Below are positions 1 through 57,002 of a stretch of 57,002 nt of DNA, piece after piece. The notes under the pieces were generated by a model. It saw only the letters and a list, made by a program, of their open reading frames with translations. It searched no databases and was not told the origin of the DNA. The stretch is from a virus (lineage: Duplodnaviria; Caudoviricetes): positions 1-57,002 of the IMG/VR virus record IMGVR_UViG_3300020045_013711; one strand, 5' to 3'. Positions within the stretch are counted from its first letter, which is position 1. The number at the start of each line of letters is the position of its first letter. The translations under genes were made by a program, and so were the position numbers.

Positions 1-361
1 TTAACTTTAAAAACATTGTGTTGATACATTTTTTATGTGTTAAGACTAATAAAATTTGCTTTATTGAAGGGTGTAATCGAGAATCAAATACTATTGAGCA
101 TCGTGCCGGAATAGTGTCGTGGTAATGCTTTGCTTTTCTATGGAACAATTCGCCAATTATAATTAATTCGCTGACTGTTGTAGAATAGATTAATTTGAAG
201 TCTTCTAAATCAATAGCTTCTACTTCTAATCCTTCTGGAACTTCTTGACGTTTATCACTTGGCGTTGCGCTAATAATTGAGTCAACAAAAAATGGATTTT
301 TACCATCCTTGTAGTTTAAATATCTGCCTTCTTTATTTTTAACAAAAAATATCTGTTTCAT
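1..361 (-). CDS. hypothetical protein, 3'-partial (MKQIFFVKIKEGRYLNY...)
   Basis: ATG at 361 overlaps the stop of 358..549; frame stays open to base 1 (manual translation, not in ORF track). Confidence 0.55.
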   Translation of the reverse strand, partial: MKQIFFVKNKEGRYLNYKDGKNPFFVDSIISATPSDKRQEVPEGLEVEAIDLEDFKLIYSTTVSELIIIGELFHRKAKHYHDTIPARCSIVFDSRLHPSIKQILLVLTHKKCINTMFLKL

Positions 362-549
362 TTTAAGTAAATTAATTTATGGTTAATAGATTCTCTAATT
401 TTTATTTTACCTTCTTTGTATAATTCAGATAAAACTTTTTTGGTTTCTAAAAATGTTGTTTTGTTTAATTCTGAAAGTTCAACAATTGTGATTCCTCCAT
501 TTGTCTTAGCGAATTTATCGCTTATTTGTTGTAAGATTTTATCTTTCAT
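358..549 (-). CDS. small winged-helix-like DNA-binding protein
   Basis: 63 aa ORF; GITIVELSE...TKKVLSELYKEGKIKIR resembles a wHTH. Confidence 0.5.
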   Translation of the reverse strand: MKDKILQQISDKFAKTNGGITIVELSELNKTTFLETKKVLSELYKEGKIKIRESINHKLIYLK

Positions 550-551
550 TA

Positions 552-905
552 CTAATCTTTTTTAAGTTCTAATATAAATCTCCATAACTCCTTGCTTTGT
601 TCGGATAGTAGGTTGCTTTTTAAGTTCCAATTATCAATAATGTAAGTTACTGATTTACTTTTACTATTTTTAAAATACACTTTTACTTCCATTACATACT
701 CCAACACGTGGTTAAGTTGTATTGGTTTTAAATCAATATCATCAAAATGTATTTCTCTATAACTTATTGTGTCTAAATAGTTAAAAGTATTATTAACATA
801 AGTTACAATATCACTTGTGTTATAAAAACTTATTCTTTCGCCTACTTTATAACTTGTAAGTTCAGGAATTGCTTTTCTTATTTTATTTTCTAATTCGTTT
901 AGCAT
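552..905 (-). CDS. hypothetical phage protein
   Basis: 117 aa ORF, tightly packed with neighbours. Confidence 0.6.
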   Translation of the reverse strand: MLNELENKIRKAIPELTSYKVGERISFYNTSDIVTYVNNTFNYLDTISYREIHFDDIDLKPIQLNHVLEYVMEVKVYFKNSKSKSVTYIIDNWNLKSNLLSEQSKELWRFILELKKD

Positions 906-912
906 AGGTTAG

Positions 913-1133
913 TTATTTAATTAAATCTGCTCTCCAACTTTGCGCTAACTTTTTATTTATTTCTTCTTTTGAAGTATATAAATCACAAGTGTTAGTAATT
1001 ACTTTTTCATAATCTCTTTTTACACCATTATTAGCGTGTACTATTTTTTTCCCATTTTCTTCTGAAACATTAAAAACATAAGTTTCTATACCCCATCCTA
1101 TTCCTAAATAGTATAATTTATCTCCTTTTTCAT
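913..1133 (-). pseudogene. frameshifted small ORF (MK/KGDKLYYLGIGWGIETYVFN.../TCDLYTSKEEINKKLAQSWRADLIK)
   Basis: gene-sized gap with protein-like segments in different frames; could be sequencing error. Confidence 0.35.
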
Positions 1134-1885
1134 GGTTTAAAAATTACAATCATACTGTCTTTTGTTCCGCTTTGAGTTTTTCCTTTAGAATTTAATGGTA
1201 AATAAAAATTACCATTAGCATCTATTTTACCAAACTTTATTCTACCTTTTACAAATTCAATCTCACTTGCATTTGGTTTGATCCATTCGTGAAATAATTT
1301 TGTGCTTGTTGATACAGGTATAAGAAAAACAGAAACTCTGCAAGCTACAATTTCATACTTTTTAGGCATTAATTCTGATTTCAGATACAATGGATGTTTT
1401 GGCGTTCCATCGTTCGACAAATCAATATAATGTAGGTTTTCAATTCCTTTTAACGGCTTGTAGTTTTCTCCAAATTTTTTACCCAATTTATTTACAATAG
1501 GAGCATTTCCCCAAGCACAAACTATCATCTCAGATTCTTTCGCCATAAAATCAATATGCCATTTATTTAACAAACCCATTGGTTCTTTAGTATTCAATAA
1601 TTCTTTTGGATTTGTAGAACGATAGGCGAATAAGTTTCCAACACATAAAGAACCAAAACCCCAATTCTTTGCAAATCCAATACATCGTCTAATTGTAGCA
1701 TCATCTATATTTGCATCAGCAGTTGATGGGTTTAGCATTAAGAACATAACTCTTGGTTTTGTTTCATCCCATTTTCTTTCAAGAGAATAACGGTATTTTT
1801 CACAATCCGAAAGAACAGCACTACGGCTAACAGCCATTTGGAGCGATTGGGAATTTGTGTTTTCTGAATTATTATTTTGTGTCAT
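1130..1885 (-). CDS. DUF1643-family protein fused to the C-terminal fragment of a phage adenine MTase
   Basis: YRYSLERKWD, MLNPSTAD, VGNLFAYRST, CAWGN and PKHPLY motifs; tail LIPVSTSTKLFHE...KDSMIVIF closely resembles ORF 10655..11086; likely start MTQ at 1885. Confidence 0.7.
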   Translation of the reverse strand: MTQNNNSENTNSQSLQMAVSRSAVLSDCEKYRYSLERKWDETKPRVMFLMLNPSTADANIDDATIRRCIGFAKNWGFGSLCVGNLFAYRSTNPKELLNTKEPMGLLNKWHIDFMAKESEMIVCAWGNAPIVNKLGKKFGENYKPLKGIENLHYIDLSNDGTPKHPLYLKSELMPKKYEIVACRVSVFLIPVSTSTKLFHEWIKPNASEIEFVKGRIKFGKIDANGNFYLPLNSKGKTQSGTKDSMIVIFKP

Positions 1886-1955
1886 AATGATGGTTTTTAT
1901 AGTTAATGATTTCGATTTTTTAGCCCCAACCACACCAAGTGGCAAAACGTTATAG
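1825..1955 (+). repeat. attC-like site A
   Basis: GGCTAAC; arms gccatttggagcgattggg / cccaaccacaccaagtggc; GTTATAG at 1949. Confidence 0.85.
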
Positions 1956-1961
1956 GCAAGC

Positions 1962-1995
1962 AAAAAGCCAATCATTACGGATAAAGATTGGCTTT
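1962..1995 (-). terminator. intrinsic terminator inside cassette
   Basis: aaagccaatc / gattggcttt stem with minus-strand U-tract, downstream of 2018..2203. Confidence 0.6.
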
Positions 1996-2017
1996 GAAAT
2001 TTTGGAAATTAGATGTT

Positions 2018-2203
2018 TTATTCTTTTTGTTTCTTCCAAACAAAAATCATTGATTTTGCCCAGCTTGGCAACTCTTTATTTGGTTGTGTCATTGATTTAA
2101 CAGAATCGACTGTTAAACCTACGATTTTAGCAATATCAGCATTGTTTAAATTAAACTCTTTTTTGAGTTCTTTAAAATCTAAATGTGTTGGAATTTTATC
2201 CAT
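2018..2203 (-). CDS. small HTH protein (cassette cargo)
   Basis: LNNADIAKIVGLTVDSVKSM helix-turn-helix pattern. Confidence 0.65.
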   Translation of the reverse strand: MDKIPTHLDFKELKKEFNLNNADIAKIVGLTVDSVKSMTQPNKELPSWAKSMIFVWKKQKE

Positions 2204-2204
2204 C

Positions 2205-2771
2205 TTATTTAATTCTTACTATTATTAAATCGAAGTCATTTTCTGTTTTTGTTAAAAATTCTTTATTTTTGGTTTTCTTTAAAACAACTAAAACGCTTCT
2301 CAAATAAACTATTTCATTTTTAGCTTTAAGATTTAAATTCAAAACCTTTCCTATTTCTAAATCTTCAATTAATTTTTCTTCTTTACCATATTTTTTTGAA
2401 GATTGACGACCTTCTAATTTTTTTTCGTCTATTTTTTTTACTCTTGCTAAACGAACTAATTCTCTTTTTAACTTTAGTCTATCTGTCTTGATTTCTAATG
2501 AAATATCTTTGATTGATTTTAATCCTAAATTTTGATTAATAAAATCAAAATTATCTATAACATTTTTAGATATTGGTCTAAAATCCAATCTAATATCTAA
2601 ATAAAGGAGAATTTTAATTAATCTATCTGATTTTATATTTAACTCTCCGTTTTCTATTTTTGATAAATTAGAGTGATCTTCCTCTAATAAATCCGCTAAT
2701 TCTCTTAGAGATAACATATAATTTTCTCTTGCTTTTTTTATTACTTTTCCAAAAAAGTTTAAATTTTCCAT
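2205..2771 (-). CDS. XRE/Cro-C1 family HTH regulator (cassette cargo)
   Basis: FGKVIKKARENYMLSLRELADLLEEDHSNLSKIENG. Confidence 0.8.
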   Translation of the reverse strand: MENLNFFGKVIKKARENYMLSLRELADLLEEDHSNLSKIENGELNIKSDRLIKILLYLDIRLDFRPISKNVIDNFDFINQNLGLKSIKDISLEIKTDRLKLKRELVRLARVKKIDEKKLEGRQSSKKYGKEEKLIEDLEIGKVLNLNLKAKNEIVYLRSVLVVLKKTKNKEFLTKTENDFDLIIVRIK

Positions 2772-2773
2772 TT

Positions 2774-3169
2774 TTATTTTACTATTTCGTTAATCTCATC
2801 TTCTAAAATCATTTCCTCAAAACAAAGTTTTTTTATCTGACTTGTTTTAACGTCAACTTGTCCAAATAAAATAACCAACCAAGTATGTCCGCAATCAATT
2901 CTAACACCGTCATTTTGATAAAAAACTGATTCTTTAGAAATACCTTCGTCTTCTAGTAATTCGAAAATTTCAGATAATCCTAAATCAAAATCACAAATAG
3001 TCATATAAGGCGTTAAATCAAAAAGACTAACACTTAAATCAAAAGTGTATAATTCATCACCAGTATTAACATAAGATTCCGCAGTTTCATCGCAAGGAGA
3101 ATAAAAACTACCACAGTTCATATATTCTAATCCTTTTTGCGCGCCTCTGTAAAATTTTTCAGTTCTCAT
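2774..3169 (-). CDS. hypothetical acidic protein (cassette cargo)
   Basis: 131 aa ORF, first gene of a 3-gene cassette. Confidence 0.65.
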   Translation of the reverse strand: MRTEKFYRGAQKGLEYMNCGSFYSPCDETAESYVNTGDELYTFDLSVSLFDLTPYMTICDFDLGLSEIFELLEDEGISKESVFYQNDGVRIDCGHTWLVILFGQVDVKTSQIKKLCFEEMILEDEINEIVK

Positions 3170-3202
3170 AATTTCTATTATGTTTAGATTTCTATACCGT
3201 AA

Positions 3203-3255
3203 AAGTAAACTATATTTTACTTACTACCAAATAATAAGTAAACTATTTTTTACTT
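3203..3255. promoter_or_regulatory. tandem palindromic operators AAGTAAA-N6-TTTACTT
   Basis: two copies, 3203-3222 and 3236-3255, upstream of the 3-gene HTH cassette operon. Confidence 0.65.
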
Positions 3256-3348
3256 ATTTTTATTTCCCTTTATTTTACAAGGTTTTTAGAGTAAAAATAA
3301 TTTTATCTAATTTCCAAAATTTCAAAGAACGTGGTGCAAATTGCCTGC

Positions 3349-3438
3349 CCATAACCTATGCTACTGGCAATTTGCAGAACTCCCTACTATTATTCACGTT
3401 ATGTGGTGGCAAACTGCCAGTAGCATCTGCCGTTATCG
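3349..3438 (+). repeat. attC-like site B (short class)
   Basis: TGCCCATAAC pairs with opener GTTATAGGCA (1949, one mismatch); arms atgctactggcaatttgc / gcaaactgccagtagcat; GTT at 3432. Confidence 0.9.
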
Positions 3439-3798
3439 TTCAGCTTGGTTGGAGTCGTTAACAAAATCGGTATAAAAAGAATCTATATTTCTTTTAATTT
3501 TGTTCATTAATCCTCTTAATATTCGCCCTTTACTAAACTTATCGTGTTCTCTCATTTTTGTATTTGGAAAGTGTACTGTAAAATGAAAATGTGAACCTTT
3601 TTCATCATCCCATCCTGAAAGAGAAGAACCTATATTGTTTTTATCTTTATGACCATAAGTTAAAAAAGCCTCTTCTATCTCTTCTAATGCTTTTACATCA
3701 ACTCCTAATCCTTCCCAAGTGTCATAAGGATATATTGATGTTGCGTGGTTTTCTTTAAAAAACTCAACTGCTTCGGGTTTTAATCTGTAGTTTTTCAT
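3433..3798 (-). CDS. hypothetical protein (cassette cargo)
   Basis: likely start MKNYRLK at 3798; TAA stop lies in the GTTA box. Confidence 0.7.
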   Translation of the reverse strand: MKNYRLKPEAVEFFKENHATSIYPYDTWEGLGVDVKALEEIEEAFLTYGHKDKNNIGSSLSGWDDEKGSHFHFTVHFPNTKMREHDKFSKGRILRGLMNKIKRNIDSFYTDFVNDSNQAER

Positions 3799-3825
3799 TT
3801 TGTTTGTGGTTAAAAAAAGCCGAAA

Positions 3826-3963
3826 CGATAACAATTTCTTTGCGATGATTTTCGGCTTGGTTTATAAATTTTTTTATTGTTTTGTGTCTGTTTTGCTTGG
3901 GTCTTAATCCGAAGCTTGGTTTTGTGCAACTCCGAAAAACCTCGCAAAGAATCAACGTTATAA
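3826..3963 (+). repeat. attC-like site C
   Basis: AACGATAAC pairs with GTTATCGTT (3432); arms ttctttgcgatgattttcgg / ccgaaaaacctcgcaaagaa; GTT at 3957. Confidence 0.9.
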
Positions 3964-3976
3964 GCAATTGTAACAA

Positions 3977-4204
3977 CTACTCGGTTAAATGAAGTGAACA
4001 TAATCTAAAATGATGTATTTTATCAAATCGAATTTTATTTTCATCTTTTAATAAATGATTGTAATAATCTTTGTTGTAAAATTTACAGGTTTCTTTTTTC
4101 GAGCAAATTTCAACTCCTTTTTTAAAATTATAATACTGTCCAGAACAACTGCTTATAACATCGTGTATAATAGATTGCTTGTTTGGGTCTGTGTTTTCAG
4201 GCAT
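3977..4204 (-). CDS. Cys-containing hypothetical protein (cassette cargo)
   Basis: 75 aa; start codon inside attC D loop. Confidence 0.6.
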   Translation of the reverse strand: MPENTDPNKQSIIHDVISSCSGQYYNFKKGVEICSKKETCKFYNKDYYNHLLKDENKIRFDKIHHFRLCSLHLTE

Positions 4205-4286
4205 CTGTTTTTAATTTAATGATTGGTAATTTTTGGAGGTATCAGGTTTAATCGGCGCAACCTCTTATACACGCCGTCCGTTACTA
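4153..4286 (+). repeat. attC-like site D
   Basis: TGCTTATAAC pairs with GTTATAAGCA (3957); arms cgtgtataatagattgc / gcaacctcttatacacg; GTT at 4280. Confidence 0.9.
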
Positions 4287-4697
4287 GCTATGTTGCTTAC
4301 TAAGTTCGTTTAGTGCTGAAATCATATTTTCAAAAGCCTTGTCGAACTCCTTTTCAGATATTTCTTTTTGCAAAGAATGAACATATCCGTAATCTATTTT
4401 TTGTGTAGAAACGTTTCCATCTTTATCAGTTTGAAACGAATATCCTTTATAATGACACGCAACACCATTCCCGCCTGTATCATATAAATCCTCAGGCTTT
4501 ATTTCAGTTATTTTCGTGTATAACCACCAATAATCAGATGGTTTCTCAGGACAACTGTAGTTATTTCTGTTTTTAAAACATTTCCCTTCTAATTTTTTAA
4601 ATTCAGGATAATGCTTTTCGATTAATTCTTGATTTTCTTTTTCGGAAATTAGCTTCAATTGTTTTTTAAGCTCTTCTTTTGATAATAAATTTTCCAT
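4284..4697 (-). CDS. hypothetical protein (cassette cargo)
   Basis: likely start MENLLSK at 4697. Confidence 0.7.
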   Translation of the reverse strand: MENLLSKEELKKQLKLISEKENQELIEKHYPEFKKLEGKCFKNRNNYSCPEKPSDYWWLYTKITEIKPEDLYDTGGNGVACHYKGYSFQTDKDGNVSTQKIDYGYVHSLQKEISEKEFDKAFENMISALNELSKQHS

Positions 4698-4721
4698 ATT
4701 GTTTGGTGTTAAAAACACAGC

Positions 4722-4855
4722 TAGTAACACATAATTGTAGCAATAGCTGTATGGTTTTTGCATTTAATGTTTTGCGTTTTCTTGTTTTTATCAGTTTTTA
4801 ACCGAATGATAATTTTGTGTCAGCACGCTACTGCTACAATTATCCAACGTTACCT
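4722..4855 (+). repeat. attC-like site E
   Basis: AGCTAGTAAC pairs with GTTACTAGCT (4280); arms ataattgtagcaatagc / gctactgctacaattat; GTT at 4849. Confidence 0.9.
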
Positions 4856-4876
4856 GCAAGTGCTATATTCGTGCTT

Positions 4877-5584
4877 TTAAGAACTTTTTGCACCTGTGTA
4901 AGTAAATAATTTTTCAATTGCTTTTTTACTTCCTGTATCTTGTGTTAATGAGCTTACAATTTCTTTACTCCAGATACATTTAAAGTCATTTGGCGCATTA
5001 TATTCACTAACAAACACAATGTGACCTTCGTTTGATTTATCTCTGCACCATTGCCAGAAATCAGCGTGATTAAACCCGTCTTTATAAGATGTTGTTCCTT
5101 CGTATGGTGGGTCGCAATAAATCAGGCTATTATCAGGAATTTGTAATTTATCGTAACTTTCATTTACAAATCTAATTCCTTTTAAACTTTCGCTTTGGTT
5201 CAATGCGTTTTTGTAGGCTTCATTTACATAATCACGTTTATTTAATCCGTCGCGACACCAGCCTCCAAGCCATTTACCGCTATAAGAAAATGCAAATCCT
5301 GCATAACCTTTGTATTTATAATCATCACTTTTTCGTAATGATTTATAATCCTCTTCAGTAAACTCACGATTATTTTTTGGTAAGTCACAAATACAATCTC
5401 TTATCGCAATTAAGGCATCAATTAGATAATTATTAATATCTGCTCCAATTCTTTTACCTTGTACTTTATCAATTAAATTTGCGCCTCCTACAAATGGTTC
5501 GACCCAAGTTCTTTGCTCTCTTTCTTTTAACATTATCGGCAGTATTTCTTTTGCTATTCGATTTTTTGAACCCATATATTTCAT
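4877..5584 (-). CDS. DNA adenine methyltransferase, Dam/D12-like (cassette cargo)
   Basis: KYMGSK, EPFVGGAN (motif I), IYCDPPY (motif IV). Confidence 0.9.
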   Translation of the reverse strand: MKYMGSKNRIAKEILPIMLKEREQRTWVEPFVGGANLIDKVQGKRIGADINNYLIDALIAIRDCICDLPKNNREFTEEDYKSLRKSDDYKYKGYAGFAFSYSGKWLGGWCRDGLNKRDYVNEAYKNALNQSESLKGIRFVNESYDKLQIPDNSLIYCDPPYEGTTSYKDGFNHADFWQWCRDKSNEGHIVFVSEYNAPNDFKCIWSKEIVSSLTQDTGSKKAIEKLFTYTGAKSS

Positions 5585-5616
5585 AAGATATTTTGTTTTA
5601 AACAAGCCACACCAGC

Positions 5617-5748
5617 AGGTAACAAGTGCTTGAAGAAATGGCTTTATTTGTTTTTAATTTAAAGATTAGTTTTTGTCTGTGATGTCTGTTTTTAATTAGA
5701 TGATTTGGCGTACTTGCACGCCACTTCGTCAAGCACCATACGTTATGG
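5617..5748 (+). repeat. attC-like site F
   Basis: GCAGGTAAC pairs with GTTACCTGC (4849); arms gtgcttgaagaaatggc / gccacttcgtcaagcac; GTT at 5742. Confidence 0.9.
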
Positions 5749-5749
5749 G

Positions 5750-6172
5750 CTATGCAGTTGGAACGGCATAGCTTTGTTTTATATATTTCATCAATAAATT
5801 TTGATTGCTAGAAATCCTTGGATTATAATCAAATCTGATAAAATCAACCAAATTCACTTCTTCGGAAATAGAAATAAAATCTTCTAATGAAATTGTTTTT
5901 ACAAAATCGGCTTTATCCATTCTTAAAGAATAAGTACCGTCTTCTTTGTATTTTTTTATTCTACATTCAATATCAATTACAGTTTGAATTTTATTATTGA
6001 AATGTCCGCTTTGAAGTTCCCAAAAACAGCAGTCGATATCAATCCCAAATTTATCTTCAAAAACTGCAAATGAATCAACACTTAATTTTTGATTTTCAGG
6101 TAATTCAATAGCTAAAAATTGTTCTAATTTTTCTTTTGAAACTTTCTTTACTTTGATGTCTTGTATTTTCAT
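5750..6172 (-). CDS. hypothetical protein (cassette cargo)
   Basis: 140 aa ORF filling the cassette. Confidence 0.7.
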   Translation of the reverse strand: MKIQDIKVKKVSKEKLEQFLAIELPENQKLSVDSFAVFEDKFGIDIDCCFWELQSGHFNNKIQTVIDIECRIKKYKEDGTYSLRMDKADFVKTISLEDFISISEEVNLVDFIRFDYNPRISSNQNLLMKYIKQSYAVPTA

Positions 6173-6205
6173 TTTTGATAATTTTAGTTACCGAAAAAGC
6201 ACAGC

Positions 6206-6340
6206 CCATAACAAGTGATATGAGCGATTTTCGGCATCGTGATTATTGATTTATTGTTTTGTACTTGGTTTGTTCTGTGACAGCGGAAGGATTACGGCTT
6301 ACTACTCCGAAAATCCGCACATATCACTGAACCGTTATCA
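6206..6340 (+). repeat. attC-like site G
   Basis: AGCCCATAAC pairs with GTTATGGGCT (5742); arms agtgatatgagcgattttcgg / ccgaaaatccgcacatatcact (one bulged C); GTT at 6334. Confidence 0.9.
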
Positions 6341-6341
6341 C

Positions 6342-6554
6342 TCATTTTATAGAACGTTTGCTGATAACGAGTTCAGATTTCCGAATGATGCAAATTTCAT
6401 TCTCAAAAGGCGTTTCAAAATTCCATCTATCAAGCGTATATTTTGAGATTCCGATTTCGTGAGTATTGCATAATATTGTTAAATCCCCGTAATAAAAATG
6501 CTTTTCGTTTTCGAGTGCATTTTTAAATTCAATGTGAAATAGTTTTTTATTCAT
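6342..6554 (-). CDS. hypothetical protein (cassette cargo)
   Basis: 70 aa ORF. Confidence 0.6.
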   Translation of the reverse strand: MNKKLFHIEFKNALENEKHFYYGDLTILCNTHEIGISKYTLDRWNFETPFENEICIIRKSELVISKRSIK

Positions 6555-6670
6555 TTTTTTTTATTTTAATAAAAGAAAGGTTTTCGCCTATATTTACTTT
6601 TATATGTTTTTCAATAAAAGGTTTACAATTCTGAACTTCAACTAATTTGTTGCTTTTCCTTTCTTTAAAT

Positions 6671-6883
6671 TTAAACTTTTATTTTGCTAAGTTCTTTTTT
6701 TACTCTGTCACGATATATTTTAAAAAACTCTATGTTGTTATCTATAAAATCTTTAGACTCTGTTCTTTTATCTGATTCCCAATAATCAACTGCGTTTTCA
6801 GTATAAGGAAGTATATTTCTTAATCTATACTCCCCTAATTCTTCATAAATACTTGGTATTTCAGGCTGTTTAAATTTTGACAT
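6671..6883 (-). CDS. hypothetical protein (cassette cargo)
   Basis: 70 aa ORF, coupled to upstream stop. Confidence 0.6.
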   Translation of the reverse strand: MSKFKQPEIPSIYEELGEYRLRNILPYTENAVDYWESDKRTESKDFIDNNIEFFKIYRDRVKKELSKIKV

Positions 6884-7155
6884 TATTTTTTGAAGTTTTT
6901 AAATTCTTCTTCTGTCATTTTTTCAAGTCTTGATTTCAATTCATTTTGATTTTCAATTCCTGATCCAAATCCTTCTATAAATAAACATTTGAACGCTTCT
7001 AATTTTTTGCTTTTGCTTAATTTAGAATATCTCACAAATCCTAAAGAATAGGTTTTTTCAATTTTAGCATTTTCTTCTTTAGTTCCGAAAATCTCAGTCA
7101 ATCCATTTACAATTGCTTCTGCTCCGTTTCTGTCTGTGTAGTAAGTAGTTTTCAT
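6883..7155 (-). CDS. hypothetical protein (cassette cargo)
   Basis: likely start MKTTYYT at 7155. Confidence 0.65.
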   Translation of the reverse strand: MKTTYYTDRNGAEAIVNGLTEIFGTKEENAKIEKTYSLGFVRYSKLSKSKKLEAFKCLFIEGFGSGIENQNELKSRLEKMTEEEFKNFKK

Positions 7156-7177
7156 AATTTCTATTTGTTTGATTTTG

Positions 7178-7209
7178 TTATACAAATATAGTGATTAATA
7201 TTTGTATAA
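7178..7209 (-). promoter_or_regulatory. cassette-internal Bacteroidota -7 promoter (TATATTTG) inside a 12-bp inverted repeat
   Basis: ttatacaaatat-N8-atatttgtataa; caaatata at 7183-7190 is TAnnTTTG on the minus strand. Confidence 0.6.
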
Positions 7210-7265
7210 ACCTAATTAAATTACAAAAATAAATGTTAAAATTTGTAAATGAATAAAAAAACGAG

Positions 7266-7362
7266 TGATAACACGTGCTATGAGCAATATTGCCTATAAC
7301 GTTTAGTGCTACACGACAACTTTTTTCTAAGGCAATACTGCACATAGCACTATCCGTTATCA
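7266..7362 (+). repeat. attC-like site H (short class)
   Basis: GAGTGATAAC pairs with GTTATCACTC (6334); arms gtgctatgagcaatattgcct / aggcaatactgcacatagcac; GTT at 7356. Confidence 0.9.
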
Positions 7363-7368
7363 GGAATA

Positions 7369-7572
7369 CTACGATTGTGGTTTTAAAGATGATTTTAATA
7401 CCATATCATATTCTTCCGGCATTTGAACTAATGGTGTTTGTTTTGAGAACATCGCAAGTATATTTTGTAACAACTCGTTTTGTTCTTTTGAAATACCTAA
7501 TTGTATTATTCTATCTCCTTTTTTCATAATAAGAGCAATATTTCCTTCTTTTTGTTCTTCAAATGTTGCCAT
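7369..7572 (-). CDS. hypothetical protein (cassette cargo)
   Basis: 67 aa ORF filling the cassette. Confidence 0.65.
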   Translation of the reverse strand: MATFEEQKEGNIALIMKKGDRIIQLGISKEQNELLQNILAMFSKQTPLVQMPEEYDMVLKSSLKPQS

Positions 7573-7602
7573 AACATATTTAGTTTTAAATTTCCGTACT
7601 CC

Positions 7603-7738
7603 TGATAACAGTTGCTATAAGAGATTTTCGGTATTGTTTATTAATCGTTTTATTTGTGTGTATTTGCGGTGATTTGGCAAAGCGGAAAGATGGTTTTATA
7701 TTCATCCGAAAATCCTCACATAGCACCAACCGTTAGTA
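7603..7738 (+). repeat. attC-like site I
   Basis: TCCTGATAAC pairs with GTTATCAGGA (7356); arms tgctataagagattttcgg / ccgaaaatcctcacatagca; GTT at 7732. Confidence 0.9.
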
Positions 7739-7744
7739 GCCATT

Positions 7745-8179
7745 TTAATAGCCATCTGCTCTAAATTCAAATTTTTCAAGTTCATTGTATTTATCCCAAA
7801 CCGCTTCAAGTTCTATTTGGAAAACTTCTACAATTTCAATTCTTCTTCTTTCAAAGATTGGTTTGAGTTGTAAAAATGCTTTTGGATAAAGTTGTTCAAA
7901 GTCTCCATACCACATTGCTCCACAAGTCAAATCTTTATTATCAACCATATCAATATATTTTTCATCAAACCATTCATAACCATAGGATTCTTTACTTAAT
8001 TTAGGTTTTGATTTAAAAAAGACGATACAATTATAATGACCTCCGTATATTCCTGCCCAAACTTTTCTAATAGATAATTTTGGAGGTTGAAATTCTGCTT
8101 TCACCACAAAACGGCTACTAACAGCCATTTGGCAAGATTGGGTATCAGGCTTGTCTGAATTATTGTCTTGTGTTTTCAT
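7745..8179 (-). CDS. hypothetical protein (cassette cargo)
   Basis: 144 aa; start inside attC J loop. Confidence 0.7.
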   Translation of the reverse strand: MKTQDNNSDKPDTQSCQMAVSSRFVVKAEFQPPKLSIRKVWAGIYGGHYNCIVFFKSKPKLSKESYGYEWFDEKYIDMVDNKDLTCGAMWYGDFEQLYPKAFLQLKPIFERRRIEIVEVFQIELEAVWDKYNELEKFEFRADGY

Positions 8180-8248
8180 TGTTTAGTTTTTAAGTTAATG
8201 TTTAGGATTTATTTACCCCAAACTACCACAAGTTGCAGGACGTTATGC
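8116..8248 (+). repeat. attC-like site J
   Basis: GGCTACTAAC pairs with GTTAGTAGCC (7732); sequence related to site A; GTT at 8242. Confidence 0.85.
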
Positions 8249-8270
8249 AGGATTGCTACATTTTCGTTTC

Positions 8271-8558
8271 TTAACAAAAATTAGCAATATTGCTAGTAAT
8301 TATATAATGTGATTTACAAGGAAAATTATAATTGCCTACAGAACCAATTAAAGATATTTTTTTACCATCAGAACTCTTCACAATTTCCCAGTTTCTTCCA
8401 CCGCCCAAGGGCGTTATTGTTTTTAATCCACAACCGCATAAGCAATTATGAGTTGCTGTTTTATATTTTTCGGATATGTATAATTTATTTTCCTCAATTA
8501 CTTCTGGAATGACATCGACAAATACAGGTTCAATTGTTACTTTTTTAATCGTTTTCAT
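8271..8558 (-). CDS. Cys/His-rich protein, DUF6527-like (cassette cargo)
   Basis: LYIS..Y.TATHNCLCGCG...SVGNYNFPCKSHY. Confidence 0.7.
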   Translation of the reverse strand: MKTIKKVTIEPVFVDVIPEVIEENKLYISEKYKTATHNCLCGCGLKTITPLGGGRNWEIVKSSDGKKISLIGSVGNYNFPCKSHYIITSNIANFC

Positions 8559-8590
8559 AATAAAATTTAGTTTTAATCATCCACAACCCC

Positions 8591-8724
8591 GCATAACAGT
8601 AGTCTTGAGCTAGTGGCAGTTGGTTTTGTATCCGAAAAGACTCGGATAGTATTAATTATTGTTTTATTTTTGTTGGCACTTATCTTGAATCGAGCCACCA
8701 GCACAAGGCTACAAAACGTTATCA
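8591..8724 (+). repeat. attC-like site K
   Basis: CCCGCATAAC pairs with GTTATGCAGG (8242, one mismatch); arms gtagtcttgagctagtggc / gccaccagcacaaggctac; GTT at 8718. Confidence 0.9.
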
Positions 8725-9084
8725 CTCAGCTTGTGAGCAACTTTGTGTTGAAAGAATTTTAATGGCATTTATTAGTCCATATTCTAAAGCATCTTCATAT
8801 TTTGAAAACAATTCTCCATAACCGTAATTACAATATTTTTCATCATCAACATTATTGATGGAAGTGGTAACACACACATCATATATTACTGGATGATTAT
8901 TTTGACTACTAAATTGATGTGATATTAATACATCTGTATTTTTTTGTTCTCGCAACCATTTTTGTAAAACAGATTGTGTTGGTTTTACTTCATAACATAT
9001 ACATTCAGTAAATCCTCCACAATTACAAGTTTTTAAATCAAAACCTATATTTTTTGCTAATTGAAATGTTTTATCAGAAATCAT
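8722..9084 (-). CDS. hypothetical phage protein (cassette cargo)
   Basis: 120 aa; PTQSVLQKWLRE...YEDALEYGL. Confidence 0.7.
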   Translation of the reverse strand: MISDKTFQLAKNIGFDLKTCNCGGFTECICYEVKPTQSVLQKWLREQKNTDVLISHQFSSQNNHPVIYDVCVTTSINNVDDEKYCNYGYGELFSKYEDALEYGLINAIKILSTQSCSQAE

Positions 9085-9108
9085 AATTTTGCGTTTAAAA
9101 AGCCGAAG

Positions 9109-9241
9109 TGATAACAGCTAGTATATTTCAGCTTGGCATCAGGCTTGATTAATAATTGATTTTGTGTCAGATTTATGGTTTCCCAACCGAAAGATTTGGC
9201 TTACTTGTCCCAGCCGAAATTATACTAGCGAACCGTTAACC
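9109..9241 (+). repeat. attC-like site L
   Basis: AGTGATAAC pairs with GTTATCACT (8718); arms gctagtatatttcagct / agccgaaattatactagc (one bulged T); GTT at 9235. Confidence 0.9.
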
Positions 9242-9607
9242 GTAATTCTCGTAACTATAGTCAATAAAAAGCTCTTCTTCTAAATCAATTTTAAATTGAA
9301 AACCATATCCCCAATGATTATCTCCGTTTTCATTAGCATTATTTCCACTTTCTGAAAATTCTACCCATAAATGACCTTCTGATAACCAGTTTGATAAAGT
9401 TAAATCATCAATTGTATCGCTTGTATCTGTTTGAAGTTCTTTAAAATCATAATTTAACGCTGTATATAATTCCTTTGCAAAATTATATTCTTCATCATTT
9501 TCTTTTAGATATTCTTCATAACTTTCTTGTGTCGGAAATTCTTTTAAATGATTAAGTTTTACTTTATTAAATATCTCTCTGTAATCTATAAAATCAACTA
9601 ATTGCAT
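9236..9607 (-). CDS. hypothetical acidic protein (cassette cargo)
   Basis: 123 aa; TAA stop lies in the GTTA box. Confidence 0.7.
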   Translation of the reverse strand: MQLVDFIDYREIFNKVKLNHLKEFPTQESYEEYLKENDEEYNFAKELYTALNYDFKELQTDTSDTIDDLTLSNWLSEGHLWVEFSESGNNANENGDNHWGYGFQFKIDLEEELFIDYSYENYG

Positions 9608-9617
9608 AATGAACTAC

Positions 9618-9751
9618 GGTTAACAGCTACTACAAAACATTTGGGTAACTGTGATTAATTAAAAAATAGTTTGTACCTGTTTTAATTCGTGAGTACTCGA
9701 ATATTTTAGCTTCCTTAATCCCAAACGATTTGTAGTAGCAAAACGTTACCA
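9618..9751 (+). repeat. attC-like site M
   Basis: TACGGTTAAC pairs with GTTAACCGTA (9235); arms gctactacaaaacatttggg / cccaaacgatttgtagtagc; GTT at 9745. Confidence 0.9.
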
Positions 9752-9757
9752 GTAATG

Positions 9758-9985
9758 CTACCCTCGCATACGGTTAACTCGAATTTGTAAATTTTCACGC
9801 TCTTCAAATAATTCACAAAGCCGTTTATTAAAATCATTATGACTACTTCCTTCTTTGGCTGTAACGTTTAATTCTTGCAATCCATTTAGTTTAATAGTTT
9901 CTCCTTTTTGAAGTCTATAAAGCATATCAATTGAACCGTTTATGATGTCAATTTTATTTTTCATATTTATTAAAAGTCTATTCAT
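9758..9985 (-). CDS. hypothetical protein (cassette cargo)
   Basis: 75 aa ORF filling the cassette. Confidence 0.65.
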   Translation of the reverse strand: MNRLLINMKNKIDIINGSIDMLYRLQKGETIKLNGLQELNVTAKEGSSHNDFNKRLCELFEERENLQIRVNRMRG

Positions 9986-10020
9986 TTTGATAAATTTAGC
10001 ATCCGAAAAAAAAGCACTAC

Positions 10021-10156
10021 TGGTAACAAGTGATATGAGCGATTTTCGGCATTGTGATTATTGATTTATTTTTTTGTACTTGGTAATATTATTTTGTGGC
10101 TGAAATATTGGCGATTCCTACTCCGAAAATCCGCACATATCACTGAACCGTTACCT
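10021..10156 (+). repeat. attC-like site N
   Basis: TACTGGTAAC pairs with GTTACCAGTA (9745); arms identical to site G; GTT at 10150. Confidence 0.9.
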
Positions 10157-10162
10157 GCTATG

Positions 10163-10576
10163 CTACCAATGAACTTCAAAGGGCATTTGTTCTATAATCT
10201 GTTTTCCAATTGGAATTGATAGGATTATATTTTTAAAGTCTTTAAAATCAATTTTTTCTTTTGTCCAAAAAACAGATTTTGTTCCACTTCTATTGTCTTT
10301 ACAACTCCCAGAAATTCCACAAATATAATATCCATCAATTTCTAAATAAGTTATTAATCCTTTGCCTGTATATGGTGGTACAATATCTTCTGGACTAAAC
10401 GGCAAATCTCTAAACCAAACTTTACTTTTCAAAAGCCTTTCTTTTTGCAAAATCCAAAAATAATGCCCTGCACTCGTTAAGTCTGTTCCAAAGTAATCAA
10501 GCACAGCAGGTAACAGCGGTTTTGTGCTATTGCCTAATTCGTCTTGAACCTTATTATTGTTTTGTTCTTCAATCAT
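10163..10576 (-). CDS. hypothetical protein (cassette cargo)
   Basis: likely start MIEEQNN at 10576, inside attC O loop. Confidence 0.7.
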   Translation of the reverse strand: MIEEQNNNKVQDELGNSTKPLLPAVLDYFGTDLTSAGHYFWILQKERLLKSKVWFRDLPFSPEDIVPPYTGKGLITYLEIDGYYICGISGSCKDNRSGTKSVFWTKEKIDFKDFKNIILSIPIGKQIIEQMPFEVHW

Positions 10577-10641
10577 TTGTCTTAAATTTAAAGTTTTAGG
10601 TGTGTTTTTAGGCAACATCACAAAGCCACGAACCGTTAGGG
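10508..10641 (+). repeat. attC-like site O
   Basis: AGCAGGTAAC pairs with GTTACCTGCT (10150); arms gcggttttgtgctattgccta / taggcaacatcacaaagccac; GTT at 10635. Confidence 0.9.
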
Positions 10642-10654
10642 CAAATAGCTCTAT

Positions 10655-11086
10655 TTAGTTTTTCAGAACAACTATCATACTATCGTGCATCCCGCTTTGT
10701 TTTGGTGTATAGATGTTTCCGTTTTCGTCAAAAGTTCCAAATCTTAATCTACCTTTTACGAATCGAATATCTTTTGCGTTTGGCAAGATCTTTTCGTGAA
10801 ATAATTTTGTTGAAGTACTTACCGGAATAAGCAAAACACATACATTCCCTTTTTTGCTTTCTTCAATTGCTCTATCAACAAAAGCTTCTTTTAATTTTCG
10901 GGAATAAGGAGGATTAATAAAATTAGATTTCCCCCATTTTATCAACAATCCATCTTTATCACTTGTAATTTTTTCTTTGTTCAGCGGGCAAGGGTCAAAA
11001 TCAAAATTAAATTCAGCATTCAATTCATCATAAAATTCTTTTGGAGTAGCCCAATTGTCTGAGTGATCTAAATTTCTATTTTTCAT
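10655..11086 (-). CDS. phage DNA N6-adenine methyltransferase (cassette cargo)
   Basis: DNWATP, FDFDPCP, FINPPYS motifs of the short phage Dam family. Confidence 0.85.
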   Translation of the reverse strand: MKNRNLDHSDNWATPKEFYDELNAEFNFDFDPCPLNKEKITSDKDGLLIKWGKSNFINPPYSRKLKEAFVDRAIEESKKGNVCVLLIPVSTSTKLFHEKILPNAKDIRFVKGRLRFGTFDENGNIYTPKQSGMHDSMIVVLKN

Positions 11087-11289
11087 AATTTATTAAATAT
11101 TCGTCTAACAAAATATCCTCTTACAATGCTTGTAATAAAAAACACAGCGGTAATAATTAGATTTTGAGAAAATGTTACAGGAATATTTAATAATGGATAA
11201 ATAATAGCCTGTATTAATATTGAAGTCAGTAACCCGATTATCGTTTGAGATACGCTTTCTATTATTGAATGTTTTTTGGTTTGTTTCAT
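11083..11289 (-). CDS. small membrane protein (cassette cargo)
   Basis: MKQTKKHSIIES, two hydrophobic helices, RGYFVRRIFN. Confidence 0.7.
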   Translation of the reverse strand: MKQTKKHSIIESVSQTIIGLLTSILIQAIIYPLLNIPVTFSQNLIITAVFFITSIVRGYFVRRIFNKL

Positions 11290-11320
11290 AACAACTTTTT
11301 CGTTAAAAATTCACTACTTG

Positions 11321-11411
11321 CCCTAACATATGCTACAAGCTATATGCACGGCTTTAGTTTTTCAGTTCATATTTATTGCTGGCATACAGCTTGTAGCATC
11401 CGCCGTTATCG
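11321..11411 (+). repeat. attC-like site P (short class, last in array)
   Basis: TTGCCCTAAC pairs with GTTAGGGCAA (10635); arms atgctacaagctatatgc / gcatacagcttgtagcat; GTT at 11405. Confidence 0.9.
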
Positions 11412-11510
11412 CCAATACTACAATCTTTTTCTATTAATAATCAATACTCCAATCAATAGAATTACAGATATTAATACCCCTAAGTCATTTATTACATTTT
11501 GTATCATAAT

Positions 11511-11720
11511 CTAGTTACTTTTAATAATCACCTGATCCATTTTAAAAACCCCTGTTCTCCTTATTTTATCGCCATTGAATTCTACTATAAAAATAGAATC
11601 ATTCACTATTTTAAAGTCGTTTGTGTAGAAATTACCGTTTGGAGTAATTATCTTGTAGTTTGTAGCGTAGTGAACTTTGCAACCTACGCATAAAATGAGT
11701 ATTAGTATTAATTTTTTCAT
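11511..11720 (-). CDS. putative lipoprotein
   Basis: MKKLILILILCVGC lipobox-like signal; start 11720. Confidence 0.6.
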   Translation of the reverse strand: MKKLILILILCVGCKVHYATNYKIITPNGNFYTNDFKIVNDSIFIVEFNGDKIRRTGVFKMDQVIIKSN

Positions 11721-11753
11721 TTTGTTGATTTTAATTATTGTTATTTCAATACT

Positions 11754-11825
11754 CAAATGTATAAAATATACATTTACAAAAAACATTTATTTTTGTTTTA
11801 TGGTTAATTTATATTGATTATAAAT
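11754..11825 (-). promoter_or_regulatory. promoter (TACATTTG) facing the cassette array, with TGTAT-N5-ATACA operator and 19-bp palindrome
   Basis: caaatgtataaaatatacattt at 11754-11775; atttatattgattataaat at 11807-11825. Confidence 0.65.
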
Positions 11826-11828
11826 AGC

Positions 11829-11856
11829 AAAAACCCCGAAACAATTCGAGGTTTTT
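11829..11856 (-). terminator. intrinsic terminator after portal
   Basis: aaaaaccccgaa / ttcgaggttttt. Confidence 0.65.
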
Positions 11857-11874
11857 ATAATAAGCTAAATATTT

Positions 11875-13308
11875 TTATACTGTTGGTATTGGTGATTCTT
11901 CAACAGGATTCTCTTTTTCTATTTTTTCAATTTCAGAATCAATATCAGAAACTAATCCTAATAGTTTAACTCTTGTTTCCATTGACATAGATTTTGATGA
12001 AGAACCATTCAATGCAATTGTACTGTTTTGTTCTAAATCAACCGGCAGAATAGAATTGAATTTAATATCAATTACTAAGTCATTTGTTTGAGTTTTAGAT
12101 TTAACATTCACAACTCCGGTTATTCCAGATATTAAAATATTAATTATTCGCTCTACAATAGTTCTGTTTTGACCTTCATTCATTTTTGCCTTAATGATCG
12201 GGTCTAAAAACATTAATTTTAATGCTACTCCAGATATAGCCCCGATGCTTTTCATTTTTTCAAAAGAAATATCAGGCGTTTGTGTCATTGAAAATATAAG
12301 TTCTCTAATAGTTTCCATTTCCAATTTAACAGCTTCAGGTGCGTTATCATTGGTTAAAAACTTAGCATCACCATTATAAGGTTTATTAACATCTTCGTCT
12401 TTAAATTTAATTGGAAAATTGATTGTTTTTCCATCATCATTCATTTCTGGCAATATATTTAAATCGCCATAAGTTAATAAAATTGGATGGCCTGAATAAT
12501 CATTTGAAACTCCTAATTTAGATAAAGCAACTTCATAACGGTCAATCAATAATTCAACATCAAACCATTCTGGATATTGTTGCTGCATGTAAACAATTGG
12601 AATTCTATCAAATCCATGCGGTTCTGTATTATTTAATTTAAGAGTTCCTGATTCATCGCTAATTTTATAAACATTAATTTCATCAAATACCCAAGTATTA
12701 TTAATATCCTTATCTTCTGAATTTTTAGTCACAAATTGCCATGTAAAAGCTTTCATGTCATTTGTAGCATCAAAATAAGGAAACATCAAACCCTCTTTTA
12801 AAGTCAAGACATTTGACCTAATATCTTTAGCTTTACTTGCTCCTGGTTGTTGAGTTACTTTTGTGCCTGTTGATGCTTTACGTATAAAAAAATGAATAGC
12901 ACATTCAGTTTCAGTTTTCTGAATTGTTTTTGCTTTTTGAAGTTTATCATCCATTCTATTTGATTTCCATAAACGGATAAGTTCTTGGAATAAATCATTA
13001 TCCTCGCTTGGAGTTAAAGTTACCGGCTCCCCAACTTCAAAAGCGGCCGATGTTGTAACAATCTTTTTTGCATAATTAACAGGTGAACGAATCGATTTAA
13101 CTACTCTTTGTTTATCTCCGGTTCCAATAGTTTTATCTTTCTGAACATTTCCTACTTGAGTTGGCCTAATCGTTCTATCAAGTTCATTATATTCTTTAAC
13201 ATAAGTTTCAATAACTGAATGATCTTTACCCTGACTTGTAAGTTTTGAAATTACTTTATCCAATTCTGGACTATTTACGATTTCTTTTATCGTTGATTCT
13301 TCTTCCAT
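11875..13308 (-). CDS. phage portal protein, SPP1 gp6-like
   Basis: 477 aa after TerL; PHGFDRIPIV, LIDRYE, TPDISFE, SGVALKLMF. Confidence 0.9.
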   Translation of the reverse strand: MEEESTIKEIVNSPELDKVISKLTSQGKDHSVIETYVKEYNELDRTIRPTQVGNVQKDKTIGTGDKQRVVKSIRSPVNYAKKIVTTSAAFEVGEPVTLTPSEDNDLFQELIRLWKSNRMDDKLQKAKTIQKTETECAIHFFIRKASTGTKVTQQPGASKAKDIRSNVLTLKEGLMFPYFDATNDMKAFTWQFVTKNSEDKDINNTWVFDEINVYKISDESGTLKLNNTEPHGFDRIPIVYMQQQYPEWFDVELLIDRYEVALSKLGVSNDYSGHPILLTYGDLNILPEMNDDGKTINFPIKFKDEDVNKPYNGDAKFLTNDNAPEAVKLEMETIRELIFSMTQTPDISFEKMKSIGAISGVALKLMFLDPIIKAKMNEGQNRTIVERIINILISGITGVVNVKSKTQTNDLVIDIKFNSILPVDLEQNSTIALNGSSSKSMSMETRVKLLGLVSDIDSEIEKIEKENPVEESPIPTV

Positions 13309-13325
13309 CTTAAAAATATTTTATA

Positions 13326-14801
13326 TTAATAATTTAATCCTAATTGTCTTGGTGTTTTGGTCATTTTGTCTTCAACCGGAACAGATTTATATGCCATATG
13401 TCTATAACGAGCAGAATCCCACATATGATTAAATTTATCAACAGGTTGATTAATGAAAATTCCATTTATTTCACGTAATTTATAGTTTTGCTGTTCAGTT
13501 TTAGCAAATTTAATTAAACTATTGTTCACAATATGAATTTTCTTTTCTTTCATTGCTAACAAATGAAACATTACAGATTTGGTTTTGTTTACTTTAGATA
13601 TTTTCCATCCCTTTTTTCTAAGGTCTTTTACCATTTCAACGGCTCCATTATTTTCAGATGTATATTTATCTGAGCTATCGGCTGTAATCGGTAATTCTTT
13701 ATCAATTTTAATAGCTTCTAAAAATTCATGTACGGCTTCCGAACTTTCAATTGGATGATAAGAAAGTAATTCAATCCATATATTTTTTTCATCTTCAGCG
13801 CATTTTGTAAGTGTACATGGATCAGTTGTAAATCCAAAATCCAAACCATAAGAAAATGCAATATCTGGAAATTCATCAATATAATTTACATTTTTAAATA
13901 TTTGGCCTTTCATTGCTCCACGTAATCCAAGTCCGTAAACTTTCCACATGTATTCATCAGAAGTTCCGTTTACAATATTTGTTGGATGTGGTGCGGGTTG
14001 GTTTTTATCACTTATTACTTCAACTTTTCCGGTTGCTTTATTGTAGCAGTGAATTTCATCATTTTTTACAATATAACTACCAGGCTTCCATGGTTCATAT
14101 CCTAATATTTTATTTCGTTCACCAATAGAAATAAATGGATTGTCTTTGTATGTTGTTTTTAAAGATACAACATCTGGTCTACTGCATACTTTATCAAAAA
14201 ACCAATGATCTGTAAATGATGGATTGTAATCAGCCCACCAGAATTTACGACAACGCATTTCAACTTGATCGAATAATGAATTTGAAATAAACATTACTTC
14301 ATTGAAAAATGCATAATCACAACCTCCACCATGCTTTCCATCTCCCAGAAAAGAAATTGTATTTTTCCCAATCTTAAAACTTTTTACCTCTTTAGCATTA
14401 TGAAAAGGATTTGGTAAATCGAAATCATCTAAACGCCTTTTAAAATCATCATAAAGAGTTGTTTTAAATTCGTTGTATGTTTCACGATAAATATTAATAG
14501 AGCTTCTTGTTTCTTTGAACAAACAAAGCCAAATTATTATATCAACTCCTGACCATGTTTTTCCAGAACGTGAAGAACCTGGCAATTCAGCACCACGATA
14601 ACCGGATATTAACTCACCTTTTTCATTATAAGATTGTTCGTTTATTGATTTTTGAAGTATCTTGTAATTAGGATTTTTTTCAGCATTGGGATCATTTAAT
14701 GAATTTCTAAAGCTATATGTTTTTTCTTCATCTAACAATTTTGCAACTAAACGTAATTCATCATCGCTTAGTTTTGTTAAATCATATTGGCTTAAATCCA
14801 T
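13326..14801 (-). CDS. terL: terminase large subunit (PBSX-like)
   Basis: Walker A GSSRSGKT; FFNEV; DYNPS; GLDFGFTTDP; DKFNHMWDSARY. Confidence 0.9.
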   Translation of the reverse strand: MDLSQYDLTKLSDDELRLVAKLLDEEKTYSFRNSLNDPNAEKNPNYKILQKSINEQSYNEKGELISGYRGAELPGSSRSGKTWSGVDIIIWLCLFKETRSSINIYRETYNEFKTTLYDDFKRRLDDFDLPNPFHNAKEVKSFKIGKNTISFLGDGKHGGGCDYAFFNEVMFISNSLFDQVEMRCRKFWWADYNPSFTDHWFFDKVCSRPDVVSLKTTYKDNPFISIGERNKILGYEPWKPGSYIVKNDEIHCYNKATGKVEVISDKNQPAPHPTNIVNGTSDEYMWKVYGLGLRGAMKGQIFKNVNYIDEFPDIAFSYGLDFGFTTDPCTLTKCAEDEKNIWIELLSYHPIESSEAVHEFLEAIKIDKELPITADSSDKYTSENNGAVEMVKDLRKKGWKISKVNKTKSVMFHLLAMKEKKIHIVNNSLIKFAKTEQQNYKLREINGIFINQPVDKFNHMWDSARYRHMAYKSVPVEDKMTKTPRQLGLNY

Positions 14802-14804
14802 TAT

Positions 14805-15401
14805 TTATTTTTTAGTCTTTTCAAGTATTTTATTCAATAATTCAGATCTTTCAATAGAAGAAAGTTCACCAGCTTTCTGAAAATTATCTTTTTCATAGAA
14901 TCCAATGTGTTTATTAATTTTTTCAATAGTCCATTCAACACCATGAAGTTTTAATTCAATCCCATAACGAGTTTGTTTTATTGATTCAATACACATTAAT
15001 TGTTCTTCTGTAAGTTCACTAAATGCTTTAAAGAAAACAACAGGTCGCTCTTCCATTATCGGTTCGTCATTATCATCTTTTTGACCAGAATCAACCATTT
15101 CATATTCTAAACGAACGTATTCATCAATTCGGGCCTTTCTTAAAATATTTAAATGTCTTAAAATCTCTTCTGAAGTAACTCCAAATTTTTCTTTTGCAAT
15201 TTTTTCGGCTTCTTTTTGGAGTTCTTGAACCCTTACCAACACGTTACCATTATTAAATACTTGCTGCGCTTTTATATTTATGACATTAGACTTCATTTTA
15301 TCGCACTTGTAAACCTCTCTGTAAGCAGTTGATTTTTCGCCTGTACGCATGTAAGCCTGAGCAAAAGCTTCTTGTTTATATGTTAGTTTTTTTTCTGCCA
15401 T
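14805..15401 (-). CDS. terS: terminase small subunit
   Basis: KLTYKQEAFAQAYM...AYREVY HTH; upstream of TerL. Confidence 0.85.
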   Translation of the reverse strand: MAEKKLTYKQEAFAQAYMRTGEKSTAYREVYKCDKMKSNVINIKAQQVFNNGNVLVRVQELQKEAEKIAKEKFGVTSEEILRHLNILRKARIDEYVRLEYEMVDSGQKDDNDEPIMEERPVVFFKAFSELTEEQLMCIESIKQTRYGIELKLHGVEWTIEKINKHIGFYEKDNFQKAGELSSIERSELLNKILEKTKK

Positions 15402-15554
15402 TTGCTTTTTATTTTTAATGCAAAAAACCTGATGGTTATTTATCATCAAGTTTTTTATTTATTATTTTACGATATACTTTGTTAACAGATTCTTTATTGC
15501 AGCCTCTTTGTCTATAGAACTCCATAACAATGGTAATTCTTTCAATTAGCGATT

Positions 15555-15785
15555 TCATTTTAAAATAGATTTAATTGCACCTGATTCAATTGCATCATCG
15601 ATAAATTTTACAACTGCTTTTCTTTTAGCTGCTGATAATTGTGATTTACCTTGTCTTATTAATCCGTATTCATGAATAGCTTGCCACATTTGATTTTTAG
15701 CATTGTTTTCTGCTAATATTCTTTCGGCTCTTTTTTGAAGTTTTCTTTTTATGAATGCATTTAATTGCTTTAATGGGTTTTTCAT
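15555..15785 (-). CDS. hypothetical protein
   Basis: 76 aa ORF. Confidence 0.6.
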   Translation of the reverse strand: MKNPLKQLNAFIKRKLQKRAERILAENNAKNQMWQAIHEYGLIRQGKSQLSAAKRKAVVKFIDDAIESGAIKSILK

Positions 15786-15787
15786 AA

Positions 15788-16027
15788 TTAAAAACTTATT
15801 TTAGTGTATTCAAATCTCATTTGATCTTCAAAAGTTTCCACTCTAAAACCTCTATCAAGAAGTAGTGTTCTGTTTACATCAGAAATTGTTCCAGAAACTT
15901 GAAAAAATCTATTACCATTACTAGCGGCATTGTTTAATGCAGTTAAATAATAATCCAAGTCTTTATCATTGGTTTTTGCTATTTCTCTTAGCTCAAATGC
16001 AGTTTGAATTCGTTTTTCTTTTTCCAT
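15788..16027 (-). CDS. hypothetical protein
   Basis: 79 aa ORF. Confidence 0.6.
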   Translation of the reverse strand: MEKEKRIQTAFELREIAKTNDKDLDYYLTALNNAASNGNRFFQVSGTISDVNRTLLLDRGFRVETFEDQMRFEYTKISF

Positions 16028-16042
16028 GGTATTAGTTTTTAG

Positions 16043-16222
16043 TTAAAATATAATATTTACTTGATCGGTGTTCATATCCAATCTTCGGTCCTTTAATTCC
16101 TGTGAGAAATCCAAAAACGCAAAACCAATAAGCTCAGCATCATTTGTTTCAACTCCTTCAACATAGATTTTGCCATCTACAACTTTTAAAGTTGGTTCTT
16201 TTACTTCGATTTCTATTGGCAT
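16043..16222 (-). CDS. hypothetical protein (MPIEIEVKEPTLKVVDGKIYVEG...)
   Basis: 59 aa, manual translation, below ORF-track cutoff. Confidence 0.55.
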   Translation of the reverse strand: MPIEIEVKEPTLKVVDGKIYVEGVETNDAELIGFAFLDFSQELKDRRLDMNTDQVNIIF

Positions 16223-16674
16223 GGTTATCTTTTTTTTGGATTAATTGTTTTGTCTCCACCGCGTGAACAATGTTGACTAAACCCTTATATTTACTGACTT
16301 TTTATTTTAACTTTTTAAAAAATATACACTTAATTTCAGTTAGTATCACATGTGTTTTTTATAATGATAATTTAGGGACTTCAAAACCTTATTATCATAA
16401 CGCTAAACGATCACATTTTATACTAGCCTACTATTTACCTGGCTAAACGCAAATGATCTCACAATCCTAGTACTGAGTAATGATTTAAAGACCTACTTAA
16501 CGAGCCTGAGAGTTACCCATTTCCGATTTATCAGAATCAATTAACTAAAATCAGTTTGTATATTTATTTATAGTGTAAATGTACTAAAATTTAAAACAAA
16601 CGTGTAAAAAAAGATTAAAAAGGATATGTTTTAAATGCTTTTTGATTGTTTTTGTGTAAAAACTGACTTAAAAT

Positions 16675-16705
16675 AAAAAAACCGATACTTCGAAATATCG
16701 GTTTT
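16675..16705 (-). terminator. intrinsic terminator
   Basis: aaaaccgata / tatcggtttt with minus-strand U-tract. Confidence 0.65.
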
Positions 16706-16786
16706 AAAACCTTAACTGGCAGCGGGTCCCCAAAACCATTAATATTGATAAACCTACATATCATATTAATTTGCTACCAGATAAGG

Positions 16787-18424
16787 TTATTTGTTATATA
16801 ATTTACTGTACAAATCTACAAAATGCTGCACAACTACACTATTTCCTGCTTGCTTGTATTTTTGTGAATCTGAAACTTCGCTCCTGAAACCTTCATTGAA
16901 ATCCATTAATCTAAAGCATTCAAGGGGAGTCAATTTTCTGATTCTTTGTTGATAATTATGAACAGGTGTTTGTCCTCCTCCCATTCCCATAGCACTTGTT
17001 AAACATGGACTTATTCCATTTGTTTGAAATGGCTGATTATCTTGTAAACCGCCTCTAATCCATAATTCTTTTTTAACTAATACTCCTTGATTACATTTAG
17101 TGTCTAAGGTTTGAGCTACTCCTACTCCTCCTCTTCTCGTCTCGGAGTTAGGATTTGAAAAATTTATAGAATCCTCTTCTGTTGCAATATCGTAGCCTTT
17201 TTTTGTGTTTGCATAAATTACTACAACATTATCTTTCTGAACCGTTGTCAATGCGTTTGAAGTTCCGTTTTCATTTATCTCAAGCATTTGTTCTGTTTCC
17301 AATCCAGAAACCCTGCTTTTTGGATTAATTGGATTTCTCCCTCTGATGGCACCAATTTTATAATCAATTGAAACTTCAACAAACGGCTGCCTATTCCCTC
17401 CCTGCATAGTATTTAAAGTTGGAGAAATTCCTTTGTCTGAATAAATCCTATCGTTTGAATGAATTGGATCATTTAATTGGATAATTTCATCTATATAATA
17501 GTTATCAGTTATAGCCATTTTATAGTATCTTGAAGTTACGCAATCAGCAATATTATCATCTGTTTTAGGATTAAATCTTTGACCAAAATCTCCAGGTTTA
17601 TTCATAAAACCTTTCAGCATTTTATCACTCAAAAAATACTTTTCATCAACAACAGGCTCTAAAACATCTTTCAATCTTTTTTCTAAATGAATTGGCTTTG
17701 GAAAGTTGAAATCATTTTCAGAATCATCACGAATGCCAATGATAAAAATACGTTCACGATTTTGCGGAACACCATGCTCTTTTGCATTTAAAACTTTGTA
17801 GTAAACATGATAAGGAACAGACTCTTCATTTGGGAATATAACCGGATTACCATTTACTGATTTTCCTCCAAGCAAATCAATCCAACGCTGAAAAGTTTTT
17901 CCATTATCATCTGAAAGCAATCCTTTCACATTTTCAAACATAAAATATCTTGGTTTATTTTTGGCAATGAACTCATGTGAATTGTAGAATAAAACACCTC
18001 TCCTATCTTCCTCTCCTTTTCGCTTTCCTGCCAAACTAAAAGATTGACAAGGGCAAGTATGAACTGAAATATCTAAACTTTCTTCTGGAATAACTCTTGA
18101 ATAAACATTCCAAGGATAATAAAAACTAAACAATCTTGCTGCACTTTCTTCATGCTCTTTCACAAACTCCCATTCTTCTTCTGTTGGAGGTTTTAATTTT
18201 TGGTTAACAAATCCACGATAGTAAATATCATCAATCTTTTTTATAATTGGAGTTTGCAATAATTCCATATCTTTTTCAGTTCCGAAATTAAGCAAATATG
18301 TATTTCTAGCATATCGATCCATATCGCAGGCAAAAGAAGTTTCATAATCAACTCCCAAACGTATCAAAGCCTGATCGAATGCACCGACTCCTGAAAAATC
18401 TGAACCAATTTTTATCTTTTCCAT
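16787..18424 (-). CDS. DNA (cytosine-5)-methyltransferase with long variable region
   Basis: FSGVGAF (I), PCQSFS (IV), FENVKG (VI), QNRERIF (VIII), RKLTPLECFRL (IX), KQAGNS (X). Confidence 0.93.
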   Translation of the reverse strand: MEKIKIGSDFSGVGAFDQALIRLGVDYETSFACDMDRYARNTYLLNFGTEKDMELLQTPIIKKIDDIYYRGFVNQKLKPPTEEEWEFVKEHEESAARLFSFYYPWNVYSRVIPEESLDISVHTCPCQSFSLAGKRKGEEDRRGVLFYNSHEFIAKNKPRYFMFENVKGLLSDDNGKTFQRWIDLLGGKSVNGNPVIFPNEESVPYHVYYKVLNAKEHGVPQNRERIFIIGIRDDSENDFNFPKPIHLEKRLKDVLEPVVDEKYFLSDKMLKGFMNKPGDFGQRFNPKTDDNIADCVTSRYYKMAITDNYYIDEIIQLNDPIHSNDRIYSDKGISPTLNTMQGGNRQPFVEVSIDYKIGAIRGRNPINPKSRVSGLETEQMLEINENGTSNALTTVQKDNVVVIYANTKKGYDIATEEDSINFSNPNSETRRGGVGVAQTLDTKCNQGVLVKKELWIRGGLQDNQPFQTNGISPCLTSAMGMGGGQTPVHNYQQRIRKLTPLECFRLMDFNEGFRSEVSDSQKYKQAGNSVVVQHFVDLYSKLYNK

Positions 18425-18660
18425 TATTTTACAATATAATGTTTTTCCTGTAATTCACAATTCAAAAAATTTGATGTTTTTTTAATGCAATCTTCAACTG
18501 AGTTTCCTGCAATCCTACAATCAATCATAAATTCAATTCCAGATTGAAAAACAGCAATATATTTACGGTTTTTAACGATTGTTTCGATAACTATAGTTGT
18601 AAACTTAACTTCTGTTTTTAACAGGAAAGTTTTAATTTGATTTGGCTCTTTGTCTTGCAT
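18424..18660 (-). CDS. hypothetical protein
   Basis: 78 aa ORF. Confidence 0.5.
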   Translation of the reverse strand: MQDKEPNQIKTFLLKTEVKFTTIVIETIVKNRKYIAVFQSGIEFMIDCRIAGNSVEDCIKKTSNFLNCELQEKHYIVK

Positions 18661-18814
18661 TTGCTTTTTGTCTTTTTATTAGTTGATTTTTCCAAAAACT
18701 CAAAAGATTTTCTGAAACATGAAGTCTATTTTTGAATTTTTCTTTTTTTGCATATTCCGAAACTTTGCTTTCGTAAAAATCAATTCTTTCGGTTATTTCG
18801 GGTGTGGTAAACAT
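18632..18814 (-). CDS. hypothetical protein
   Basis: 60 aa ORF. Confidence 0.5.
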   Translation of the reverse strand: MFTTPEITERIDFYESKVSEYAKKEKFKNRLHVSENLLSFWKNQLIKRQKANARQRAKSN

Positions 18815-18977
18815 TATTGAACTGGTTTTAAATAGTTGTCTAAAAGAGTATTTATTGTAGTTTTCTTATATCCAAACTTTTTAATTATTTCAGAAACAGA
18901 ATTGTTTTGTTCGGTTTTCCAAAAATTAATTATTTTTATTTGGTCTTATTTTGGTATTGATTGTTTTTGGGTGCTCA

Positions 18978-19652
18978 TTATTTAAGTTTTAAGGCAACAA
19001 TCAAAATATCTTTCATTGCTCCATATTCAGGATTTAAAAAACCTGTCAGCATATCTCCAAAATGGTAAGCACTAAATCCCGAAAGCAAAACACAAACTAC
19101 AAAATGAAATTGACCAAACCATTTGTTATTATGATTTTGAATATGTATTAAAATTTCTTCTTTTCCGACTGGACCATCTATCATTTGTTGTGATCCATCT
19201 TTGTATTTATTATAATCTGGATTATCTATTTTGCCTATTATATCTTTAGTTCCTTTTACAAAATTATCTTCTTTTAAATTATTAGTTAGGTATCTTCTAT
19301 AAAAAATAAACCAATTAAATAAAGATGCTAATGTCAGCATTAAGAAACATATTGACCAGACTTTTTGTTGCTTAACTAAAATATCCCAAACTGATTCTGC
19401 ACCAATTTTTAAACCTTTGGCAATTTCATTGATTCCTTGTGCTATTTTAGGAGCTAATTGTTTTGCATCCTTATAAACTGTTGAAATAACTTCTTTTCCA
19501 TCGGAATAAACTGTTTTTGTTGCTGATGCAGTGTTGTTTTTAATTCCATCACTTTGCTCTTTGATTATTTTATTAATTTCAGCTTGACTTGTTTTTTGAG
19601 AGAATGTTAATGTAATTATCAACAACATTGAAATAGTAAGTAATTTTTTCAT
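18978..19652 (-). CDS. membrane protein with signal peptide
   Basis: MKKLLTISMLLIITLTFS signal plus two TM helices; own promoter at 19686. Confidence 0.7.
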   Translation of the reverse strand: MKKLLTISMLLIITLTFSQKTSQAEINKIIKEQSDGIKNNTASATKTVYSDGKEVISTVYKDAKQLAPKIAQGINEIAKGLKIGAESVWDILVKQQKVWSICFLMLTLASLFNWFIFYRRYLTNNLKEDNFVKGTKDIIGKIDNPDYNKYKDGSQQMIDGPVGKEEILIHIQNHNNKWFGQFHFVVCVLLSGFSAYHFGDMLTGFLNPEYGAMKDILIVALKLK

Positions 19653-19685
19653 GATTTTTAATTTTAATTGTTTTATTAAGTTTTT

Positions 19686-19704
19686 CAAATGTATAAAATA
19701 TACG
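19686..19704 (-). promoter_or_regulatory. promoter TACATTTG with TGTAT-N5-ATAC operator
   Basis: caaatgtataaaatatacg. Confidence 0.6.
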
Positions 19705-19862
19705 TTAATCTTTTTCGTCTAATTCAAAATTATCAGTAATTTGTTTTGATTCTAAATAAAGGATTTCGATAAAATGATAGGTGATAACTTTAATATTATG
19801 CTTAACCTTAATTTATTTCTTTTCTTCTTTGGTCTTATTCCTCCAAAACTTTAATTGCTCGG

Positions 19863-20489
19863 TCACAGTTGATTTAATTTATTTTTATAATAAATTCTAA
19901 GCTTTTCCAATTCTTCACGATCCCAATGGTAATCGTTTTTCTTTGAATCACCTGCCAATTCATTTAGTTCAGATAAAAATTCTTTTCCATACCGCTGTAA
20001 AAGTCCAACACGATAACCGCTTTCATTTCCATCATTGAACATATTGCAGCCTTTGCATTGGCCATGGATATTATTTTCATTGAATTTTAAATTTGAAAAT
20101 AACTGAGCTTTGAAGAAATGTCCAGCTTGAAAATTTGTGTTATAAGGCACACCGCATGAAACACAAGGTTTAAATTCATCCCTTTTACGAATATATTCGT
20201 GGCAAACTGTTCTAACATTTACCAATAAATAATTAAGCTTATCACGATCTTTTTTAAACTTTTCGGCTTTCTGAATTTCAGATTTGTTTTTTTCAACCTC
20301 TAAACGTGGCTTTGATGCTTTCAACATAGCTTTTTGCATAATCAATTTACCCGGTTCCGTATTCAAAATAAAATCAGGATAACAATTCATGCAAAGTCCA
20401 TATTTTCTATTAACAGTTAGCTTTCCGCAACCTGGAAAACTAACTGCTTTATTGATCCCTTTACATTTATGCTGTTTTGGTTGTATCAT
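19863..20489 (-). CDS. ninG: NinG/Rap-family recombination nuclease
   Basis: YIRKRDEFKPCVSCG, AGHF, NENNIHGQCKGCN. Confidence 0.85.
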   Translation of the reverse strand: MIQPKQHKCKGINKAVSFPGCGKLTVNRKYGLCMNCYPDFILNTEPGKLIMQKAMLKASKPRLEVEKNKSEIQKAEKFKKDRDKLNYLLVNVRTVCHEYIRKRDEFKPCVSCGVPYNTNFQAGHFFKAQLFSNLKFNENNIHGQCKGCNMFNDGNESGYRVGLLQRYGKEFLSELNELAGDSKKNDYHWDREELEKLRIYYKNKLNQL

Positions 20490-20685
20490 AAATTTTTAAT
20501 TATAAATTATATTTTAATTCCGCACATTTCTAAACATGAATCGCATTTTCATGTATTTGTTTTCCTAATTCATTAATCATAATTTCTAGCAGATTGTATG
20601 GCAATAGATATAATAACAATAAATAATATCATTAAAAAATACGGATTCATTACTACTTTTTTCATTTTTATGTTTGTTTTAAAAT

Positions 20686-21504
20686 TTATAATTCATTTTT
20701 AAATATTTCAAATTTACCTGTAAACCCATAAAGATAATTACTAACTAAAATACTTTTGCATCGGTTCTTAACGTACTCAAAAGGTTTGCCAGAATCAATC
20801 TTTTTTTGCAAATCAGCTAAAAGCGTTTTAATTAAAATACCATCTTTGGATTTAATCAATTCTTTTTCTTCGGTAATATGTTTGGCTAATTCCTGCTTAT
20901 AAAGTTTTTTCTTTTCCTGATCTGTTGGATTTATTTTGCCTTTGGCTAGTAAATCATCATATAAAAAATGTGCTGAATCTGAAAATCCTTTTTCTTGTAT
21001 TTCTTCAAAAACTGTTTTTAAGTAAGCTTCTCTGATTTTGTCTTTTTCGGTTTGAGTAACTTCTGCCGATTCAAGCAATAAATTTTTACGCTTATTTAAA
21101 AATGGCTCTATAGCTTGATTCCTAAATTCAATGTAAGCTGTTAATATTTCTCCAACTGCAACACAATCAATCAAACGGAAAACTTTTGTTGTCAATTTTC
21201 TTGAAACATACATTTGAAAAGCTTCTTTAACCTCTGGAGATGTTAACGTGTTGAATTGACTTGATATTAAATTATTAATCAAAACCATTTGCCTATCAAT
21301 ATCATCCTGGTCAACTTCATCAGAAACTTTTATATTCAATATTTCCAACATGAAATTTAAACAATCTTCTTTTTCTTCAAGAGTTGCGGTTTTCCATTTC
21401 TCGTTGTTTTCTTTCAGCATCAGCACGTAAGGTTTCTGTTGCTCTAGCAACGCTAAATCTTGCTGGTTTTTTTGTACTGTTGGCAAATTGTTGTTGTTTT
21501 CCAT
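20686..21504 (-). CDS. hypothetical replication-module protein
   Basis: 272 aa, overlaps the initiator gene; position typical of a helicase loader. Confidence 0.6.
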   Translation of the reverse strand: MENNNNLPTVQKNQQDLALLEQQKPYVLMLKENNEKWKTATLEEKEDCLNFMLEILNIKVSDEVDQDDIDRQMVLINNLISSQFNTLTSPEVKEAFQMYVSRKLTTKVFRLIDCVAVGEILTAYIEFRNQAIEPFLNKRKNLLLESAEVTQTEKDKIREAYLKTVFEEIQEKGFSDSAHFLYDDLLAKGKINPTDQEKKKLYKQELAKHITEEKELIKSKDGILIKTLLADLQKKIDSGKPFEYVKNRCKSILVSNYLYGFTGKFEIFKNEL

Positions 21505-22339
21505 TTTCTTTTTGTTTTTTGTCGTTATCGAAATTACCTTCTAAAATTTTTATAAAATTTGTTTGGTTTAATATCCAATCAAAATCTGCTTTCCATCCCC
21601 TATCATTTTGACCTTGTAAAAAATTTGATTCTTTTGATTTTTCAATAACTTTTTGAAAATCTTGTTTACTGAATTTTTTTATTAAAGCCGAAATTCCTTT
21701 TTTTCTTTTATCGGATAATATTTGAACTTTAGCCATTGAACCACAATTATCATTAAAAAACAATTTTAATTTATCATAATCAATTTTCAATTGTGGGGAA
21801 GTTGGATTTTTTAAATCCGACACACTCTCTATAGTTTCTTTTTCTAGTCTAGTCTCTTCTTTATCTAAGTCTAGTCTAGTCTCTTCTTTATCTGCGATGT
21901 TTTGCGATTGGGTTGCGATTGGGGTGTTATCGGGTTGCGATGGTAGTGCGATAACTTTAGATAGTTCAATTGCTTTTTCTAAGGATATTTTTTTAGACAA
22001 AAATTGTTCGTAAATATCTTTGTGCCAACGTTTTAAATTACCAACTATTCCGCTTGTACTCTTGTCTTTTTTATCTTCTTTGATTTCGAAAATTTGTTCA
22101 TCTAAAAATGAAATATAAATTTTTGTAATATCAATTGTTATTATTTTTTTTGATTTTAGAATGTCAAAATGATTTTCTTCAATTTCAATAATAGCATCTT
22201 CAATTGTCATTTCACAATCTTTACTCCAATACAAAGAACATAATCGTATAAAACGAGCCTGAGTAACTTCATCGCATCGTTGGATTTTACCCATCATCCA
22301 ACGACTAGGATTAAATTTAAACCATTTTATATCATCCAT
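21377..22339 (-). CDS. phage replication initiator / replisome organiser
   Basis: N-terminal WFKF...LCSLYW, internal DNA repeats, C-terminal FLQGQNDRGWKADFDWIL. Confidence 0.75.
   Translation of the reverse strand: MDDIKWFKFNPSRWMMGKIQRCDEVTQARFIRLCSLYWSKDCEMTIEDAIIEIEENHFDILKSKKIITIDITKIYISFLDEQIFEIKEDKKDKSTSGIVGNLKRWHKDIYEQFLSKKISLEKAIELSKVIALPSQPDNTPIATQSQNIADKEETRLDLDKEETRLEKETIESVSDLKNPTSPQLKIDYDKLKLFFNDNCGSMAKVQILSDKRKKGISALIKKFSKQDFQKVIEKSKESNFLQGQNDRGWKADFDWILNQTNFIKILEGNFDNDKKQKENGKQQQFANSTKKPARFSVARATETLRADAERKQREMENRNS
21843..21953. repeat. putative replication origin iterons
   Basis: two exact 24-mers tctagtctagtctcttctttatct (21843, 21870) followed by five TGCGAT units, inside the initiator gene. 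Confidence 0.6.
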
Positions 22340-22574
22340 TATCCACCTCGCTTTCTGTTATAAATTCACCACATTTTTGTAATGCTAAATGATATGGATT
22401 CAAGTATAAAAAATAACCTGATTCTTCATCAAAAAATATGGTTTTAGGTTTTGTGAATCTTATAAAGCATTTAACTTGTTTTTGAGTTACAAGTAATTGA
22501 AATGCAATATAATCTAGTCTAGGTAATGTTTTAACTCTTTCGAGTACTTCAGTTGAAATGGTTTTTTTATCCAT
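22332..22574 (-). CDS. hypothetical protein
   Basis: 80 aa ORF. Confidence 0.6.
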   Translation of the reverse strand: MDKKTISTEVLERVKTLPRLDYIAFQLLVTQKQVKCFIRFTKPKTIFFDEESGYFLYLNPYHLALQKCGEFITESEVDNG

Positions 22575-22595
22575 AATTTAACTATTAAATACAAA

Positions 22596-22704
22596 AAATT
22601 CCATAAAGTTGGCAGTGAACTAGGAAGTGCCTTCTAAATGGAATTTATGTTATATTTTACGTTATGTAGTAATGCTTCCTAGTTCATTACAGTTTTCAAA
22701 TTTA
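22596..22704 (-). promoter_or_regulatory. promoter (TAAATTTG) with structured 5' leader
   Basis: interleaved helices, see findings. Confidence 0.5.
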
Positions 22705-22967
22705 CACATTTATTTCAATGTACAAAGTTTTTTTAGTAATTTTTTAAATTATAAAAAATAAAACCACGCCAATAATAACTGCTAATATAAACAATGCTAT
22801 AAAAAGAACTGTTCTATAAATCATTTCTGTTCTTTCGTCATCTAAGTTCATGGCTTCACAAATATTAAAAAATACAAAGCTTCTAAGATAGCCACAACAC
22901 ACATCGATACTACAAATTTTATTAATAAATCTTCGTCTTTTTGTTCCATGATGGTTTATTTTTAAAA

Positions 22968-23000
22968 TTAAGGCTGATAAAATTTAGATATCAGCCTTAA
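22968..23000. terminator. hairpin / terminator
   Basis: ttaaggctgata / tatcagccttaa. Confidence 0.55.
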
Positions 23001-23010
23001 AATATGATTG

Positions 23011-23754
23011 TTATTGTTCAATAATTGCAATATCTGGACAAATTTCAGCGATTTTTTGCAATTGTTCGTCAATTACTTTATCTCGAATATCTTCCATTGT
23101 TTGATTTGCAGCAGGTGAAAGTAACACAAAAACAATATCACGTCCATTAACTTGAGCAAAAGTTTCTACTTCTATTTCTTCTGCTGTAGTTCCTTTGAAA
23201 ATTGGAATAGTAAGTTTAAAAGAAGGTGGCAAATTACTATTAACAACTTGACTAAAGTTATCTGTTGCACTTCCATTTTCTTTTACTGAACGCTCAATAT
23301 TGCTGTTTATTTTAGCTTTGAAGTTCATTAATTCTGAAACCAATTTCATGTTTTCTGTTTTATCTGGAAAGAATGAACGGTTCATCTTGAAAAACATTCC
23401 TAAATCTTCAGGTGTCCAAACTTTATTCGTGTTGATTCCAAATTCTTTAAATTTTGGATGCTGTTCTAAAACTCCTTTAATGATTCCTGTTTGATATTCG
23501 TCATTTTCATTGTAAACAAGTTTGATACTTATCTTTTCACGATTAACAAGGATATGGCAGCGCTTTTGATTTATTTGATCGGCTTGATCGTTTCGTTTAC
23601 TTAAGAATTCAGAAACTGAACCAATAACACCTTCAATATTTAATTTTAAAGGAGCTTTTATATCAAGTTCGTTAACTTTTTCAACTTCTCTAATAACAAT
23701 TTCTGCTTTTTCAACTCCTGGATGAAAATTCAATTCTAACTTTTCGTTTTTCAT
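23011..23754 (-). CDS. conserved Bacteroidota phage hypothetical protein
   Basis: 247 aa; LPPSFKLTIPIFKG. Confidence 0.7.
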   Translation of the reverse strand: MKNEKLELNFHPGVEKAEIVIREVEKVNELDIKAPLKLNIEGVIGSVSEFLSKRNDQADQINQKRCHILVNREKISIKLVYNENDEYQTGIIKGVLEQHPKFKEFGINTNKVWTPEDLGMFFKMNRSFFPDKTENMKLVSELMNFKAKINSNIERSVKENGSATDNFSQVVNSNLPPSFKLTIPIFKGTTAEEIEVETFAQVNGRDIVFVLLSPAANQTMEDIRDKVIDEQLQKIAEICPDIAIIEQ

Positions 23755-23823
23755 AATTCTAATTTTAAATTATTTTTAAATTAACCGCCTAAATTATTTT
23801 AAGCGGTTTTATTGTTTGATTAA

Positions 23824-24279
23824 TTATTCGTTTTCGGTTCCTGTTTTTCGGATTGTTTGAAAAACATTTGTCTGTAATTCATCGGCATAAGCTGGTCTAC
23901 TTTCAATTAGTTCTCCGTTTTCGTTGTAAAATCCAACTTCTCTATTGTCGAAGTCAATAAATTTAAAACATCTTTCCGTTACGTGTTCAGATTTGTTTTT
24001 CAATCCTTTTAGGATTTCTTTCTTTTCTTCAATTAAAGGCTTTAATGTATCTCCAAAATCCTTAACCGCTTGTTTTTTTTCTACTTCAATATCGTTAATT
24101 GAAATTGATAAATCAGAAAGCCCTTCTTTCATCTTTAAAAGCTGGTCCGGAGTGAATCGCTTCATATATCCTTTATTTTCTACTGAATCGCAATTGTCAG
24201 ATAAAAAATTGATTCTTTCTTGTGGACTTAAAATGTCCTTTCCTAATTCTCTTTGCATAATATTTGTGTTTTGTGCCAT
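23824..24279 (-). CDS. conserved Bacteroidota phage hypothetical protein
   Basis: 151 aa; VGFYNENGELIESRPA. Confidence 0.7.
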   Translation of the reverse strand: MAQNTNIMQRELGKDILSPQERINFLSDNCDSVENKGYMKRFTPDQLLKMKEGLSDLSISINDIEVEKKQAVKDFGDTLKPLIEEKKEILKGLKNKSEHVTERCFKFIDFDNREVGFYNENGELIESRPAYADELQTNVFQTIRKTGTENE

Positions 24280-24288
24280 TTTTGGCGG

Positions 24289-24651
24289 TTAAAAAATACT
24301 TATTTGATTTTTATTTTTTGTGGCATTTGATTGTTGTTTCAATGACATTTCAAGACTTATCCATAATTGTTGAGGCCTTTGATGGCATTTAGGATTTTTT
24401 GATAATTCAAATCCATTTTTAAATATTAATTTCTCTTTTGACAATTTTCTGAATACAGCACCAAAAACACGCATTTCAAATGGTTCATCATTACCCAAAG
24501 CAAAATAATCTTTTTTTAAATCTTCACTTGAAAATGATTTAAATTTAGTCCGAACCCATCCCGAAGCAAATATCATTAAATCGTTATAATAATTAATATT
24601 ATTATCCCTTACTTCATCAATGGCGTTTTGTGTTATTTCCTGATTTGTCAT
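24289..24651 (-). CDS. hypothetical protein
   Basis: 120 aa ORF. Confidence 0.65.
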   Translation of the reverse strand: MTNQEITQNAIDEVRDNNINYYNDLMIFASGWVRTKFKSFSSEDLKKDYFALGNDEPFEMRVFGAVFRKLSKEKLIFKNGFELSKNPKCHQRPQQLWISLEMSLKQQSNATKNKNQISIF

Positions 24652-24662
24652 AACTAGTGTTT

Positions 24663-24887
24663 TTAATCTATAAATCCTTTTAATTTTAAAGTTCCTGGAT
24701 CACATAGTAATTTACCTTTTTCTAAATAAACTGGTTGTTTCCCATTAATAAGTGGATCAGAATGATAAGTTCTTCCGATTAATCCGTTTTTTGTTTCAAC
24801 TAAATATCCTTTGTTTCTGCTGTTTAAACCTGCAAAAGTATTTAGTTGTTCAAACTCAAATTCTAATTCTTCATCTGATAAATCCAT
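24663..24887 (-). CDS. hypothetical protein
   Basis: 74 aa ORF. Confidence 0.6.
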   Translation of the reverse strand: MDLSDEELEFEFEQLNTFAGLNSRNKGYLVETKNGLIGRTYHSDPLINGKQPVYLEKGKLLCDPGTLKLKGFID

Positions 24888-24890
24888 AAT

Positions 24891-25304
24891 CTAAAAGTAT
24901 TGCAAAATTTCGTTTTCTATTTCTTCATCTGATACTCCAAGCCATTCAATAATAACTGATTTTATGGATTCATAAAGTTCGCTAAATTCTATCTCATCCA
25001 TATTGGCAAAAGAAATACTTTTAGCGTGCTTAAAAACTTCACCTGTTAACACATTTGCACTTTCAGTATAATATCCTGCTGTAATGGTTAAATCACGTCT
25101 TAAATCGTTTAAATTTAAATATGCTTCTTGATTTTCAAAACACAATTTGAATAGTGCAAACATTTTTTTGTGAAATTTTAGATTCCGTTGCTTTTTATAT
25201 TCAATTTCAAATTCTTCTCCAATAGGTATTTTAGAATACATTTCATAATCTGAATCATACATTGGAAGTAATCCTTTATGTGTTTTTTTTACCAAAAGTT
25301 TCAT
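24891..25304 (-). CDS. DUF1367-like protein
   Basis: RNLKFHKKMFAL, LTITAGYY, KSISFANMDEIEFSELY. Confidence 0.75.
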   Translation of the reverse strand: MKLLVKKTHKGLLPMYDSDYEMYSKIPIGEEFEIEYKKQRNLKFHKKMFALFKLCFENQEAYLNLNDLRRDLTITAGYYTESANVLTGEVFKHAKSISFANMDEIEFSELYESIKSVIIEWLGVSDEEIENEILQYF

Positions 25305-25669
25305 AATGAAACTTTAAGTTCTTTTTTAAAAATTGCTGAGTATATATTTTGCCATTCGTGAACAAATTCTAAATGAGTTCCAGTCTGGATATGAATAAAT
25401 CTAACACCAGTAAAGTAAATCGATGAATTATCTTCAAAATTACCCAAAGAATATGTTTTTTCAACTCTTCTAAGTTGTTTATAACCTGCTTTTTTTAACC
25501 ATTCAACTGATAATGGTATTGGATTAATCCATTCTATTGGACATCCAATAAATTCATATTTTTGAAGTGAATGTATAGAATTTTTAGTGATTGAAGATAC
25601 AATCAATATATCTACATTTTTATCAAATACAAAGTTACCAATTCTTAAATCACTACTCTTTAATTCCAT
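25301..25669 (-). CDS. hypothetical phage protein
   Basis: DLRIGNFV, PIPLSVEWLKKAGY, FVHEWQNIY. Confidence 0.65.
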   Translation of the reverse strand: MELKSSDLRIGNFVFDKNVDILIVSSITKNSIHSLQKYEFIGCPIEWINPIPLSVEWLKKAGYKQLRRVEKTYSLGNFEDNSSIYFTGVRFIHIQTGTHLEFVHEWQNIYSAIFKKELKVSL

Positions 25670-25807
25670 TTTCTTTAAATGTGTGGTTAAAAGCAATATC
25701 CTTTGGGTCAATAACCGAATTACAATAAATAGGCAATTCTTTTGATGGAATCAACCGTAACATTAAATTTCGGTTGTGTTGTTGGAATTTTTGGTTAGTT
25801 GTTTTCA

Positions 25808-26107
25808 TTAAATTGTAATTTTTGTTAATTTTCTTTTTTTAAATTCTAAACCTAATTTACCTAACACCAATTTATTATTTGGAAGATATAAAATTCCTTG
25901 TCCTGAATCAGTGTTTAAAACAAATAATTTATCCGCTTCTTCAGTTGATATCGGCATATTTGCATCAGAATTATGATAACCTTCAATATAATTTTCATAA
26001 ATTCCTGCAACATGTTTCGATTGACAATACCCTTGATTATTTTCTCGCCATAGCGTTATAAATTTATCTTCTTTTGATGTGTGTTTTAATGAAATAATAT
26101 AATACAT
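25808..26107 (-). CDS. hypothetical protein
   Basis: MYYIISLKHT...ITLWR. Confidence 0.65.
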   Translation of the reverse strand: MYYIISLKHTSKEDKFITLWRENNQGYCQSKHVAGIYENYIEGYHNSDANMPISTEEADKLFVLNTDSGQGILYLPNNKLVLGKLGLEFKKRKLTKITI

Positions 26108-26126
26108 AATTTTTATTTTTAAATTG

Positions 26127-26861
26127 TTAAAATGCATCCTTATTGAACTCTATTTCTAATCCTTTTGAAGCGCAAACAGTTTTTTTACCTGTTAGTTCTT
26201 GAACTTCTTTTTGAAATCGTTTTTCATCTGAATTTGACTCCGAAAGATGAATAAGCACGATGTTTTGAACCTTTCTTAAATCATTTGCTAAAAGCATTTC
26301 TTTGCAGTCACGTAATGAGAAATGAGATTTAAATATTCTGTTTTTCAAAAACTCTTTTCCGTTATCGTGGCTGTATTTTCGTTTGATAATATCGTGACAA
26401 AAATTTGCTTCAATAATGATATTGTTTAATCCTGGAAAAACATAATCGCAGAAGTTTGTATCTGTGATAAATGCGAACTTTCCTGTTTCTGGATGGTCTA
26501 TTAAAAACCCAACACATGGAACGTCATGACGAAGCGGAAATGATAAAACTTTAAAATTACCAACTTGAAATGATTTATATGGTTCAATAACGCATTCAGG
26601 AAGTGCCACAACTCCATATTTATTAAAAACATCTATTTGAGCATAACATTTAATTCCTAGTGAATTTACTTGTGAAAAGCTCTTAGTATGATCTTGGTGA
26701 ATATGTGTAGACAAACACCCAACAACTTTACCAATATTAAAATCAATCGCTTTTTTTATCTCTTGAATTGAAACCCCACATTCAATTAGCAGGGTTTCAG
26801 TTTCATTTTCCAGAACGTAGCAATTTCCAACTGATCCGGAACTGATTACTTTTAGTTTCAT
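26127..26861 (-). CDS. MBL-fold metallo-hydrolase (putative exonuclease partner of RecT)
   Basis: SGSVGNCY, THIHQDH, HDV, TDT, EAN, LIHLS. Confidence 0.85.
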   Translation of the reverse strand: MKLKVISSGSVGNCYVLENETETLLIECGVSIQEIKKAIDFNIGKVVGCLSTHIHQDHTKSFSQVNSLGIKCYAQIDVFNKYGVVALPECVIEPYKSFQVGNFKVLSFPLRHDVPCVGFLIDHPETGKFAFITDTNFCDYVFPGLNNIIIEANFCHDIIKRKYSHDNGKEFLKNRIFKSHFSLRDCKEMLLANDLRKVQNIVLIHLSESNSDEKRFQKEVQELTGKKTVCASKGLEIEFNKDAF

Positions 26862-27166
26862 ATTTTAAACCAAGGAATTGAACCCATTTTATGATCATAT
26901 TGACAATAAAACTCTTTTTCATTATGGCAGTACTGAAACTCTAAATCATCAACACCCATTAATGATTTCATTTCTTTTAAAGCATTTAGAACAATGTTTA
27001 CTTGTTTACTGTGGTTGTAAGTAAATAACCAATAACATAAAAAATCGTGTTCACCGCTTGGAGTATCTTTGAAATTATAAGTTATGTCATTATTTTTTAA
27101 TTTACTTTGTTTTAAAAATATACCTACTCTGTCCTCATATTTTGGACTAAATTTTATTGCAATCAT
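26858..27166 (-). CDS. hypothetical protein
   Basis: 102 aa ORF. Confidence 0.6.
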   Translation of the reverse strand: MIAIKFSPKYEDRVGIFLKQSKLKNNDITYNFKDTPSGEHDFLCYWLFTYNHSKQVNIVLNALKEMKSLMGVDDLEFQYCHNEKEFYCQYDHKMGSIPWFKI

Positions 27167-27190
27167 AATATTTGTTTAAATGGTTATTAA

Positions 27191-28084
27191 TTAAAAAAGT
27201 GGTTCTACTTCTTTTTCTGTTGTTGGAACTTTTGGTTCTTTGTTTTCAACTGCAGGTTCTTCAAATTTTGTTTCTTCAATACCTGAAAAATCCAAAGATT
27301 TTTTATTAGCATTGGCAGCAATGTTTTGATTAACATTTTCTTCAACTGAATCAGTTCTTTCAGTTTCCTCCAAAGGATCATATAAAATAGAATCATCTGA
27401 ACTACTAATAAGTAATTTACATGCACGATTGATAACTGTCTTAATTGCCATTTGGTCAGGAAAGTTTTTATGAGCTGGAGATGCTCCTTTTGATCCTCCT
27501 TGGTTCCAAGAAGATTGAATTTGAGTAATATTCATTACTTCCATATCGAAATCACCATTATTCAATTCAAAAACAGCATAAGCTCCTTTTATTTTGCCAC
27601 TTCCAACACTGTCAAGAGTCTGAACATGAGAAATTAATTTTCTTCTGCCTGTTTTTTGGTCTACTTCAAATTCAAAAGTATCTCCATCAAAAATTGCATT
27701 CCCTTTTATGCTTTTAAGATTTCCGTATCTTTTTGCAATGGCAATATTTCCAGCATAAGAAATTGAACATTCCAATTTATCACCATAAGGAATGAAATAA
27801 CATTGCTTTTTGATTGGTGAAACTCCATAAACCACCATTTTCAATAAAGCTTCTGCAATTGATGATTTGTCGCATTTGGCAAGTAAATTGTTTTTTGGAT
27901 CGCTTAGAATTATATAAGCCGATTTTAAAGCGTTTTGAGGATTATAATCTTTTGGAAGTGTTAACTCTCCACTTTCTCTAAAAGAATCGATTTTGTTTAA
28001 CACCTGTACTGAAATATCAGTCTTTACTTTTGCTACTGCCTGTTCGTCTTTTGATGGACCTAAATTTGTGTTTGTTGTACTCAT
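27191..28084 (-). CDS. recT: RecT-family single-strand annealing protein
   Basis: GVSPIKKQCYFIPYG, SYAG, FPDQMAIKTVINRACK. Confidence 0.85.
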   Translation of the reverse strand: MSTTNTNLGPSKDEQAVAKVKTDISVQVLNKIDSFRESGELTLPKDYNPQNALKSAYIILSDPKNNLLAKCDKSSIAEALLKMVVYGVSPIKKQCYFIPYGDKLECSISYAGNIAIAKRYGNLKSIKGNAIFDGDTFEFEVDQKTGRRKLISHVQTLDSVGSGKIKGAYAVFELNNGDFDMEVMNITQIQSSWNQGGSKGASPAHKNFPDQMAIKTVINRACKLLISSSDDSILYDPLEETERTDSVEENVNQNIAANANKKSLDFSGIEETKFEEPAVENKEPKVPTTEKEVEPLF

Positions 28085-28094
28085 TTTATTTTGA

Positions 28095-28334
28095 TTATAA
28101 ATTGTTAAATAATTCTTCTTTTAATGCTTCTGGATTCAAGAACGCATCTTTACTTTCAATGAATGTTCCGTATCCAACCACGTACAAAACTTTATATTCT
28201 GTTTCTTTGATTGTGTGCTCAGTATATCCAATTTTTACTTCGCCTTGAATTGTTGCAATTCCCTTTACTTCATTAGAAGTCGGTTTGTTGTTTTCCATGT
28301 AGTGAATAGTATCACCGATTTTAAATGCGCTCAT
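28095..28334 (-). CDS. hypothetical protein
   Basis: 79 aa ORF. Confidence 0.6.
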   Translation of the reverse strand: MSAFKIGDTIHYMENNKPTSNEVKGIATIQGEVKIGYTEHTIKETEYKVLYVVGYGTFIESKDAFLNPEALKEELFNNL

Positions 28335-28368
28335 TGTTTTTAATTTTTAGTTATTTTTTAATTATAAA

Positions 28369-28430
28369 CAAATGTATAAAATATACACTTATGTTTGACA
28401 AATCAATCTTAATTTATATTGATTCTTAAT
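28369..28430 (-). promoter_or_regulatory. promoter TACATTTG with TGTAT-N5-ATACA operator and 19-bp box
   Basis: caaatgtataaaatataca at 28369; atttatattgattcttaat at 28412. Confidence 0.6.
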
Positions 28431-28442
28431 AGTGTATTGAAT

Positions 28443-28471
28443 AAAAAAAACCGCCTGTTATAGCGGTTTTT
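28443..28471 (-). terminator. intrinsic terminator
   Basis: aaaaaccgc / gcggttttt. Confidence 0.65.
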
Positions 28472-28474
28472 AAA

Positions 28475-29023
28475 TTATATATTAGCCCAAGATATGTTAT
28501 TTACTATGCTGTGAATAGTACTTTTAGACATACTATATTTTTCTTGCAATTCTTTGCGAGTGCATTTATTTGTATTGTAAAGATTTCTTATTTCTGAAAT
28601 TTCTGAATCTAAAAGTTTTCTATTGCCATTACTTGGTTTGGTTTTTAAAACATTGTAAGAGTGTAATTGGTTTTCAGAATTAGTAGACCATTCTAAATTC
28701 CAATCATTATTATTTGTTTTGTCACCATCAATATGATTTACTTGGGGTTTGTTTTCTGGATTTGGAATAAAAGCTATTGCAACTAACTGGTGTATCGTTA
28801 ATGTTTTTTTATACCCATTATTTTGAAGAACTACATTACAATATCCATGATTATTAATCCCTGGTGAGAGTATTTTTTGTTTTATTTTAGTAAAACATTC
28901 TCCATGTTGATTTTTACTTTTAATAATTCTGTCCAAAGATTTTACTCTTCCAAAATTACTAATTTCATAAAATCCTTCAAATCCTTTAACCAATTCCCAT
29001 TTTTCTATTTTTTCTATTTCCAT
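28475..29023 (-). CDS. NUMOD4-HNH homing endonuclease
   Basis: GFEGFYEISNFGRVKS; HQLVAIAFIPNPENKPQVNHIDGDKTNN..NLEW...EN. Confidence 0.9.
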   Translation of the reverse strand: MEIEKIEKWELVKGFEGFYEISNFGRVKSLDRIIKSKNQHGECFTKIKQKILSPGINNHGYCNVVLQNNGYKKTLTIHQLVAIAFIPNPENKPQVNHIDGDKTNNNDWNLEWSTNSENQLHSYNVLKTKPSNGNRKLLDSEISEIRNLYNTNKCTRKELQEKYSMSKSTIHSIVNNISWANI

Positions 29024-29031
29024 AATAAATA

Positions 29032-29117
29032 AACAACCCTCCAATGAGTACCGCCAAGTAAACTCAAAAGAGGGTGTTAATTAAACTTTTAATCTTGGCG
29101 GATTTATCGCAAAGATA
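29032..29117 (-). promoter_or_regulatory. promoter (TATCTTTG) with structured 5' leader
   Basis: interleaved helices, see findings. Confidence 0.5.
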
Positions 29118-29125
29118 ATTAAAAA

Positions 29126-31129
29126 TTATTCTATTCTCAATACTTCGTCTTGTGGACTTACGTATAGATTTATTATTTGTGAATTTATTTCTATAATTTC
29201 AGAAGTACTTTCCCTGTTATCTAAAAAAATTGGCCCTGAAACTTGATAATGATTACAAAGTACGCTTATAATATCCAAGCCGGAATTAGTTTTTCCTGCG
29301 GTGTTACAGTCCGAAAATAAAACACCATCAACTAAAGCTTCACAAATTTCTTCATTACCACCATTTATCAAATCTTTAAAAAGTCGGAATCGAACATATT
29401 TAAATCTTTGGTTTATTTGTTCCTCAATTGATTCAATTTTAAGTTTATTAAATTTCTCGATCACAAATAAAGTTTTTTCAACTCCTGCGATCTCAGAAGC
29501 AAGGTTTTTTTGCTCAATTTTCAATTCCTCAACCCTTTTATCAACCAATTCATTTTGAGCCTTATTTCGAAGCTTATTTTTTATTTCGTCAATTTCTAAA
29601 CCTAAAGTTCTTTTTTGCTCATTAAGTTCTGAATTATCAATTGAAGGATTTTCTTTAATTGTCGCATTGATTTTTTCTAATTCAATCAATAACGCCTGAT
29701 ATGCTTTATTTTCCAATAAAGCATCATCCAAATCAAAAGCAATAACATTTACATTTTCCAATGCTGATTTTTCAGTTTCAACATTTTGTTGTAAAACAAT
29801 TATTTCAGATTTTAAGTTGGTAACTAATGTTTGTCCTTTTTCAATACGTTCAGTAATTGTTTTTAATTCTGCTTCTGAATTTTCTTTTTCATTTTTTAAT
29901 CTGATTCCAGATTGCTGAATTTCTTCAATTATTTTCGATTGTGAAAGATTGAAGTTTTGTTTTAATTCAGTTTTTTTGGCTTCAATATCAGAAGTTTCAA
30001 AATCACGTTTACAAGTAGGACAAGCACATTGTGAATCATCAAAAATAAATTCTTTTTCTGATGCTGTTTTTAATTCAGCACGTTTGGCCGAAAGTTTTTC
30101 ATCAGTAGATTTAATATCAGTTTCTAAATTTATTTTTTTAGTTTCAAGTGATTTTAAACCATTTTCAGCAATAGTCAAATCATTTTGTTTTAATTCCAAA
30201 GATGATTTAGCCGACTTTAATTTTGAATCATCTGGTTTATTTGAATTAGAATTTTCATCAACCAAATTTTGTTTAATGATGTCAAGTTGGTTTTTAACAC
30301 CATTAGCGGCAAGTTTTTTTGCATTTTCAACTTTCAATAATTCATCAAAAGCAGTTGATTTGTCTTGAATGTCTTTTTCAATATTTGCAAGTGCCAATTC
30401 TTTTTCTTCTTTTTCTGATTCAAGTTTGGCCCAGTCAAAAACTTCTGATTTACCTTTTAACGATTCATCGATTCGAGTTGGAATAAGTTTTAAGTTTTCC
30501 TTTGATTTAACGATAGTATTTGAAACTTGTTTTCGGTAATCTTCCAATTCTTTACCTTGAACCAAATGAGAAATTAATTCTAAATATTCTGGTGAAGTTC
30601 CGGCCAATTCTTCATTTGATGGAGCTGGACAAATTTCAGTCAATACACCTCTTTGTTTTTGCCATGGCAATGAAGTAAAAAACAATGGATTTGTAATCAT
30701 CTTAAAAACTGATTCATCCAAAATAGAATCAACTTTTTTTGCAAAGTCACCGGCTAACATTGGCACTAAATTAAATTCAAAATTTGTTTCGTGTCCTTTG
30801 AATTCTGCAAATTCAGATCCTTTTGATTTTACCCACTTTTCTTTGTAAATTCTTTTCAATGTTATTTCTTCACCATCCACATCTAAAATAATAGTTCCGA
30901 TGTGTTCTTGCTGGTTAAATGAAGTATCTTTTGTGTTTTTAATACTGAAATCCTTTTTTTCATCAGCATTTTTACCAAAAAGAACCCAAAGGAAAGTATT
31001 TACTATTCTGGTTTTTCCAACTCCATTACGGCCAAAAATATTAGTTACATCTTTGTTGAAATTGATTGTAAGGTTTTGGCATCCCATTAAATTTTCAAGA
31101 ATTGCCGTTTTGATTGTTACTTTTTTCAT
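29126..31129 (-). CDS. Rad50/SbcC-like coiled-coil ATPase
   Basis: Walker A GRNGVGKT, CPTC zinc hook, IFLDNRES. Confidence 0.85.
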   Translation of the reverse strand: MKKVTIKTAILENLMGCQNLTINFNKDVTNIFGRNGVGKTRIVNTFLWVLFGKNADEKKDFSIKNTKDTSFNQQEHIGTIILDVDGEEITLKRIYKEKWVKSKGSEFAEFKGHETNFEFNLVPMLAGDFAKKVDSILDESVFKMITNPLFFTSLPWQKQRGVLTEICPAPSNEELAGTSPEYLELISHLVQGKELEDYRKQVSNTIVKSKENLKLIPTRIDESLKGKSEVFDWAKLESEKEEKELALANIEKDIQDKSTAFDELLKVENAKKLAANGVKNQLDIIKQNLVDENSNSNKPDDSKLKSAKSSLELKQNDLTIAENGLKSLETKKINLETDIKSTDEKLSAKRAELKTASEKEFIFDDSQCACPTCKRDFETSDIEAKKTELKQNFNLSQSKIIEEIQQSGIRLKNEKENSEAELKTITERIEKGQTLVTNLKSEIIVLQQNVETEKSALENVNVIAFDLDDALLENKAYQALLIELEKINATIKENPSIDNSELNEQKRTLGLEIDEIKNKLRNKAQNELVDKRVEELKIEQKNLASEIAGVEKTLFVIEKFNKLKIESIEEQINQRFKYVRFRLFKDLINGGNEEICEALVDGVLFSDCNTAGKTNSGLDIISVLCNHYQVSGPIFLDNRESTSEIIEINSQIINLYVSPQDEVLRIE

Positions 31130-31145
31130 TTTGTTGTTTTAAAGA

Positions 31146-31400
31146 TTAATTATTAATAAGTTTTAAGTCTGATTCATATGCCTTGTCAATAGCTTTACTA
31201 TCTCTATCGAAATTTTGCTTTTCAACAATCATATGATTACGTAATTTAATTTGTAAAGCACGATTTATATCTAAAGTATGTCTGATATCCTTTCTCAATA
31301 ATAAATATTTTAAAATAGATTCAGCTTCTTGCTCTGGTGTAACATACTCATTGAAAAAATGGTTAAAATATTTTAAACCATATAATAATAATTTTTTCAT
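31146..31400 (-). CDS. hypothetical protein
   Basis: 84 aa ORF. Confidence 0.55.
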   Translation of the reverse strand: MKKLLLYGLKYFNHFFNEYVTPEQEAESILKYLLLRKDIRHTLDINRALQIKLRNHMIVEKQNFDRDSKAIDKAYESDLKLINN

Positions 31401-31402
31401 GA

Positions 31403-31630
31403 TTATCTTTTTTCTCTGGTGATAAACATTTCATCAAGGCTTTTAAGCTTCAAAAAACGTTTTATTACAACAATCACATTGTAACGAGTTAGTTTGTCAG
31501 ATTTAGCAATTGCAAGAGTTCTAACGCTATTATTCTGGACAAATTCAACTTCTGCAATCTCTTGTCTTAGATCGTAATTTTTTCGAACTTCATCGAAAAT
31601 TTCATCTTTCATTATTTTAATTTTTGGCAT
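31403..31630 (-). CDS. small putative DNA-binding (Cro-like) protein
   Basis: 75 aa; LRQEIAEVEFVQNNSVRTL weak HTH pattern. Confidence 0.45.
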   Translation of the reverse strand: MPKIKIMKDEIFDEVRKNYDLRQEIAEVEFVQNNSVRTLAIAKSDKLTRYNVIVVIKRFLKLKSLDEMFITREKR

Positions 31631-31649
31631 AATTTATTTAGTTTTTGTA

Positions 31650-31883
31650 TTAATAATTTTTTAAAAAGTCACCTGTTTCTAATTCTACAGTTTCACCTTT
31701 ATCAACTCGACAAAGATTAACTTCACTTGCTCCATATTCTGAAAAATCTTTATCTCCTAGAATATCCGTTACTCCTAAATTCATAACACATGATTTGTAG
31801 TTGAATTGAATAAAATAAAACGGATCATTTGCATAATCAAAAACATCATTTCCAGATTCTATTTTTTTTATAATTGTACTCAT
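31650..31883 (-). CDS. hypothetical protein
   Basis: 77 aa ORF. Confidence 0.55.
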   Translation of the reverse strand: MSTIIKKIESGNDVFDYANDPFYFIQFNYKSCVMNLGVTDILGDKDFSEYGASEVNLCRVDKGETVELETGDFLKNY

Positions 31884-32047
31884 GATTATTAGGTTTTAAT
31901 TTGTGAAATATTGTTTTAAAATTTCGTTTTTCTGTGTTTGTTCATCATAGGATAAAAACCCAAATGTCCTAAGTGATTGCTCAATTTCTGCAAGCTTTAT
32001 CAATTTTGCTTTTAATGATTCTATTTCTTTGTCTTTATCGCTCATGA

Positions 32048-32338
32048 TTAGTCCATATTAAGAGTTAATCCATCATAATAACTTGCGGCACCATCATTAT
32101 TTAAAACGTTTCTAGGAACCAATATAAACCCAACACTATTAAAAGTTTCATACATTTTTTTTGCTTCAATTTTCTTTTTAGCATATTGAGCTTTAGATGG
32201 AATTTTATTGTAAATAGCAACATAAAATTCTCTTTTGAAATCAGTCCATGCTTTAACTAATGCTTGACTAAAAGTGATATTGTATTTTCTAAACAAGTTC
32301 CATGCTTTTGAAAATATTTTAGATTTATTTGATTTCAT
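32048..32338 (-). CDS. hypothetical phage protein
   Basis: NKSKIFSKAWNLF...FSQALVKAW; start 32338. Confidence 0.65.
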   Translation of the reverse strand: MKSNKSKIFSKAWNLFRKYNITFSQALVKAWTDFKREFYVAIYNKIPSKAQYAKKKIEAKKMYETFNSVGFILVPRNVLNNDGAASYYDGLTLNMD

Positions 32339-32373
32339 TTTGTTATGATTTAAGTTATTACTGTTTTGTTTAG

Positions 32374-32444
32374 CAAATGTATAAAAAATACATATACGAA
32401 TGTATAAAAAATACATTTAAGCTTAATTTATAATCATTCAAAAT
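32374..32444 (-). promoter_or_regulatory. early-operon promoter with two TGTAT-N5-ATACA operators and 19-bp box
   Basis: caaatgtataaaaaatacat (32374), aatgtataaaaaatacattt (32399), atttataatcattcaaaat (32426). Confidence 0.65.
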
Positions 32445-32451
32445 AAGGCAC

Positions 32452-32483
32452 AAAAAAAACCACTCAAACTAATGAGCGGTTTT
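32452..32483 (-). terminator. intrinsic terminator
   Basis: aaaaccactca / tgagcggtttt. Confidence 0.65.
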
Positions 32484-32512
32484 CCCTAAACCAAATTATG
32501 TTTACCATGAAA

Positions 32513-33007
32513 TTATCTTTTAATATTGAAAATTGATTTATTATAACCTAGCCATACGGTTTGGTTCGTATCATAAGAACCGCTTATTATATCGCCTTTT
32601 CTATTCTGGAACATCAAATTTGCTTTAAAATTAAGTTTTGGCACAATTATACTGCTTCCAACTTCTGCACCCGCTAATAGCCTAAAAACAGTTTCTTTGG
32701 TTTTTACTTCAACTTCACGTTTTTTAATGGTGTATGATGGAGTTATTTCTTGTACTTCACCCCGAACAGTTCCGTTAATATTAAGCAATAAATTATCATC
32801 TTCAAATTTTGATGAAAACGAATTTAATTGAATTGATTTTAAGTACAGATTCAATCTTTCAATACTATCTTTGGCCTTTACATATTGCTCTACTAATTCA
32901 GTATTTAAAGGGTTTTCTACAATTATTTCTTTATCTTTCCATTTAATAATTGGCTTTTTTTGGTCTTTTTCTGGCCATTTAACCGGAATATGTTTTGGTT
33001 TTTGCAA
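32513..33007 (-). CDS. lysis-region (spanin-like) protein, apparently 5'-truncated
   Basis: C-terminal beta-rich domain; no ATG or TM anchor before an in-frame stop at about 33023. Confidence 0.45.
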   Translation of the reverse strand: MQKPKHIPVKWPEKDQKKPIIKWKDKEIIVENPLNTELVEQYVKAKDSIERLNLYLKSIQLNSFSSKFEDDNLLLNINGTVRGEVQEITPSYTIKKREVEVKTKETVFRLLAGAEVGSSIIVPKLNFKANLMFQNRKGDIISGSYDTNQTVWLGYNKSIFNIKR

Positions 33008-33183
33008 AATATCCGATTGAACTTAAAGAATCAATCGCATTAAAGATGATCGATGAAAAAATTGATTCAGCTGTAGAAAAATGTGAAAAAAAGGATCAGG
33101 ATTATATTGATGATGCAGTTCTTGCGTATCAAATGTTGAATGATTTCTTTATGGAAAAGAATATTGACCCATCAGTTTATTAA
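32995..33183 (+). CDS. C-terminal fragment of a plus-strand gene
   Basis: ends at the bidirectional terminator; no convincing start. Confidence 0.35.
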   Translation: MVFAKYPIELKESIALKMIDEKIDSAVEKCEKKDQDYIDDAVLAYQMLNDFFMEKNIDPSVY

Positions 33184-33187
33184 AAAT

Positions 33188-33219
33188 AAAAAGCCGATAT
33201 ATAATTTATCGGCTTTTTT
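33188..33219. terminator. bidirectional terminator
   Basis: aaaaagccgata / tatcggcttttt between convergent ORFs. Confidence 0.7.
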
Positions 33220-33246
33220 GTATATAATTTTTAAGTAAAATTGTGT

Positions 33247-33711
33247 TTATGCTGCTATTTCAAAATGCATCCAATCATAATTTTTTTCACGACCCAAAGA
33301 AATAAAACCATGTTTATAAAAAATATCAATCATTGGTTTATATTCAGGTTTTGCAAATCGTGCTGTTTTTGATGTTTCTTTTAATTGATTTCTTTCTGGA
33401 TCTAAATCAATTGCTATTCCCCAACTATGACGGCTATAATCAGAACCTCCACGCATTTTACGGAAATTAAAACACCCACCATACAAATCAATTCCTAATT
33501 CAACTATTTTTTCATAACCATAATGAGCTAAAATTTCCTTAAATACTAATTCAAGTTTATCATGAACTAATTTATGACATGTAATCTTAGTAACTTTTAT
33601 TTTTTTATCCCATGATAAACGCAAAGGGAATGGCATTTGTAAAGTTGCTAAATAATTAGGTGTTTCGCTTGGAACACCATATTTCTTAATTGCTTGTGCT
33701 GTTGTTATCAT
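33247..33711 (-). CDS. endolysin, peptidase M15 family
   Basis: GGCFNFRKMRG, SRHSWGIAIDLDP, DWMHFE. Confidence 0.9.
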   Translation of the reverse strand: MITTAQAIKKYGVPSETPNYLATLQMPFPLRLSWDKKIKVTKITCHKLVHDKLELVFKEILAHYGYEKIVELGIDLYGGCFNFRKMRGGSDYSRHSWGIAIDLDPERNQLKETSKTARFAKPEYKPMIDIFYKHGFISLGREKNYDWMHFEIAA

Positions 33712-33841
33712 CTTTTTTTTCTTCTTCATTAAATAATTTACGTAGTTTTTTCTCCCCTCTTTTGATGGATTTTAGAACTGTCTTTATAGTTTCTTCCAAA
33801 CAGTGTTTTTCTTCTGTATGTAAAACATTTTCGCACATCAT

Positions 33842-34090
33842 TTATCTTTTTTTCAATTCTATCATATTTGATACAAATTGGTTATAAGAATTATTCATTT
33901 TCACTAAAGTTTCATTCGATGCTTTCATATACTCCTTAAATTCAGAATTCAATATTTTATACTCTCGGAACAAAAACACAACTACAGCACTAAGGGCTAC
34001 TATCCCCACTATTAAAACTCCTGTTGTTGTAGCATCTGTATTGCTTAATAATTTTTGTGTTTCTGAAATTGGAATTTGTAGACTAATCAT
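33842..34090 (-). CDS. single-TM protein, holin-like
   Basis: one TM helix plus coiled coil, upstream of endolysin. Confidence 0.55.
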   Translation of the reverse strand: MISLQIPISETQKLLSNTDATTTGVLIVGIVALSAVVVFLFREYKILNSEFKEYMKASNETLVKMNNSYNQFVSNMIELKKR

Positions 34091-34437
34091 CTTGACATTT
34101 TCTTATTTAGTTCGTAAATAATTGTTGTCGATAAAATTACGGAAAATATTACAATTTCATACCATATTTTATAATATTCAGGAAAATAAACGCCTGCTAT
34201 ATTTATTAAATTAGCGAAAAACATACCTATTGGAAGTGTTTTTGTTAGCATACAATATTTTCCATAATGAAAAACATAAAAAAATAATACATCTGTAACT
34301 AAAGAAAAACCTGCTATATTACCCCATAAAGTATAATTAAAATTATACCCAAACCAAGGTACTGCAATAGACAAAAAACTTACTCCCATAAGTAAAATAG
34401 GAAGTAAGTAAATTGTTTCTCTTAGAAAAAATCTCAT
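34087..34437 (-). CDS. multi-TM membrane protein
   Basis: four hydrophobic segments. Confidence 0.6.
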   Translation of the reverse strand: MRFFLRETIYLLPILLMGVSFLSIAVPWFGYNFNYTLWGNIAGFSLVTDVLFFYVFHYGKYCMLTKTLPIGMFFANLINIAGVYFPEYYKIWYEIVIFSVILSTTIIYELNKKMSR

Positions 34438-34688
34438 GGCTTTGGTGGTTTAGGATTCTGGATTCCTCCTCCTCCTATTTCGTCAGAATATAATTTTGTA
34501 TCAGGTTTAGTAAAAAAGTTTTTAAGCAAGTATGTAACGCTTGCAGAAATAGCTATTTTATACATTGAGTGAATGTCAAATCCTGGAATCATTTCCTGTA
34601 ACAAATACAAAGCAGGTGTGCCTATTGCCATAATCCACCCTCTTAAAAAATCTCTCCAATTAAGGCTAAAAAAATTTGATTGTTTCAT
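34434..34688 (-). CDS. putative holin
   Basis: FFSLNWRDFLRG...YLLKNFFT, two TM segments. Confidence 0.6.
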   Translation of the reverse strand: MKQSNFFSLNWRDFLRGWIMAIGTPALYLLQEMIPGFDIHSMYKIAISASVTYLLKNFFTKPDTKLYSDEIGGGGIQNPKPPKP

Positions 34689-34881
34689 ATTTATTTATGT
34701 TTATAGTTTAAGTTGGTAAATCAATTGTGCCGAATAATTCTAATGTAAATGTTTTCATTTTAATTTTTGTTTTAAATTATTAAATGATTCTTTTCTTATC
34801 CAAATGCATAGGATAGCAGATAGTAATATGTATTATAGTAGGTAGATCAAATTAGTATTTCTTTATATTTGTTTTAAATTA

Positions 34882-37596
34882 TCAATTAGTTTTATACGTA
34901 AAGCTTATTGAAGCGTTGCCTGTAGTGGTATTTATAGACGTGAATACTACTTGCATTTTTGTTGTATCCATATCTCTTACCCTCATTAGCGTTATGTCAG
35001 ACCCACTAAAAGACATCCCCTCTCCGCAATTAGTTCCAGCTATTGGCGCGCTGGTTCTTGTTACTGGTAACGATATTGTATATTCAGAGTTGGCGGACGT
35101 GGCAGTAGGTCTGACTTGAAAACTAACATAAACAGTTACAATATTTCCAATTTTTGTGTAATACGCATTTTCAAGAGTCCCTATAGTAGTTATATTTGTA
35201 ACGCCTGTTAGTGTAGGTGTATATGTCCCGCTGGAAACGGCGTTAGTAACAAAAGCAGTATTAGCTATAGTTAAATCATTGTCCCCTGCTGGTGCTGTTG
35301 GCGCTGTTGGGTTTCCTGTTAATGCTGGTGAATCTAAAGGCGCACTTTCCAACCATGCTGACCATGTAGTGCCGCTGTTACTAGAAGATCTTACCGCAAC
35401 TCGGCTATTTCCGCTACCGTATGCAACTTGTGTTATAAATGTACTACCGAATCCTCTTAATACAGAAAAAACTCTAGAGGTAAATGTTGGTTTTACTCCT
35501 GTTGAGCTTGTAGATATTTGATAAATACCTTCCGAGGTCAATACGTCTATACTTTCTCCTCCTCCTCCGTAAGTAGGTTTTATTGGCAAATATCCTGTAT
35601 TAGCTGTATATGCAGATAAAGCAGGAAAAATATATGCAGGAGCATCTGCAGATGTAAATGAATCAGCAAAAGTAATAGCTTGTGGTGCCCCAGGTGTCTC
35701 AACTGACGCTAAACCGCCATAATGATTCCCGACATTAATCATATACGCTTCGGTAGTTAAGCTAATTCTAAAGGAGTGCGTACTTCCGTAAGATGTACAA
35801 CCTCTATTGTACATATAGCTTATTGACCCTGCCGTAGGTTGTATATTAAAATCAAAATTAGGTGCCTCTATTAATGGTACAGCACTGTTAAAACATTCAA
35901 CACCTACATTATATGTAATTCCTCCACCCTGATCTGCTACATTAGGACCATAATTGTTGTAATATTTACAATTCAATCTAAGAATGTATGAAGTTCTATG
36001 ACTACTACTTCCGTTAACAGATTCAGATATTCCCCTAAGACCATTATTAAATGCTTGGCAATTTATTTCAACGATATCCATATTATTATCGTTATCAGAT
36101 ACGTAATTAAACCCATCTCTTGAATTACCGTAAGCAATGCAATTCTCAAATATAGTAAGTTTATTGTATCTATTTCGAGAACCTTCTCCTCCATTAGCTA
36201 TATACGTAGATGATTGAGCGTATAGAAATTTACAATTATCGCTTAAAGCAACTAATGTTGAATTACTACCTTCTACTGAATCAGAACCATGAGATCCACT
36301 TGAAAAACCACCACCTATAAATGTAATATCTTTAATATAGTGATACCCTGCATTTCCACTATAATCTGCATTAGGTGTACTGGCAGGGATTAATACGTTA
36401 CTATCTGGCACTCTACCATCTTCTAAGTTAACAGTAATTACGTTAGCGTTTTTATAGAAAGTGCCTAATTCTGCAATACATTCAGCCTGAGTAAAAACTT
36501 CTTTTAATTTCAATGGGAAACCATAAGAATCAGAGTATTTTAAATCTACAGCCAAGGTATTACTTATAACAGTTGCTGAATAAGCCGTACCTGAAACCAG
36601 TGAGAAAGTTGGAAATGCTGCAGGTGCATTTGTTACTATAGAAACTCCATCAGATGCACCTATTACAAAAAAATCATCTATATTAGTATAAGATGGGTTT
36701 AAAGACCCCCAACTACTTAAATGAACTCCTTTTGAAAGGTATATCAATCTTGCTCCAATACCATAAGCGTAAGAGATTGTTTTAAACGCTGTTGCTGGTG
36801 TTTTACCATCGTTAGTGTTGTTGCCGCTTGCGAAATTTACGTAATAAGGTAACATTTTACTGATTTTATCAGATACTAATGATGATACTTTAAAATCAGT
36901 ATAATATCTGCTGTTTTTTTCGTAAATAGTAAAAGGTCTGAAAGTGAATATATCAGGATATTCTACTTTAACCCGTGTGTTATAAACGTTTTCTAAAGCT
37001 GTATCTAATGAATTAAAAGCATCTGTAGCCGTTGCTCCATCTACATCACTATTATTAAGAACATCATCTGTTGTAATATCTAAAACAACAGGAGGTACAT
37101 ATCCAATAGTTGAATCAGTAACATTAATTACTGTAACCAAAACAGTATTTAATGGAGTATTTGGAGTTGGTGAAATCCCCTCTGTTTCTGGCCCAACAAT
37201 ACGATAAATTAAATTTGATTCATCACCAACTAAAATGTCATTTCTTGTATATCCTGTTTCAGCATAATCAACTGTTTCAGTAAAGTCAGAAGCTAATTCG
37301 TGGTTTATATTATTAATTATCCAGTCGGCTCCAGCATCAACGGTTACATCATTACCTAATACCGATATAGTTGCTTCAATAAGTTGATTTTGCCTATAAG
37401 ATAATGCTGCATCAAGTATTTGCTGAACCGTAATAAATTCAGATTCATTTTCTGGATTTGAAACATGAATTTTAGATGCTGGATTTAAAATATTTTGCCA
37501 ATCTAATTCAAATATCTTTCTGGCCGATGTGGTTATTTGGTTTAACCTATTTGTTAAGTTTGCTACTGCTTGTGTAATATCTGTTTGCCAACTCAT
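34882..37596 (-). CDS. tail fibre/spike with probable beta-helix (depolymerase-like) domain
   Basis: 904 aa; GNNTNDGKTPATAFKTI, ENCIAYGNSRDGF repeats; SPALTGNPTAPT...IANTAFV fibre motif. Confidence 0.75.
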   Translation of the reverse strand: MSWQTDITQAVANLTNRLNQITTSARKIFELDWQNILNPASKIHVSNPENESEFITVQQILDAALSYRQNQLIEATISVLGNDVTVDAGADWIINNINHELASDFTETVDYAETGYTRNDILVGDESNLIYRIVGPETEGISPTPNTPLNTVLVTVINVTDSTIGYVPPVVLDITTDDVLNNSDVDGATATDAFNSLDTALENVYNTRVKVEYPDIFTFRPFTIYEKNSRYYTDFKVSSLVSDKISKMLPYYVNFASGNNTNDGKTPATAFKTISYAYGIGARLIYLSKGVHLSSWGSLNPSYTNIDDFFVIGASDGVSIVTNAPAAFPTFSLVSGTAYSATVISNTLAVDLKYSDSYGFPLKLKEVFTQAECIAELGTFYKNANVITVNLEDGRVPDSNVLIPASTPNADYSGNAGYHYIKDITFIGGGFSSGSHGSDSVEGSNSTLVALSDNCKFLYAQSSTYIANGGEGSRNRYNKLTIFENCIAYGNSRDGFNYVSDNDNNMDIVEINCQAFNNGLRGISESVNGSSSHRTSYILRLNCKYYNNYGPNVADQGGGITYNVGVECFNSAVPLIEAPNFDFNIQPTAGSISYMYNRGCTSYGSTHSFRISLTTEAYMINVGNHYGGLASVETPGAPQAITFADSFTSADAPAYIFPALSAYTANTGYLPIKPTYGGGGESIDVLTSEGIYQISTSSTGVKPTFTSRVFSVLRGFGSTFITQVAYGSGNSRVAVRSSSNSGTTWSAWLESAPLDSPALTGNPTAPTAPAGDNDLTIANTAFVTNAVSSGTYTPTLTGVTNITTIGTLENAYYTKIGNIVTVYVSFQVRPTATSANSEYTISLPVTRTSAPIAGTNCGEGMSFSGSDITLMRVRDMDTTKMQVVFTSINTTTGNASISFTYKTN

Positions 37597-37616
37597 TGTC
37601 TTATGTTTTAGTTTTA

Positions 37617-37651
37617 CAAATGTAATGAAATAAATTAGAATGATTCTAAAT
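37617..37651 (-). promoter_or_regulatory. promoter TACATTTG with TTAGAAT-G-ATTCTAA palindrome
   Basis: caaatgta at 37617; aattagaatgattctaaat at 37633. Confidence 0.6.
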
Positions 37652-37765
37652 TAGGAAATTCAAGTTTTCGAATCAATTTTTACTTTAATTTTGTGTTTAT
37701 GGTTGGATTAATTTTAATCGGTCTTGGTTTTTATGTATTTGGTTATGTGAGATCACAAATATACA

Positions 37766-40351
37766 TTAATATTCAACAAATCCTTCTTCTGTTTCAATCA
37801 AATTAGGAATTTCAACTCCTTCATCAGAATATTCAAAAGTATCATTTGATGATATATTGTAAACGTTTCCTGTTTTAACCATTGCAGCACTCAGAACATA
37901 AAGATTTGTTTCTCCAAGTGGTTCAGTATTAAAACTTGCATTTTTTACATAGGAAACACCGTTAATAATAACAATTTCGTGAGTAAGGGCAATATTTATC
38001 TTTCGCCAAATTTCTTTCGTATTTGGCTCTAAAACGAATTCATCAACTTCATACAAATCAGCACTCAATAATTTTGATGTAGTATCTGTTTTATAAGTTT
38101 CACTTTCTTCATCATATTGGCCTGTAATTTTATTGAATGGAACCCTAATTAAATGTTCTATTCCTGTTGAATAATTTATATCAGTATTACTTGTATTTTT
38201 ATAACGTATTTCAAGTAAATCTTCAACATTATTAGAAACATTTATTTCCTCACTCAAATATTCAACATCAGGAAACAAATCGTTTTCAGCATTTATCCTA
38301 ACTCTAAAAAGATTATCTTCATAATCAACCATATTAACAATGAATTCATAAACTTCAAAATTATCACGATTATAAATAGATCCAACAATAATAGATGCAT
38401 CAATACCTGTATAAACATTTGATATTACAAGAACATCAGCTGTTTTGGCTTCATCATAAATGATTTGTTCGATTTCAAACCAAGCACTATCTATTAATAA
38501 ATAATTTCCAATTCGACCCCATTCTGGAACTCCGCCATTTAAAACATAACTTCCATTTATAACATTTGTATCGAAATCATAAGTATTCCCAGCACTAAAA
38601 TAAATCCCTGTTTTTGAATTTCCTAAATCATATTTTATTGCTTGTCGTTTGTCTTTAATTCCTATGTTGTTGCTTTTTTTATAAATAGGAATTTCTGGAT
38701 ATCCATCTGAACCTTCCTCTACAACAGGCTCATTTAAAGTAGGCACGTAATCAGTTAAATCACCTTTTTGGAATTGAACTTTATCAATAAACAATCCATC
38801 AACATTATTTCCTGTAAAATTAGAACTACCACTATTGCTGTGAGTAGATAATTTTATCTCTATGTTTTCAATTGTACTTAAATTAACTTTCATAGATATT
38901 CTGTAATATCCATCATCTTCAGCGGTGTAAGCTGAACTTATAAAAGTAAAACCTCCAAATCCATAATCTCCAAAAAAACTAAGAGTAGAAAAATCAAAAC
39001 CTGTCAATACTTGTGCGCTTTCTTCTGGATTTTGAATAGTAAAAGAAATTTTATTTAATTCATCAGGTTTTGCATACATAGATAACGTATAATCTCCAGA
39101 TTGATCACCTTTATCTATTGATTGTATTATATTATGATATCCAGAAACTGATGTAGGAATGACTTTTTTTGCGCTAAAATTAAGTAAATTTTTAATCCAA
39201 ATAGAGTTGCTAAAATCTTCGCTGTATAATAAATCATTTGATTTATCTGGTATTGGTGTTGGAATATATCCATCAACAATAACCTTTACTGTGTTTTTAC
39301 TATAATTTGATTTAAATTGAGTTGTAATAACATCTTCTGTTTTAAAGTCCTGAATTTCTTGGTAAGGCAATGGAACATCACTTTCACAACTCAAAGTATT
39401 TTCATCTGTTTTAAAAACCGTAATATCATCCCAATCAACACGCTCGGCAAATCTTAAAGAATTAGCTTTTGAAATATAAAAATATGGTTCCGTAATATTA
39501 AATTGGTCAATAGCGAAAGATTTTGAAGTTGAGCATCCAAAATTATCACGAATATAAACCGTATAATCACCGATTTCTAAACCCGAAAAAACATTTTCAG
39601 ATTGCCAATCAATATTATCTAAAGAATATTCTAATTCAAGTCCTGATAATCCAATAGGTACAATTATAGCAGTTCCACCATTAGGACTATTTGTAGATGT
39701 GATAGTAAAATTTTCAGCAGTTAAAACACTTGGAGTTGTAACTGATTTATTATCTCGTTTACCGTTTGAATCTTCAACAATTATATTTATTGTTTGACCA
39801 CGTAACCAATCAAATGAAAAAGGATTATCAGTATTTGGATTTACAACAATTGGACTTAAAATTTTTGTTGCTAAAATAGTAGTTTCAATATTTACTTTTA
39901 CATTCTGGCATTGATTTGTAGTTGCATTTGAAAAATCTGTATTTAAAATCTTAATCTCAGGAATAGCTGTTTCATTGGTGATAGTAACAACAGCTGCATA
40001 AACATCATTATGCATTAAAGAAAAATTAGCTCCAGAATAATTAGATTCTATAATGACTGTTCCTGTTCCTGTATGTATCGGACCATTAATAGAGGTAATC
40101 GTAAATAAATTAGTGGAGTTATAATCTAAATTAAAGGCATTTTTATAATTTTCAGAAGCGTAACCTATATACCTATCTGGATTAGTTTCATCAGCTAATT
40201 GAAACATAGGTAGTACAGCTTGACTAGGAGCTAGTCTTTGCTCTTTGAACATTTCAATGATATTGATATTCTTTGAAATTTCTTTTATATAAATATAATG
40301 CCCAGAAGCCGGTGCTTGATTAAATACAATTGTTACTTTTGAATATGCCAT
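37766..40351 (-). CDS. tail structural protein with internal carbohydrate-binding-like module
   Basis: 861 aa; LLYSEDFSNSIW...YTLSMYAKP...DGYYRIS...TDYVPT insert. Confidence 0.7.
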   Translation of the reverse strand: MAYSKVTIVFNQAPASGHYIYIKEISKNINIIEMFKEQRLAPSQAVLPMFQLADETNPDRYIGYASENYKNAFNLDYNSTNLFTITSINGPIHTGTGTVIIESNYSGANFSLMHNDVYAAVVTITNETAIPEIKILNTDFSNATTNQCQNVKVNIETTILATKILSPIVVNPNTDNPFSFDWLRGQTINIIVEDSNGKRDNKSVTTPSVLTAENFTITSTNSPNGGTAIIVPIGLSGLELEYSLDNIDWQSENVFSGLEIGDYTVYIRDNFGCSTSKSFAIDQFNITEPYFYISKANSLRFAERVDWDDITVFKTDENTLSCESDVPLPYQEIQDFKTEDVITTQFKSNYSKNTVKVIVDGYIPTPIPDKSNDLLYSEDFSNSIWIKNLLNFSAKKVIPTSVSGYHNIIQSIDKGDQSGDYTLSMYAKPDELNKISFTIQNPEESAQVLTGFDFSTLSFFGDYGFGGFTFISSAYTAEDDGYYRISMKVNLSTIENIEIKLSTHSNSGSSNFTGNNVDGLFIDKVQFQKGDLTDYVPTLNEPVVEEGSDGYPEIPIYKKSNNIGIKDKRQAIKYDLGNSKTGIYFSAGNTYDFDTNVINGSYVLNGGVPEWGRIGNYLLIDSAWFEIEQIIYDEAKTADVLVISNVYTGIDASIIVGSIYNRDNFEVYEFIVNMVDYEDNLFRVRINAENDLFPDVEYLSEEINVSNNVEDLLEIRYKNTSNTDINYSTGIEHLIRVPFNKITGQYDEESETYKTDTTSKLLSADLYEVDEFVLEPNTKEIWRKINIALTHEIVIINGVSYVKNASFNTEPLGETNLYVLSAAMVKTGNVYNISSNDTFEYSDEGVEIPNLIETEEGFVEY

Positions 40352-40355
40352 ATCT

Positions 40356-42587
40356 TTAATTATTAAATTTTATCACTTTAAATTTTCCCTCAGCCATCGG
40401 CTTAATACTTAATATAAAACCTCTTTCTATTTCGCCGTCCTCATTAATGAATTCTACTAATCCATACATGTTTTTTATTTTTTTACCTTGTATTTCAGTA
40501 CTTCCATTAATTTGCTGCATAACTCCGTAATCACAAATGTGGTCAAACTCTATTTCTTCACAAACAAATCTAGATCTTTCTAATTCTGAATTTTGAATTA
40601 TTCCATCTTCTGCATATTCTGGATTACCTATTAACTGTGTTTTCATTTTTGAATTAGCAACTGAACTTGCATAACTTACAAAATCACTAAGATATTTCGT
40701 GAATCCAGATCCAAAATACCAACCATGGCGTAATAATATATTGAAAGGTGAAAATCTTAAATTAAAAGCAGTATTAGGACTAAAAATGCCTGTTGGAGCT
40801 TTTACAAAATCATCTTGCCATTTACGCTGTAAAAATACATTATTCAAACCTCTTTTTAAATCTTGAAACCAAATATCATTATCATACGGAGTATCTTCAG
40901 TATTATTTAATGAAACTGGTTTTCTTCTAGCAAATTCAAATCCATATGCATCAGCACGAATTTTAGAAACTTTAGTAAATACATTTTTCAATCTACTGAT
41001 GACAGTTGTAAATTTTGATTTTGTATTAGGTTCGTCAAGTCCCATTGCTTCCTGATAATCACCGCCTTTTTCATATCCAAATTCCAATGATGAATAATAA
41101 TAATCTGCCGCTTCTGATCGTTTTACTTTTTTTATCTGATTTGGCAGCCTTATCAAAACATTTCTATTGTAAAAATGAGACAACTCTTCAATTACAACAA
41201 CATCTTTATTGCCCTCTTTTTCAATACCAAATCCGATATTAATTGCGCTGTGCGTTGATTCAAAAACCTCTTTAAATGATGTGGTTAATGGTTTAAAAAG
41301 ATTTTCAATTTTTGGGTTTTCGCTAGGTATAGGTAATTTATCAAAACCACGTATCCAAAAACCATGACTAAAACCAATTAAAGACCATTTTCCATCAACA
41401 TCATAACCTAAATCAGTACGGCCAAATAAACTGCTTCTAAGTGAATTTTTTTGATTTGTACATATTGTGATTAATCTATCAAACATTTCATAAATCAATA
41501 CTGATTTAGAAATACTTTTATCAAAAAACGAATCTTCTTCTATTGTAAAATTATCACAAACAATATCTTTTACAGCGATTGTTAATCTTGATGAATGAAG
41601 TGCATCACCATCATAATTTTGGTCAAAACATAAACTTAAAGAATCACCTTTTTCAACTGTAACAACTTTATCATAAGTAATTGAAAATCTTTTATTGTCT
41701 AAGTCTGAATAATTATTTTTGGTGAATAAAAAATCATTTGATTTTAAAGTGTATTCAGTACTATTTTCATAATGGGCCATTCTTAACCAAAACTGAAAAT
41801 TATCAACATCATCCATTACAGTAATATCAACAGTAAAATCAATCCTGAATTTAATATGTAATACTCTTATTGAATCAGAATTAGCAAAAAATAAATTACT
41901 TACTTCACCATTTGCATTTCTATCCCAATTATTATCTCCTGTATTTCCTCCAGGTAAAACAGATTGCGCATTTTCATGTGATTTACTAATTAAATTTAAA
42001 GGTACGCCAACAGTAGAACCTCTTGTATTACCAGCACCTGTATTATCGTTTAACTCTACACTATTTTCATCAGGCTGTACTTTATAATCACTTTTTAGAA
42101 AAATTTCACGTCCATCAACGCCAACTTCTATTGGTATTAAATCATCAATAGGATAACGGTCAATTGTCGTTATCCTATCTATTTCTACTTGCTCTGAATC
42201 TCTTGATTTTAAAAGCTGTTCCAACCCCCCTGAATTGAATTTTACAGAAACTTTTCCATCTTCATTTTCATAAGTTGATAAATCCAAAAATCCAAAATAT
42301 GTTTGTGTCCAAATATCTGAAACAGGGTCACGTTCTTCACGAATCAATTTTATTTCTGCTTCGATTCCATATAAAGCACGAATTAATTTAATGTGTTCGG
42401 CACCATCCAAAACAAATTTAAGACTATTTGAAAACTGTTGAAATACGCCATGTGATGTTTTACTTCTTTCAAGTTCAATATTATCAGTTCGCCATCCCTC
42501 CGGCTCAATAATAGTTTTATCTGAGAAATTTATGTTTCTCAGAATATATCTAATTCTATCGCTATATCCTTGGTTAACTCTTCCCAT
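40356..42587 (-). CDS. tail tip / baseplate-hub structural protein
   Basis: 743 aa directly after the tape measure gene. Confidence 0.65.
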   Translation of the reverse strand: MGRVNQGYSDRIRYILRNINFSDKTIIEPEGWRTDNIELERSKTSHGVFQQFSNSLKFVLDGAEHIKLIRALYGIEAEIKLIREERDPVSDIWTQTYFGFLDLSTYENEDGKVSVKFNSGGLEQLLKSRDSEQVEIDRITTIDRYPIDDLIPIEVGVDGREIFLKSDYKVQPDENSVELNDNTGAGNTRGSTVGVPLNLISKSHENAQSVLPGGNTGDNNWDRNANGEVSNLFFANSDSIRVLHIKFRIDFTVDITVMDDVDNFQFWLRMAHYENSTEYTLKSNDFLFTKNNYSDLDNKRFSITYDKVVTVEKGDSLSLCFDQNYDGDALHSSRLTIAVKDIVCDNFTIEEDSFFDKSISKSVLIYEMFDRLITICTNQKNSLRSSLFGRTDLGYDVDGKWSLIGFSHGFWIRGFDKLPIPSENPKIENLFKPLTTSFKEVFESTHSAINIGFGIEKEGNKDVVVIEELSHFYNRNVLIRLPNQIKKVKRSEAADYYYSSLEFGYEKGGDYQEAMGLDEPNTKSKFTTVISRLKNVFTKVSKIRADAYGFEFARRKPVSLNNTEDTPYDNDIWFQDLKRGLNNVFLQRKWQDDFVKAPTGIFSPNTAFNLRFSPFNILLRHGWYFGSGFTKYLSDFVSYASSVANSKMKTQLIGNPEYAEDGIIQNSELERSRFVCEEIEFDHICDYGVMQQINGSTEIQGKKIKNMYGLVEFINEDGEIERGFILSIKPMAEGKFKVIKFNN

Positions 42588-45500
42588 TAAAATTGATTTT
42601 TAAGTTTCCATAATGCGTGTGACAAATCTACATTATTTTGTTCTGATTTTGATGGTTTGTTTTGCTTTGTAACTTTTATAAGTTGGTCAATTTTACGAAC
42701 AAATTCAGGGTCTTTTTTATCTTTTATAAATACTAATTTTTGGAATTCATTTATTTTTTTTGCTTCTAATTCTACATCTTTACCAACTCTTTTTCGTTGT
42801 TTTGATGTATAATCATCAACAGATTTATAAACGCTATCGCCTTGCATCAATTGAACTAAAGTATCTTTATTTGGCGTGATTTCAATTTCTCCTGATTTTC
42901 TTTCGATAACCTCAGATACACCACCATCACCAACAACAGCCATCTCTTTTTTACCTCCTTTTCTACCCATTTTATATTTAGGTATTGGAGTAGCAATAAC
43001 TGCCGCTAATTGAATACCTGCAATGGCGGCAGTAAGAGCGGCGAAAGCAAATGAAGCTGGAGGTGCAACTGTAAGAGCAGCGGTAACTGCAACACCTAAA
43101 TTTAATGCGGCTTGAGCAATTGCAAGAGCTTTATTAAATTTAGCTTGTTTTTCTTGTTCTTTACGTTTTTTCTTTTGTAATTCTTCTTCTTTTTTTGCAC
43201 GTTCTATTTCTAAAAGAGCTTTCTGAGCCTCATCTTCTCCTGCAAGCTCCATCTGCTTATCATAAAACTCATTATTTTTTTCAATCTCTACATCTATATT
43301 TTGAATTTTTCTTTCAAATAATGCATTTGCCAAATCTCCTAATGCCATTGATAAATCAGATGCGATATCTCTAATATCTTCAGCTAGTCTTAATTCTTTA
43401 TCTACTATTTTTTCATTTCTCTTGTCGTATTCATCAAGTTCTTTTTCAGAAATATCAGATTTTGCTTTACTTAATTTTTCAACAATCTCTAGTCTTTTTT
43501 CAGCAGTTAATCGTTCTTTGTCTGGTAATAAATCAGAAGCGTTTAATTCATCTTGCAGAGTATCGGCTTGAGCTCTTAAAGAAGCTAATGCAGCTTTCTT
43601 TTTAATCTGAAAAATTCGTTCTTCATGCGCCGCTGTTAATTTTTCACGCTCTTCTTGATTAGTTTGTTCTAAATCGCCTAATTCCTTGAATCTTGTATTT
43701 TCCAATTCAAGTTCTTTATTCATGTTTTCATTAATTCGAGAAACACGTTTATCTAAAGATTTTTGATATGATGCTTCATCAAATTCACGAATTTTATCAA
43801 TATCCTTTTGAGATTTTTTATTTACATCTTCTATTTTGGCAGCTGCTTCACGTTCAATAAACAATCTTTGATTTGCATTCATTTCTTCACCTTTAACAAC
43901 AAATTTATCAGCATCTAATTTGTGTTTTTTAGTAAGTTCAGCTAATGCAATTTCATTTTTATTTATATTTTCAACCGCCTTAATACGAACATCATCTTTC
44001 AATTTTTCATCAGATGCAATTTCATCATTGATTTTAATTAAACGTTCTAAACGTTGGCGTTCCAATTCATAAAGAGCATCGTTTAATGCTTTGGCGCGTT
44101 TCAAAGCATCTTTAGTTTCTTTTTCAGTTGGTCCTGTATCGCCTGTTGTGGTTGCTGTGGGGTCTGTTTTCTTTTTTAAAGAAAGTTTTTTTGCTTCTGC
44201 CTGCTTAATTACCTCTTCTTGGAGTGCAATAGCTTTAAGTAATTTCTCTTTTTGAAGCTTTAAATCTTTTCCGCTTGGACCGGTTATGTTTATAGCGAAT
44301 GGATTAAAATCTTTTAAAGCTTTTTGGTTTTTTAAAAATTCTTCATATAAAACTTTTCTTTGATTAAATGCGGCTTTTCTAATTGCTTCAATTTGTCCTT
44401 CTACATCTTTTGAACCAAACGACATAGCAAAATTAAATTGTTGTTCAAATGTTTTTGCTCCCTCGGCAGTTCCTGCTTGTTTAGCTTTTGTAAATAATTC
44501 ATCCCATGAAGTATTTAATCGAATCAATCCTTTTAACGCACTTTCAGCACCATCAACCCAAAATTTAAAAAATTCTGAAATAGCACCAGAACCCTTTCCA
44601 ATAGAAAGTACCAAACTATCATAAGTGCTTTTTAAAAGTTCTGTTTTTCCAGTTAAAGTATTCATTCTAACCGCCGCTTGTTCTTCGGCTGTTCCAACCT
44701 CTCCCATTTGACCAATTAATTCTTTTAATCTATCATTATGAGAAAGTACATTAATTGCCGCAGTTGCGTTTTCAAGTCCAAAAATCTTAACTATAGATGC
44801 ATTATCTTTTAATAATGGTTTTAATTGAGCAAGTTTATCAGCAACAGGAATAGTTTTATCTTTCAACATTTCCATTGAAATACCTAATCTTTCTAATTCA
44901 GCACGTGCATTTTTTGGCAATGCATCAGGTGCGGAAATTTTTAAAAGTATATTCCTTAAAGCGGTTCCAGCATCAGCACCTTTTAATCCATTTTCAGCAA
45001 GCAATTCAACTAATGCAGCACTTTCTTTTATATTAATATTTGAACTACGTGCAACAGCTCCAAATCTCAATAATGCTTCTGTTAGTTGTGGAATTTCAGC
45101 AGAACCAAATTTAGCACCATTAGCCAACGCATCAATAAAGGATTGCGCTTCTTCTGCTCCTGCTCCAAATTGATTTAATGCATCTGTCAAAGCAGTTGCC
45201 GCTTCGGGCAATTCCATTCCTGCTGCTTGTGATAAAGTAATTGCTGCTTCTGTTACCTGATTCAATGCTTTTACATTTGAAAGTAATTCTGGTTTTGCGC
45301 TTGCAATTAATTTATAAGCTTCCACAACTGCTTTTGCACCGCCTCCAACTCTTTGACCTAAATCAATAGCTGAATTTTTAAGAAAATCTAAATCTTTACC
45401 GGTAGCTCCTGTAATAGAACTTAAATCTGCTAATGATTGTTCAAATTCTTTTATTGTTTTATAAGCACCTGCCAATACTGCTGCAAAAGCTTGAATACCT

Positions 45501-46186
45501 CCAACAAATCCAAGTGCTCCAATTAAATTTTTGATTCCATTTGTAAAAGCATTTAACTTTGGATAATTACCAACTGATTTATGAAAATCACCAACGGCCT
45601 GATCAGCATGACGAACTCTTTTATCTAAAGCATCAAATGTTTTTGTCGCTTCTTTAATTGCGGCAATATCTTTTGTTTCAGCAGCTAATAAATCAAGAAG
45701 AACCTTTTTAGCATCAGTTCTTGACTTATTCAATTTTGTATAAGCGCCAACCAAACCTAATCTTTCACGAGCTTCTTCTTTTAAAACACGATTGTTTATT
45801 TCATTTTGAACTCTTTCTTCAACTGTAAGTTTTGTATTTGATTTTTTTACAGATGCTTGTTTTGATTCTAAATCAAGTTTCTTTTTTTGGGTTTCAATAG
45901 TTGATTTTTCAATTTTATCCAAAGAAAGAACGGCCGATTCTTTAAGTTTTATTGCATCAATTGATTTTTTAGTTTCTAATTGTTGTTGTTGTATTAAACT
46001 TACATAATCAGATTGTGATTTTATACCTTTGAATTCATTTGCTAATTTATTCATCACTTTTAATGAATCAGCAAAATCTTTATTGGCTGCAATAGCCACT
46101 TTCATATTATCCGCATATTGGGTACCAATAGTCAATGCTTTATCTTCAATAATATCTTTTTGGGTAATAACTCCATCGTTTGCCAT
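42587..46186 (-). CDS. tail tape measure protein
   Basis: 1199 aa, Ala-rich; FEQSLADLSSITGATG, GLKGADAGTALRN. Confidence 0.9.
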   Translation of the reverse strand: MANDGVITQKDIIEDKALTIGTQYADNMKVAIAANKDFADSLKVMNKLANEFKGIKSQSDYVSLIQQQQLETKKSIDAIKLKESAVLSLDKIEKSTIETQKKKLDLESKQASVKKSNTKLTVEERVQNEINNRVLKEEARERLGLVGAYTKLNKSRTDAKKVLLDLLAAETKDIAAIKEATKTFDALDKRVRHADQAVGDFHKSVGNYPKLNAFTNGIKNLIGALGFVGGIQAFAAVLAGAYKTIKEFEQSLADLSSITGATGKDLDFLKNSAIDLGQRVGGGAKAVVEAYKLIASAKPELLSNVKALNQVTEAAITLSQAAGMELPEAATALTDALNQFGAGAEEAQSFIDALANGAKFGSAEIPQLTEALLRFGAVARSSNINIKESAALVELLAENGLKGADAGTALRNILLKISAPDALPKNARAELERLGISMEMLKDKTIPVADKLAQLKPLLKDNASIVKIFGLENATAAINVLSHNDRLKELIGQMGEVGTAEEQAAVRMNTLTGKTELLKSTYDSLVLSIGKGSGAISEFFKFWVDGAESALKGLIRLNTSWDELFTKAKQAGTAEGAKTFEQQFNFAMSFGSKDVEGQIEAIRKAAFNQRKVLYEEFLKNQKALKDFNPFAINITGPSGKDLKLQKEKLLKAIALQEEVIKQAEAKKLSLKKKTDPTATTTGDTGPTEKETKDALKRAKALNDALYELERQRLERLIKINDEIASDEKLKDDVRIKAVENINKNEIALAELTKKHKLDADKFVVKGEEMNANQRLFIEREAAAKIEDVNKKSQKDIDKIREFDEASYQKSLDKRVSRINENMNKELELENTRFKELGDLEQTNQEEREKLTAAHEERIFQIKKKAALASLRAQADTLQDELNASDLLPDKERLTAEKRLEIVEKLSKAKSDISEKELDEYDKRNEKIVDKELRLAEDIRDIASDLSMALGDLANALFERKIQNIDVEIEKNNEFYDKQMELAGEDEAQKALLEIERAKKEEELQKKKRKEQEKQAKFNKALAIAQAALNLGVAVTAALTVAPPASFAFAALTAAIAGIQLAAVIATPIPKYKMGRKGGKKEMAVVGDGGVSEVIERKSGEIEITPNKDTLVQLMQGDSVYKSVDDYTSKQRKRVGKDVELEAKKINEFQKLVFIKDKKDPEFVRKIDQLIKVTKQNKPSKSEQNNVDLSHALWKLKNQF

Positions 46187-46290
46187 TTCGGTTTATGTTT
46201 TAGGGTTGTTAAAAGTTTTTAAAACCTCAATAAGTTTGTTATTAGCTTCTATACAATTTTTTACTAATATTTTATATTCTTCCATGTCAA

Positions 46291-46899
46291 CTATTTTTTA
46301 GGATTATTTTGTTCTGAAATAGACTTAATTTTTAAATTAACCTGTCTTTTTATCGCTTTGAATTTGGTATAAGTAACTGTATTGTAATCAAAATCATATC
46401 CAAGTATCATTGTATAACCAGCCATAACATCATCAATAGTCAGTTTTTCGTGTTGTACTGAATGTGATTCTTCATTTTCTTCATCTTTTGGTAATTGCGA
46501 CCTTAAAGAATTAATCTTTATTTTAAGCCCTTTTGCGAAGCGTTTTATCATTGAAAGGTCATAGTAGTAGTTTTCGGTGTTATCTGTTCTTAATTTATAA
46601 CGTTTACCACGTAATATTTCAATCAATTCATCATCCATTGCGAACTCCAAACAATCACAAGATCCTAAAACAAATTTATATTCAGTTTCCAACGATTCTA
46701 CATCAATTGTAATTATGAATTCTTTTTTTGATTCTGGAGTACTTTCATATTCTAAATGTTCTTTGAAAAGTTTTTCCCAAATCGGAACCAATATTTCTGG
46801 ATTTGTTTCAGTATCTGACAATAAAGAAAAATCACCTGTTGAAGCGATTTTAAGGAAAGTTTTATAGGGTAATAAATCGAGATAGTTGTATAAAAACAT
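46291..46899 (-). CDS. putative tail assembly protein
   Basis: position upstream of TMP. Confidence 0.55.
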   Translation of the reverse strand: MFLYNYLDLLPYKTFLKIASTGDFSLLSDTETNPEILVPIWEKLFKEHLEYESTPESKKEFIITIDVESLETEYKFVLGSCDCLEFAMDDELIEILRGKRYKLRTDNTENYYYDLSMIKRFAKGLKIKINSLRSQLPKDEENEESHSVQHEKLTIDDVMAGYTMILGYDFDYNTVTYTKFKAIKRQVNLKIKSISEQNNPKK

Positions 46900-47348
46900 T
46901 ATATATCTAATTGGTTACGTATATTTTCTATAAAAAAAGGTAATAGCTTTTCAGTTATTACCTTTTTTAAATTTTCATCAGATAACCCGAATAATTGATC
47001 AGAAAGCCAATCTTCACTACTTAAGATTAAATTGTTTTTTGGGTCTTTTGAACTGAATCTTATAACACCTGAAACAATCTGCATATAAAAACATTTAAAC
47101 CAATCTCCGGTATCAACTCCCGAAAACGGCTCTCCTGCTTTTTTATTACCTCCAGATAGTATTTCAGTAGCTTTTGAATAAAATCCAATTGCGTTTCCAA
47201 AAATATCTTTGCTATCGTTTTGAATTTGATCTTTATTTAAATCTAAAAATTCTTCTTCAATACTCCTTATAAATTTAAACAAATCATCACTCAGCTTAGT
47301 AGGAGTCAGTTTCTTCGCTTTCTTTAATTGAGTGTTGAAATTGGCCAT
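46899..47348 (-). CDS. putative tail completion/neck protein
   Basis: 149 aa; DTGDWF motif; position. Confidence 0.55.
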   Translation of the reverse strand: MANFNTQLKKAKKLTPTKLSDDLFKFIRSIEEEFLDLNKDQIQNDSKDIFGNAIGFYSKATEILSGGNKKAGEPFSGVDTGDWFKCFYMQIVSGVIRFSSKDPKNNLILSSEDWLSDQLFGLSDENLKKVITEKLLPFFIENIRNQLDI

Positions 47349-47511
47349 TGTTTGATGTTGCTATTTTGTAAGCTTTTTTAAATTCTTCTTGCCTTTTTTC
47401 TGGTGGTATGGCTAGGAAAACCCAATTATCGGCAAAGGCTTCCTTGAATTCCCCAAACGACATATTAAAGTCGTTTGGGAATTCTATTTTACCGCCATAA
47501 ATCTTACTCAT
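47296..47511 (-). CDS. hypothetical protein
   Basis: 71 aa, coupled to the tail tube gene. Confidence 0.55.
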   Translation of the reverse strand: MSKIYGGKIEFPNDFNMSFGEFKEAFADNWVFLAIPPEKRQEEFKKAYKIATSNNGQFQHSIKESEETDSY

Positions 47512-48386
47512 TATGTAACAACAATTACTAATGGTTCTGGACTTTCATATGACATATCGCCAACGGTTACAACTCCAACTAATTCAACTGTAAATCCACT
47601 AGCAAATGCAGTTCCTGTAAGTGTATAAACACCATTAGCATCTGGAGCTGTGAATGTCACAATTTGATTTACACCTGAAGCATTTTTAACTACAAAGTCA
47701 GCAAGAACTAAAGTTTCAATTAATTCATCAGTTCCAGCACACCCAACACCAACAGTTAATCTAATAACCGTTGCAGAAGCTGAAACTTGAGTTAAAGTAG
47801 CATCAAAAATACCATATAAATCTGCCGCTCTCCATGTAGGACGGCCAACAAAACCATCATCTTCAAATTCATCAGAATCTAAATAATTGATAGTTACTAA
47901 TGTGCTTGGTGGTCTGTCAGCAGTAGCATCTAAACGTTTTCCAACGGTTAAAGTTACTGATTGACCTGTAACACCTCCATCATCAGTATTTACACCTTTG
48001 ATAGCTCCATCTTCTGTGAATTCAAACAATTTCAATTCAGTATTTCCAAAAGATTTTAATGCAGAATGACTGCATAATCCAAGAATACTTGTGAAAGTTG
48101 TAATTTTTTTACCTTCAGCAGTCAAATATTGACGGCTTCTACCTTCAAAATATGTAGGCTCGGTATTTGCTGTTGTAACTTCTTCTGCATCATAAAGCGG
48201 AAAAAGTTGTTTTGCTGCAACGGCTTCATTCCATTTATCTAAATCCAAAGCATCATCTTTGGAATCAAATTTAAAACCTGGAACAGCAACGGCAGTACGA
48301 ATCATTAGACCCTCAATACATTGGTCTTTTGCTCCTGTATTTTTTTTGTCTTGATTTTTACCTTTGCATTGTACATAAATACTCAT
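47511..48386 (-). CDS. major tail (tube) protein
   Basis: 291 aa, Thr/Val-rich with Ig-like C-terminus; position. Confidence 0.65.
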   Translation of the reverse strand: MSIYVQCKGKNQDKKNTGAKDQCIEGLMIRTAVAVPGFKFDSKDDALDLDKWNEAVAAKQLFPLYDAEEVTTANTEPTYFEGRSRQYLTAEGKKITTFTSILGLCSHSALKSFGNTELKLFEFTEDGAIKGVNTDDGGVTGQSVTLTVGKRLDATADRPPSTLVTINYLDSDEFEDDGFVGRPTWRAADLYGIFDATLTQVSASATVIRLTVGVGCAGTDELIETLVLADFVVKNASGVNQIVTFTAPDANGVYTLTGTAFASGFTVELVGVVTVGDMSYESPEPLVIVVT

Positions 48387-48405
48387 ATGTTCTATTTTTA
48401 TTTAA

Positions 48406-48960
48406 TTAACAATTATTTAATTTGTATTTCATAGTTCCGGTTATAGCGAAAATATGAAATGGATGCATATCATCGGTGGTTATTTTTTCAATATTAAAAC
48501 CTTTAAAAATATTAGGTAATCCTTTTTGAATTCCATCGATAGTAAACATCTTGTTTTTTTTCAATTGACTAATGGCATCAATTTGAGCTTCTGAATCGGC
48601 ACGATGATTAATTGTTTGATAACATTTTTTTAAGTTAACCATAAACACAAACTTACCTTCTGCAAAATAAAATTGTCCTAAATCATCAATAGTATGGTCT
48701 TTGTCAGATTCAATAAAACAAATGGTTGCATTTACTTCATCATTCAAATACAAATCTCTATACTCTCCATCACCAATATAAGCTTCCGGATAAAAACCTG
48801 TAACAATTGGATTCTTTCTAATTCTGCCAAAAACATCTAATGTTGAATCTGGATTAATTCCCTCGGTTTTCCATTTTGTTTTTAAATTATCAAACAAAAC
48901 ACCTTGTGAGTATTGAATTTCTGTATCAATTCCAACTGGTTTATCGATTGTATAATTCAT
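48406..48960 (-). CDS. putative tail terminator/neck protein
   Basis: position between adaptor and tail tube. Confidence 0.55.
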   Translation of the reverse strand: MNYTIDKPVGIDTEIQYSQGVLFDNLKTKWKTEGINPDSTLDVFGRIRKNPIVTGFYPEAYIGDGEYRDLYLNDEVNATICFIESDKDHTIDDLGQFYFAEGKFVFMVNLKKCYQTINHRADSEAQIDAISQLKKNKMFTIDGIQKGLPNIFKGFNIEKITTDDMHPFHIFAITGTMKYKLNNC

Positions 48961-48961
48961 A

Positions 48962-49543
48962 TTACCACGCTTTATTTCCGTTAATTGGAATCAAGAAAGG
49001 AAATAGAACTTCTTTAGCTTTTTTAATAGCGTAGTAACGTTCTCTTTTTATTCCAGAAGCAACCAAAATACCTGCATCAGTTTTCACGCCTTCCAATTCC
49101 ATTTTTAAATTATTGACTGCTAGTTTTGCGTTTCTTTCAACAAGATTTTTCCTTACTGATGAAACAAACAATTCTAAACATTTAACTGCAATTGTGTAAC
49201 CAATTGCATTATCAAAAATATATGGATTTGAAATTATGATATCTGAATAATCAGTTGTTGAAATTGACCTTGAATCCTGATCTATTATTTCAGTCAAAAC
49301 CTCAATTACCGCTTGTTTTTTTATCCCTTGCAAATATTTATTGAAATCTAATTCGGCCATGTTAATTTGACTAACGGCCGAATATAGATTTTCAACTGTC
49401 GCTAGTTGATGGAATGAATTCACGTACCTGCCTGAGTTTGATAATATCACCTCCCCAGATATCGTTATTGCAAAATCAGAATTAATTGGTTCTGCGAATC
49501 CAATTCTATCTACTAGCGACTGTATGCTTTCAGGACTATACAT
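48962..49543 (-). CDS. putative head-tail adaptor
   Basis: position directly after MCP. Confidence 0.55.
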   Translation of the reverse strand: MYSPESIQSLVDRIGFAEPINSDFAITISGEVILSNSGRYVNSFHQLATVENLYSAVSQINMAELDFNKYLQGIKKQAVIEVLTEIIDQDSRSISTTDYSDIIISNPYIFDNAIGYTIAVKCLELFVSSVRKNLVERNAKLAVNNLKMELEGVKTDAGILVASGIKRERYYAIKKAKEVLFPFLIPINGNKAW

Positions 49544-49544
49544 A

Positions 49545-50828
49545 TTATGCTCCTAATACTAATTGACCTTCAAATATCAAAATTTGCTCATCATTAAGCT
49601 TGTTAACTGCTTTTGTGATAGCTGCATCAGTAGATGATGTAGTCAATGTTTGACCTGGTGAAGCTGCATTCAATCCTGTAATTGCGCTTGCTTTAGTATA
49701 GTCAATTCCTTTGTATGTCCAATTTGCATTACCCTCAATTTGTGTACTTGTATCAGCATCTGAAACATCCATCAAATAGATTGAAGTTACATTGTCAAGT
49801 ACTGGTAAAGCTAAAGCCTGAGAAGAAGTAAATTCACGAACAGGATCATTTGTTCCATATTTAGATAATAAAATTAAATCATCTACTTTTTGGTAATCTA
49901 CTTGTTTAACCGGAAATGCTTCTTCAGCTAACGAACCATAAGTCAAAGTACCAACGTTTAAATCAGTCAAGAAACAAACAACATTAGCAGCCCATGGAGT
50001 TGTAACAGCACGTTTACCGTTTTGCTCAACTAACATTTGTCTGTCAATAATTGTAATTTCAACTCCGTAATTAGGTTTTAAAAATTCATTTGCTTTAGCT
50101 ACGTTTGGAACTGTTGGAATTTGAGTACCTACAAAACCAAGTGAAAAAGCGAATTCCTGCTTAACTTGTGTATTAGCTTTGAATAAATTCCAAGTGTTTA
50201 AATCCATAAACAAATATGAAATTTTATCACCATTTACTTTTGCTTTTGCAATAACATGATTGATATCATCAATAGGTGTTGCGTTTGCATCTGTCCAAGG
50301 TAAGCCAACTCCAAATTTATTAGCATCAGGATGACCAAAATCAATCCTAACACCTACTCCTGTTGAATCATCTCCAGTAATTACCGTGAATCCTGTTGAT
50401 AATGCTTCCAAAAACATAAATTCTAATGTTTCGTAAACACCATTAACGCATTTTTTCATATCTGAAAATAAACTTCTAAGAACTTCAGATTCTTTACCGC
50501 CAATAGCGAGCAAAGTTCTTAATTCACTCATAGTTGTTTCGTTAAGATACATTTTCATTCCTAATTTAGGAATATCACCGTTTGCTACTTGTATAGAATC
50601 TCTTCTTTTTAAAGGCAGACTTGAATCCAATGCAACAATATCAGCTCTAACAATTGCGCCATTATTAGAAACAGATCCCCATTTCAACGTAGTCGAAAAG
50701 GTTTTTCTAAGCATGGTTTTATGTAAATATGTCAATGGTGTTTTAGTTCCATTAACAGTTTCTACAATTTTAAGGGCAAAGGACTTAAAGTACTTATCAA
50801 CCCACTGAGGAAATAATGATTTTTCCAT
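49545..50828 (-). CDS. major capsid protein (lambda gpE-like)
   Basis: 427 aa; GDIPKLGMK, EALSTG, IDFG, NDPVREFT, ALPV. Confidence 0.85.
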   Translation of the reverse strand: MEKSLFPQWVDKYFKSFALKIVETVNGTKTPLTYLHKTMLRKTFSTTLKWGSVSNNGAIVRADIVALDSSLPLKRRDSIQVANGDIPKLGMKMYLNETTMSELRTLLAIGGKESEVLRSLFSDMKKCVNGVYETLEFMFLEALSTGFTVITGDDSTGVGVRIDFGHPDANKFGVGLPWTDANATPIDDINHVIAKAKVNGDKISYLFMDLNTWNLFKANTQVKQEFAFSLGFVGTQIPTVPNVAKANEFLKPNYGVEITIIDRQMLVEQNGKRAVTTPWAANVVCFLTDLNVGTLTYGSLAEEAFPVKQVDYQKVDDLILLSKYGTNDPVREFTSSQALALPVLDNVTSIYLMDVSDADTSTQIEGNANWTYKGIDYTKASAITGLNAASPGQTLTTSSTDAAITKAVNKLNDEQILIFEGQLVLGA

Positions 50829-50857
50829 TTCTTTTTAGTGTTTTTTAACGACTTTAA

Positions 50858-51253
50858 TTAGTCTTTTGTGAATAAAATATGAGTAAGAGCGGTTATAGCT
50901 CCAGCAGGAACAGCTGGCAAACCGTACTCTATAATTGCTTGTTTGTTTACATCACCCGATAATAAAACAGACGCAAAAGGTCTTTTTAATAAGATTGTTG
51001 CAATCAAAATACCTTTATAAGTATGACTAGCTGGCAATGCTTCATAAGCACCCGCTGAAATTTTTAAAGGTTTTAATATTCCTGTGGCTGTTTCTTCAAT
51101 GATTACTCGTCCTGCTTTTAGGACTTCATCTGTAACGCCTGTAACATCTAAAGTTTTACCTCCAGGGATATCAATCAAAAGTTTTTTAATGATGATTGAA
51201 TCAAAGGTAGTGTCAACTTGTGTAGCATCGTTGCTTAAATTTGCTGTTGGCAT
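50858..51253 (-). CDS. head decoration protein
   Basis: IPGGKTLD, VLKAGRVI; between scaffold and MCP. Confidence 0.7.
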   Translation of the reverse strand: MPTANLSNDATQVDTTFDSIIIKKLLIDIPGGKTLDVTGVTDEVLKAGRVIIEETATGILKPLKISAGAYEALPASHTYKGILIATILLKRPFASVLLSGDVNKQAIIEYGLPAVPAGAITALTHILFTKD

Positions 51254-51278
51254 CTTTTTTTGTTTTTAATAATTAATA

Positions 51279-51938
51279 TTACATTTGATTTACGATGTCC
51301 TCAACCATTTTTTCATCTACTTTTAATGCTGAACTTCCTGCAGCAGGAGTTGGCCCAGAATAACCAATTGAATCCGCAAATGATTGTGCCATTGTTGTAT
51401 ATTCAGTTTCTAATGCTGTGATTTGATCTTCAATAGAAGTTTCAGATTCTACATTAATTCTGTTTATCCAATTTGGCCTAACATCTTCTTTTAAGGCTTT
51501 AAGTATTTCAGATTTTTCAAATGCCTGTGTTGCAGCCGATCGTTTTGTTTCGATAACTTTCCCTGTTTTTAATGCTTCTAATTCAGCAGCAATTGTTTCA
51601 TTCTGCTTAATTAAAGCCTTTGCCCATGCTGGAGCATCGTCTGGTGCTGGAGCTGGTGGAGTTGGCGGGTTTTGTGGTGCGGGTGCTGGTGGGTCAGTTG
51701 GTTTTGGTTTTTGATTAGCCTCCAATGTTCTCATTCGGTCATCTGTTCTAGCGATTTCCTCAAAAGGATTAAAGTCATTTGCAATTTCTAAAACTGCATC
51801 AATTTCCTCTTCTGTAGCCCCATCAATAGGCTTTGGCGCAAGTTTAGCCGATAATTCGTCTAACCTTTTTTGCGATAAGTTCGCCTTAGGATATTTAACC
51901 TTAAGTCGTGCCTTAATCTGTTCTGCTGTTACTGCCAT
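51279..51938 (-). CDS. capsid scaffolding protein
   Basis: Pro-rich linker, PAWAKAL, coiled coil. Confidence 0.7.
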   Translation of the reverse strand: MAVTAEQIKARLKVKYPKANLSQKRLDELSAKLAPKPIDGATEEEIDAVLEIANDFNPFEEIARTDDRMRTLEANQKPKPTDPPAPAPQNPPTPPAPAPDDAPAWAKALIKQNETIAAELEALKTGKVIETKRSAATQAFEKSEILKALKEDVRPNWINRINVESETSIEDQITALETEYTTMAQSFADSIGYSGPTPAAGSSALKVDEKMVEDIVNQM

Positions 51939-51973
51939 AAAAATTTAAGTTTAAATTGTTGATTTATTAGATA

Positions 51974-52013
51974 CAAATATAGTTATTTTTTGTTATTTAG
52001 AATGAATCTAATT
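51974..52013 (-). promoter_or_regulatory. head-operon promoter TATATTTG with 19-bp box
   Basis: caaatata at 51974; atttagaatgaatctaatt at 51995. Confidence 0.6.
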
Positions 52014-52032
52014 TATTTTAGCAACAAAACAT

Positions 52033-52061
52033 AAAAAAACCACTCAAATATGAGTGGTTTT
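52033..52061 (-). terminator. intrinsic terminator
   Basis: aaaaccactca / tgagtggtttt. Confidence 0.7.
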
Positions 52062-52120
52062 ACATGGAAACATTTTTTAATTACTGTTTCCTTCTCTAAA
52101 GTCTGCTTTCGCTATAGTTG

Positions 52121-52191
52121 CGCAAAAGAAAGGATTCGAACCTCTAACTATGGTTTTGGAGACCATTGTTTTACCATTAAACTACTTATGC
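52121..52191 (-). tRNA. tRNA-Trp (CCA anticodon)
   Basis: GCATAAG/CTTTTGC acceptor (one U-U), D arm GTTT/AAAC, anticodon arm ATGGT-CTCCAAA-ACCAT, T arm AGAGG-TTCGAAT-CCTTT; promoter TATATTTG at 52198-52205. Confidence 0.9.
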
Positions 52192-52333
52192 GTTTTGCAA
52201 ATATATAAATTTTTTTATTCTTTTTTAGGCTCTACTTTGGTTTTATACTCTTTATTCTTTGCACTACTATTTCGTATTTCCTTTGCTAATTTACCACAAT
52301 CCTTTGCGTAATTTGGCGTGTAATTTCCTTTGC

Positions 52334-52663
52334 TCATATAAGTTTTAATTTAGTTGCTAATTTAATGAATAAATTTAAAAAAGATTTATGAAATTTAATT
52401 CTAATATCATTTACTTCGATATGAAGTTTAATCTGAGCATATTCCAATGTGTTTAAATACTCTTTTCCATACAAACTAGCTTTAAGCGATTCAGCATCCA
52501 TTAAAGACAAATTTAAATCAATTAACTCTTGAATATTTATTAAAGCTTCTTTTTGTATTTGTTGGCACAATGTTATTTTTTTAACCGAATGAACTATTTT
52601 CATTTTTGGATTTCTGCATCCGTTGTGAATTTGAATAGACTTGAAATTTTTCGTTTTATCCAT
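52334..52663 (-). CDS. hypothetical protein
   Basis: 109 aa ORF. Confidence 0.5.
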   Translation of the reverse strand: MDKTKNFKSIQIHNGCRNPKMKIVHSVKKITLCQQIQKEALINIQELIDLNLSLMDAESLKASLYGKEYLNTLEYAQIKLHIEVNDIRIKFHKSFLNLFIKLATKLKLI

Positions 52664-52889
52664 GACTTTGGTTTTTTAAAGGTTCTGATAACTCCGTTTT
52701 CATTAATCCATTTGGATTTATTAGGCACCAATACAACTTGTATTTGATATAAAATATTGTCAATTTCAACTTATCCAATTGCTTTACTTGCCGGAACAAC
52801 ATCTTTTGTTTTGTTTTTTTGAATGTATTGACCAATATGATTTACAATTTGCTGGATTGAATAATCCTTTGCTTTTGTTTCTGTTTCCA

Positions 52890-53105
52890 TTATACAACAC
52901 GTTTTTTAAGTTCTTCTAGTATAAATTTAAGATTTGGCATTTTAACGCTGTTAGTAATAGAAATTACTTCATTTACTCTTAATCCATAGACAGAATTAAG
53001 GTTAGTTACTTGAATGAAATTAGCATCGTTTTGTGTTGCTTTTGCTGAAAGTACGTGAATCTTGAAATCACGTGAATTTGGTGTTACTACTGCTATTGTT
53101 TTCAT
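52890..53105 (-). CDS. hypothetical protein
   Basis: 71 aa ORF. Confidence 0.6.
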   Translation of the reverse strand: MKTIAVVTPNSRDFKIHVLSAKATQNDANFIQVTNLNSVYGLRVNEVISITNSVKMPNLKFILEELKKRVV

Positions 53106-53127
53106 GATATTTATATTGTTTTAATTA

Positions 53128-53928
53128 TTATACTGGTAAATTTAGTTTAGATAAAGAAGCTGTTGAAACATGACAATAAATTTCAGTAGTTTTTACATTG
53201 GCATGACCTAGGTGCTGTTGAATGTATCTAAGATCAGTTCCAGCTTCTAATAAAGCCGTTGCGTTTGAATGTCTAAGAATATGCATATGATATTCTTTTC
53301 CAATATATTTCTTTACTAATTGGTTACAGCTAGTTTCGCTATATTGATTTGAAAACTGTCCATTAAATAAATATTCTTTTGGTTGGTATTCAGTAAAATA
53401 AATCCTAAGAAGTTCCAAAACTTTTTGACTTAACGGAACAATTCTGTCTTTATTGCCTTTTGAATTTCTAATAAAAATTATCATGCGTTTGCTGTCAATA
53501 TCAGCTATCAAAAGATTAATTACCTCAGATACTCTCATTCCTGTTGAATAAGTCATTGTGAGCAACGCTTTATGTTTGGTATTGGTTATTTTATCCAATT
53601 GCGATAATAGAAACTCCTTCTCAATTATTTTAGGTAACTTTTTTTCCGACCTAGGATATTTTATATATTTAAACTTCATAGGTTGCTTTACAACCATTTC
53701 ATAAAATAATTTCAAAGCCGAAATACTATGAGCCATTGAGTTCCTTGTCTTGAATTGTAATAACCAATTTTTTATAGCTGTTTCATTTATTTTTGAAGGC
53801 TCAGTAAATTGTTCTTGGTTTCGTAAAAATAAATCTACTTGTGCTGAATAGTTTTTAATAGTATTCTCAGCATAATTTTTTAGAGTTAACTCTTTCCGAT
53901 ACAATTCAAGGTACTTAGGAATATTCAT
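53128..53928 (-). CDS. tyrosine recombinase, candidate cassette integrase (no IntI-specific insertion)
   Basis: N-terminal NYAENTIKNY SAM-like domain; YSTGMRVSE, KGNKDR, HILRHS, LGH, TTEIY catalytic residues intact. Confidence 0.92.
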   Translation of the reverse strand: MNIPKYLELYRKELTLKNYAENTIKNYSAQVDLFLRNQEQFTEPSKINETAIKNWLLQFKTRNSMAHSISALKLFYEMVVKQPMKFKYIKYPRSEKKLPKIIEKEFLLSQLDKITNTKHKALLTMTYSTGMRVSEVINLLIADIDSKRMIIFIRNSKGNKDRIVPLSQKVLELLRIYFTEYQPKEYLFNGQFSNQYSETSCNQLVKKYIGKEYHMHILRHSNATALLEAGTDLRYIQQHLGHANVKTTEIYCHVSTASLSKLNLPV

Positions 53929-53929
53929 G

Positions 53930-53990
53930 GTATTAAGTATTAAGTTTATTGATGTTCACACATTTTTAGCACATATAGTAGTTATAGGCA
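53930..53990 (+). other. attI-like primary recombination site (G/TT at 53981)
   Basis: GTTATAGGCA opens cassette 1 but has no attC palindrome upstream; 53 bp from the integrase ATG; gtattaa-gtattaa direct repeat at 53930. Confidence 0.75.
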
Positions 53991-53999
53991 ATACTACGA

Positions 54000-54704
54000 T
54001 TACCATAACGTGAGTTGATTTTTATAATCGACAAATCTTTTTTCTTGATTTTCAAAATATGTAGGATCAAGTTCTGAAGCAGTAAAATCTAATTTTGCTT
54101 TATCAGCCGATATTCTACTACTTCCTGATCCTAAATGTGTATCAAGTATTTTATCGCCTTCTTTTGCAAAGTTTTTAAATATCCAGTCATATAGCTTTAC
54201 AGGTTTTTGCGTTGGGTGTATTCTTTTTTCTTTGTCTTTCATATCGTGTTGTATCATTCCGTGCCAGGCAATTTTAACCGATTTAATGCTGTTTAATAAA
54301 GAACAGTAAGCAAGTTCGCCATCGCTATAAGTTGGCATTGTGACACATTTGTCCCAATAAATTCTGCCTCCAGATAAAAAGTCAAATGGGTAATAATTTA
54401 AACCCCAAATTATTTGTTGTTTAGATACTCTAAATAATTCATCAAAATATTCTTTGGTCGGTACATCGGCATCCCATTTTTGCTCTCCGTATTTTTTTGA
54501 TTTGGAAGCGCTTTTTTTACTTTGTTTTTTATCTGTACTATTTTTAACGTCAGCATTAATTCCGTAAGGCGGGTCAACTACTGCTAAATCAAAATAGTTA
54601 TCGGGGTATTGCTTCATTAATGCCACACAATCCATTAAATAAACCGTACTGCCTATAACAGTGGTTTGAAGCAAGTGGGCATCGGTCTTTAATTCATTAT
54701 TCAT
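54000..54704 (-). CDS. DNA N6/N4 amino-methyltransferase, beta class (first cassette)
   Basis: DLAVVDPPYG, IHPTQKPVKLY, ILDTHLGSGS. Confidence 0.9.
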   Translation of the reverse strand: MNNELKTDAHLLQTTVIGSTVYLMDCVALMKQYPDNYFDLAVVDPPYGINADVKNSTDKKQSKKSASKSKKYGEQKWDADVPTKEYFDELFRVSKQQIIWGLNYYPFDFLSGGRIYWDKCVTMPTYSDGELAYCSLLNSIKSVKIAWHGMIQHDMKDKEKRIHPTQKPVKLYDWIFKNFAKEGDKILDTHLGSGSSRISADKAKLDFTASELDPTYFENQEKRFVDYKNQLTLW

Positions 54705-54784
54705 TTTGTACTTGGATTAATAGTTTATAATTTAATGTTTGGGGCTTATTTCCCCCACCTGCGTCAAGCCACGAAACGTTATAA
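54653..54784 (+). repeat. attC-like site 1
   Basis: TGCCTATAAC pairs with GTTATAGGCA (53981); arms gtggtttgaagcaagtggg / cccacctgcgtcaagccac; GTT at 54778. Confidence 0.9.
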
Positions 54785-54788
54785 CTCA

Positions 54789-55070
54789 TTATACCACCTG
54801 ACGACTATTCTCTTCATCGACAACTTTTATAATCGGAGTTTCATAAACGTGTAATCCAGTAATCGTATTTCCATCATCTAAGAATGTGATGTTTGTAACG
54901 ACCTGAGTTTTATTTTTGCTTTTCTGAACAACTCCAATCCATTTATGATTTTCGCCATCAAAACTTCCATTATCCATTTCAAAGTTTGCAGTTTTCAAAG
55001 CGTTGGATAAAATTTGTCTTAAATTAGTTTCTTGTAATTGTCCTTCTGAGTTTTTAAAATATAGTTCCAT
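54789..55070 (-). CDS. hypothetical protein (cassette cargo)
   Basis: 93 aa ORF filling the cassette. Confidence 0.7.
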   Translation of the reverse strand: MELYFKNSEGQLQETNLRQILSNALKTANFEMDNGSFDGENHKWIGVVQKSKNKTQVVTNITFLDDGNTITGLHVYETPIIKVVDEENSRQVV

Positions 55071-55082
55071 AAAAATAACGAG

Positions 55083-55214
55083 TTATAACAATGCATTGTA
55101 GCTATTATTGCATTGTTTTTTGATTTATAATTCAGTTTGTATTTGTTATAATTTGTGTTTAATCGAAGCATTGTTTTGTCCTTTCAATAACAGCGACAAT
55201 GCTCAACGTTAGCC
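55083..55214 (+). repeat. attC-like site 2
   Basis: GAGTTATAAC pairs with GTTATAACTC (54778); arms gcattgtagctattattg / caataacagcgacaatgc; GTT at 55208. Confidence 0.9.
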
Positions 55215-55219
55215 GTCAG

Positions 55220-55462
55220 TTAAACAAATGGAGTAATCTGATTTCTTTTAAACCACCAACTTTTAGTGTGAAATTGTTCTTCAGGCATATCTCTATATTT
55301 ATAAACTACAACTTCTATAATAGTTCCTTTTTTAAACAATAATTTTGGTTTTTGATTCCAAGATTTAGGTATGTCTTGATAAATATCTTTGTTTACAATA
55401 TATTTCCCTAAACATCCATATTTTTCACGTTCAGACCATGCGATTTCTTTTGAACTTTCCAT
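55220..55462 (-). CDS. hypothetical protein (cassette cargo)
   Basis: 80 aa ORF. Confidence 0.65.
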   Translation of the reverse strand: MESSKEIAWSEREKYGCLGKYIVNKDIYQDIPKSWNQKPKLLFKKGTIIEVVVYKYRDMPEEQFHTKSWWFKRNQITPFV

Positions 55463-55466
55463 GTTC

Positions 55467-55988
55467 TTATTTTAAATTATTTGGAACACTCTCTAAATCT
55501 TTACATTTAAAAAAATTAAGAGTTTTTTCATCATTTTCAAAAAAAACACCTACATTTTTCGCATTTGATAAATCAATATTTTCAATTTTACGAGTCCAAA
55601 AACCCATTCTTGAATCAATTCCTAAATGAAAAGAATATGGATAACTGCTATAAGTATATGCATGTTCTTTTTTAGAATAAGGATTTATTTCTCCTGTTGG
55701 ATAAACAGTTACTTTATCATCAGGAATAGATACAGCAACGATTGTAGCTTTGTAAGATTTTTTACCTATTACAAAATCAACTTCAAAGCCAATAAGATTG
55801 TTTAATTTTTCAAATTTCAACCTATCTTCATTACTTAGTTTTAATGCGTTTTTATAAGCTGTTTTGTTTGGTGCAGAAAAACTGCCCTCCCATTTATATT
55901 CATCAGTATAACCATAATCATATTCCGTAACCGAACGGCTAACAACCGCTTGCTTTTCAGCTTTTTTATTTGTGATTTCTGTTTTCAT
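55467..55988 (-). CDS. hypothetical protein (cassette cargo)
   Basis: 173 aa; start inside attC 3 loop. Confidence 0.7.
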   Translation of the reverse strand: MKTEITNKKAEKQAVVSRSVTEYDYGYTDEYKWEGSFSAPNKTAYKNALKLSNEDRLKFEKLNNLIGFEVDFVIGKKSYKATIVAVSIPDDKVTVYPTGEINPYSKKEHAYTYSSYPYSFHLGIDSRMGFWTRKIENIDLSNAKNVGVFFENDEKTLNFFKCKDLESVPNNLK

Positions 55989-56071
55989 GGTCTGTATTTT
56001 TTAGTATTTGTTATTAGGTAAATATGGTTTTGTGTTTTTTCAAGCCGAAAAACAAGCGACAAACGTTATGA
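55937..56071 (+). repeat. attC-like site 3
   Basis: ACGGCTAAC pairs with GTTAGCCGT (55208); arms cgcttgcttttcagctt / aagccgaaaaacaagcg; GTT at 56065. Confidence 0.9.
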
Positions 56072-56088
56072 GTAAGCTATTTAGCAAC

Positions 56089-56331
56089 TTAATACATATC
56101 TAAATTTGCCGAAATATCATCTCTAATATCGCTTATTATCTTTTTTAAATTTTCTTCTCCTTCGGTGTCTTTTTCAAATTCAAAGGAGTAAAAATTAGTT
56201 GTCAAATCATATTGTAAAATAGGCTTTTTTAATTGAGCTAATTTTGCCAATTCATTCATAAAAGGCTCAGCTCTTTTTAAGAAATCTTCTTTTGCTCTTC
56301 TTAATTGTTCGGATGTTGCAGTTGTATTCAT
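56089..56331 (-). CDS. hypothetical protein (cassette cargo)
   Basis: 80 aa ORF filling the cassette. Confidence 0.65.
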   Translation of the reverse strand: MNTTATSEQLRRAKEDFLKRAEPFMNELAKLAQLKKPILQYDLTTNFYSFEFEKDTEGEENLKKIISDIRDDISANLDMY

Positions 56332-56355
56332 AATTATTGTGGATATCTAGCCTAC

Positions 56356-56487
56356 TCATAACAACAGCTACATTTCAGCGTTTTATTGGTGATTAATTTG
56401 ATTATATTTTTGTGCTTCAATCATTCGGCAAATCCGAGGAATTGTCTGTGTTTGACCACGCCGAAATTGTAGCTGCGGCCGTTAGGG
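56356..56487 (+). repeat. attC-like site 4
   Basis: TACTCATAAC pairs with GTTATGAGTA (56065); arms cagctacatttcagcg / cgccgaaattgtagctg (one bulged T); GTT at 56481. Confidence 0.9.
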
Positions 56488-56500
56488 ATAACCGCCTATG

Positions 56501-56764
56501 TTAGCCCTTAAATTCAGGTAAAATTCCTAAATAGAAAAATTTACCATTAATACTATTTACAGTCATATATGTGAACACTTTTTTGCCTTTATGATTTTCA
56601 AAAGAATCACAAGCGTCACCGCCCTGCTGGGCATATTCACTTGAATAATGAGTTGGCACACATTCTAAAATATTAAGATATAATGCTTCATCTATTTCAC
56701 AAGGTTCGTTTAGATATTTATCCATATCTAAATTTGATTTTTTCCAATTTTTTAATGTTTTCAT
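56501..56764 (-). CDS. hypothetical protein (cassette cargo)
   Basis: 87 aa ORF filling the cassette. Confidence 0.7.
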   Translation of the reverse strand: MKTLKNWKKSNLDMDKYLNEPCEIDEALYLNILECVPTHYSSEYAQQGGDACDSFENHKGKKVFTYMTVNSINGKFFYLGILPEFKG

Positions 56765-56797
56765 AATTTAAAATTTGATTAATAATTCGTGGTATAT

Positions 56798-56889
56798 CCC
56801 TAACAGCGTATATAAGAGATACGCTAGACGTTCAGTTTTTCAGTTTATATTTTGGGGCGGCGTACCTCCCATATACGCAACCGTTATAG
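56798..56889 (+). repeat. attC-like site 5 (short class)
   Basis: TATCCCTAAC pairs with GTTAGGGATA (56481); arms gcgtatataagagatacgct / ggcgtacctcccatatacgc; GTT at 56883. Confidence 0.9.
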
Positions 56890-57002
56890 CACATTGCTAC
56901 ATTTACGTTTTTATAAGTTAATTTTTCAACTCTATTTCTGGTTTTTTATTACCTAAGTAATTACATTTAAGATATTTTAATTCTAACGCTTTACCTTTTC
57001 TT

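What the first reader, a model, noticed from the sequence alone, without database searches (positions are those of the whole stretch)
1825..11411. Every cassette is bracketed by its own matching end pair, fixing the crossover at the GTT box
Seen: in all 20 complete cassettes the 9-10 nt starting at the opening GTT are the reverse complement of the R'' box closing the same cassette, not of the R'' in the adjacent hairpin. Examples: GTTACTAGCT/AGCTAGTAAC, GTTATGGGCT/AGCCCATAAC, GTTAACCGTA/TACGGTTAAC, GTTAGGGCAA/TTGCCCTAAC; only two pairs have one mismatch. Imperfect pairing often extends to 13-15 nt. Established: this is the footprint of a circular cassette opened at G/TT. Inference: each unit arrived as a circle, and the lack of decay implies recent activity or selection.
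Basis: partly seen in the sequence, partly recalled or inferred. Interest (0 to 1): 0.85.

Follow-up and report, generated by a model that had tools for sequence, protein, structure and literature searches.

The report
Phage gene cassettes with matching ends
Each small gene unit in this phage's integron-like array starts and ends with a matching pair of short sequences, as expected if each unit was inserted as a DNA circle, and related phages show that the cut lies in the GTTA box.

Summary
The window is a complete 57-kb IMG/VR phage record. It holds 21 AAC...GTT hairpin sites: 16 at 1822-11407 and 5 at 54650-56885. In all 20 complete cassettes, the box that opens the cassette is the reverse complement of the box that closes it. 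The match is perfect for 10 nt in 14 cassettes and for 9 nt in 4; two cassettes have one mismatch. Non-cognate pairs match for 4.5 nt on average, and 0 of 100,000 permutations reached the observed total.

Complementarity alone cannot tell whether the crossover is in the GTT box or the AAC box, because both models predict the same pairing. Four independent lines place it in the + strand GTTA:
- Homology boundaries of shared cassettes in relatives.
- A conserved attI-like junction about 55 nt upstream of a 266-aa Xer-type recombinase gene.
- The structure of the array ends.
- ORFs that start inside their own hairpin.

Sites joined in silico fold 6-8 kcal/mol better than the sites as they sit in the array. 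The minus strand folds better in 20 of 20.

The rule holds across 80 related loci. Circles were not observed. The footprint itself is textbook for integrons. The platform is a new variant: a recombinase that is not IntI, 14-bp stems and inverted ORFs. This scan had already noted the platform on the same DNA.

The parts
53128..53928 (-). Tyrosine recombinase gene, 266 aa, Xer-type, without the IntI insertion. It is the presumed cassette recombinase.
   Evidence: Pfam Phage_integrase plus SAM-like N-terminal domain. NCBIfam best match is XerA_Arch at 184.8 bits (cut-off 220). TIGR02249 integron integrase scores 147.4 bits (cut-off 265) in two stretches. Best solved structure is the XerC-like protein 4a8e.
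53971..53990 (+). attI-like junction: conserved ACATATAGTA followed by GTTA and the variable stretch of the first cassette (opener GTTATAGGCA at 53981-53990).
   Evidence: The same motif lies at the same distance from the recombinase start in 37 related loci.
54650..54787 (+). Site Ha: closer box 54650-54659, hairpin, GTT 54778-54780, plus the opener of the next cassette.
55080..55217 (+). Site Hb: closer 55080-55089, GTT 55208-55210, plus next opener.
55934..56074 (+). Site Hc: closer 55934-55943, GTT 56065-56067, plus next opener.
56353..56490 (+). Site Hd: closer 56353-56362, GTT 56481-56483, plus next opener.
56795..56892 (+). Site He (short class): closer 56795-56804, GTT 56883-56885. The opener that follows has no partner in the record.
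1822..1958 (+). Site H1: closer 1822-1831 (no partner in the record), GTT 1949-1951, plus the opener of cassette H1->H2.
3346..3441 (+). Site H2 (short class): closer 3346-3355, GTT 3432-3434, plus next opener.
3823..3966 (+). Site H3: closer 3823-3832, GTT 3957-3959, plus next opener.
4150..4289 (+). Site H4: closer 4150-4159, GTT 4280-4282, plus next opener.
4719..4858 (+). Site H5: closer 4719-4728, GTT 4849-4851, plus next opener.
5614..5751 (+). Site H6: closer 5614-5623, GTT 5742-5744, plus next opener.
6203..6343 (+). Site H7: closer 6203-6212, GTT 6334-6336, plus next opener.
   Evidence: The left homology boundary with L024 and L048 falls here.
7263..7365 (+). Site H8 (short class): closer 7263-7272, GTT 7356-7358, plus next opener.
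   Evidence: The right homology boundary with L024 and L048 falls here.
7600..7741 (+). Site H9: closer 7600-7609, GTT 7732-7734, plus next opener.
8113..8251 (+). Site H10: closer 8113-8122, GTT 8242-8244, plus next opener.
8588..8727 (+). Site H11: closer 8588-8597, GTT 8718-8720, plus next opener.
   Evidence: The homologue in L036 has a variable stretch changed on both ends.
9106..9244 (+). Site H12: closer 9106-9115, GTT 9235-9237, plus next opener.
9615..9754 (+). Site H13: closer 9615-9624, GTT 9745-9747, plus next opener.
10018..10159 (+). Site H14: closer 10018-10027, GTT 10150-10152, plus next opener.
10505..10644 (+). Site H15: closer 10505-10514, GTT 10635-10637, plus next opener.
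11318..11420 (+). Site H16 (short class, last of the array): closer 11318-11327, GTT 11405-11407. The flank GTTATCGCCAATAC that follows has no partner.

Best explanation
The stretch is most of an integron-like cassette array in a Flavobacterium-type phage genome.

Anatomy. On the + strand each cassette runs from the TT of one GTTA box to the G of the next. It has four parts in order:
- The opener: TTA, 6 cassette-specific bases, A, then TGC/TAC.
- One or a few genes, all on the minus strand.
- The closer: GCA/GTA, C, the complement of the 6 specific bases, then TAAC.
- An imperfect hairpin of 82-130 nt.

Opener and closer are the two halves of one stem of about 14 bp. In the array the gene separates them. 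They become neighbours only when the cassette ends are joined.

Inferred mechanism. The neighbouring 266-aa Xer-type tyrosine recombinase exchanges strands within the invariant GTTA/TAAC. The partners are the folded site of a free cassette and the attI-like site (ACATATAGTA|GTTA), which lies 55 nt upstream of the recombinase gene. New cassettes therefore enter next to the recombinase gene. The folded strand is most likely the minus strand, which is the gene-sense strand. That strand carries the crossover TAAC on its 5' arm, like the bottom strand of a canonical attC.

What is shown: the complementarity, the cassette boundaries, the attI-like junction, and conservation across the family.

What is inferred: the circular intermediate, which enzyme acts, single-strand folding, and the exact phosphodiester that is cut.
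For: - Cognate complementarity holds in 20 of 20 cassettes and in 0 of 100,000 permutations.
- Joined sites fold 6.0 (+) and 8.2 (-) kcal/mol better than sites in the array. Only 3 of 380 (+) and 2 of 380 (-) chimeric joins fold as well.
- The homologous cassette in L024 and L048 is bounded exactly by GTTA on both sides and carries hairpin H8 with it. In L048 it is the first cassette, next to the attI-like motif. L061 and L067 show the same right-hand boundary.
- At 80% identity or more, 8 HSP rows (5 hairpins, 2 cassette families) show the hairpin travelling with the gene on its + left. None show the opposite.
- A cognate first opener was found in 52 of 64 loci that have hairpins. In 37 of them it lies 54-106 nt from the recombinase start, after a conserved motif.
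- Family-wide, there are 305 hairpins upstream of the recombinase in 64 of 80 loci. Of 241 consecutive pairs, 147 are perfect for 9-10 nt, against 26 of 1659 non-consecutive pairs and 4 of 305 same-hairpin pairs.
- Variable stretches are changed on both ends in homologous cassettes.
- The minus strand is more stable in 20 of 20 sites.
- Non-Watson-Crick positions are T.G wobbles on the minus strand. In the window at positions 5-10 the count is 5 against 0 for the + strand. In the family at positions 8-10 it is 24 against 5. Position 11 is A/C in 108 of 114.
- Four cassettes need a start codon inside their own hairpin, and no stop codon lies left of G|TT.
- The recombinase is Xer-type.
Against: - No circular form, excision product or empty site was observed. 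The public runs gave only short contigs.
- Only two cassette families give clean boundary evidence at 80% identity or more.
- Among 24 more distant homologous gene regions, linkage to the hairpin on the + right is weak. Mean hairpin identity is 0.65 against 0.61. Right exceeds left in 13 of 24. One pair (L007|15 vs L041|1) has the left hairpin more alike, 0.76 against 0.52.
- In 367 of 387 cases a hairpin shared between loci has no flanking homology. So hairpins and genes also reassort, or diverge, by some route the simple model does not describe.
- 94 of 241 consecutive pairs in relatives lack a run of 9 nt or more. Their wider spacing (median 865 against 312 nt) suggests missed hairpins, but I did not check this case by case.
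- The recombinase lacks the segment IntI uses to read folded attC. It could instead be the phage's own lysogeny integrase.
- The T.G bias would also fit RNA pairing, because the minus strand is the mRNA sense strand.
Confidence: 0.78

Rival explanations
1. Same system but opposite polarity. The crossover is in the + strand AAC box (GTT on the minus strand), so each gene is followed by its own attC, as in canonical integrons.
For: All genes are on the minus strand. Their stop codons lie in or just beside the box that would then be the inverse core, as in many canonical cassettes. The complementarity is predicted equally by this model.
Against: - Shared cassettes carry the hairpin on their + right and not the one on their + left.
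- This polarity would leave an orphan box without a hairpin at 53981, and H16 would have no partner.
- Four genes would be cut from their only ATG.
- The conserved attI-like motif abuts the GTTA side.
Confidence: 0.04
2. The matching ends are kept mainly for RNA. In the polycistronic minus-sense transcript, each gene would be bracketed by a stem of about 14 nt, for example for RNase III-type processing or translational control. DNA mobility would be secondary.
For: The non-Watson-Crick positions are G.U-compatible on the transcript-sense strand. That strand folds better in 20 of 20 sites. All genes are co-oriented.
Against: - This model does not explain why cassettes recur in other arrays and other positions with boundaries exactly at GTTA.
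- It does not explain the conserved junction beside a recombinase gene.
- Stems spanning 200-1400 nt would have to compete with local hairpins.
- No RNA data were available.
Confidence: 0.08
3. No site-specific circles are involved. Genes are shuffled by homologous recombination between the conserved hairpins of co-infecting phages (as proposed for promoter stem-loops of T4-type phages, recalled from memory), or each unit is a small transposon with terminal inverted repeats.
For: Hairpins are shared between loci without flanking homology in 367 of 387 cases. Hairpins H7 and H14 are 85-91% alike but sit next to unrelated genes.
Against: - Homologous exchange inside hairpins gives no reason for opener and closer to be complementary, or to change together.
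- The boundaries fall at GTTA, outside the hairpin arms.
- The unit that moves includes one hairpin and not two.
- No transposase was seen among the 20 larger ORFs scanned.
Confidence: 0.07

Closest known systems
Integrons (IntI integrase, attI, attC cassette arrays)
   Same: - An array of small cassettes separated by imperfect hairpins that end in AAC...GTT.
- A cassette runs from the first T of one GTT box to the G of the next, and its own site is seen only in the circular form. This is the definition given in PMC2674596 (passages of section 5).
- The insertion site lies beside the recombinase gene.
- The crossover triplet lies on the 5' arm of the better-folding strand, as for the attC bottom strand (PMC5027507, Introduction).
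   Different: - The recombinase has 266 aa, is Xer-type and is below the integron-integrase cut-off.
- The stem is 10 perfect bp, a wobble, then 3 more bp, with 6 free bases, rather than the 7-bp RYYYAAC/GTTRRRY. In the array only about 4-5 bp remain.
- The unpaired spacer is 3-5 nt on one arm and 0-2 on the other, and there are no regular extrahelical bases.
- All genes are antisense to the attC top strand and point towards the recombinase gene.
- The host is a phage.
attC clusters without an integrase (CALINs) in phage genomes, Qi et al. 2023 (PMC9892861; abstract and section 3.4 read)
   Same: These are attC-type sites and cassettes in phage genomes, including a Polaribacter phage, with DNA methyltransferases among the cargo. 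Here too methyltransferase domains occur in or next to the array.
   Different: Those were found with IntegronFinder/HattCI, have at least two sites each, and were tested with bacterial IntI1. No phage-encoded Xer-type recombinase with its own attI-like site was described in the parts I read, and no array of about 20 cassettes. I could not see that paper's supplementary tables, so I cannot exclude that a relative of this phage is listed there.
Xer-dependent elements: CTX-type phages that use a folded single strand, and dif-like modules on Acinetobacter plasmids
   Same: Xer-family recombinases can act on folded single-stranded DNA. PMC5027507 (Introduction) names XerC/XerD as the only other tyrosine recombinases known to do so. 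Gene modules flanked by Xer sites are also known (PMC7399989, abstract in the listing).
   Different: Those use host XerC/D and 28-bp dif-like sites. They have no 82-130-nt hairpins, no cassette-specific complementary ends and no array beside a dedicated recombinase.

Membership tests
Integron | Integron integrase (IntI) with the extra segment (I2 helix) in the catalytic domain | tested here: not met
   TIGR02249 scores 147.4 bits against a cut-off of 265 and matches in two stretches (8-208 to profile 3-205 of 315). PRK15417 scores 86 bits against 435. The best family is XerA_Arch at 184.8 bits against 220. The protein has only 266 aa.
Integron | Cassettes separated by imperfect-hairpin sites bounded by AAC...GTT | tested here: met
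   There are 21 sites of 82-130 nt with 16-24 arm pairs, against 11 or fewer for other candidates. TAACA and CGTTA are invariant in the 17 long sites.
Integron | The outer boxes of a cassette's own site are complementary when the cassette is circular, and the cassette boundary lies in the GTT box | tested here: met
   for complementarity and folding. for boundaries in relatives. Resolution is limited to the 4 invariant bases GTTA.
Integron | attI insertion site next to the integrase gene | tested here: met
   A conserved motif ends at GTTA 54-106 nt from the recombinase start in the window and in 37 loci. Cassette-specific sequence follows.
Integron | Extrahelical bases near L'' and an unpaired spacer of 5-6 nt on each arm (PMC5027507) | tested here: not met
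   Minus-strand folds show 3-5 unpaired nt on the 5' arm and 0-2 on the 3' arm. Bulges in the inner stem are irregular.
Integron | Promoterless genes in the sense of the attC top strand, read away from attI | tested here: not met
   All ORFs in the array are on the minus strand, antisense to the top strand as fixed by the crossover box, and they point towards the recombinase gene.
Integron | Recombination of a folded single (bottom) strand through a circular cassette | not testable with these tools
   There are only indirect signs. The minus strand folds better in 20 of 20 sites and there is a wobble bias. Public runs were available as short contigs only.
CALIN (attC cluster lacking an integron integrase) | Two or more attC sites called by the IntegronFinder covariance model with no IntI nearby | not tested
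   IntegronFinder/HattCI are not available here. Rfam gave only a tRNA hit in the window.

The most novel reading that the evidence does not exclude
This would be an independently evolved (or ancestral) integron mechanism carried by phages. A Xer-type recombinase without the IntI I2 helix would recognise a long 14-bp stem with a fixed T.G wobble, instead of extrahelical bases. Integration splits that stem, leaving only about 4 bp in the array, and the full stem is restored only in the excised cassette. The site design itself would then bias the reaction towards capture and lock integrated cassettes in place.
Probability: 0.3. Interest if true: 0.85.

Novelty: new variant of a known kind. Interest (0 to 1): 0.62.

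Why it matters
The matching end pairs are the strongest sequence-only evidence that this array was built by site-specific recombination of discrete cassettes, and not by ordinary phage mosaicism. Together with the boundaries seen in relatives, they define the cassette unit, its polarity and the insertion site. That gives exact substrates for a recombination assay.

If a Xer-type enzyme without the IntI-specific helix does handle folded hairpin sites, it bears on how integron integrases arose. PMC7790495 (abstract only, listing) treats acquisition of that helix as the step that opened single-strand recombination.

It would also show that phages own a cassette-capture platform. Some of the cargo seen here and next to the array carries DNA methyltransferase domains, which may serve against host restriction.

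Tried and rejected
- Rfam at gathering thresholds gave only a tRNA at 52121-52191.
- RNAalifold on a MAFFT alignment of 17 long hairpins predicted no pairs, because the arms were not aligned in register. I folded each site on its own instead, and built no covariance model.
- A first hairpin detector based on whole-site MFE found only 17 of 21 sites. I replaced it with an arms-only fold.
- Megablast of window 11400-20000 against GenBank phages gave one weak terminase hit.
- Polaribacter Freya phages have a 33%-identical integrase and genome lengths from 43,978 to 48,920 bp. Reading Freya_10 1-4200 by eye showed no AAC...GTT hairpin array, so I dropped this lead.
- Public runs: 20 runs from 9 studies, mostly labelled wastewater metagenomes, hold 7-15% of the sampled words of 1800-11500. 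I laid four of them, X1, X2, X3 and X5. They are Logan contigs of about 100-1100 nt. These cover many cassettes piecemeal and show many 'skips' in which conserved flanks of neighbouring sites are joined with unknown sequence between. With sides of 18-32 nt these are not reliable joints. No circle junction, excision product or empty site can be read from them, and I draw no conclusion on habitat or abundance.
- The first count of hairpin-plus-flank HSPs gave 2 rows for the opposite polarity. Both came from a coordinate error in my script, which produced 'hairpins' of 24 and 10 nt. They vanished when each hairpin was taken as one candidate.
- No partner was found in the window for the closer of H1 or the openers after He and H16. 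A 10-nt near-match at 55208 is the cognate opener of Hc.
- I searched the held papers for a description of this system and found none. The searches were (terms such as integron, attC, phage genome, integron-like, tyrosine recombinase, attC-like, Xer, phage-encoded integron).

Full report
**What the window is.** The window is a whole IMG/VR virus record of 57,002 bp, classed as linear and estimated 100% complete by CheckV. All sizeable ORFs are on the minus strand. The phage genes include:
- Small terminase (14805-15449), large terminase (13326-14801) and SPP1-type portal (11875-13308).
- RecT, tape measure and major capsid protein.
- A 266-aa tyrosine recombinase at 53128-53928.

A tRNA gene lies at 52121-52191. 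The nearest bacterial homologues of the recombinase (69-72% identity) are in Flavobacterium contigs.

**The observation.** Reading the sequence and an arms-only folding detector give 21 hairpin sites bounded by AAC...GTT. The detector scored 16-24 arm pairs for all 21 and 11 or fewer for the other 28 candidates. Sixteen sites lie at 1822-11407. Five lie at 54650-56885, behind a GTTA box at 53981 that sits 53 nt upstream of the recombinase start.

In one search the box opening a cassette is the reverse complement of the box closing the same cassette. The match is perfect for 10 nt in 14 cassettes, 9 nt in 4, 7 nt in 1 and 5 nt in 1. The last two have one mismatch each within the first 10 nt. 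The mean run is 9.4 nt. It is 4.5 nt for 380 non-cognate pairings and 4.6 nt for the 21 pairs within one hairpin. None of 100,000 permutations reached the observed sum. Positions 12-14 pair in 17-19 of 20 cassettes, while position 11 is A opposite C in 16 of 20.

| Site form | + strand (kcal/mol) | - strand (kcal/mol) |
|---|---|---|
| As in the array | -14.2 | -15.8 |
| Joined at G/TT | -20.2 | -24.1 |

Chimeras with another cassette's opener fold as well or better in only 3 of 380 (+) and 2 of 380 (-) cases. The minus strand is the more stable one in 20 of 20 sites.

On that strand the joined site has a stem of about 15 bp that ends in TAAC on its 5' arm. Then come 3-5 unpaired bases on that arm, against 0-2 on the other. 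An inner stem of about 20 bp and a large loop follow.

**Does this fix the crossover?** Not by itself. If the exchange were in the AAC box instead, the two boxes flanking a gene would still come from one site. Both polarities therefore predict. Four independent lines decide the question.

1. Shared cassettes. I fetched 80 IMG/VR loci that encode relatives of the recombinase.
   - The cassette at window 6334-7358 recurs in L024 and L048 at 90-94% identity. Homology begins exactly at GTTA and ends at GTTA(T) after hairpin H8, and the hairpin before it in L024 is unrelated.
   - L061 and L067 share another cassette whose homology ends at CGTTATA.
   - At 80% identity or more, 8 HSP rows (5 hairpins, 2 cassette families) show the hairpin travelling with the gene on its + left, 12 rows are syntenic on both sides, and none show the reverse.
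2. The attI-like junction.
   - In L048 the same cassette is first in the array, directly after TTTTTACATATAGGA. The window has TTTTAGCACATATAGTA at the same place.
   - In 52 of 64 loci with hairpins, a box cognate to the first closer exists between the recombinase start and the first hairpin. In 37 of them it lies 54-106 nt from the start codon, behind an ACATATAGTA or ATATATAATA motif, and cassette-specific sequence follows it.
   - The base before GTTA is A at this junction and C at all hairpins. The bases after GTTA pair with the cassette's own closer. So the exchange lies within GTTA.
3. Array ends. With this polarity every cassette in the record is complete. The reverse polarity would leave a box without a hairpin at 53981 and give H16 no partner.
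4. Gene integrity. In four cassettes (Hb->Hc, H3->H4, H9->H10, H14->H15) the only plausible ATG lies inside the hairpin on the + right. No stop codon lies left of G|TT. In two cassettes the stop codon is the TTA of GTTA itself.

**Evidence against, or weaker.**
- Only two cassette families give clean boundaries.
- Among 24 homologous inter-hairpin regions found by tblastx, two are the duplicate loci L081/L082. Of the rest, the + right hairpin is at least 70% alike in 5 and the + left one in 1 (L007|15 vs L041|1). The means are 0.65 against 0.61, and the background 95th percentile is 0.67. For older homologues neither hairpin is kept.
- In 367 of 387 cases a hairpin shared between loci has no flanking homology. 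Hairpins H7 and H14 are 85-91% alike next to unrelated genes. Hairpins and genes therefore also reassort, or diverge at very different rates.

**Which strand folds.** Every non-Watson-Crick position in the stem that is a transition-type mismatch is a T.G wobble on the minus strand.

| Positions | T.G on minus | G.T on plus | Other |
|---|---|---|---|
| Window, 5-10 | 5 | 0 | 1 |
| Family, 8-10 | 24 | 5 | 31 |

Position 11 is A/C in 108 of 114 family pairs with a 10-nt run. Together, this points to the minus strand as the folded one. It carries the crossover TAAC on its 5' arm, as the bottom strand of attC carries its AAC in R' (PMC5027507, Introduction). Because the minus strand is also the gene-sense strand, RNA pairing could produce the same bias, so I keep that as a rival.

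**Family-wide check.**
- The detector finds 305 hairpins in 490 kb upstream of the recombinase in 64 of 80 loci, against 63 candidates in 653 kb downstream. Of the 16 loci without a hairpin, 14 have less than 1.3 kb of upstream sequence.
- Of 241 consecutive hairpin pairs, 147 have a perfect run of 9-10 nt and none has more than 10. The figures are 26 of 1659 for non-consecutive pairs and 4 of 305 within one hairpin.
- The rule holds at recombinase identities of 60-88% (64 of 91 pairs), 50-60% (51 of 91) and 46-50% (32 of 59).
- Pairs with low runs are spaced wider (median 865 against 312 nt). This suggests missed hairpins, but I did not check it.
- Bacterial contigs with recombinases at least 47% identical (Flavobacterium, Bacteroidales, Chitinophagaceae) keep the motif and hairpins. 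Those at 45% or less do not.

**Selection or youth.**
- The homologue in L036 of the window's H10->H11 cassette (72% identity) has opener TGTGAG and a perfectly matching closer. The window has TGCAGG / TGCGGG. Two positions are changed on both ends.
- L031_3 and L059_1 (67% identity) have entirely different variable stretches, and each is self-complementary.
- Pairing is therefore maintained while sequence drifts. This means selection, or correction in the folded form, and not only recent insertion.
- Only 3 homologous pairs occur among 167 well-bounded cassettes, so the pool is very large.

**The enzyme.**
- Its best NCBIfam match is XerA_Arch at 184.8 bits (cut-off 220), followed by XerD and XerC at about 163 bits.
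- The integron-integrase model scores 147.4 bits (cut-off 265), in two stretches that skip part of the profile.
- The best solved relative is the XerC-like protein 4a8e. IntI4 (2a3v) matches in two pieces.
- It is therefore not an IntI by the curated tests. Its role at these sites is inferred from its fixed position beside the attI-like junction.

**Comparison with what is known.**
- The footprint itself is textbook. In integrons a cassette is defined from the first T of one R' to the G of the next, and its own attC is the sequence as seen in the circular form (PMC2674596, passages of section 5). That paper's reference list names Hall, Brookes and Stokes 1991 for the crossover point; I did not read that paper.
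- attC clusters in phages have been reported and tested with IntI1 (PMC9892861, abstract and section 3.4).
- I found no paper describing a phage array beside a Xer-type recombinase.
- An earlier follow-up in this scan described the platform on this same DNA (e1-6239760). My results were obtained independently and agree with it.

**Verdict.** The crossover is localised to GTTA. Circles and the acting enzyme remain unproven. The finding is a known kind of footprint in a new variant of the integron design.

Noticed in passing
window 1-1828 and 56886-57002: The closer of H1 (1818-1831) and the opener after He (56883-) have no partners, and no hairpins lie between them. The linear record probably breaks inside the array, or this stretch is a decayed multi-gene unit.
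   Followed up: partly
window 929-1130; L041 9153-9354: A small minus-strand gene here is 87% identical to a gene that in L041 is a regular cassette with opener, closer and hairpin. In the window it has none of these. It looks like a cassette gene that lost its ends, or one fixed without them.
   Followed up: partly
window 1130-1975 and 10655-11086: There are two paralogous DUF1643 genes (70% identical over 141 nt). The first also has a C-terminal Dam-like methyltransferase piece. A further N6_N4 methyltransferase sits in the first cassette (54000-54704).
   Followed up: partly
loops of the 17 long hairpins, e.g. window 6255-6265: A T-rich motif (TTTTGT-like, two invariant T columns in alignment A1) is conserved in the otherwise variable loops. 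Its function is unknown.
   Followed up: no
openers, positions 11-18, e.g. window 53991-53998, 7366-7373, 11415-11422: After the 6 variable bases, many openers share AATACTAC or TATGCTAC, in the window and in relatives (L007, L036, L049, L071, L078, L093). The site consensus therefore reaches beyond the paired stem on one side only.
   Followed up: partly
window 3433-3435 and 9236-9238: In two cassettes the gene's stop codon is the TTA of the GTTA box itself (TAA on the minus strand).
   Followed up: yes
L088 (Flavobacterium urumqiense CGMCC 1.9230 contig) 5500-6001: A cultured strain carries a 69%-identical recombinase with the attI-like motif and one hairpin. The closer of that hairpin matches the opener at 9 of 10 positions. 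This is a possible experimental system.
   Followed up: partly
GenBank Polaribacter phages Freya_1 to Freya_10 (L085, L086): Near-identical isolates differ in length by up to 4.9 kb, and the integrase gene (33% identical to the one here) shifts in position accordingly. No AAC...GTT hairpins were seen by eye upstream of it in Freya_10.
   Followed up: partly
L048 8930-9000 (locus coordinates): In L048 the cassette after the H8-like hairpin opens with the same 20 nt as the first cassette and then diverges. This may be a partial tandem duplication, or reuse of one opener.
   Followed up: no

What the first reader, a model, noticed from the sequence alone, without database searches (positions are those of the whole stretch)
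1825..11775. All cassette genes are inverted relative to attI/attC polarity and appear to be transcribed from the far end of the array
Seen: attI position, TAACA...CGTTA asymmetry and T/G-rich loops put the canonical attC top strand on plus, yet every cargo ORF is on minus, so the attC sits at the gene's 5' end. A TAnnTTTG promoter at 11754-11761 points into the array from its distal end, and no plus-strand TAnnTTTG is visible near attI. Established: classical cassettes are ORF-then-attC, read from Pc near attI. Inference: the expression gradient would be reversed, with newly inserted cassettes farthest from the promoter.
Basis: partly seen in the sequence, partly recalled or inferred. Interest (0 to 1): 0.8.

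Follow-up and report, generated by a model that had tools for sequence, protein, structure and literature searches.

The report
Phage gene cassettes point backwards
In this flavobacterial phage a row of swappable gene cassettes sits next to a small recombinase as in a bacterial integron, but each gene carries its folding DNA site in front of it and points towards the insertion site, so new genes are added at the tail end of the row.

Summary
There are 21 hairpins (16 in 1825-11775); 20 of 21 read TAACA and 21 of 21 read CGTTA on plus. All credible ORFs are on minus.

The polarity is supported by comparison, not only by motifs.
- In 23 of 23 related sequences similarity is lost exactly at an AAC about 52 nt upstream of the recombinase ATG.
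- Polaribacter phage Freya isolates differ by whole cassettes joined at that point.
- One window cassette recurs in two other phages with borders TAAC|...TAAC|.
- Homology that covers a hairpin extends into the downstream gene 41 times, and into the upstream gene at most 3 times.
- Across 57 related arrays plus the window, 287 of 308 intervals hold a gene co-directional with the recombinase.

So a cassette is hairpin then gene, with the gene's 3' end at attI. This is the reverse of the classical layout, and it also differs from the Treponema type.

Transcription from the far end remains inference.
- The 11754 motif sits behind a strong terminator, and about 90% of cassettes lack a positioned consensus promoter.
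- Against a simple gradient, there is an internal terminator-like hairpin (1965-1995) and there are cassette-borne promoter motifs.
- No RNA data were available.

The recombinase is Xer-like, not IntI. This scan has noted similar inverted, insert-less arrays on other DNA before.

The parts
53128..53928 (-). Xer-like tyrosine recombinase (266 aa), transcribed away from attI and in the same direction as all cassette genes
   Evidence: Pfam Phage_integrase plus SAM_4. Best NCBIfam hits are XerA, XerD and XerC. The integron-integrase model TIGR02249 scores 147 bits against a cut-off of 265. Against VchIntIA (2a3v), query residues 175-208 stand opposite chain residues 178-259.
53929..53975 (.). attI: a block conserved among relatives between the recombinase ATG and the crossover box GTTA (53972-53975 on plus; TAAC on the coding strand)
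   Evidence: In 23 of 23 sequences the block is conserved to the right of AAC and all similarity is lost to its left. L010 homology ends at 53984.
54656..54781 (-). Hairpin of the attI-proximal cassette (methyltransferase ORF 54000-54704, which starts inside the loop)
55086..55211 (-). Hairpin
55940..56068 (-). Hairpin
56359..56484 (-). Hairpin; this exact stretch is shared with L027
56801..56886 (-). Hairpin, short class
1828..1952 (-). Hairpin; the ATG at 1887 lies in the loop
1965..1995 (-). Terminator-like hairpin followed by a U-run, at the 3' end of the three-gene HTH cassette, inside the array
   Evidence: -13.1 kcal/mol, z -4.0
3352..3435 (-). Hairpin, short class
3829..3960 (-). Hairpin; homology with L050 begins exactly at 3960 and runs through the hairpin to 3802
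4156..4283 (-). Hairpin; the ATG at 4204 lies in the loop
4725..4852 (-). Hairpin
5620..5745 (-). Hairpin
6209..6337 (-). Hairpin; a sister of 10024-10153 (85-91% identical)
6334..7366 (-). One complete cassette (hairpin 7269-7359, then ORFs 6883-7185, 6671-6883 and 6342-6554). It is shared with L026 and L050, with borders TAAC|...TAAC|. In L050 it is the cassette next to attI.
7183..7231 (-). Two TAnnTTTG motifs between hairpin and first ORF: candidate cassette-borne promoter
7606..7735 (-). Hairpin
8119..8245 (-). Hairpin (found by eye, below the detector's score); the ATG at 8179 lies in the loop
8594..8721 (-). Hairpin
9112..9238 (-). Hairpin
9621..9748 (-). Hairpin
10024..10153 (-). Hairpin
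10511..10638 (-). Hairpin
11324..11408 (-). Distal-most hairpin (short class). Homology with L025 begins exactly at 11408 and runs to 11283.
11754..11761 (-). TACATTTG, a Bacteroidota-type -7 motif pointing into the array from its distal end
11828..11857 (-). Strong intrinsic terminator behind the portal gene, just upstream of the motif
   Evidence: -15.1 kcal/mol, z -5.4
52036..52061 (-). Next strong terminator on the coding strand, behind the recombinase, four small ORFs and tRNA-Trp
   Evidence: -16.9 kcal/mol, z -7.0
53788..53795 (+). Plus-strand TAnnTTTG inside the recombinase gene, pointing at attI (the place of a classical Pc). It is probably chance, because every ORF it would read is antisense.

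Best explanation
The stretch is the larger part of a 14.4-kb integron-like array. The array runs from attI (GTTA at 53972-53975), across the window's end and start, to 11408, and it lies next to an insert-less, Xer-like tyrosine recombinase.

Read on the coding (minus) strand, a cassette has this order:
- G, a spacer of about 4 nt, arm, loop, arm, T, GTTA and about 6 nt of cassette-specific sequence;
- one or more ORFs;
- the complement of those 6 nt, then TAAC.

Exchange happens in the TAAC box. The hairpin therefore travels in front of its gene. Cassettes enter between the previous cassette and the recombinase gene, and every gene points at attI and on into the recombinase gene. These points are shown by comparison.

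The following is inferred. The coding strand, which folds better, is the strand that is recombined. Most cassettes have no promoter of their own and are read from upstream, that is from the distal side, so the newest cassette is last in line and lies directly before the recombinase gene. A minority of cassettes bring their own promoter or terminator, so the gradient is broken into segments.
For: Insertion site.
- In the window and 22 related loci, an AAC about 52 nt upstream of the recombinase ATG separates a conserved block from unrelated sequence.
- Freya_1, 2, 5, 6, 9 and 10 each join a different '...AAC' cassette end to the same sequence before the recombinase.
- Freya_8 lacks exactly one internal 902-nt cassette, with the borders at AAC| on both sides.

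Cassette unit.
- Window 7366-6334 recurs in L026 and L050 with borders TAAC|...TAAC| and different neighbours. In L050 it abuts attI.
- There are 137 hairpin-covering matches at 85% identity or more. Of these, 128 stop within 12 nt before the 5' AAC.
- Of those 128, 41 run 13 nt or more on into the downstream gene region (14 of them by 40 nt or more).
- The mirror case occurs 3 times, and never by 40 nt or more.

Orientation.
- In 287 of 308 inter-hairpin intervals the longest ORF is co-directional with the recombinase. Nine are opposite and 12 have none.
- Hairpins are 16 times denser upstream of the recombinase than downstream: 267 in 475 kb against 20 in 564 kb.

Uniform hairpin polarity.
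- The coding strand reads TAACG in 236 of 283 elements and TGTTA in 237 of 283.
- The 5' spacer is 2-4 nt longer than the 3' spacer in 248 of 283.
- The coding strand folds more stably in 237 of 283, by 1.8 kcal/mol on average.

Expression.
- Only 47 of 283 hairpins have a coding-strand TAnnTTTG inside them or within 80 nt after them.
- Only 24 of 265 first ORFs have one 25-70 nt before the ATG.
- Strong terminators lie only at 11857-11828 and 52061-52036.
Against: - There is no RNA evidence and no recombination assay.
- The 2-4 nt asymmetry sits on the arm next to the crossover box.
- The recombinase lacks the I2 segment, which in IntI docks the extrahelical bases (passages in PMC7790495).
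- Hairpin and gene are not inseparable. Of the 137 matches, 87 cover the hairpin alone. One metagenome contig holds ORF 8722-9084 with both core boxes but neither hairpin at 90% identity (piece 8716-9116). Some exchange, or faster decay, must therefore also occur at the other box.
- The matches are not independent of each other, because the loci are related and the hairpins fall into families.
- A terminator-like hairpin lies inside the array (1995-1965).
- Positioned promoter motifs occur in some cassettes, which argues against one smooth gradient.
- A motif search cannot see phage-specific promoters.
Confidence: 0.75

Rival explanations
1. Classical polarity. Each hairpin belongs to the gene upstream of it (ORF then attC), exchange happens at the far box of the hairpin, and the array grows from its other end.
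For: - Stop codons abut or overlap the TAAC box: 199 of 308 lie within -12 to +15 nt of it.
- The longer spacer is on the 5' arm of the coding strand. As I recall (not checked here), the extra base of classical attC is on the 5' arm of the top strand.
- 87 of 258 match ends fall at the 3' GTT box.
Against: - Only 3 of 305 match starts fall at the 3' GTT box, and only 7 of 258 match ends fall at the 5' AAC.
- None of the 137 hairpin-covering matches extends 40 nt or more upstream while keeping a sharp downstream border.
- Six ORFs start inside the hairpin that this model would assign to the previous cassette.
- The recombinase-side end of the array is a simple site and the far end is a complete hairpin.
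- The Freya variants differ at the recombinase end.
Confidence: 0.05
2. These are not site-specific cassettes. The hairpins are regulatory or terminator stem-loops between early genes, like the promoter stem-loop modules of T4-type phages, and genes are shuffled by homologous recombination between them.
For: - Hairpins form sequence families that are reused beside unrelated genes: 87 of 137 matches cover the hairpin alone, and window 6209-6337 is a sister of 10024-10153.
- Freya encodes a RecT-like protein.
Against: - The break falls at the same AAC in 23 of 23 attI regions and in 7 Freya junctions.
- The arrays always lie on one side of a tyrosine recombinase gene.
- Each cassette is framed by its own 10-nt inverted end pair, which a circular intermediate would bring together (sequences).
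- There is no promoter motif in or within 80 nt after 236 of 283 hairpins.
Confidence: 0.07
3. The polarity is as in the best explanation, but there is no far-end gradient. Every hairpin-leader module drives its own gene from a promoter that the host consensus does not describe, or the array is read through from the late operon.
For: - Loops and leaders are conserved in composition and partly in sequence.
- Positioned consensus motifs exist in a minority of cassettes.
- An internal terminator-like hairpin would otherwise silence about eight cassettes and the recombinase.
- A distal promoter motif is not enriched in relatives: 28 of 37 loci have one within 1.5 kb, and I estimate about 26 from the background rate.
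Against: - Motif density on the coding strand inside hairpins equals background, 0.75 against 0.81 per kb.
- No conserved -33/-7 pair is visible in alignment A1.
Confidence: 0.25

Closest known systems
Classical integrons (class 1, Vibrio chromosomal integrons)
   Same: A tyrosine recombinase gene has its 5' end next to a simple attI site. The array consists of cassettes separated by imperfect hairpins with AAC...GTT boxes. Exchange occurs in the GTT/AAC box. Each cassette has ends that pair with each other. New cassettes enter at attI. Most cassettes are promoterless (features of classical integrons taken from passages in PMC8876359).
   Different: The recombinase lacks the IntI insert. The genes lie on the other strand, so the hairpin precedes its gene and the gene's 3' end faces attI. 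The recombinase is co-directional with the cassettes and downstream of them. No Pc reads into the array. The spacer asymmetry is next to the crossover box. Hairpin lengths fall into two narrow classes.
Treponema-type ('inverted') integrons
   Same: The recombinase and the cassette genes are co-directional.
   Different: There, intI is transcribed towards attI and the cassettes follow it (passage in PMC3607928). Here the recombinase is transcribed away from attI and the cassettes precede it. Those elements also have a true IntI.
Phage CALINs (Qi et al. 2023, PMC9892861)
   Same: Clusters of attC-like sites in phages, among them a Polaribacter phage, with DNA methyltransferases as cargo (section 3.4 read).
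   Different: Those were reported without an integrase, as strays of bacterial integrons, with two to a few sites each and 'divergent directions' in P12002L. Here an array of 21 cassettes sits beside its own Xer-like recombinase with uniform polarity. My detector found no clear array of this family in P12002L.
Promoter stem-loop modules of T4-type phages
   Same: Stem-loops in front of small accessory genes in a plastic genome region.
   Different: Here the borders are fixed to the base, the array lies beside a recombinase and an attI, and most hairpins have no promoter motif.
Xer-dependent dif modules of Acinetobacter plasmids (search listing only; otherwise recalled)
   Same: A Xer-type enzyme moves small gene modules.
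   Different: Those use short double-stranded dif-like sites and host XerC/D. Here the sites are 84-130-nt hairpins and the enzyme is phage-encoded.

Membership tests
Integron | Integrase of the IntI clade with the extra I2 segment | tested here: not met
   TIGR02249 scores 147 bits against a cut-off of 265, and PRK15417 86 against 435. The best models are XerA, XerD and XerC, all also below their cut-offs. Against 2a3v, 34 residues stand opposite 82.
Integron | attI next to the integrase gene, used as the insertion point | tested here: met
   The same break point is seen in 23 of 23 sequences. The L050 cassette abuts attI. This is comparative evidence, not an assay.
Integron | attC: an imperfect hairpin with an inverse core ...AAC and a core GTT..., recombined as a folded single strand | tested here: inconclusive
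   The form is met: 21 hairpins against about 1 in shuffles, and there is a strand bias in folding. IntegronFinder's attC model was not available, and folding during recombination is not testable here.
Integron | Cassette is ORF then attC, with the 5' end of the ORF towards attI | tested here: not met
   The hairpin goes with the downstream gene (41 cases against 3). The genes point at attI (287 of 308 intervals).
Integron | Pc in or near intI that reads into the array | tested here: not met
   The one plus-strand motif (53788) would read every gene antisense.
Treponema-type inverted integron | intI transcribed towards attI, with the cassettes following it | tested here: not met
   The recombinase ATG at 53928 faces attI and the gene runs away from it. 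The cassettes lie upstream of it.
CALIN | attC cluster without an integrase nearby | tested here: not met
   The recombinase gene begins about 45 nt from the crossover box.
T4-type promoter stem-loop modules | A promoter coupled to each stem-loop | tested here: not met
   236 of 283 hairpins have no coding-strand TAnnTTTG inside them or within 80 nt after them. Only the host consensus motif was searched.
Xer/dif modules | Short double-stranded dif-like sites (two arms around a 6-8 bp centre) at module borders | not tested
   No dif model was run. The borders here are 84-130-nt hairpins.

The most novel reading that the evidence does not exclude
This may be a separate, widespread cassette platform of Bacteroidota phages. 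In it, a Xer-like enzyme without the IntI insert recombines folded hairpins whose asymmetry is the mirror image of attC. Cassettes are leader-first modules, with the start codon often in the loop, so that the mRNA carries the same hairpin before each gene. Each new cassette is placed last in a read-through unit, directly before the recombinase gene, so that array content and read-through set the level of the recombinase.
Probability: 0.35. Interest if true: 0.85.

Novelty: new variant of a known kind. Interest (0 to 1): 0.7.

Why it matters
Integron biology rests on one layout: a promoter at attI, the newest cassette first and best expressed, and IntI with its I2 helix reading the folded attC. 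Here the same logic of capture is built the other way round, with a simpler enzyme, in phages, and with anti-restriction methylases among the cargo.

If the polarity and the enzyme are confirmed, three things follow. Hairpin-based cassette capture would not be tied to IntI. Surveys that rely on IntI and on attC orientation would miss a whole class of arrays. The cultured Freya and Polaribacter pair, whose ten isolates already differ by cassettes at attI, would become a tractable system in which to watch cassette turnover in a virus.

Tried and rejected
- Pattern alone. TAAC N60-90 CGTTA is not significant without the pairing test.
- Detector on Freya. The TAAC/GTTA detector found nothing in Freya_10. 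Freya's hairpins are longer, have other flanks, and were read by eye.
- RNA. No RNA holder is listed for window 3000-12500. The four runs that I laid are contigs and are probably DNA. They show neither strand, starts nor level. They show only that single hairpins and single cassettes occur elsewhere at 90% identity or more.
- Distal promoter in relatives. 28 of 37 loci have a coding-strand TAnnTTTG within 1.5 kb upstream of the first hairpin. That is about what the background rate gives (my estimate is 26), so this test says nothing.
- Synteny of the distal flank. Only L016 has a homologue of the small ORF 11511-11720.
- Distant blastn of 53929-57002 against phage records found only methyltransferase genes.
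- P12002L, the 'CALIN' phage of Qi et al., has no clear array of this family and no annotated integrase.
- Sigma-70 scans are at chance level and do not suit this host group.
- Long matches. Only 41 matches with 120 nt or more outside hairpins existed, and most were cut by locus ends, so I used hairpin-anchored extension instead.
- Rows dropped.
  - Of the 80 loci, I copied 68 by hand into the scripts. Left out, unsystematically, for partial matches or little upstream DNA: L039, L040, L057, L058, L065, L067, L071 and L074-L078.
  - For some searches, only the 57 loci with more than 1500 nt upstream of the recombinase were used, plus the window.
- Literature. Searches for a published description found only Qi et al. 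2023. The Freya paper (PMC8776804, term search of the full text) contains neither 'cassette' nor 'variable region'. Supplements were closed and may list the genome differences.

Full report
What is there. The window is a phage genome of the flavobacterial type, with 30% G+C. A portal gene lies at 11875-13308 and a terminase at 13326-14801, and 57 of 61 ORFs of at least 90 aa are on minus. An ORF runs unbroken across the 57002/1 joint, so the record is circular or permuted. A 266-aa tyrosine recombinase lies at 53128-53928 on minus.

To its right on plus begins a row of hairpins of the form TAAC, arm, loop, arm, GTTA. My detector finds 21 non-overlapping hits in the window, 20 of them in the row, while 30 shuffles gave a mean of 1.0 and a maximum of 4. 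One more (8119-8245) was found by eye and folds likewise. The row runs from 53972 across the joint to 11408, which is 14.4 kb or a quarter of the genome.

On plus, 20 of 21 read TAACA and 21 of 21 read CGTTA. The loops are A/C-rich on the coding strand. The only plus-strand ORF of at least 90 aa in the stretch (3180-3461) runs through a hairpin. There are two corrections. The crossover box is at 53972-53975. A plus-strand TAnnTTTG does lie near attI, at 53788-53795.

Which gene does a hairpin belong to? The sequence alone cannot say. Each ORF block is framed by a 10-nt inverted pair, GTTA plus six letters on one side and their complement plus TAAC on the other. That pair would close the hairpin stem in a circle whichever neighbouring hairpin goes with the block. 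I therefore looked for natural experiments.

(i) The ten isolates of Polaribacter phage Freya carry a recombinase 33% identical to the window's. They range in length from 43,978 to 48,920 bp. In the seven I read, the differences are whole blocks of small genes directly upstream of the recombinase gene, all co-directional with it. Freya_1, 2, 5, 6, 9 and 10 each join a different cassette end, '...AAC', to the same sequence 50 nt before the recombinase ATG. Freya_8 lacks exactly one internal 902-nt cassette, again from AAC| to AAC|. On the coding strand each Freya cassette opens with G, a few unpaired bases and a hairpin, sometimes with the start codon in the loop. It ends a few bases after its stop codon.

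(ii) A scan of viral contigs gave 80 loci with recombinases 45-94% identical. In the window and the 22 loci I lined up, an AAC about 52 nt before the ATG separates a conserved block from sequence that is unrelated between loci.

(iii) Window 7366-6334 comprises a hairpin, a leader with two promoter motifs and three ORFs. It recurs in L026 and L050. All three copies begin at TAAC and end at TAAC, with different neighbours, and in L050 the copy abuts attI.

(iv) Among 137 matches (85% identity or more) that cover a whole hairpin, 128 stop within 12 nt before the 5' AAC on the coding strand. Of these, 41 run 13 nt or more on into the downstream leader or gene, 14 of them by 40 nt or more. The mirror case occurs 3 times, and never by 40 nt or more.

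The hairpin therefore travels in front of its gene. The exchange point is the TAAC box on the coding strand, which is C|GTTA on plus. New cassettes enter next to the recombinase.

Is this a family trait? I analysed 68 of the 80 loci. Hairpins number 267 in 475 kb upstream of the recombinase and 20 in 564 kb downstream. Their lengths cluster at 84-90 and 121-128 nt. Across the 57 loci with more than 1.5 kb upstream, plus the window:
- In 287 of 308 inter-hairpin intervals the longest ORF is co-directional with the recombinase. Nine are opposite and 12 have none.
- The coding strand reads TAACG in 236 of 283 elements and TGTTA in 237 of 283.
- The spacer after the first box is 2-4 nt longer than the one before the second box in 248 of 283.
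- The coding strand folds more stably than its complement in 237 of 283, by 1.8 kcal/mol on average.
The last point fits selection on that strand, either as single-stranded DNA or as mRNA. The elements are related, so the counts overstate the independent evidence.

Compared with integrons. On plus the layout is the classical one: recombinase gene leftwards, simple site, hairpin-separated cassettes, exchange in the GTT box, and a complete hairpin at the far end. Classical features are taken from passages in PMC8876359. Three things differ.
- The enzyme is not IntI. It scores below the curated cut-offs of the integron-integrase models and is nearest to XerA, XerC and XerD. Where VchIntIA has 82 residues, including the IntI-specific segment, it has 34. 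In IntI, the I2 helix docks the extrahelical bases of attC (passages in PMC7790495).
- The genes are on the other strand. A cassette is hairpin then gene, with its 3' end at attI, and the recombinase gene lies downstream of the cassettes and is co-directional with them. This is not the Treponema layout, in which intI is transcribed towards attI and the cassettes follow it (passage in PMC3607928).
- The asymmetric spacer lies next to the crossover box. As I recall, and did not check here, the extra bases of classical attC lie on the other half.
One can equally say that the genes are inverted or that the exchange has moved to the other box. Only an assay can tell which strand is cut.

Expression. 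This part stays inference. The motif TACATTTG at 11754-11761 on minus is real. It stands 27-34 nt before the ATG at 11720 and just behind the strongest terminator of the region (11857-11828, -15.1 kcal/mol). The next strong terminator on that strand is at 52061-52036, behind the recombinase, four small ORFs and tRNA-Trp. Inside the window's array, the only intergenic coding-strand motifs are at 7183 and 7224.

In the family the motif is no denser inside hairpins than in the background, 0.75 against 0.81 per kb. Only 47 of 283 hairpins have one inside them or within 80 nt after them. Where the motif does occur before an ORF it peaks 20-49 nt before the ATG, and the opposite strand shows no such peak. 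So a minority of cassettes, 24 of 265 first ORFs, probably have a real promoter. Freya cassettes C and D do. Most cassettes are thus promoterless by the host consensus, as in integrons, and given their direction they can only be read from the distal side.

Three points speak against one smooth gradient. A terminator-like hairpin with a U-run lies at 1995-1965, behind the three-gene HTH cassette (-13.1 kcal/mol). Some cassettes carry their own promoters. A distal promoter motif is not enriched in relatives. Phage-specific promoters would also escape this search. No RNA run holds the stretch.

What does not fit. Hairpins are reused beside unrelated genes. Of the 137 matches, 87 cover the hairpin alone. 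Window 6209-6337 and 10024-10153 are 85-91% alike with different neighbours. One metagenome contig has ORF 8722-9084 with both boxes but neither hairpin at 90% identity. So either the second box is also sometimes used, or hairpins are replaced or converted.

Known or new. Qi et al. 2023 (PMC9892861; abstract and section 3.4 read) reported attC clusters without an integrase in phages, one of them a Polaribacter phage with 'divergent' sites. They did not link them to a Xer-like enzyme or to a polarity. The Freya paper does not mention cassettes (term search of the full text; supplements not seen). Four literature searches found nothing closer. Within this scan, similar insert-less arrays with inverted cassettes were noted before, both on this genome and on other DNA. 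Those are unchecked notes.

Verdict. The polarity is well supported by comparison. Far-end transcription and a reversed gradient are likely in outline but unproven, and are probably broken into segments. This is a new variant of the integron kind.

Noticed in passing
window 56985-57002 joined to 1-361: An ORF on minus runs unbroken across the end and start of the window, so the record is circular or circularly permuted, and the array spans the joint.
   Followed up: partly
L001, L002, L003-L006, L087-L090, L092 (Polaribacter phages Freya_1, 2, 5, 6, 8, 9, 10): Isolates of one phage species from one host differ by whole cassettes at attI, and in one case (Freya_8) by one internal cassette. The paper that describes them has no occurrence of 'cassette' or 'variable region' in its main text.
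   Followed up: yes
57 related loci and the window; window 6209-6337 and 10024-10153: Hairpins form sequence families that recur beside unrelated genes. 87 of 137 hairpin-covering matches end at both boxes, which suggests a second break point or conversion of hairpins.
   Followed up: partly
68 related loci: Hairpin lengths (AAC to GTT) fall into two narrow classes, 84-90 and 121-128 nt, throughout the family.
   Followed up: no
window 11408-11875 and 52036-53128: The array and recombinase are set between the portal gene and the scaffold and capsid genes, that is inside the structural module. The block ends with tRNA-Trp (52120-52191) and a strong terminator.
   Followed up: no
hairpins of the family: On the non-coding strand, TAnnTTTG is about twice as dense inside hairpins (1.54 per kb) as in the arrays overall (0.93 per kb). 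This may only reflect the T/G-rich loops, or it may mean antisense starts.
   Followed up: no
window 1992-2014 and 3305-3327: A perfect 23-nt inverted repeat encloses the three-gene HTH cassette just inside its ends.
   Followed up: no
window 3000-12500, runs X1, X2, X5, X8: Contigs of wastewater and aquatic runs hold single hairpins (for example 4725-4852, 9112-9238, 10024-10153) or single cassettes at 90% identity or more, often ending at hairpin borders. The cassettes and hairpins therefore circulate beyond this phage.
   Followed up: partly
window 53929-53971; alignment: The attI block holds a tandem repeat next to the recombinase ATG and a stretch conserved in 23 sequences. These are possible binding sites or the recombinase's own promoter.
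   Followed up: no
L091 (Polaribacter phage P12002L): This is the phage in which others reported a CALIN with methyltransferases. It has no annotated integrase, and my detector found no clear array of this hairpin family.
   Followed up: partly

Follow-up and report, generated by a model that had tools for sequence, protein, structure and literature searches.

In classical integron cassettes, a promoterless ORF is followed by a non-coding attC. In the hyperplastic regions of T4-type phages, which offer the comparison for a regulatory reading of stem-loops between early genes, the repeated stem-loops of promoter-early stem-loop (PeSL) cassettes bracket small accessory genes. PeSLs carry promoters, are thought to act by homologous recombination and to promote shuffling in a plastic genome region, and to our knowledge have no boxes, attI or dedicated recombinase. 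CALINs have been reported in phage genomes (Qi et al., 2023, PMC9892861; Cury et al., 2016, PMC4889954), and the first of these studies describes the only phage-attC assay of this kind known in print, in which IntI1 recombined a Polaribacter phage attC in E. coli. In class 1 integrons, ORF-11 of attI1 provides a translation initiation region, according to a review (PMC8876359).

The window analyzed here, a stretch of 57,002 nucleotides, is a complete 57-kb tailed-phage genome, for which the nearest integrases suggest a Flavobacterium-type host. It contains 21 attC-like hairpins, all on the minus strand like every other feature given below, across 54656-56886 and 1828-11408, beside the gene for a 266-aa Xer-like tyrosine recombinase. 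The hairpins, located by a custom constrained-folding scan rather than with the IntegronFinder or HattCI models, have the form yyyyyTAAC-G-N4-stem-loop-stem-(C)TGTTAxxxxx: the outer box TAAC is followed by a 4-nt bulge, and an imperfect stem closed by an A-rich loop leads back to the inner box GTTA. All 21 elements have the imperfect inverted repeats, conserved R''/R' boxes (..AAC / GTT..) and variable sequence of attC sites: TAACG and GTTA are invariant, while mean column identity is 45%. In 17 of 20 consecutive hairpin pairs, the 5 nt past GTTA of the first and the 5 nt preceding TAAC of the second form a perfect complement, compared with 0/21 within one hairpin and 7/400 among the remaining pairs. 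This complementarity, together with junctions in Freya isolates that all fall at AAC|, indicates that cassette ends reconstitute one R box, as in integrons with crossover in G|TT.

Being stable stem-loops that separate small accessory genes on one strand and would be expected to fold in mRNA too, the hairpins could also be terminators, RNA stability elements or regulatory structures between early genes, with coding overlap arising from compaction. We regard this as extremely improbable, given that the complementary ends belong to neighboring hairpins and not to one, that the boxes are invariant over variable stems, that a conserved attI lies beside a tyrosine recombinase, that Freya isolates show precise cassette indels, and that in E. 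coli a Polaribacter phage attC was recombined by IntI1 (Qi et al., 2023, PMC9892861).

The recombinase (53128-53928), a candidate cassette integrase, matches Pfam PF00589 (8e-36) and SAM_4, and its top NCBIfam match is XerA-like (185 bits). The IntI model TIGR02249 reached 147 bits against a cut-off of 265, its best stretch covering only profile positions 3-205 of 315, and PRK15417 reached 86 bits vs 435; the 266-aa protein has no IntI insert, the extra catalytic-domain segment of IntI-type integrases. Assignment to the Xer-type chromosome-dimer or IMEX class, whose members act on a two-armed, double-stranded dif-like site of 28 bp and lack a cassette array, was rejected on gene context, since an attI-like junction and 21 hairpins adjoin the gene. 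This junction (53971-53990), which has no hairpin and lies 43 nt before the integrase ATG, consists of a cassette end TGCCTATAAC (53990-53981) and a conserved core TACTATATGT (53980-53971), and complements the flank of hairpin 54656-54781 at 5/5 positions. The methyltransferase cassette end GCCTATAAC abuts hairpin-less DNA just upstream of the integrase ATG. In 35 of the 35 relatives listed, the junction is variable up to AAC and then continues as conserved TACTATATGT, and an attI motif regex matches 49 of 74 loci. Polaribacter phages Freya_1, 5, 6, 9, and 10 have gained or lost cassettes exactly at ...AAC|, beside the same attI, which marks this site adjoining the integrase gene as the insertion place.

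Integron ORFs classically lie upstream of attC and are transcribed from a Pc promoter on the attI side. Here all cassette ORFs oppose the classical strand and point to attI and the integrase gene, each hairpin standing 5' of its gene. The first-pass annotation had proposed this order as plus-strand cassette polarity, and the conserved attI junction and the Freya cassette indels back it independently. Its argument that excision would otherwise remove the N-terminus is weakened, because leaders are exchanged at the inner box over evolutionary time, as discussed below.

The same annotation had placed six gene starts inside hairpins. All six ATGs (1885, 4204, 8179, 10576, 54704, and 55988) do lie in A-rich hairpin loops, their frames run without a stop along the 3' arm, across the inner GTTA box and on into the downstream ORF, and the six leader peptides quoted there were reproduced letter for letter. 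A seventh loop ATG, absent from that list, was found at 4763, so that 7 of the 21 window hairpins hold an in-frame loop ATG. At least three of these genes have no alternative start. Hairpin 1828-1952 carries both loop ATG 1885 and arm ATG 1837, which are equal candidates within the hairpin for the start of a DUF1643 protein with a C-terminal Dam-like extension (1130-1885); no start codon occurs in this gene from 1837 to the conserved block. On the 281-aa ORF read from ATG 1975, Pfam placed DUF1643 at residues 62-196, and the Dam model matched residues 216-281 with 25.1 bits, below its 28.1 cut-off. In hairpin 4156-4283, loop ATG 4204 is the sole start candidate of a 75-aa ORF (3977-4204). Behind loop ATG 55988 in hairpin 55940-56068, the next possible start of the 173-aa ORF (55467-55988) is TTG 55820, 56 codons into conserved sequence. 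Given that these three genes have no other usable start and that the conserved blocks of homologues begin just past the box, the sequence implies that their starts (1885/1837, 4204, and 55988) must lie inside the hairpin.

For the other loop ATGs the choice is less constrained. Hairpin 54656-54781, nearest attI, has loop ATG 54704 and arm TTG 54674 and precedes an N6/N4 DNA methyltransferase (54000-54704; Pfam PF01555), the first cassette beside attI, which likely starts at 54704. The 144-aa ORF (7745-8179), behind hairpin 8119-8245 with loop ATG 8179 and arm ATG 8128, is ambiguous, GTG 8107 aligning with the Met of leaderless homologues. Also ambiguous is the 137-aa ORF (10163-10576) behind hairpin 10511-10638 with loop ATG 10576, where GTG 10504 stands 7 nt past the hairpin; a search for homologues of this protein found none. 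The 159-aa ORF (4284-4763), behind hairpin 4725-4852, could plausibly start instead at ATG 4697, which has the usual +28 nt spacing.

Of the 14 remaining window hairpins, 12 are followed at a distance of 14-39 nt by the first start of the downstream ORF. Gene starts follow at +31 nt (hairpin 3829-3960), +15/+36 (5620-5745, D12 methyltransferase), +37 (6209-6337), +34 (7606-7735), +36 (8594-8721), +28 (9112-9238), +14 (9621-9748), +16 (55086-55211), and +28 (56359-56484). Hairpin 10024-10153 has a core 87% identical to that of 6209-6337 between unrelated flanks. Four elements form a short class: 11324-11408 at the far array end (+35), 56801-56886 (+37), 7269-7359, whose first downstream starts are TTG +84 and ATG +114, and 3352-3435, with no downstream ORF passing the ORF filters.

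Homology was predicted to begin only past the inner box, and it did so for the DUF1643, 173-aa, methyltransferase, and 144-aa proteins, with homologue N-termini taken from automatic gene calls, which are biased to long ORFs. Leaderless DUF1643 homologues begin M.K.A[VI]IS.C.KYRY, and leader-bearing ones have diverse leaders of 20-30 aa, all ending xV[ST]xx directly before this block. Among homologues of the 173-aa protein, five of which share the conserved sequence, one is leaderless and starts MRTITEYDF, and four have differing leaders. Most methyltransferase homologues are leaderless; across 80 viral loci, none matches before residue 6, two match from residue 13, and most from 19-25, and for 5 of 120 homologues the gene call begins at the MDC methionine, the counterpart of ATG 54635. 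For the 144-aa protein, 51/51 homologues align only from query residue 25-44.

We extended the comparison to 295 elements, not all independent, from 80 related loci together with the window. Where a loop ATG has a frame open to the element end, that frame is the one of the downstream gene in 116 elements, vs 27 and 23 for the other frames (chi-square p = 2e-22), and the in-frame occurrence is beyond chance. An in-frame loop ATG is present in 101 of 298 unique elements, and in these the inner GTT occupies codon position 1 in 67 and the others in 6 and 28, compared with 55/65/77 in elements without a loop ATG. Loop starts have a context of 57% A and 0.75 unpaired, vs 40% and 0.57 for post-hairpin starts; a long, A-rich, unpaired loop is the type of initiation region reported for Bacteroidota. 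Homologous leaders differ at 247/185/282 sites by codon position (non-coding control, 465/411/461) over 65 non-independent pairs, a weak signal with a third-to-second ratio of about 1.5.

These data bear on whether the loop ATGs could be incidental, all genes starting just past the inner box and the leaders being open but untranslated 5' UTR. Such a reading would fit the 12 of 14 window cassettes that start shortly past their hairpin, the alternative starts in 4 of 7 cases (54635/54617, GTG 8107/8104, GTG 10504, and 4697), the 51/51 alignments of the 144-aa protein from residue 25-44 only, and the poor conservation of leaders between close homologues. It would, however, leave ORF 3977-4204 without a start, deprive the 173-aa and DUF1643 proteins of conserved N-terminal sequence, and leave unexplained both the frame excess (116 vs 27 and 23) and the C5-methyltransferase of a related locus (L005), where no start occurs from the hairpin to motif I. 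In addition, 52 of 335 elements, a set that retains some false elements inside genes, combine an in-frame hairpin ATG with zero alternative start within 60 nt past the hairpin. We therefore consider incidental loop ATGs unlikely, and translation probably begins at the loop ATG, so that the recombination hairpin would encode the first 15-25 aa in about a third of cassettes.

Leaders recur on other proteins. As the first-pass annotation had claimed, leaders of its set are homologous, namely those at 1885 and 8179, and a third copy precedes the L005 C5-methyltransferase. A search for the leaders on unrelated proteins, which it had suggested, showed each of the 6 leader families on other bodies in contigs of related phages. 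The hairpin and leader of ORF 3977-4204 stand on unrelated bodies in L166 and L167, while its 75-aa body follows another leader in L165. Given that leader and body break at the inner box and that leaders recur, hairpin cores behave as exchangeable modules, and metagenome contigs match single cores box to box. Between locus L085 and the window, the bodies are 92% identical (protein) and the hairpins ~60-65% identical in nucleotides, a by-eye estimate. Leaders thus diverge nearly neutrally between close homologues, which suggests that the peptide as such has little function.

Cores with at least 85% identity occur in 169 element pairs. Of these, 5 have only the downstream flank in common and 0 only the upstream flank, while in 115 both flanks are unrelated. 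For these 115 pairs, crossover at the outer box alone is insufficient as judged from the sequences, and we infer that hairpin cores were swapped between genes by occasional inner-box crossover. Much of this could also be accommodated by classical polarity, with the hairpin belonging to the upstream gene, crossover at the inner G|TTA, and the leader donated by the preceding cassette, much as attI1/ORF-11 serves first cassettes in class 1 integrons. Near-identical hairpins on unrelated downstream bodies with a break exactly past GTTA, unrelated downstream flanks in 115 of 169 pairs, and box-to-box matches to single cores would all follow, and the preferred inner GTT frame (67/6/28) would make swaps frame-compatible. 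Nevertheless, it is at the outer AAC box, beside the integrase gene, that the attI junction and every Freya indel are found, a yyyyyTAAC cassette end without a following hairpin is impossible from inner-box crossover, and flank sharing runs 5 to 0 downstream. The upstream flanks of common cores are equally unrelated, which points to exchange at both boxes and not to reversed polarity; classical polarity thus appears very unlikely.

Taken together, these results make it probable that the phage carries an integron-like cassette array run by a short Xer-like tyrosine recombinase, with gene starts in hairpin loops in about a third of cassettes. Each cassette would consist of a recombination hairpin and then a gene. 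Insertion would occur at attI by crossover within the outer box, so that the hairpin would travel with the downstream gene. Where the loop carries the start codon, the ribosome would read the 3' arm and inner box (GTT usually giving Val) as a protein N-terminus of 15-25 residues, and the non-coding 5' arm would be free to co-vary, keeping the stem paired. More tentatively, and with a somewhat lower than even chance of being right, the hairpin core could be a portable 'first exon': occasional inner-box crossover, inside coding sequence and beside the outer-box crossover that moves whole cassettes, would graft initiation region, start codon and leader onto ORFs with compatible boxes, in a grafting frame that would be largely standard (GTT as Val in 67 of 101).

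A literature search for genes starting inside such recombination hairpins found no published account. In this array the recombination site precedes the gene and would supply its initiation region, start codon, and N-terminus, suggesting that coding constraint on one arm is compatible with a folded-DNA recombination site and can shape it. Hairpin-borne starts would explain how an array read 'backwards' still expresses every cassette in a phylum from which Shine-Dalgarno-led initiation is reported to be absent. Annotation of such cassettes by gene callers or tools of the IntegronFinder type will err in either the starts or the strand. That many unrelated bodies carry one and the same hairpin and leader makes cassette birth accessible to testing, and likewise the swapping of accessory genes, anti-restriction methyltransferases among them, by phages. 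If the 'first exon' reading is true, site-specific recombination would assemble expressible genes, giving a concrete route by which new cassettes acquire an attC, an unsolved step in integron biology.

Compared with known systems, the array resembles integrons in its imperfect hairpins with conserved ...AAC / GTT... boxes and variable stems, in cassette ends that pair with each other with crossover within AAC/GTT, and in an attI beside a recombinase gene that points away from the direction of array growth. Methyltransferase cargo is also found in the CALIN of Polaribacter phage P12002L. In contrast to integrons, the recombinase, Xer-like and 266 aa long, lacks the IntI insert, and all genes run on the strand opposite that of classical cassettes, which puts attC 5' of its gene. 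The hairpins have a 4-nt bulge on one side, 1x1 mismatches and no evident extrahelical bases, and their A-rich loops of 60-70 nt hold a start codon in about one third of cassettes. With PeSL cassettes the array shares repeated stem-loops around small accessory genes in a plastic phage region. According to the review cited above, ORF-11 is likewise a short ORF with its own initiation signals in a recombination site, overlapping the crossover point, and aids expression of cassettes without their own initiation region, but its place is attI, it serves no cassette beyond the first, and its action is chiefly one of coupling (PMC8876359). In the phage, each such cassette has the putative start in its own attC loop, and the ORF would be fused in frame to the cargo. 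In fused gene cassettes of class 1 integrons (PMC4670013), coding sequence also crosses a former attC, but there the attC is lost and the fusions are rare accidents, whereas in the phage the hairpin is intact and the arrangement systematic.

All six ATGs that the first-pass annotation had placed in attC loops (1885, 4204, 8179, 10576, 54704, and 55988) lie in hairpin loops, with reading frames that run through the 3' arm and the inner, gene-proximal box, and the leader peptides it had listed were reproduced as given. We also found a seventh in-frame loop ATG, at 4763. While the six-gene observation is confirmed, and sequence comparisons support the interpretation that attC sites would supply start codons to the genes that follow them, the individual starts differ in strength: a location inside the hairpin is forced for three of the six, likely for one, and ambiguous for two (8179 and 10576).

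A constrained-folding scan identified 21 hairpins on the minus strand, each verified by hand, with 5 located in 54656-56886 and 16 in 1828-11408. These elements are 84-132 nt long and share the layout yyyyyTAAC-G-N4-stem-loop-stem-(C)TGTTAxxxxx, in which TAACG and GTTA are invariant, the stem sequence is variable (mean column identity 45%), and the loops are rich in A on the coding strand (50% vs 39% genome-wide). Constrained folding was chosen for hairpin detection in place of a covariance model; RNAalifold, applied to the 21 hairpins aligned with MAFFT, returned zero consensus pairs because stems differing in sequence and length misalign, and a gapless arm scan recovered only 3 of the 21 later-confirmed sites because of the hairpin bulge. 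The folding scan was noisy in AT-rich DNA and returned false elements within genes of the window (e.g., 22579-22664, 25482-25637, and 28987-29079). Another of these in-gene elements, at 35247-35380, is a TAAC...GTTA hairpin of very high stability (plus strand, -42 kcal/mol; minus strand, -28 kcal/mol) within a 904-aa gene (34882-37596) distant from the array. By length, the hairpins formed a short class (84-91 nt) and a long class (125-132 nt); none of the short class in the window (3352-3435, 7269-7359, 11324-11408, and 56801-56886) holds a start codon, and among relatives one short-class family is common to many otherwise unrelated cassettes.

The 5 nt after the GTTA of one element were perfectly complementary to the 5 nt before the TAAC of the next in 17 of 20 consecutive pairs, compared to 0/21 within an element and 7/400 among the remaining pairs, and one of the three non-complementary pairs (54781 to 11408) straddles the phage body, so that its members are not genuine neighbours. 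This complementarity is the signature of cassettes whose two ends rebuild one recombination box. Across the contig ends, between 1828 and 56886, the partner motifs for hairpin 1828-1952 (missing cassette end ACGGCTAAC) and hairpin 56801-56886 (GTTATAGCA) were absent, and the stretch comprising 1-1828 and 56887-57002 (4 ORFs) had mismatched cassette ends and no hairpin. Because these partner motifs are absent, either the two contig ends do not really adjoin, or this stretch has been rearranged or fused and is not a clean cassette.

Flank complementarity is blind to whether a hairpin belongs to the preceding or the following gene, and polarity therefore rests on three other lines of evidence. 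The first is the attI junction upstream of the gene for a 266-aa Xer-like tyrosine recombinase, the candidate cassette integrase. Here, the stop codon of a methyltransferase gene (54000) is followed by TGCCTATAAC (53990-53981), complementary to the flank of hairpin 54656-54781, and then by the hairpin-less TACTATATGT, with the recombinase ATG 43 nt further. The sequences of all 35 relatives examined varied as far as ...AAC; beyond that point they were conserved until the start of the recombinase, and a regular expression for the attI motif matched in 49 of the 74 loci having enough upstream sequence. The second line comes from the Polaribacter phage isolates Freya_1 and Freya_10, which aligned in two blocks of 100% and 99.9% identity and differed by a 4.9-kb insert of 12 small genes directly 5' of the recombinase gene; Freya_5, 6, and 9 carried other cassette subsets. 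At every Freya junction, ...AAC| was followed by the same attI (ACCCCTATAAC...) or by a cassette 5' end; this evidence consists of junction alignments only, a generic hairpin scan of Freya having given no clean hairpins. The third line is the sharing of cores, the segments from box to box: among 169 element pairs with cores at least 85% identical, 5 shared the downstream flank only and 0 the upstream flank only. Taken together, these lines assign the attI crossover to the outer box, the one distal to the gene, so that a cassette consists of a hairpin plus its downstream gene. The plus-strand polarity proposed in the first-pass annotation was thus right, as was its naming of the gene-proximal box as R''. 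The Freya isolates (loci L001-L004 and L168-L171; Freya_1, 5, 6, 8, 9, and 10) are cultured, belong to one species, and differ by little more than the 0 to 12 small genes beside the integrase gene; they are a natural cassette gain/loss series and would serve as an experimental system.

Among individual genes, the DUF1643 gene (1885) offers no start codon after the arm ATG at 1837 until the conserved block SAVLSDCEKYRY is reached. Leaderless homologues in an alignment of 20 DUF1643 sequences opened with M.K.A[VI]IS, and leader-bearing homologues had varied leaders, every one ending in xV[ST]xx at the identical position; the start therefore lies inside the hairpin, at 1885 or 1837. This ORF (1130-1885, minus strand) extends about 66 residues beyond the common end of 19 aligned homologues, and the extension (residues 216-281 of the 281-aa ORF read from ATG 1975) scored 25.1 bits against the C-terminal part of the Dam model PF05869, below the cut-off of 28.1. 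The ORF resembles a fusion to part of a Dam gene. ATG 4204 is the sole start codon of its ORF. Its body occurs with a different leader in the related locus L165, and in L166 and L167 its hairpin and its leader (89% identity over 19 aa and 83% over 18 aa, respectively) precede unrelated bodies, with the break exactly after GTTA. For 55988, the next candidate start is a TTG at 55820, 56 codons in, and the body was conserved from [SP][VI]TEYDYGYTD in five homologues, one leaderless (MRTITEYDF) and four with different leaders.

The methyltransferase start at 54704 is likely but not forced to be in the hairpin. In the best 120 homologues, Met was mostly 25-33 residues before DPPY, that is, 5-10 residues before ..MDC, with 5 beginning at MDC, equivalent to ATG 54635, and about 25 having longer, varied leaders. 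Against 80 viral loci, matches began before residue 6 in none, from residue 13 in two, and from residues 19-25 in most. These comparisons point to a probable start at 54704 or at TTG 54674, both within the hairpin. We rejected loci L085 and L086 as a leader swap of this methyltransferase, their hairpin divergence fitting near-neutral drift from a common ancestor. All 51 homologues of the 8179 protein aligned only from query residue 25-44, mostly with query residue 26 paired to residue 2 of the subject. This places the Met of leaderless relatives at GTG 8107 and leaves 8179 ambiguous as a start. Likewise ambiguous is 10576, with an alternative start at GTG 10504; its 137-aa protein had zero tblastn matches in phages, and a related-locus search in viral contigs returned zero relatives of this protein and of the 173-aa protein of the 55988 ORF. 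An element at 3137 of the related locus L007, whose leader belongs to the 10576 family, had no alternative start within 60 nt.

With the recombinase as query, we retrieved 80 related viral loci (45-94% identity, best segment); upstream sequence of 3 kb or more was available in 52 of them, and 39 of these carried three or more same-strand elements within 6 kb upstream. A downstream ORF was present for 335 of 351 elements, a set containing some false elements: 207 had no in-frame hairpin ATG, and of those that did, 76 also had an alternative start in the 60 nt following the hairpin and 52 did not. Once elements inside long ORFs were removed, 295 were left, in which loop ATGs open to the element end numbered 116 in the frame of the downstream gene and 27 and 23 in the other frames, compared to 158, 90, and 62 for all loop ATGs. 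An in-frame loop ATG was found in 101 of 298 unique elements (34 excluded from this count as intragenic). The inner GTT fell at codon positions 1, 2, and 3 in 67, 6, and 28 of these 101, and in 55, 65, and 77 of the 197 without a loop ATG; while this skew partly reflects avoidance of TAA/TAG in one frame, the excess of 67 over 28 persists (binomial p = 8e-5). Differences between homologous leaders at codon positions 1/2/3 of the loop part were 247/185/282, against 465/411/461 in the 45 nt upstream of the same 65 non-independent pairs, a weak coding signature. A made up 57% of the 20 nt preceding loop starts, whose mean unpaired probability was 0.75, compared to 40% and 0.57 for post-hairpin starts.

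The homology of two of the leaders, already recognized in the first-pass annotation, held for 1885 and 8179 and extends to their hairpins, and a third copy in the related locus L005 starts a 442-aa C5 methyltransferase with no other start before motif I. The search for leaders on unrelated proteins that it had proposed was positive: relatives of all six window leaders occur on other bodies, and the leader family ..ENLNISDV is present on more than 10. Both flanks were unrelated in 115 of the 169 core-sharing pairs. Contigs of four wastewater metagenome runs matched single cores box to box (4155-4283, 9621-9748, 1828-1952, 4725-4852, and 9112-9238), 5 of 32 metagenome pieces among the matches listed, and other contigs matched gene bodies alone; these runs comprised contigs only, and their joints, which have sides <30 nt, were not counted as evidence of excision. 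No RNA run was among the sequencing runs listed. Cores thus act as modules delimited by the two boxes, which outer-box crossover alone cannot yield. Occasional exchange at the inner box, e.g., upon folding of the other strand, could produce them.

The analysed window (57,002 bases) is an entire assembly with about 30% G+C and long ORFs nearly all on the minus strand. Pfam matches, including portal (11875-13308), large terminase (13326-14801), major capsid protein (49545-50828), tape-measure-like protein (42587-46186), RecT (27191-28084), C5 methyltransferase (16787-18424), and the tyrosine recombinase (53128-53928), identify it as a tailed-phage genome. DNA methyltransferases occupy three cassettes, of D12 class (4877-5605), Dam (10655-11086), and N6/N4 (54000-54704); a fourth cassette (1130-1885) carries the sub-threshold Dam-like fragment, and the C5 methyltransferase lies outside the array. 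This cargo looks like an anti-restriction set. Pfam gave nothing significant for 9 of 10 cassette proteins searched, 8 having no match and 1 a sub-threshold one (CRR7, 17.3 bits vs a cut-off of 25). At 11754-11780 (minus strand), 5' of a small lipoprotein-like ORF (ATG 11720), the motif TTTG ... TACATTTG faces the array from its far end and is a candidate promoter for all of it; it includes a Bacteroidota-type -7 box (TAnnTTTG) at 11761-11754.

The closest recombinases in bacterial genomes were from Flavobacterium (69-72% identity; e.g., F. urumqiense), and the same TAAC-TACTAT..T motif stood 5' of the gene in 2 of 3 Flavobacterium contigs examined with upstream sequence (F. urumqiense and one Flavobacterium MAG contig). 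Two Flavobacterium genome contigs (L173 and L175) encode a 69% identical recombinase, with a few hairpins upstream and the same attI motif, so the system extends beyond free phage contigs; these arrays may be prophage or chromosomal. The closest recombinases in cultured phages were those of Polaribacter phages Leef and Freya and Cellulophaga phage Ingeline (31-35% identity), and megablast of window positions 40-48 kb against phages returned zero matches.

CALINs have been reported in 17 phages, one of them a Polaribacter phage that carries two methyltransferases and two attC sites, one of which was recombined by IntI1; the main text of that article does not contain the term 'start codon' (Qi et al., 2023; PMC9892861). 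ORF-11 in attI1, as described in a review (PMC8876359), is the nearest known coding use of an integron site. Our literature search returned no description of start codons in attC loops or of an Xer-like phage cassette array, and the supplementary list of 17 phage CALINs in Qi et al. (2023) may include relatives. An integron-like array with loop starts would be surprising to a specialist. The array resembles integrons in combining serial cassettes and hairpin sites with a G|TT-type crossover and an attI next to the recombinase; however, it departs from them in two defining features: its recombinase lacks the IntI insert and scored best as XerA-like, and every gene lies on the non-classical strand.

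Follow-up and report, generated by a model that had tools for sequence, protein, structure and literature searches.

We identified an integron-like array of swappable single-gene cassettes occupying about a quarter of a flavobacterial phage genome, next to a small Xer-type tyrosine recombinase that is not a classical integron integrase, and comparison with relatives suggests that such arrays commonly carry DNA-modification genes. The analysed window is a 57,002-nucleotide tailed-phage genome (IMG/VR record IMGVR_UViG_3300020045_013711, taken at its full length), and the original prediction that it carries a phage-borne platform made of a recombinase, an attI-like site and attC-delimited cassettes is supported by comparative data. 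We consider the most likely explanation, with a probability of roughly 0.84, to be a site-specific gene-cassette platform that works like an integron but is run by a recombinase other than IntI. We found no description of this system in the literature searched.

The putative cassette recombinase is encoded by a 266-aa ORF at 53128-53928 (minus strand), which matches PF00589 at 8.3e-36 and includes an N-terminal SAM-like domain. It is the only PF00589 match in the window, and no PF00239 match was found. Based on NCBIfam models, the protein falls below every relevant cut-off (184.8/220 for XerA_Arch, 163.4/329.6 for XerD, 162.9/335 for XerC, 147.4/265 for the integron integrase TIGR02249, and 86.4/435 for NF011946), and scores nearer XerA, XerD and XerC than IntI. 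When aligned to VchIntIA (2a3v), residues 10-174 of the phage protein align with 9-177 and residues 209-259 with 260-310, so that the phage protein has 34 aa where IntI has 82 and lacks the IntI-specific insertion. Hence, we refer to the element as integron-like rather than as a member of the integron family. The short two-domain architecture is that of Xer enzymes, but this is not a housekeeping gene: it is phage-borne, only 1 of 301 Flavobacterium genomes searched has a close homologue at E<=1e-75, and it is tied to cassette arrays and not to a dif site.

The attI-like site (53929-53984, minus strand) lies immediately upstream of the recombinase gene. Its lone motif GTTATAGGCA starts at 53981, 53 nt from the ATG at 53928, with no hairpin preceding it, and its conserved core spans 53970-53984 (TAAC-TACTATATGTG on the minus strand), ending in GTTA at 53981-53984, with a proposed crossover between 53981 and 53982 (G/TTA on the plus strand). 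Homology to about 30 related loci stops at 53984/53985, and a TAAC-TAYTATATRTA motif lies 51-55 nt before the ATG in most loci, with variable sequence beyond TAAC. A pattern search recovered this motif in 64 of 76 loci. The attI-like site thus forms the boundary between a conserved platform and cassettes that differ between loci.

Beyond this boundary, we identified 21 TAAC...GTTA hairpin sites, all on the minus strand, with 5 in 54656-56886 and 16 in 1828-11408, falling in two size classes of about 84-91 nt and about 125-132 nt. Site 1 (54656-54781; 100.5 bits with a covariance model built from these and related sites) closes the cassette 53982-54778, which carries an N6_N4 DNA methylase (54000-54704), and its flank matches that of the attI-like site at 13 of 14 positions. 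It is followed by site 2 (55086-55211; 80.6 bits, not in the training set; cassette ORF 54789-55070), site 3 (55940-56068; 58.8 bits; ORFs 55220-55462 and 55467-55988), site 4 (56359-56484; 73.9 bits; ORF 56089-56331), and site 5 (56801-56886, short class; ORF 56501-56764), which the covariance model misses. The model also misses site 6 (1828-1952), which overlaps the start of a DUF1643 protein with a sub-threshold Dam-like C-terminus. Site 7 (3352-3435, short class) closes a three-ORF cassette (1953-3432) including an HTH/Xre-like ORF at 2205-2771, and is followed by sites 8 (3829-3960), 9 (4156-4283), 10 (4725-4852), 11 (5620-5745; cassette with a Dam-family methyltransferase at 4877-5605), 12 (6209-6337), 13 (7269-7359, short class, closing cassette 6335-7356), 14 (7606-7735), 15 (8119-8245), 16 (8594-8721), 17 (9112-9238), 18 (9621-9748), 19 (10024-10153) and 20 (10511-10638). 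Site 21 (11324-11408, short class; cassette with a phage N6A-methyltransferase at 10655-11086) marks the distal end of the array, and its right flank has no partner. If the record ends are joined, the array spans about 14.4 kb, rather than the about 13 kb of the original prediction.

An indication that these are cassettes comes from their flanks. The sequence following each GTTA is the reverse complement of the sequence preceding the next TAAC, with 10-13 of 14 matches in 20 of 21 junctions (13 of them at 13 of 14) and a constant A/C mismatch at position 11, whereas the two flanks of a single site match at only 5-10 of 14 positions. This is the signature of circular cassettes. Across the window, 13 flank pairs with 9 of 10 matches lie in the array and 1 lies elsewhere, while twenty shuffles gave 0-3 pairs. 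The covariance model recovered 18 of the 21 sites, all on the minus strand, and nothing in the other ~42 kb at E<=1, although ten of these 18 sites were in the training set. The flank chain breaks across the record ends (5 of 14 matches), where the segments 56887-57002 and 1-1827 (both minus strand) together hold about 5 ORFs (including 2-361, 358-549, 552-905, about 915-1133, and the body of 1130-1885) and no detected site. The record is linear with no end repeat, and this region may be a fused or degenerate cassette region, or the assembly may be missing sequence here. Positions 929-1130 match the locus L038 at 87%, next to an attC there.

We next examined 80 related viral loci. Of the 181 flank pairs matching at all 9 positions other than flank position 11, 179 lie upstream of the recombinase and 2 downstream, with 490 kb of available sequence upstream and 653 kb downstream, and position 11 is A versus G in 175 of the 181. 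Similarly, all 219 covariance-model hits at E<=0.001 (about 81 of which were training sequences) lie upstream of the recombinase and on its sense strand, although some loci with long upstream sequence have few sites or none. Among 136 unique sites from relatives, TAAC-A was found in 135 and C-GTTA in 133. Compensatory changes across 94 sites were observed at 14 of 15 consensus pairs, with a G.U pair conserved in 82 of the 94, and the minus strand is the more stable fold in 107 of 129 sites (p=4.5e-18). On this strand the R-box and inner helix are continuous and each holds a conserved G.T wobble, while on the plus strand the same positions are A.C mismatches.

Cassette content is almost entirely different between loci: of 261 cassette bodies in 67 loci, only one true cross-locus cluster forms, even among loci whose recombinases are 86-88% identical. 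The corresponding cassette (6335-7356 in the window) is present in two other arrays, L045, where it sits directly at attI, and L021, and in each case homology starts exactly at GTTA and ends exactly at the next GTTA. Since only this cassette is shared between arrays, most of the proposed mobility rests on diversity. Additional evidence comes from ten near-identical isolates of Polaribacter phage Freya, which carry a recombinase only 33% identical to that of the window and sites that differ in sequence. The seven isolates compared (1, 2, 5, 6, 8 and 9 against 10), with 99.9-100% identical flanks, differ only by blocks bounded by TTGTTnnCnAAC sites and the attI-like site, with indel ends falling exactly after AAC.

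In plus-strand terms, a cassette consists of TTA and a ~10-nt flank, the ORF on the minus strand, the complementary flank and TAAC, a hairpin, and C-G, with the crossover placed in the GTTA at the right end of each site. The longest frame is on the recombinase-sense strand in 236 of 257 unique bodies and covers a median 92% of the body, while in 17 of 257 the longer frame is on the other strand. Cassettes tend to travel with the hairpin upstream of their ORF, although linkage of a site to the ORF on its left is a tendency and not a rule (extensions over 20 nt: 27 left, 10 right, of which 4 are artefacts). In the absence of biochemical or read-level evidence for circles, we infer that the recombinase excises cassettes as circles (attC x attC or attC x attI) and inserts them at attI, acting on the folded minus (bottom) strand through one strand exchange that replication resolves, as in integrons. 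Single-stranded recombination in particular remains an inference, as the enzyme lacks the domain that IntI uses for folded attC (PMC4792948). It is also the only recombinase of the phage, and could also, or instead, serve lysogeny.

Alternative explanations appear unlikely but deserve consideration. The hairpins could be RNA elements of the polycistronic minus-strand transcript, such as processing, stability or attenuation signals, with cassette turnover resulting from ordinary phage mosaicism and the recombinase being only a lysogeny integrase. The minus strand is indeed also the mRNA strand, so that the wobbles and covariation fit an RNA structure as well, the hairpins sit just upstream of each ORF, and related recombinases in phages Freya, Leef and Ingeline were read as markers of a temperate lifestyle (PMC8776804). 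However, the 14-nt flank complementarity spans whole ORFs and is restored only in a circle, breakpoints fall exactly at GTTA or, in Freya, after AAC, the sites occur only beside this recombinase family with fixed polarity, and no Rfam family matches them. Cassettes could instead be shuffled by homologous or microhomology recombination between repeated sites without any site-specific enzyme, given that the phage encodes RecT-like and SbcC-like proteins and that sites fall into sequence families shared by unrelated cassettes. This is similarly doubtful, as only about 5 nt around the crossover are conserved, and attI, which has no hairpin and shares only TAAC with the sites, is nonetheless the sharp boundary in most loci with enough upstream sequence. 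The strict association with, and polarity towards, the recombinase gene would also be left unexplained.

A canonical phage-borne integron is the least likely alternative. The layout, with attI next to the recombinase gene, compact and mostly single-ORF cassettes each ending in an imperfect palindrome with AAC...GTT cores, a G/TT crossover, cassette starts complementary to their own inverse core, strand-biased structures and a hyper-diverse cassette pool, is that of integrons, and phage-borne canonical integrons and attC clusters are already in print (PMC9892861). However, this reading is refuted on the tested defining features of the integrase. In addition, ORFs read toward attI, so that the attC lies upstream of its ORF, the R-box helix is about 14 bp with a fixed G.T/A.C position, and the internal loop is 1 nt against about 5 nt. 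The phage sequences previously reported, including a Polaribacter phage and with methyltransferase cargo, were found with IntegronFinder and HattCI and classed as lacking an integrase or as fragments of bacterial integrons, and the present non-IntI system is not among them in the main text of that study. P12002L has no annotated integrase, and its only hit to our site model is weak (E=0.022).

Importantly, integron-type cassette capture is thought to depend on the IntI-specific domain (PMC4792948), and canonical integrons are reported as rare in Bacteroidetes (PMC9024848). Against this background, an abundant family giving the same genetic outcome with a plain Xer-type enzyme and a differently built attC would make the evolution of single-strand recombination from Xer-like ancestors directly testable. 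It is possible, and on balance slightly more likely than not, that these elements represent a second lineage of integrons, either separate from or ancestral to IntI, in which strand choice on folded single-stranded attC hairpins is encoded by two conserved G.T wobbles in place of extrahelical bases. In this view, the system would be widespread in Bacteroidota phages and serve as an exchangeable counter-defence gene bank, the mirror image of bacterial chromosomal integrons that store anti-phage defences. While the element is carried mainly by Bacteroidota phages, a second architecture, with the recombinase gene flipped, occurs in bacterial chromosomes and MAG contigs.

Annotated cargo consists mainly of DNA-modification genes: among the 150 longest of 191 cassette ORFs, we identified 15 DNA methylases, 3 PAPS_reduct, 1 Mom and 1 TAGT, and the window itself has three clear methylase cassettes in addition to the DUF1643 ORF. 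This recognisable cargo, mostly orphan DNA methylases and other DNA-modification enzymes, fits rapid escape from host restriction. We infer that the array is a phage accessory and counter-defence gene bank, exchanged among co-infecting phages, prophages and chromosomal arrays of Bacteroidota. The finding would also reinterpret "integrase" genes in flavobacterial phages that have been read as lysogeny markers (PMC8776804). Cultured systems exist, and Freya phages on Polaribacter already show natural cassette indels.

The window is a complete, linear IMG/VR virus record of 57,002 bases with a CheckV completeness estimate of 100%, in which all long ORFs lie on the minus strand. PHROG matches identified a major head protein, tape measure, large terminase, portal, RecT-like protein (27191-28084, minus strand), and SbcC-like protein (29126-31129, minus strand), so the record represents a tailed phage. 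The SbcC-like protein resembles a palindrome-endonuclease subunit, and a hairpin-processing nuclease is notable in a genome that carries 21 long palindromes. When the region was compared at the DNA level to 50,697 phage records, the nearest ones were from Flavobacterium, Nonlabens, Polaribacter, and Tenacibaculum, and only methylase genes matched. An Rfam search identified only a tRNA gene (52121-52191, minus strand, 69.8 bits), located between the recombinase module and the head genes, and no family on the hairpin sites.

The ORF at 53128-53928 (minus strand, 266 aa) encodes a tyrosine recombinase, based on a match to PF00589 at 8.3e-36 and a SAM-like N domain. It is the only one in the record, and no serine recombinase was found. 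A lone GTTATAGGCA starts at 53981, 53 nt from the ATG, with no hairpin before it. Using a simple detector for TAAC...GTTA motifs located 45-175 nt apart and with complementary arms, we recovered the sites of the original prediction, namely 5 in 54656-56886 and 16 in 1828-11408. An additional candidate hairpin outside of the array (22579-22664, detector score 21) was not supported by the covariance model described below. Two related sites, at 1828-1952 and 8119-8245, overlap the 5' ends of their ORFs, with an in-frame ATG inside the site, the R'' box encoding part of the N-terminus (MAVS...), and a similar upstream extension in both.

The most informative regularity of this array is that the 14 nt starting at each right-end GTTA are the reverse complement of the 14 nt ending at the next site's TAAC. 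This holds at 10-13 of 14 positions in 20 of 21 junctions, and at 13 of 14 in 13 of them, including the lone GTTA at 53981 paired with the first site, while a site's own two flanks match at only 5-10 of 14 positions. This is the classical signature of integron cassettes, because the pairing is completed only when the cassette is a circle. The single mismatch is always at flank position 11, with A after GTTA and C before TAAC. Within the window, 13 array pairs and one stray pair match at 9 of 10 positions, whereas twenty shuffles gave 0-3 pairs. The only break in the chain is across the record ends (5 of 14), where five ORFs lie without a detected site (56887-57002 and 1-1827). If the record ends were joined, the ORF at 2-361 would continue for about 9 codons, but given the broken flank chain, either sequence is missing from the assembly or cassettes have fused. 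The small ORF at about 915-1133 in this region is a separate cassette next to an attC in the related locus L038.

To evaluate whether this organization is conserved, we used the recombinase to gather 80 viral loci at 46-94% identity. In these loci, 181 flank pairs match at all nine positions other than position 11, of which 179 lie upstream of the recombinase and 2 downstream, even though more downstream sequence was available (653 kb against 490 kb), and position 11 is A/G in 175 of the 181. A covariance model built from 94 flank-defined sites found 18 of the 21 sites in the window, 10 of these 18 being training sequences, and nothing in the remaining ~42 kb. Across the 80 loci, all 219 hits (about 81 of which were training sequences) are on the recombinase-sense strand, and all lie upstream when compared with the recombinase positions. 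Homology between the window and about 30 loci runs through the recombinase gene and stops at 53984/53985, the last base of the lone GTTA. In recombinase-sense orientation, the loci read variable sequence, then TAAC, then TAYTATATRTA, which lies 51-55 nt before the ATG in most of them. A regular expression recovered this motif in 64 of 76 loci with at least 150 nt upstream, and several of the 12 misses carry visible variants. This is an attI-like site, with a conserved half next to the enzyme gene and a cassette-specific half beyond the crossover.

Cassette content is highly diverse: of 261 cassette bodies in 67 loci (median 352 nt), only one true cross-locus cluster forms at 75% identity or more, and loci with 86-88% identical recombinases share no cassettes. 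The one shared cassette is nevertheless informative. It corresponds to window 6334-7359, and is the first cassette at attI in one related viral locus (L045) and an internal cassette in another (L021). In all three arrays, homology begins exactly at GTTA and ends exactly at the next GTTA, while the sequences outside are unrelated. This places the crossover at the right-end G/TTA on the plus strand, and shows that a cassette carries the site on its right, which is the hairpin upstream of its ORF. In addition, in the viral locus L005, the recombinase and array sit between homologues of window ~16.1-16.6 kb and ~21.5 kb, a different place in a related backbone, so the whole module may itself move.

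A parallel was found in cultured phages. Ten Polaribacter phage Freya isolates, which range from 43,978 to 48,920 bp, encode a recombinase 33% identical over 98% of its length. These isolates of one phage species differ by 0.3-4.9 kb blocks of small ORFs beside the integrase. We compared Freya_1, 2, 5, 6, 8, and 9 with Freya_10, and found that the flanks are 99.9-100% identical, that Freya_1, 2, 5, and 9 lack nested blocks ending at the attI-like site (about 45 nt before the ATG), that Freya_8 lacks an internal block, and that Freya_6 carries a different, unique 441-nt segment. Every end maps to the break point after a TTGTTnnCnAAC motif. In the paper describing these phages, the integrase appears to have been read only as a sign of a temperate lifestyle (PMC8776804).

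Across 136 unique flank-defined sites, three positions are nearly invariant: A follows TAAC in 135, T is at position +7 in 134, and C precedes GTTA in 133. The consensus has two helices and an asymmetric internal loop of 1 nt against about 5 nt. On the minus strand, 14 of 15 consensus pairs show compensatory changes, and one G.U pair is conserved in 82 of 94 sites. With DNA energy parameters, the minus strand folds more stably in 107 of 129 sites (p=4.5e-18), and it also holds twice as many G.T pairs. Both the R-box position 11 and the inner helix are thus G.T on the minus strand and A.C on the plus strand. We infer that the minus strand is the recombined strand, corresponding to the integron "bottom" strand, and that these wobbles play the strand-marking role of extrahelical bases.

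Importantly, however, the minus strand is also the mRNA strand, and the same structural data fit an RNA structure, although this alternative does not explain the flank chain or the exact breakpoints. We also considered a crossover at the left-end TAAC, which would give canonical ORF-then-attC cassettes. This model was rejected because the lone half-site beside the recombinase is the conserved boundary, because the shared cassette includes the site on its right and not the one on its left, because site-plus-flank homologies extend mostly leftward (27 leftward against 10 rightward, of which 4 are artefacts), and because the Freya indel ends lie directly after AAC.

The enzyme itself scored below the cut-off of each NCBIfam model considered, namely XerA_Arch (184.8 against 220), XerD (163.4 against 329.6), XerC (162.9 against 335), and the integron integrase TIGR02249 (147.4 against 265). 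The best solved relatives are XerA, then XerD, then VchIntIA. Compared to VchIntIA, the protein has 34 residues where IntI has 82, so the IntI-specific insertion is absent, while IntI is described as having a dedicated domain for its single-strand pathway (PMC4792948, PMC8138268). The element works like an integron, but does not satisfy the integron criteria tested for the integrase and for cassette polarity. Phage-borne canonical integrons and attC clusters have been published (PMC9892861), and IntegronFinder 2.0 reports few integrons in Bacteroidetes (PMC9024848). In Polaribacter phage P12002L, a published CALIN, no integrase is annotated, and we found no flank-chain pairs and only one weak model hit (E=0.022), so that it is not this family at our sensitivity. 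We found no description of a Xer-type or non-IntI cassette platform in phages or Bacteroidota in literature searches that did not cover subscription journals or supplementary files, including the supplementary tables of PMC9892861, which could list further flavobacterial phages. Taken together, we consider this to be a real and widespread integron-like platform with a non-IntI recombinase, whose action on these sites is inferred.

The recombinase family is large, with more than 120 clusters at 69-90% identity, almost all 267 aa long and mostly labelled XerD. It is rare in host genomes, with only 1 of 301 Flavobacterium genomes searched having a close homologue at E<=1e-75. A 71%-identical recombinase is recorded on a 3.34-Mb Flavobacterium columnare contig. 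The same architecture occurs on contigs of Flavobacterium, Bacteroidales, Chitinophagaceae, and Ignavibacteria MAGs. A second architecture occurs beside recombinases that are 43-45% identical, in which the sites lie downstream of the recombinase gene on the opposite strand, which means that the recombinase gene is flipped. It was found in Daejeonella oryzae, Croceivirga radicis, and several MAG contigs, one a chromosome-level Flavobacteriaceae assembly, and the flank rule and the A/G position hold there too. In five bacterial genome loci (L097, L099, L100, L104, and L107), such arrays of the same site family are convergent with the recombinase, some sites use CAAC/GTTG cores, and in L099 a lone half-site lies 83 nt after the stop codon. 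Acidobacterial multi-copy homologues at 37-41% identity have no sites.

Cassettes are compact: in 236 of 257 unique bodies, the longest frame is on the recombinase-sense strand, and it covers a median 92% of the body. We scanned the 150 longest of 191 cassette ORFs from relatives, most of which have no Pfam match, and the matches obtained are dominated by DNA modification, including 8 N6_N4 methylases, 5 C5 methylases, 2 D12 methylases, 3 PAPS_reduct, 1 Mom, and 1 TAGT. The window carries three clear methylase cassettes, a DUF1643 ORF with a sub-threshold Dam-like C-terminus, and an HTH protein. A 545-aa DNA methyltransferase (16787-18424, minus strand) lies outside the array, so not all modification genes are cassettes. 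Finally, the cassette at 1953-3435 includes three ORFs, encoding 61 aa, a 188-aa HTH/Xre-like protein with weak antitoxin-family hits, and 131 aa, and could be a toxin-antitoxin-like or regulatory module; its flank match has one extra mismatch (12 of 14).
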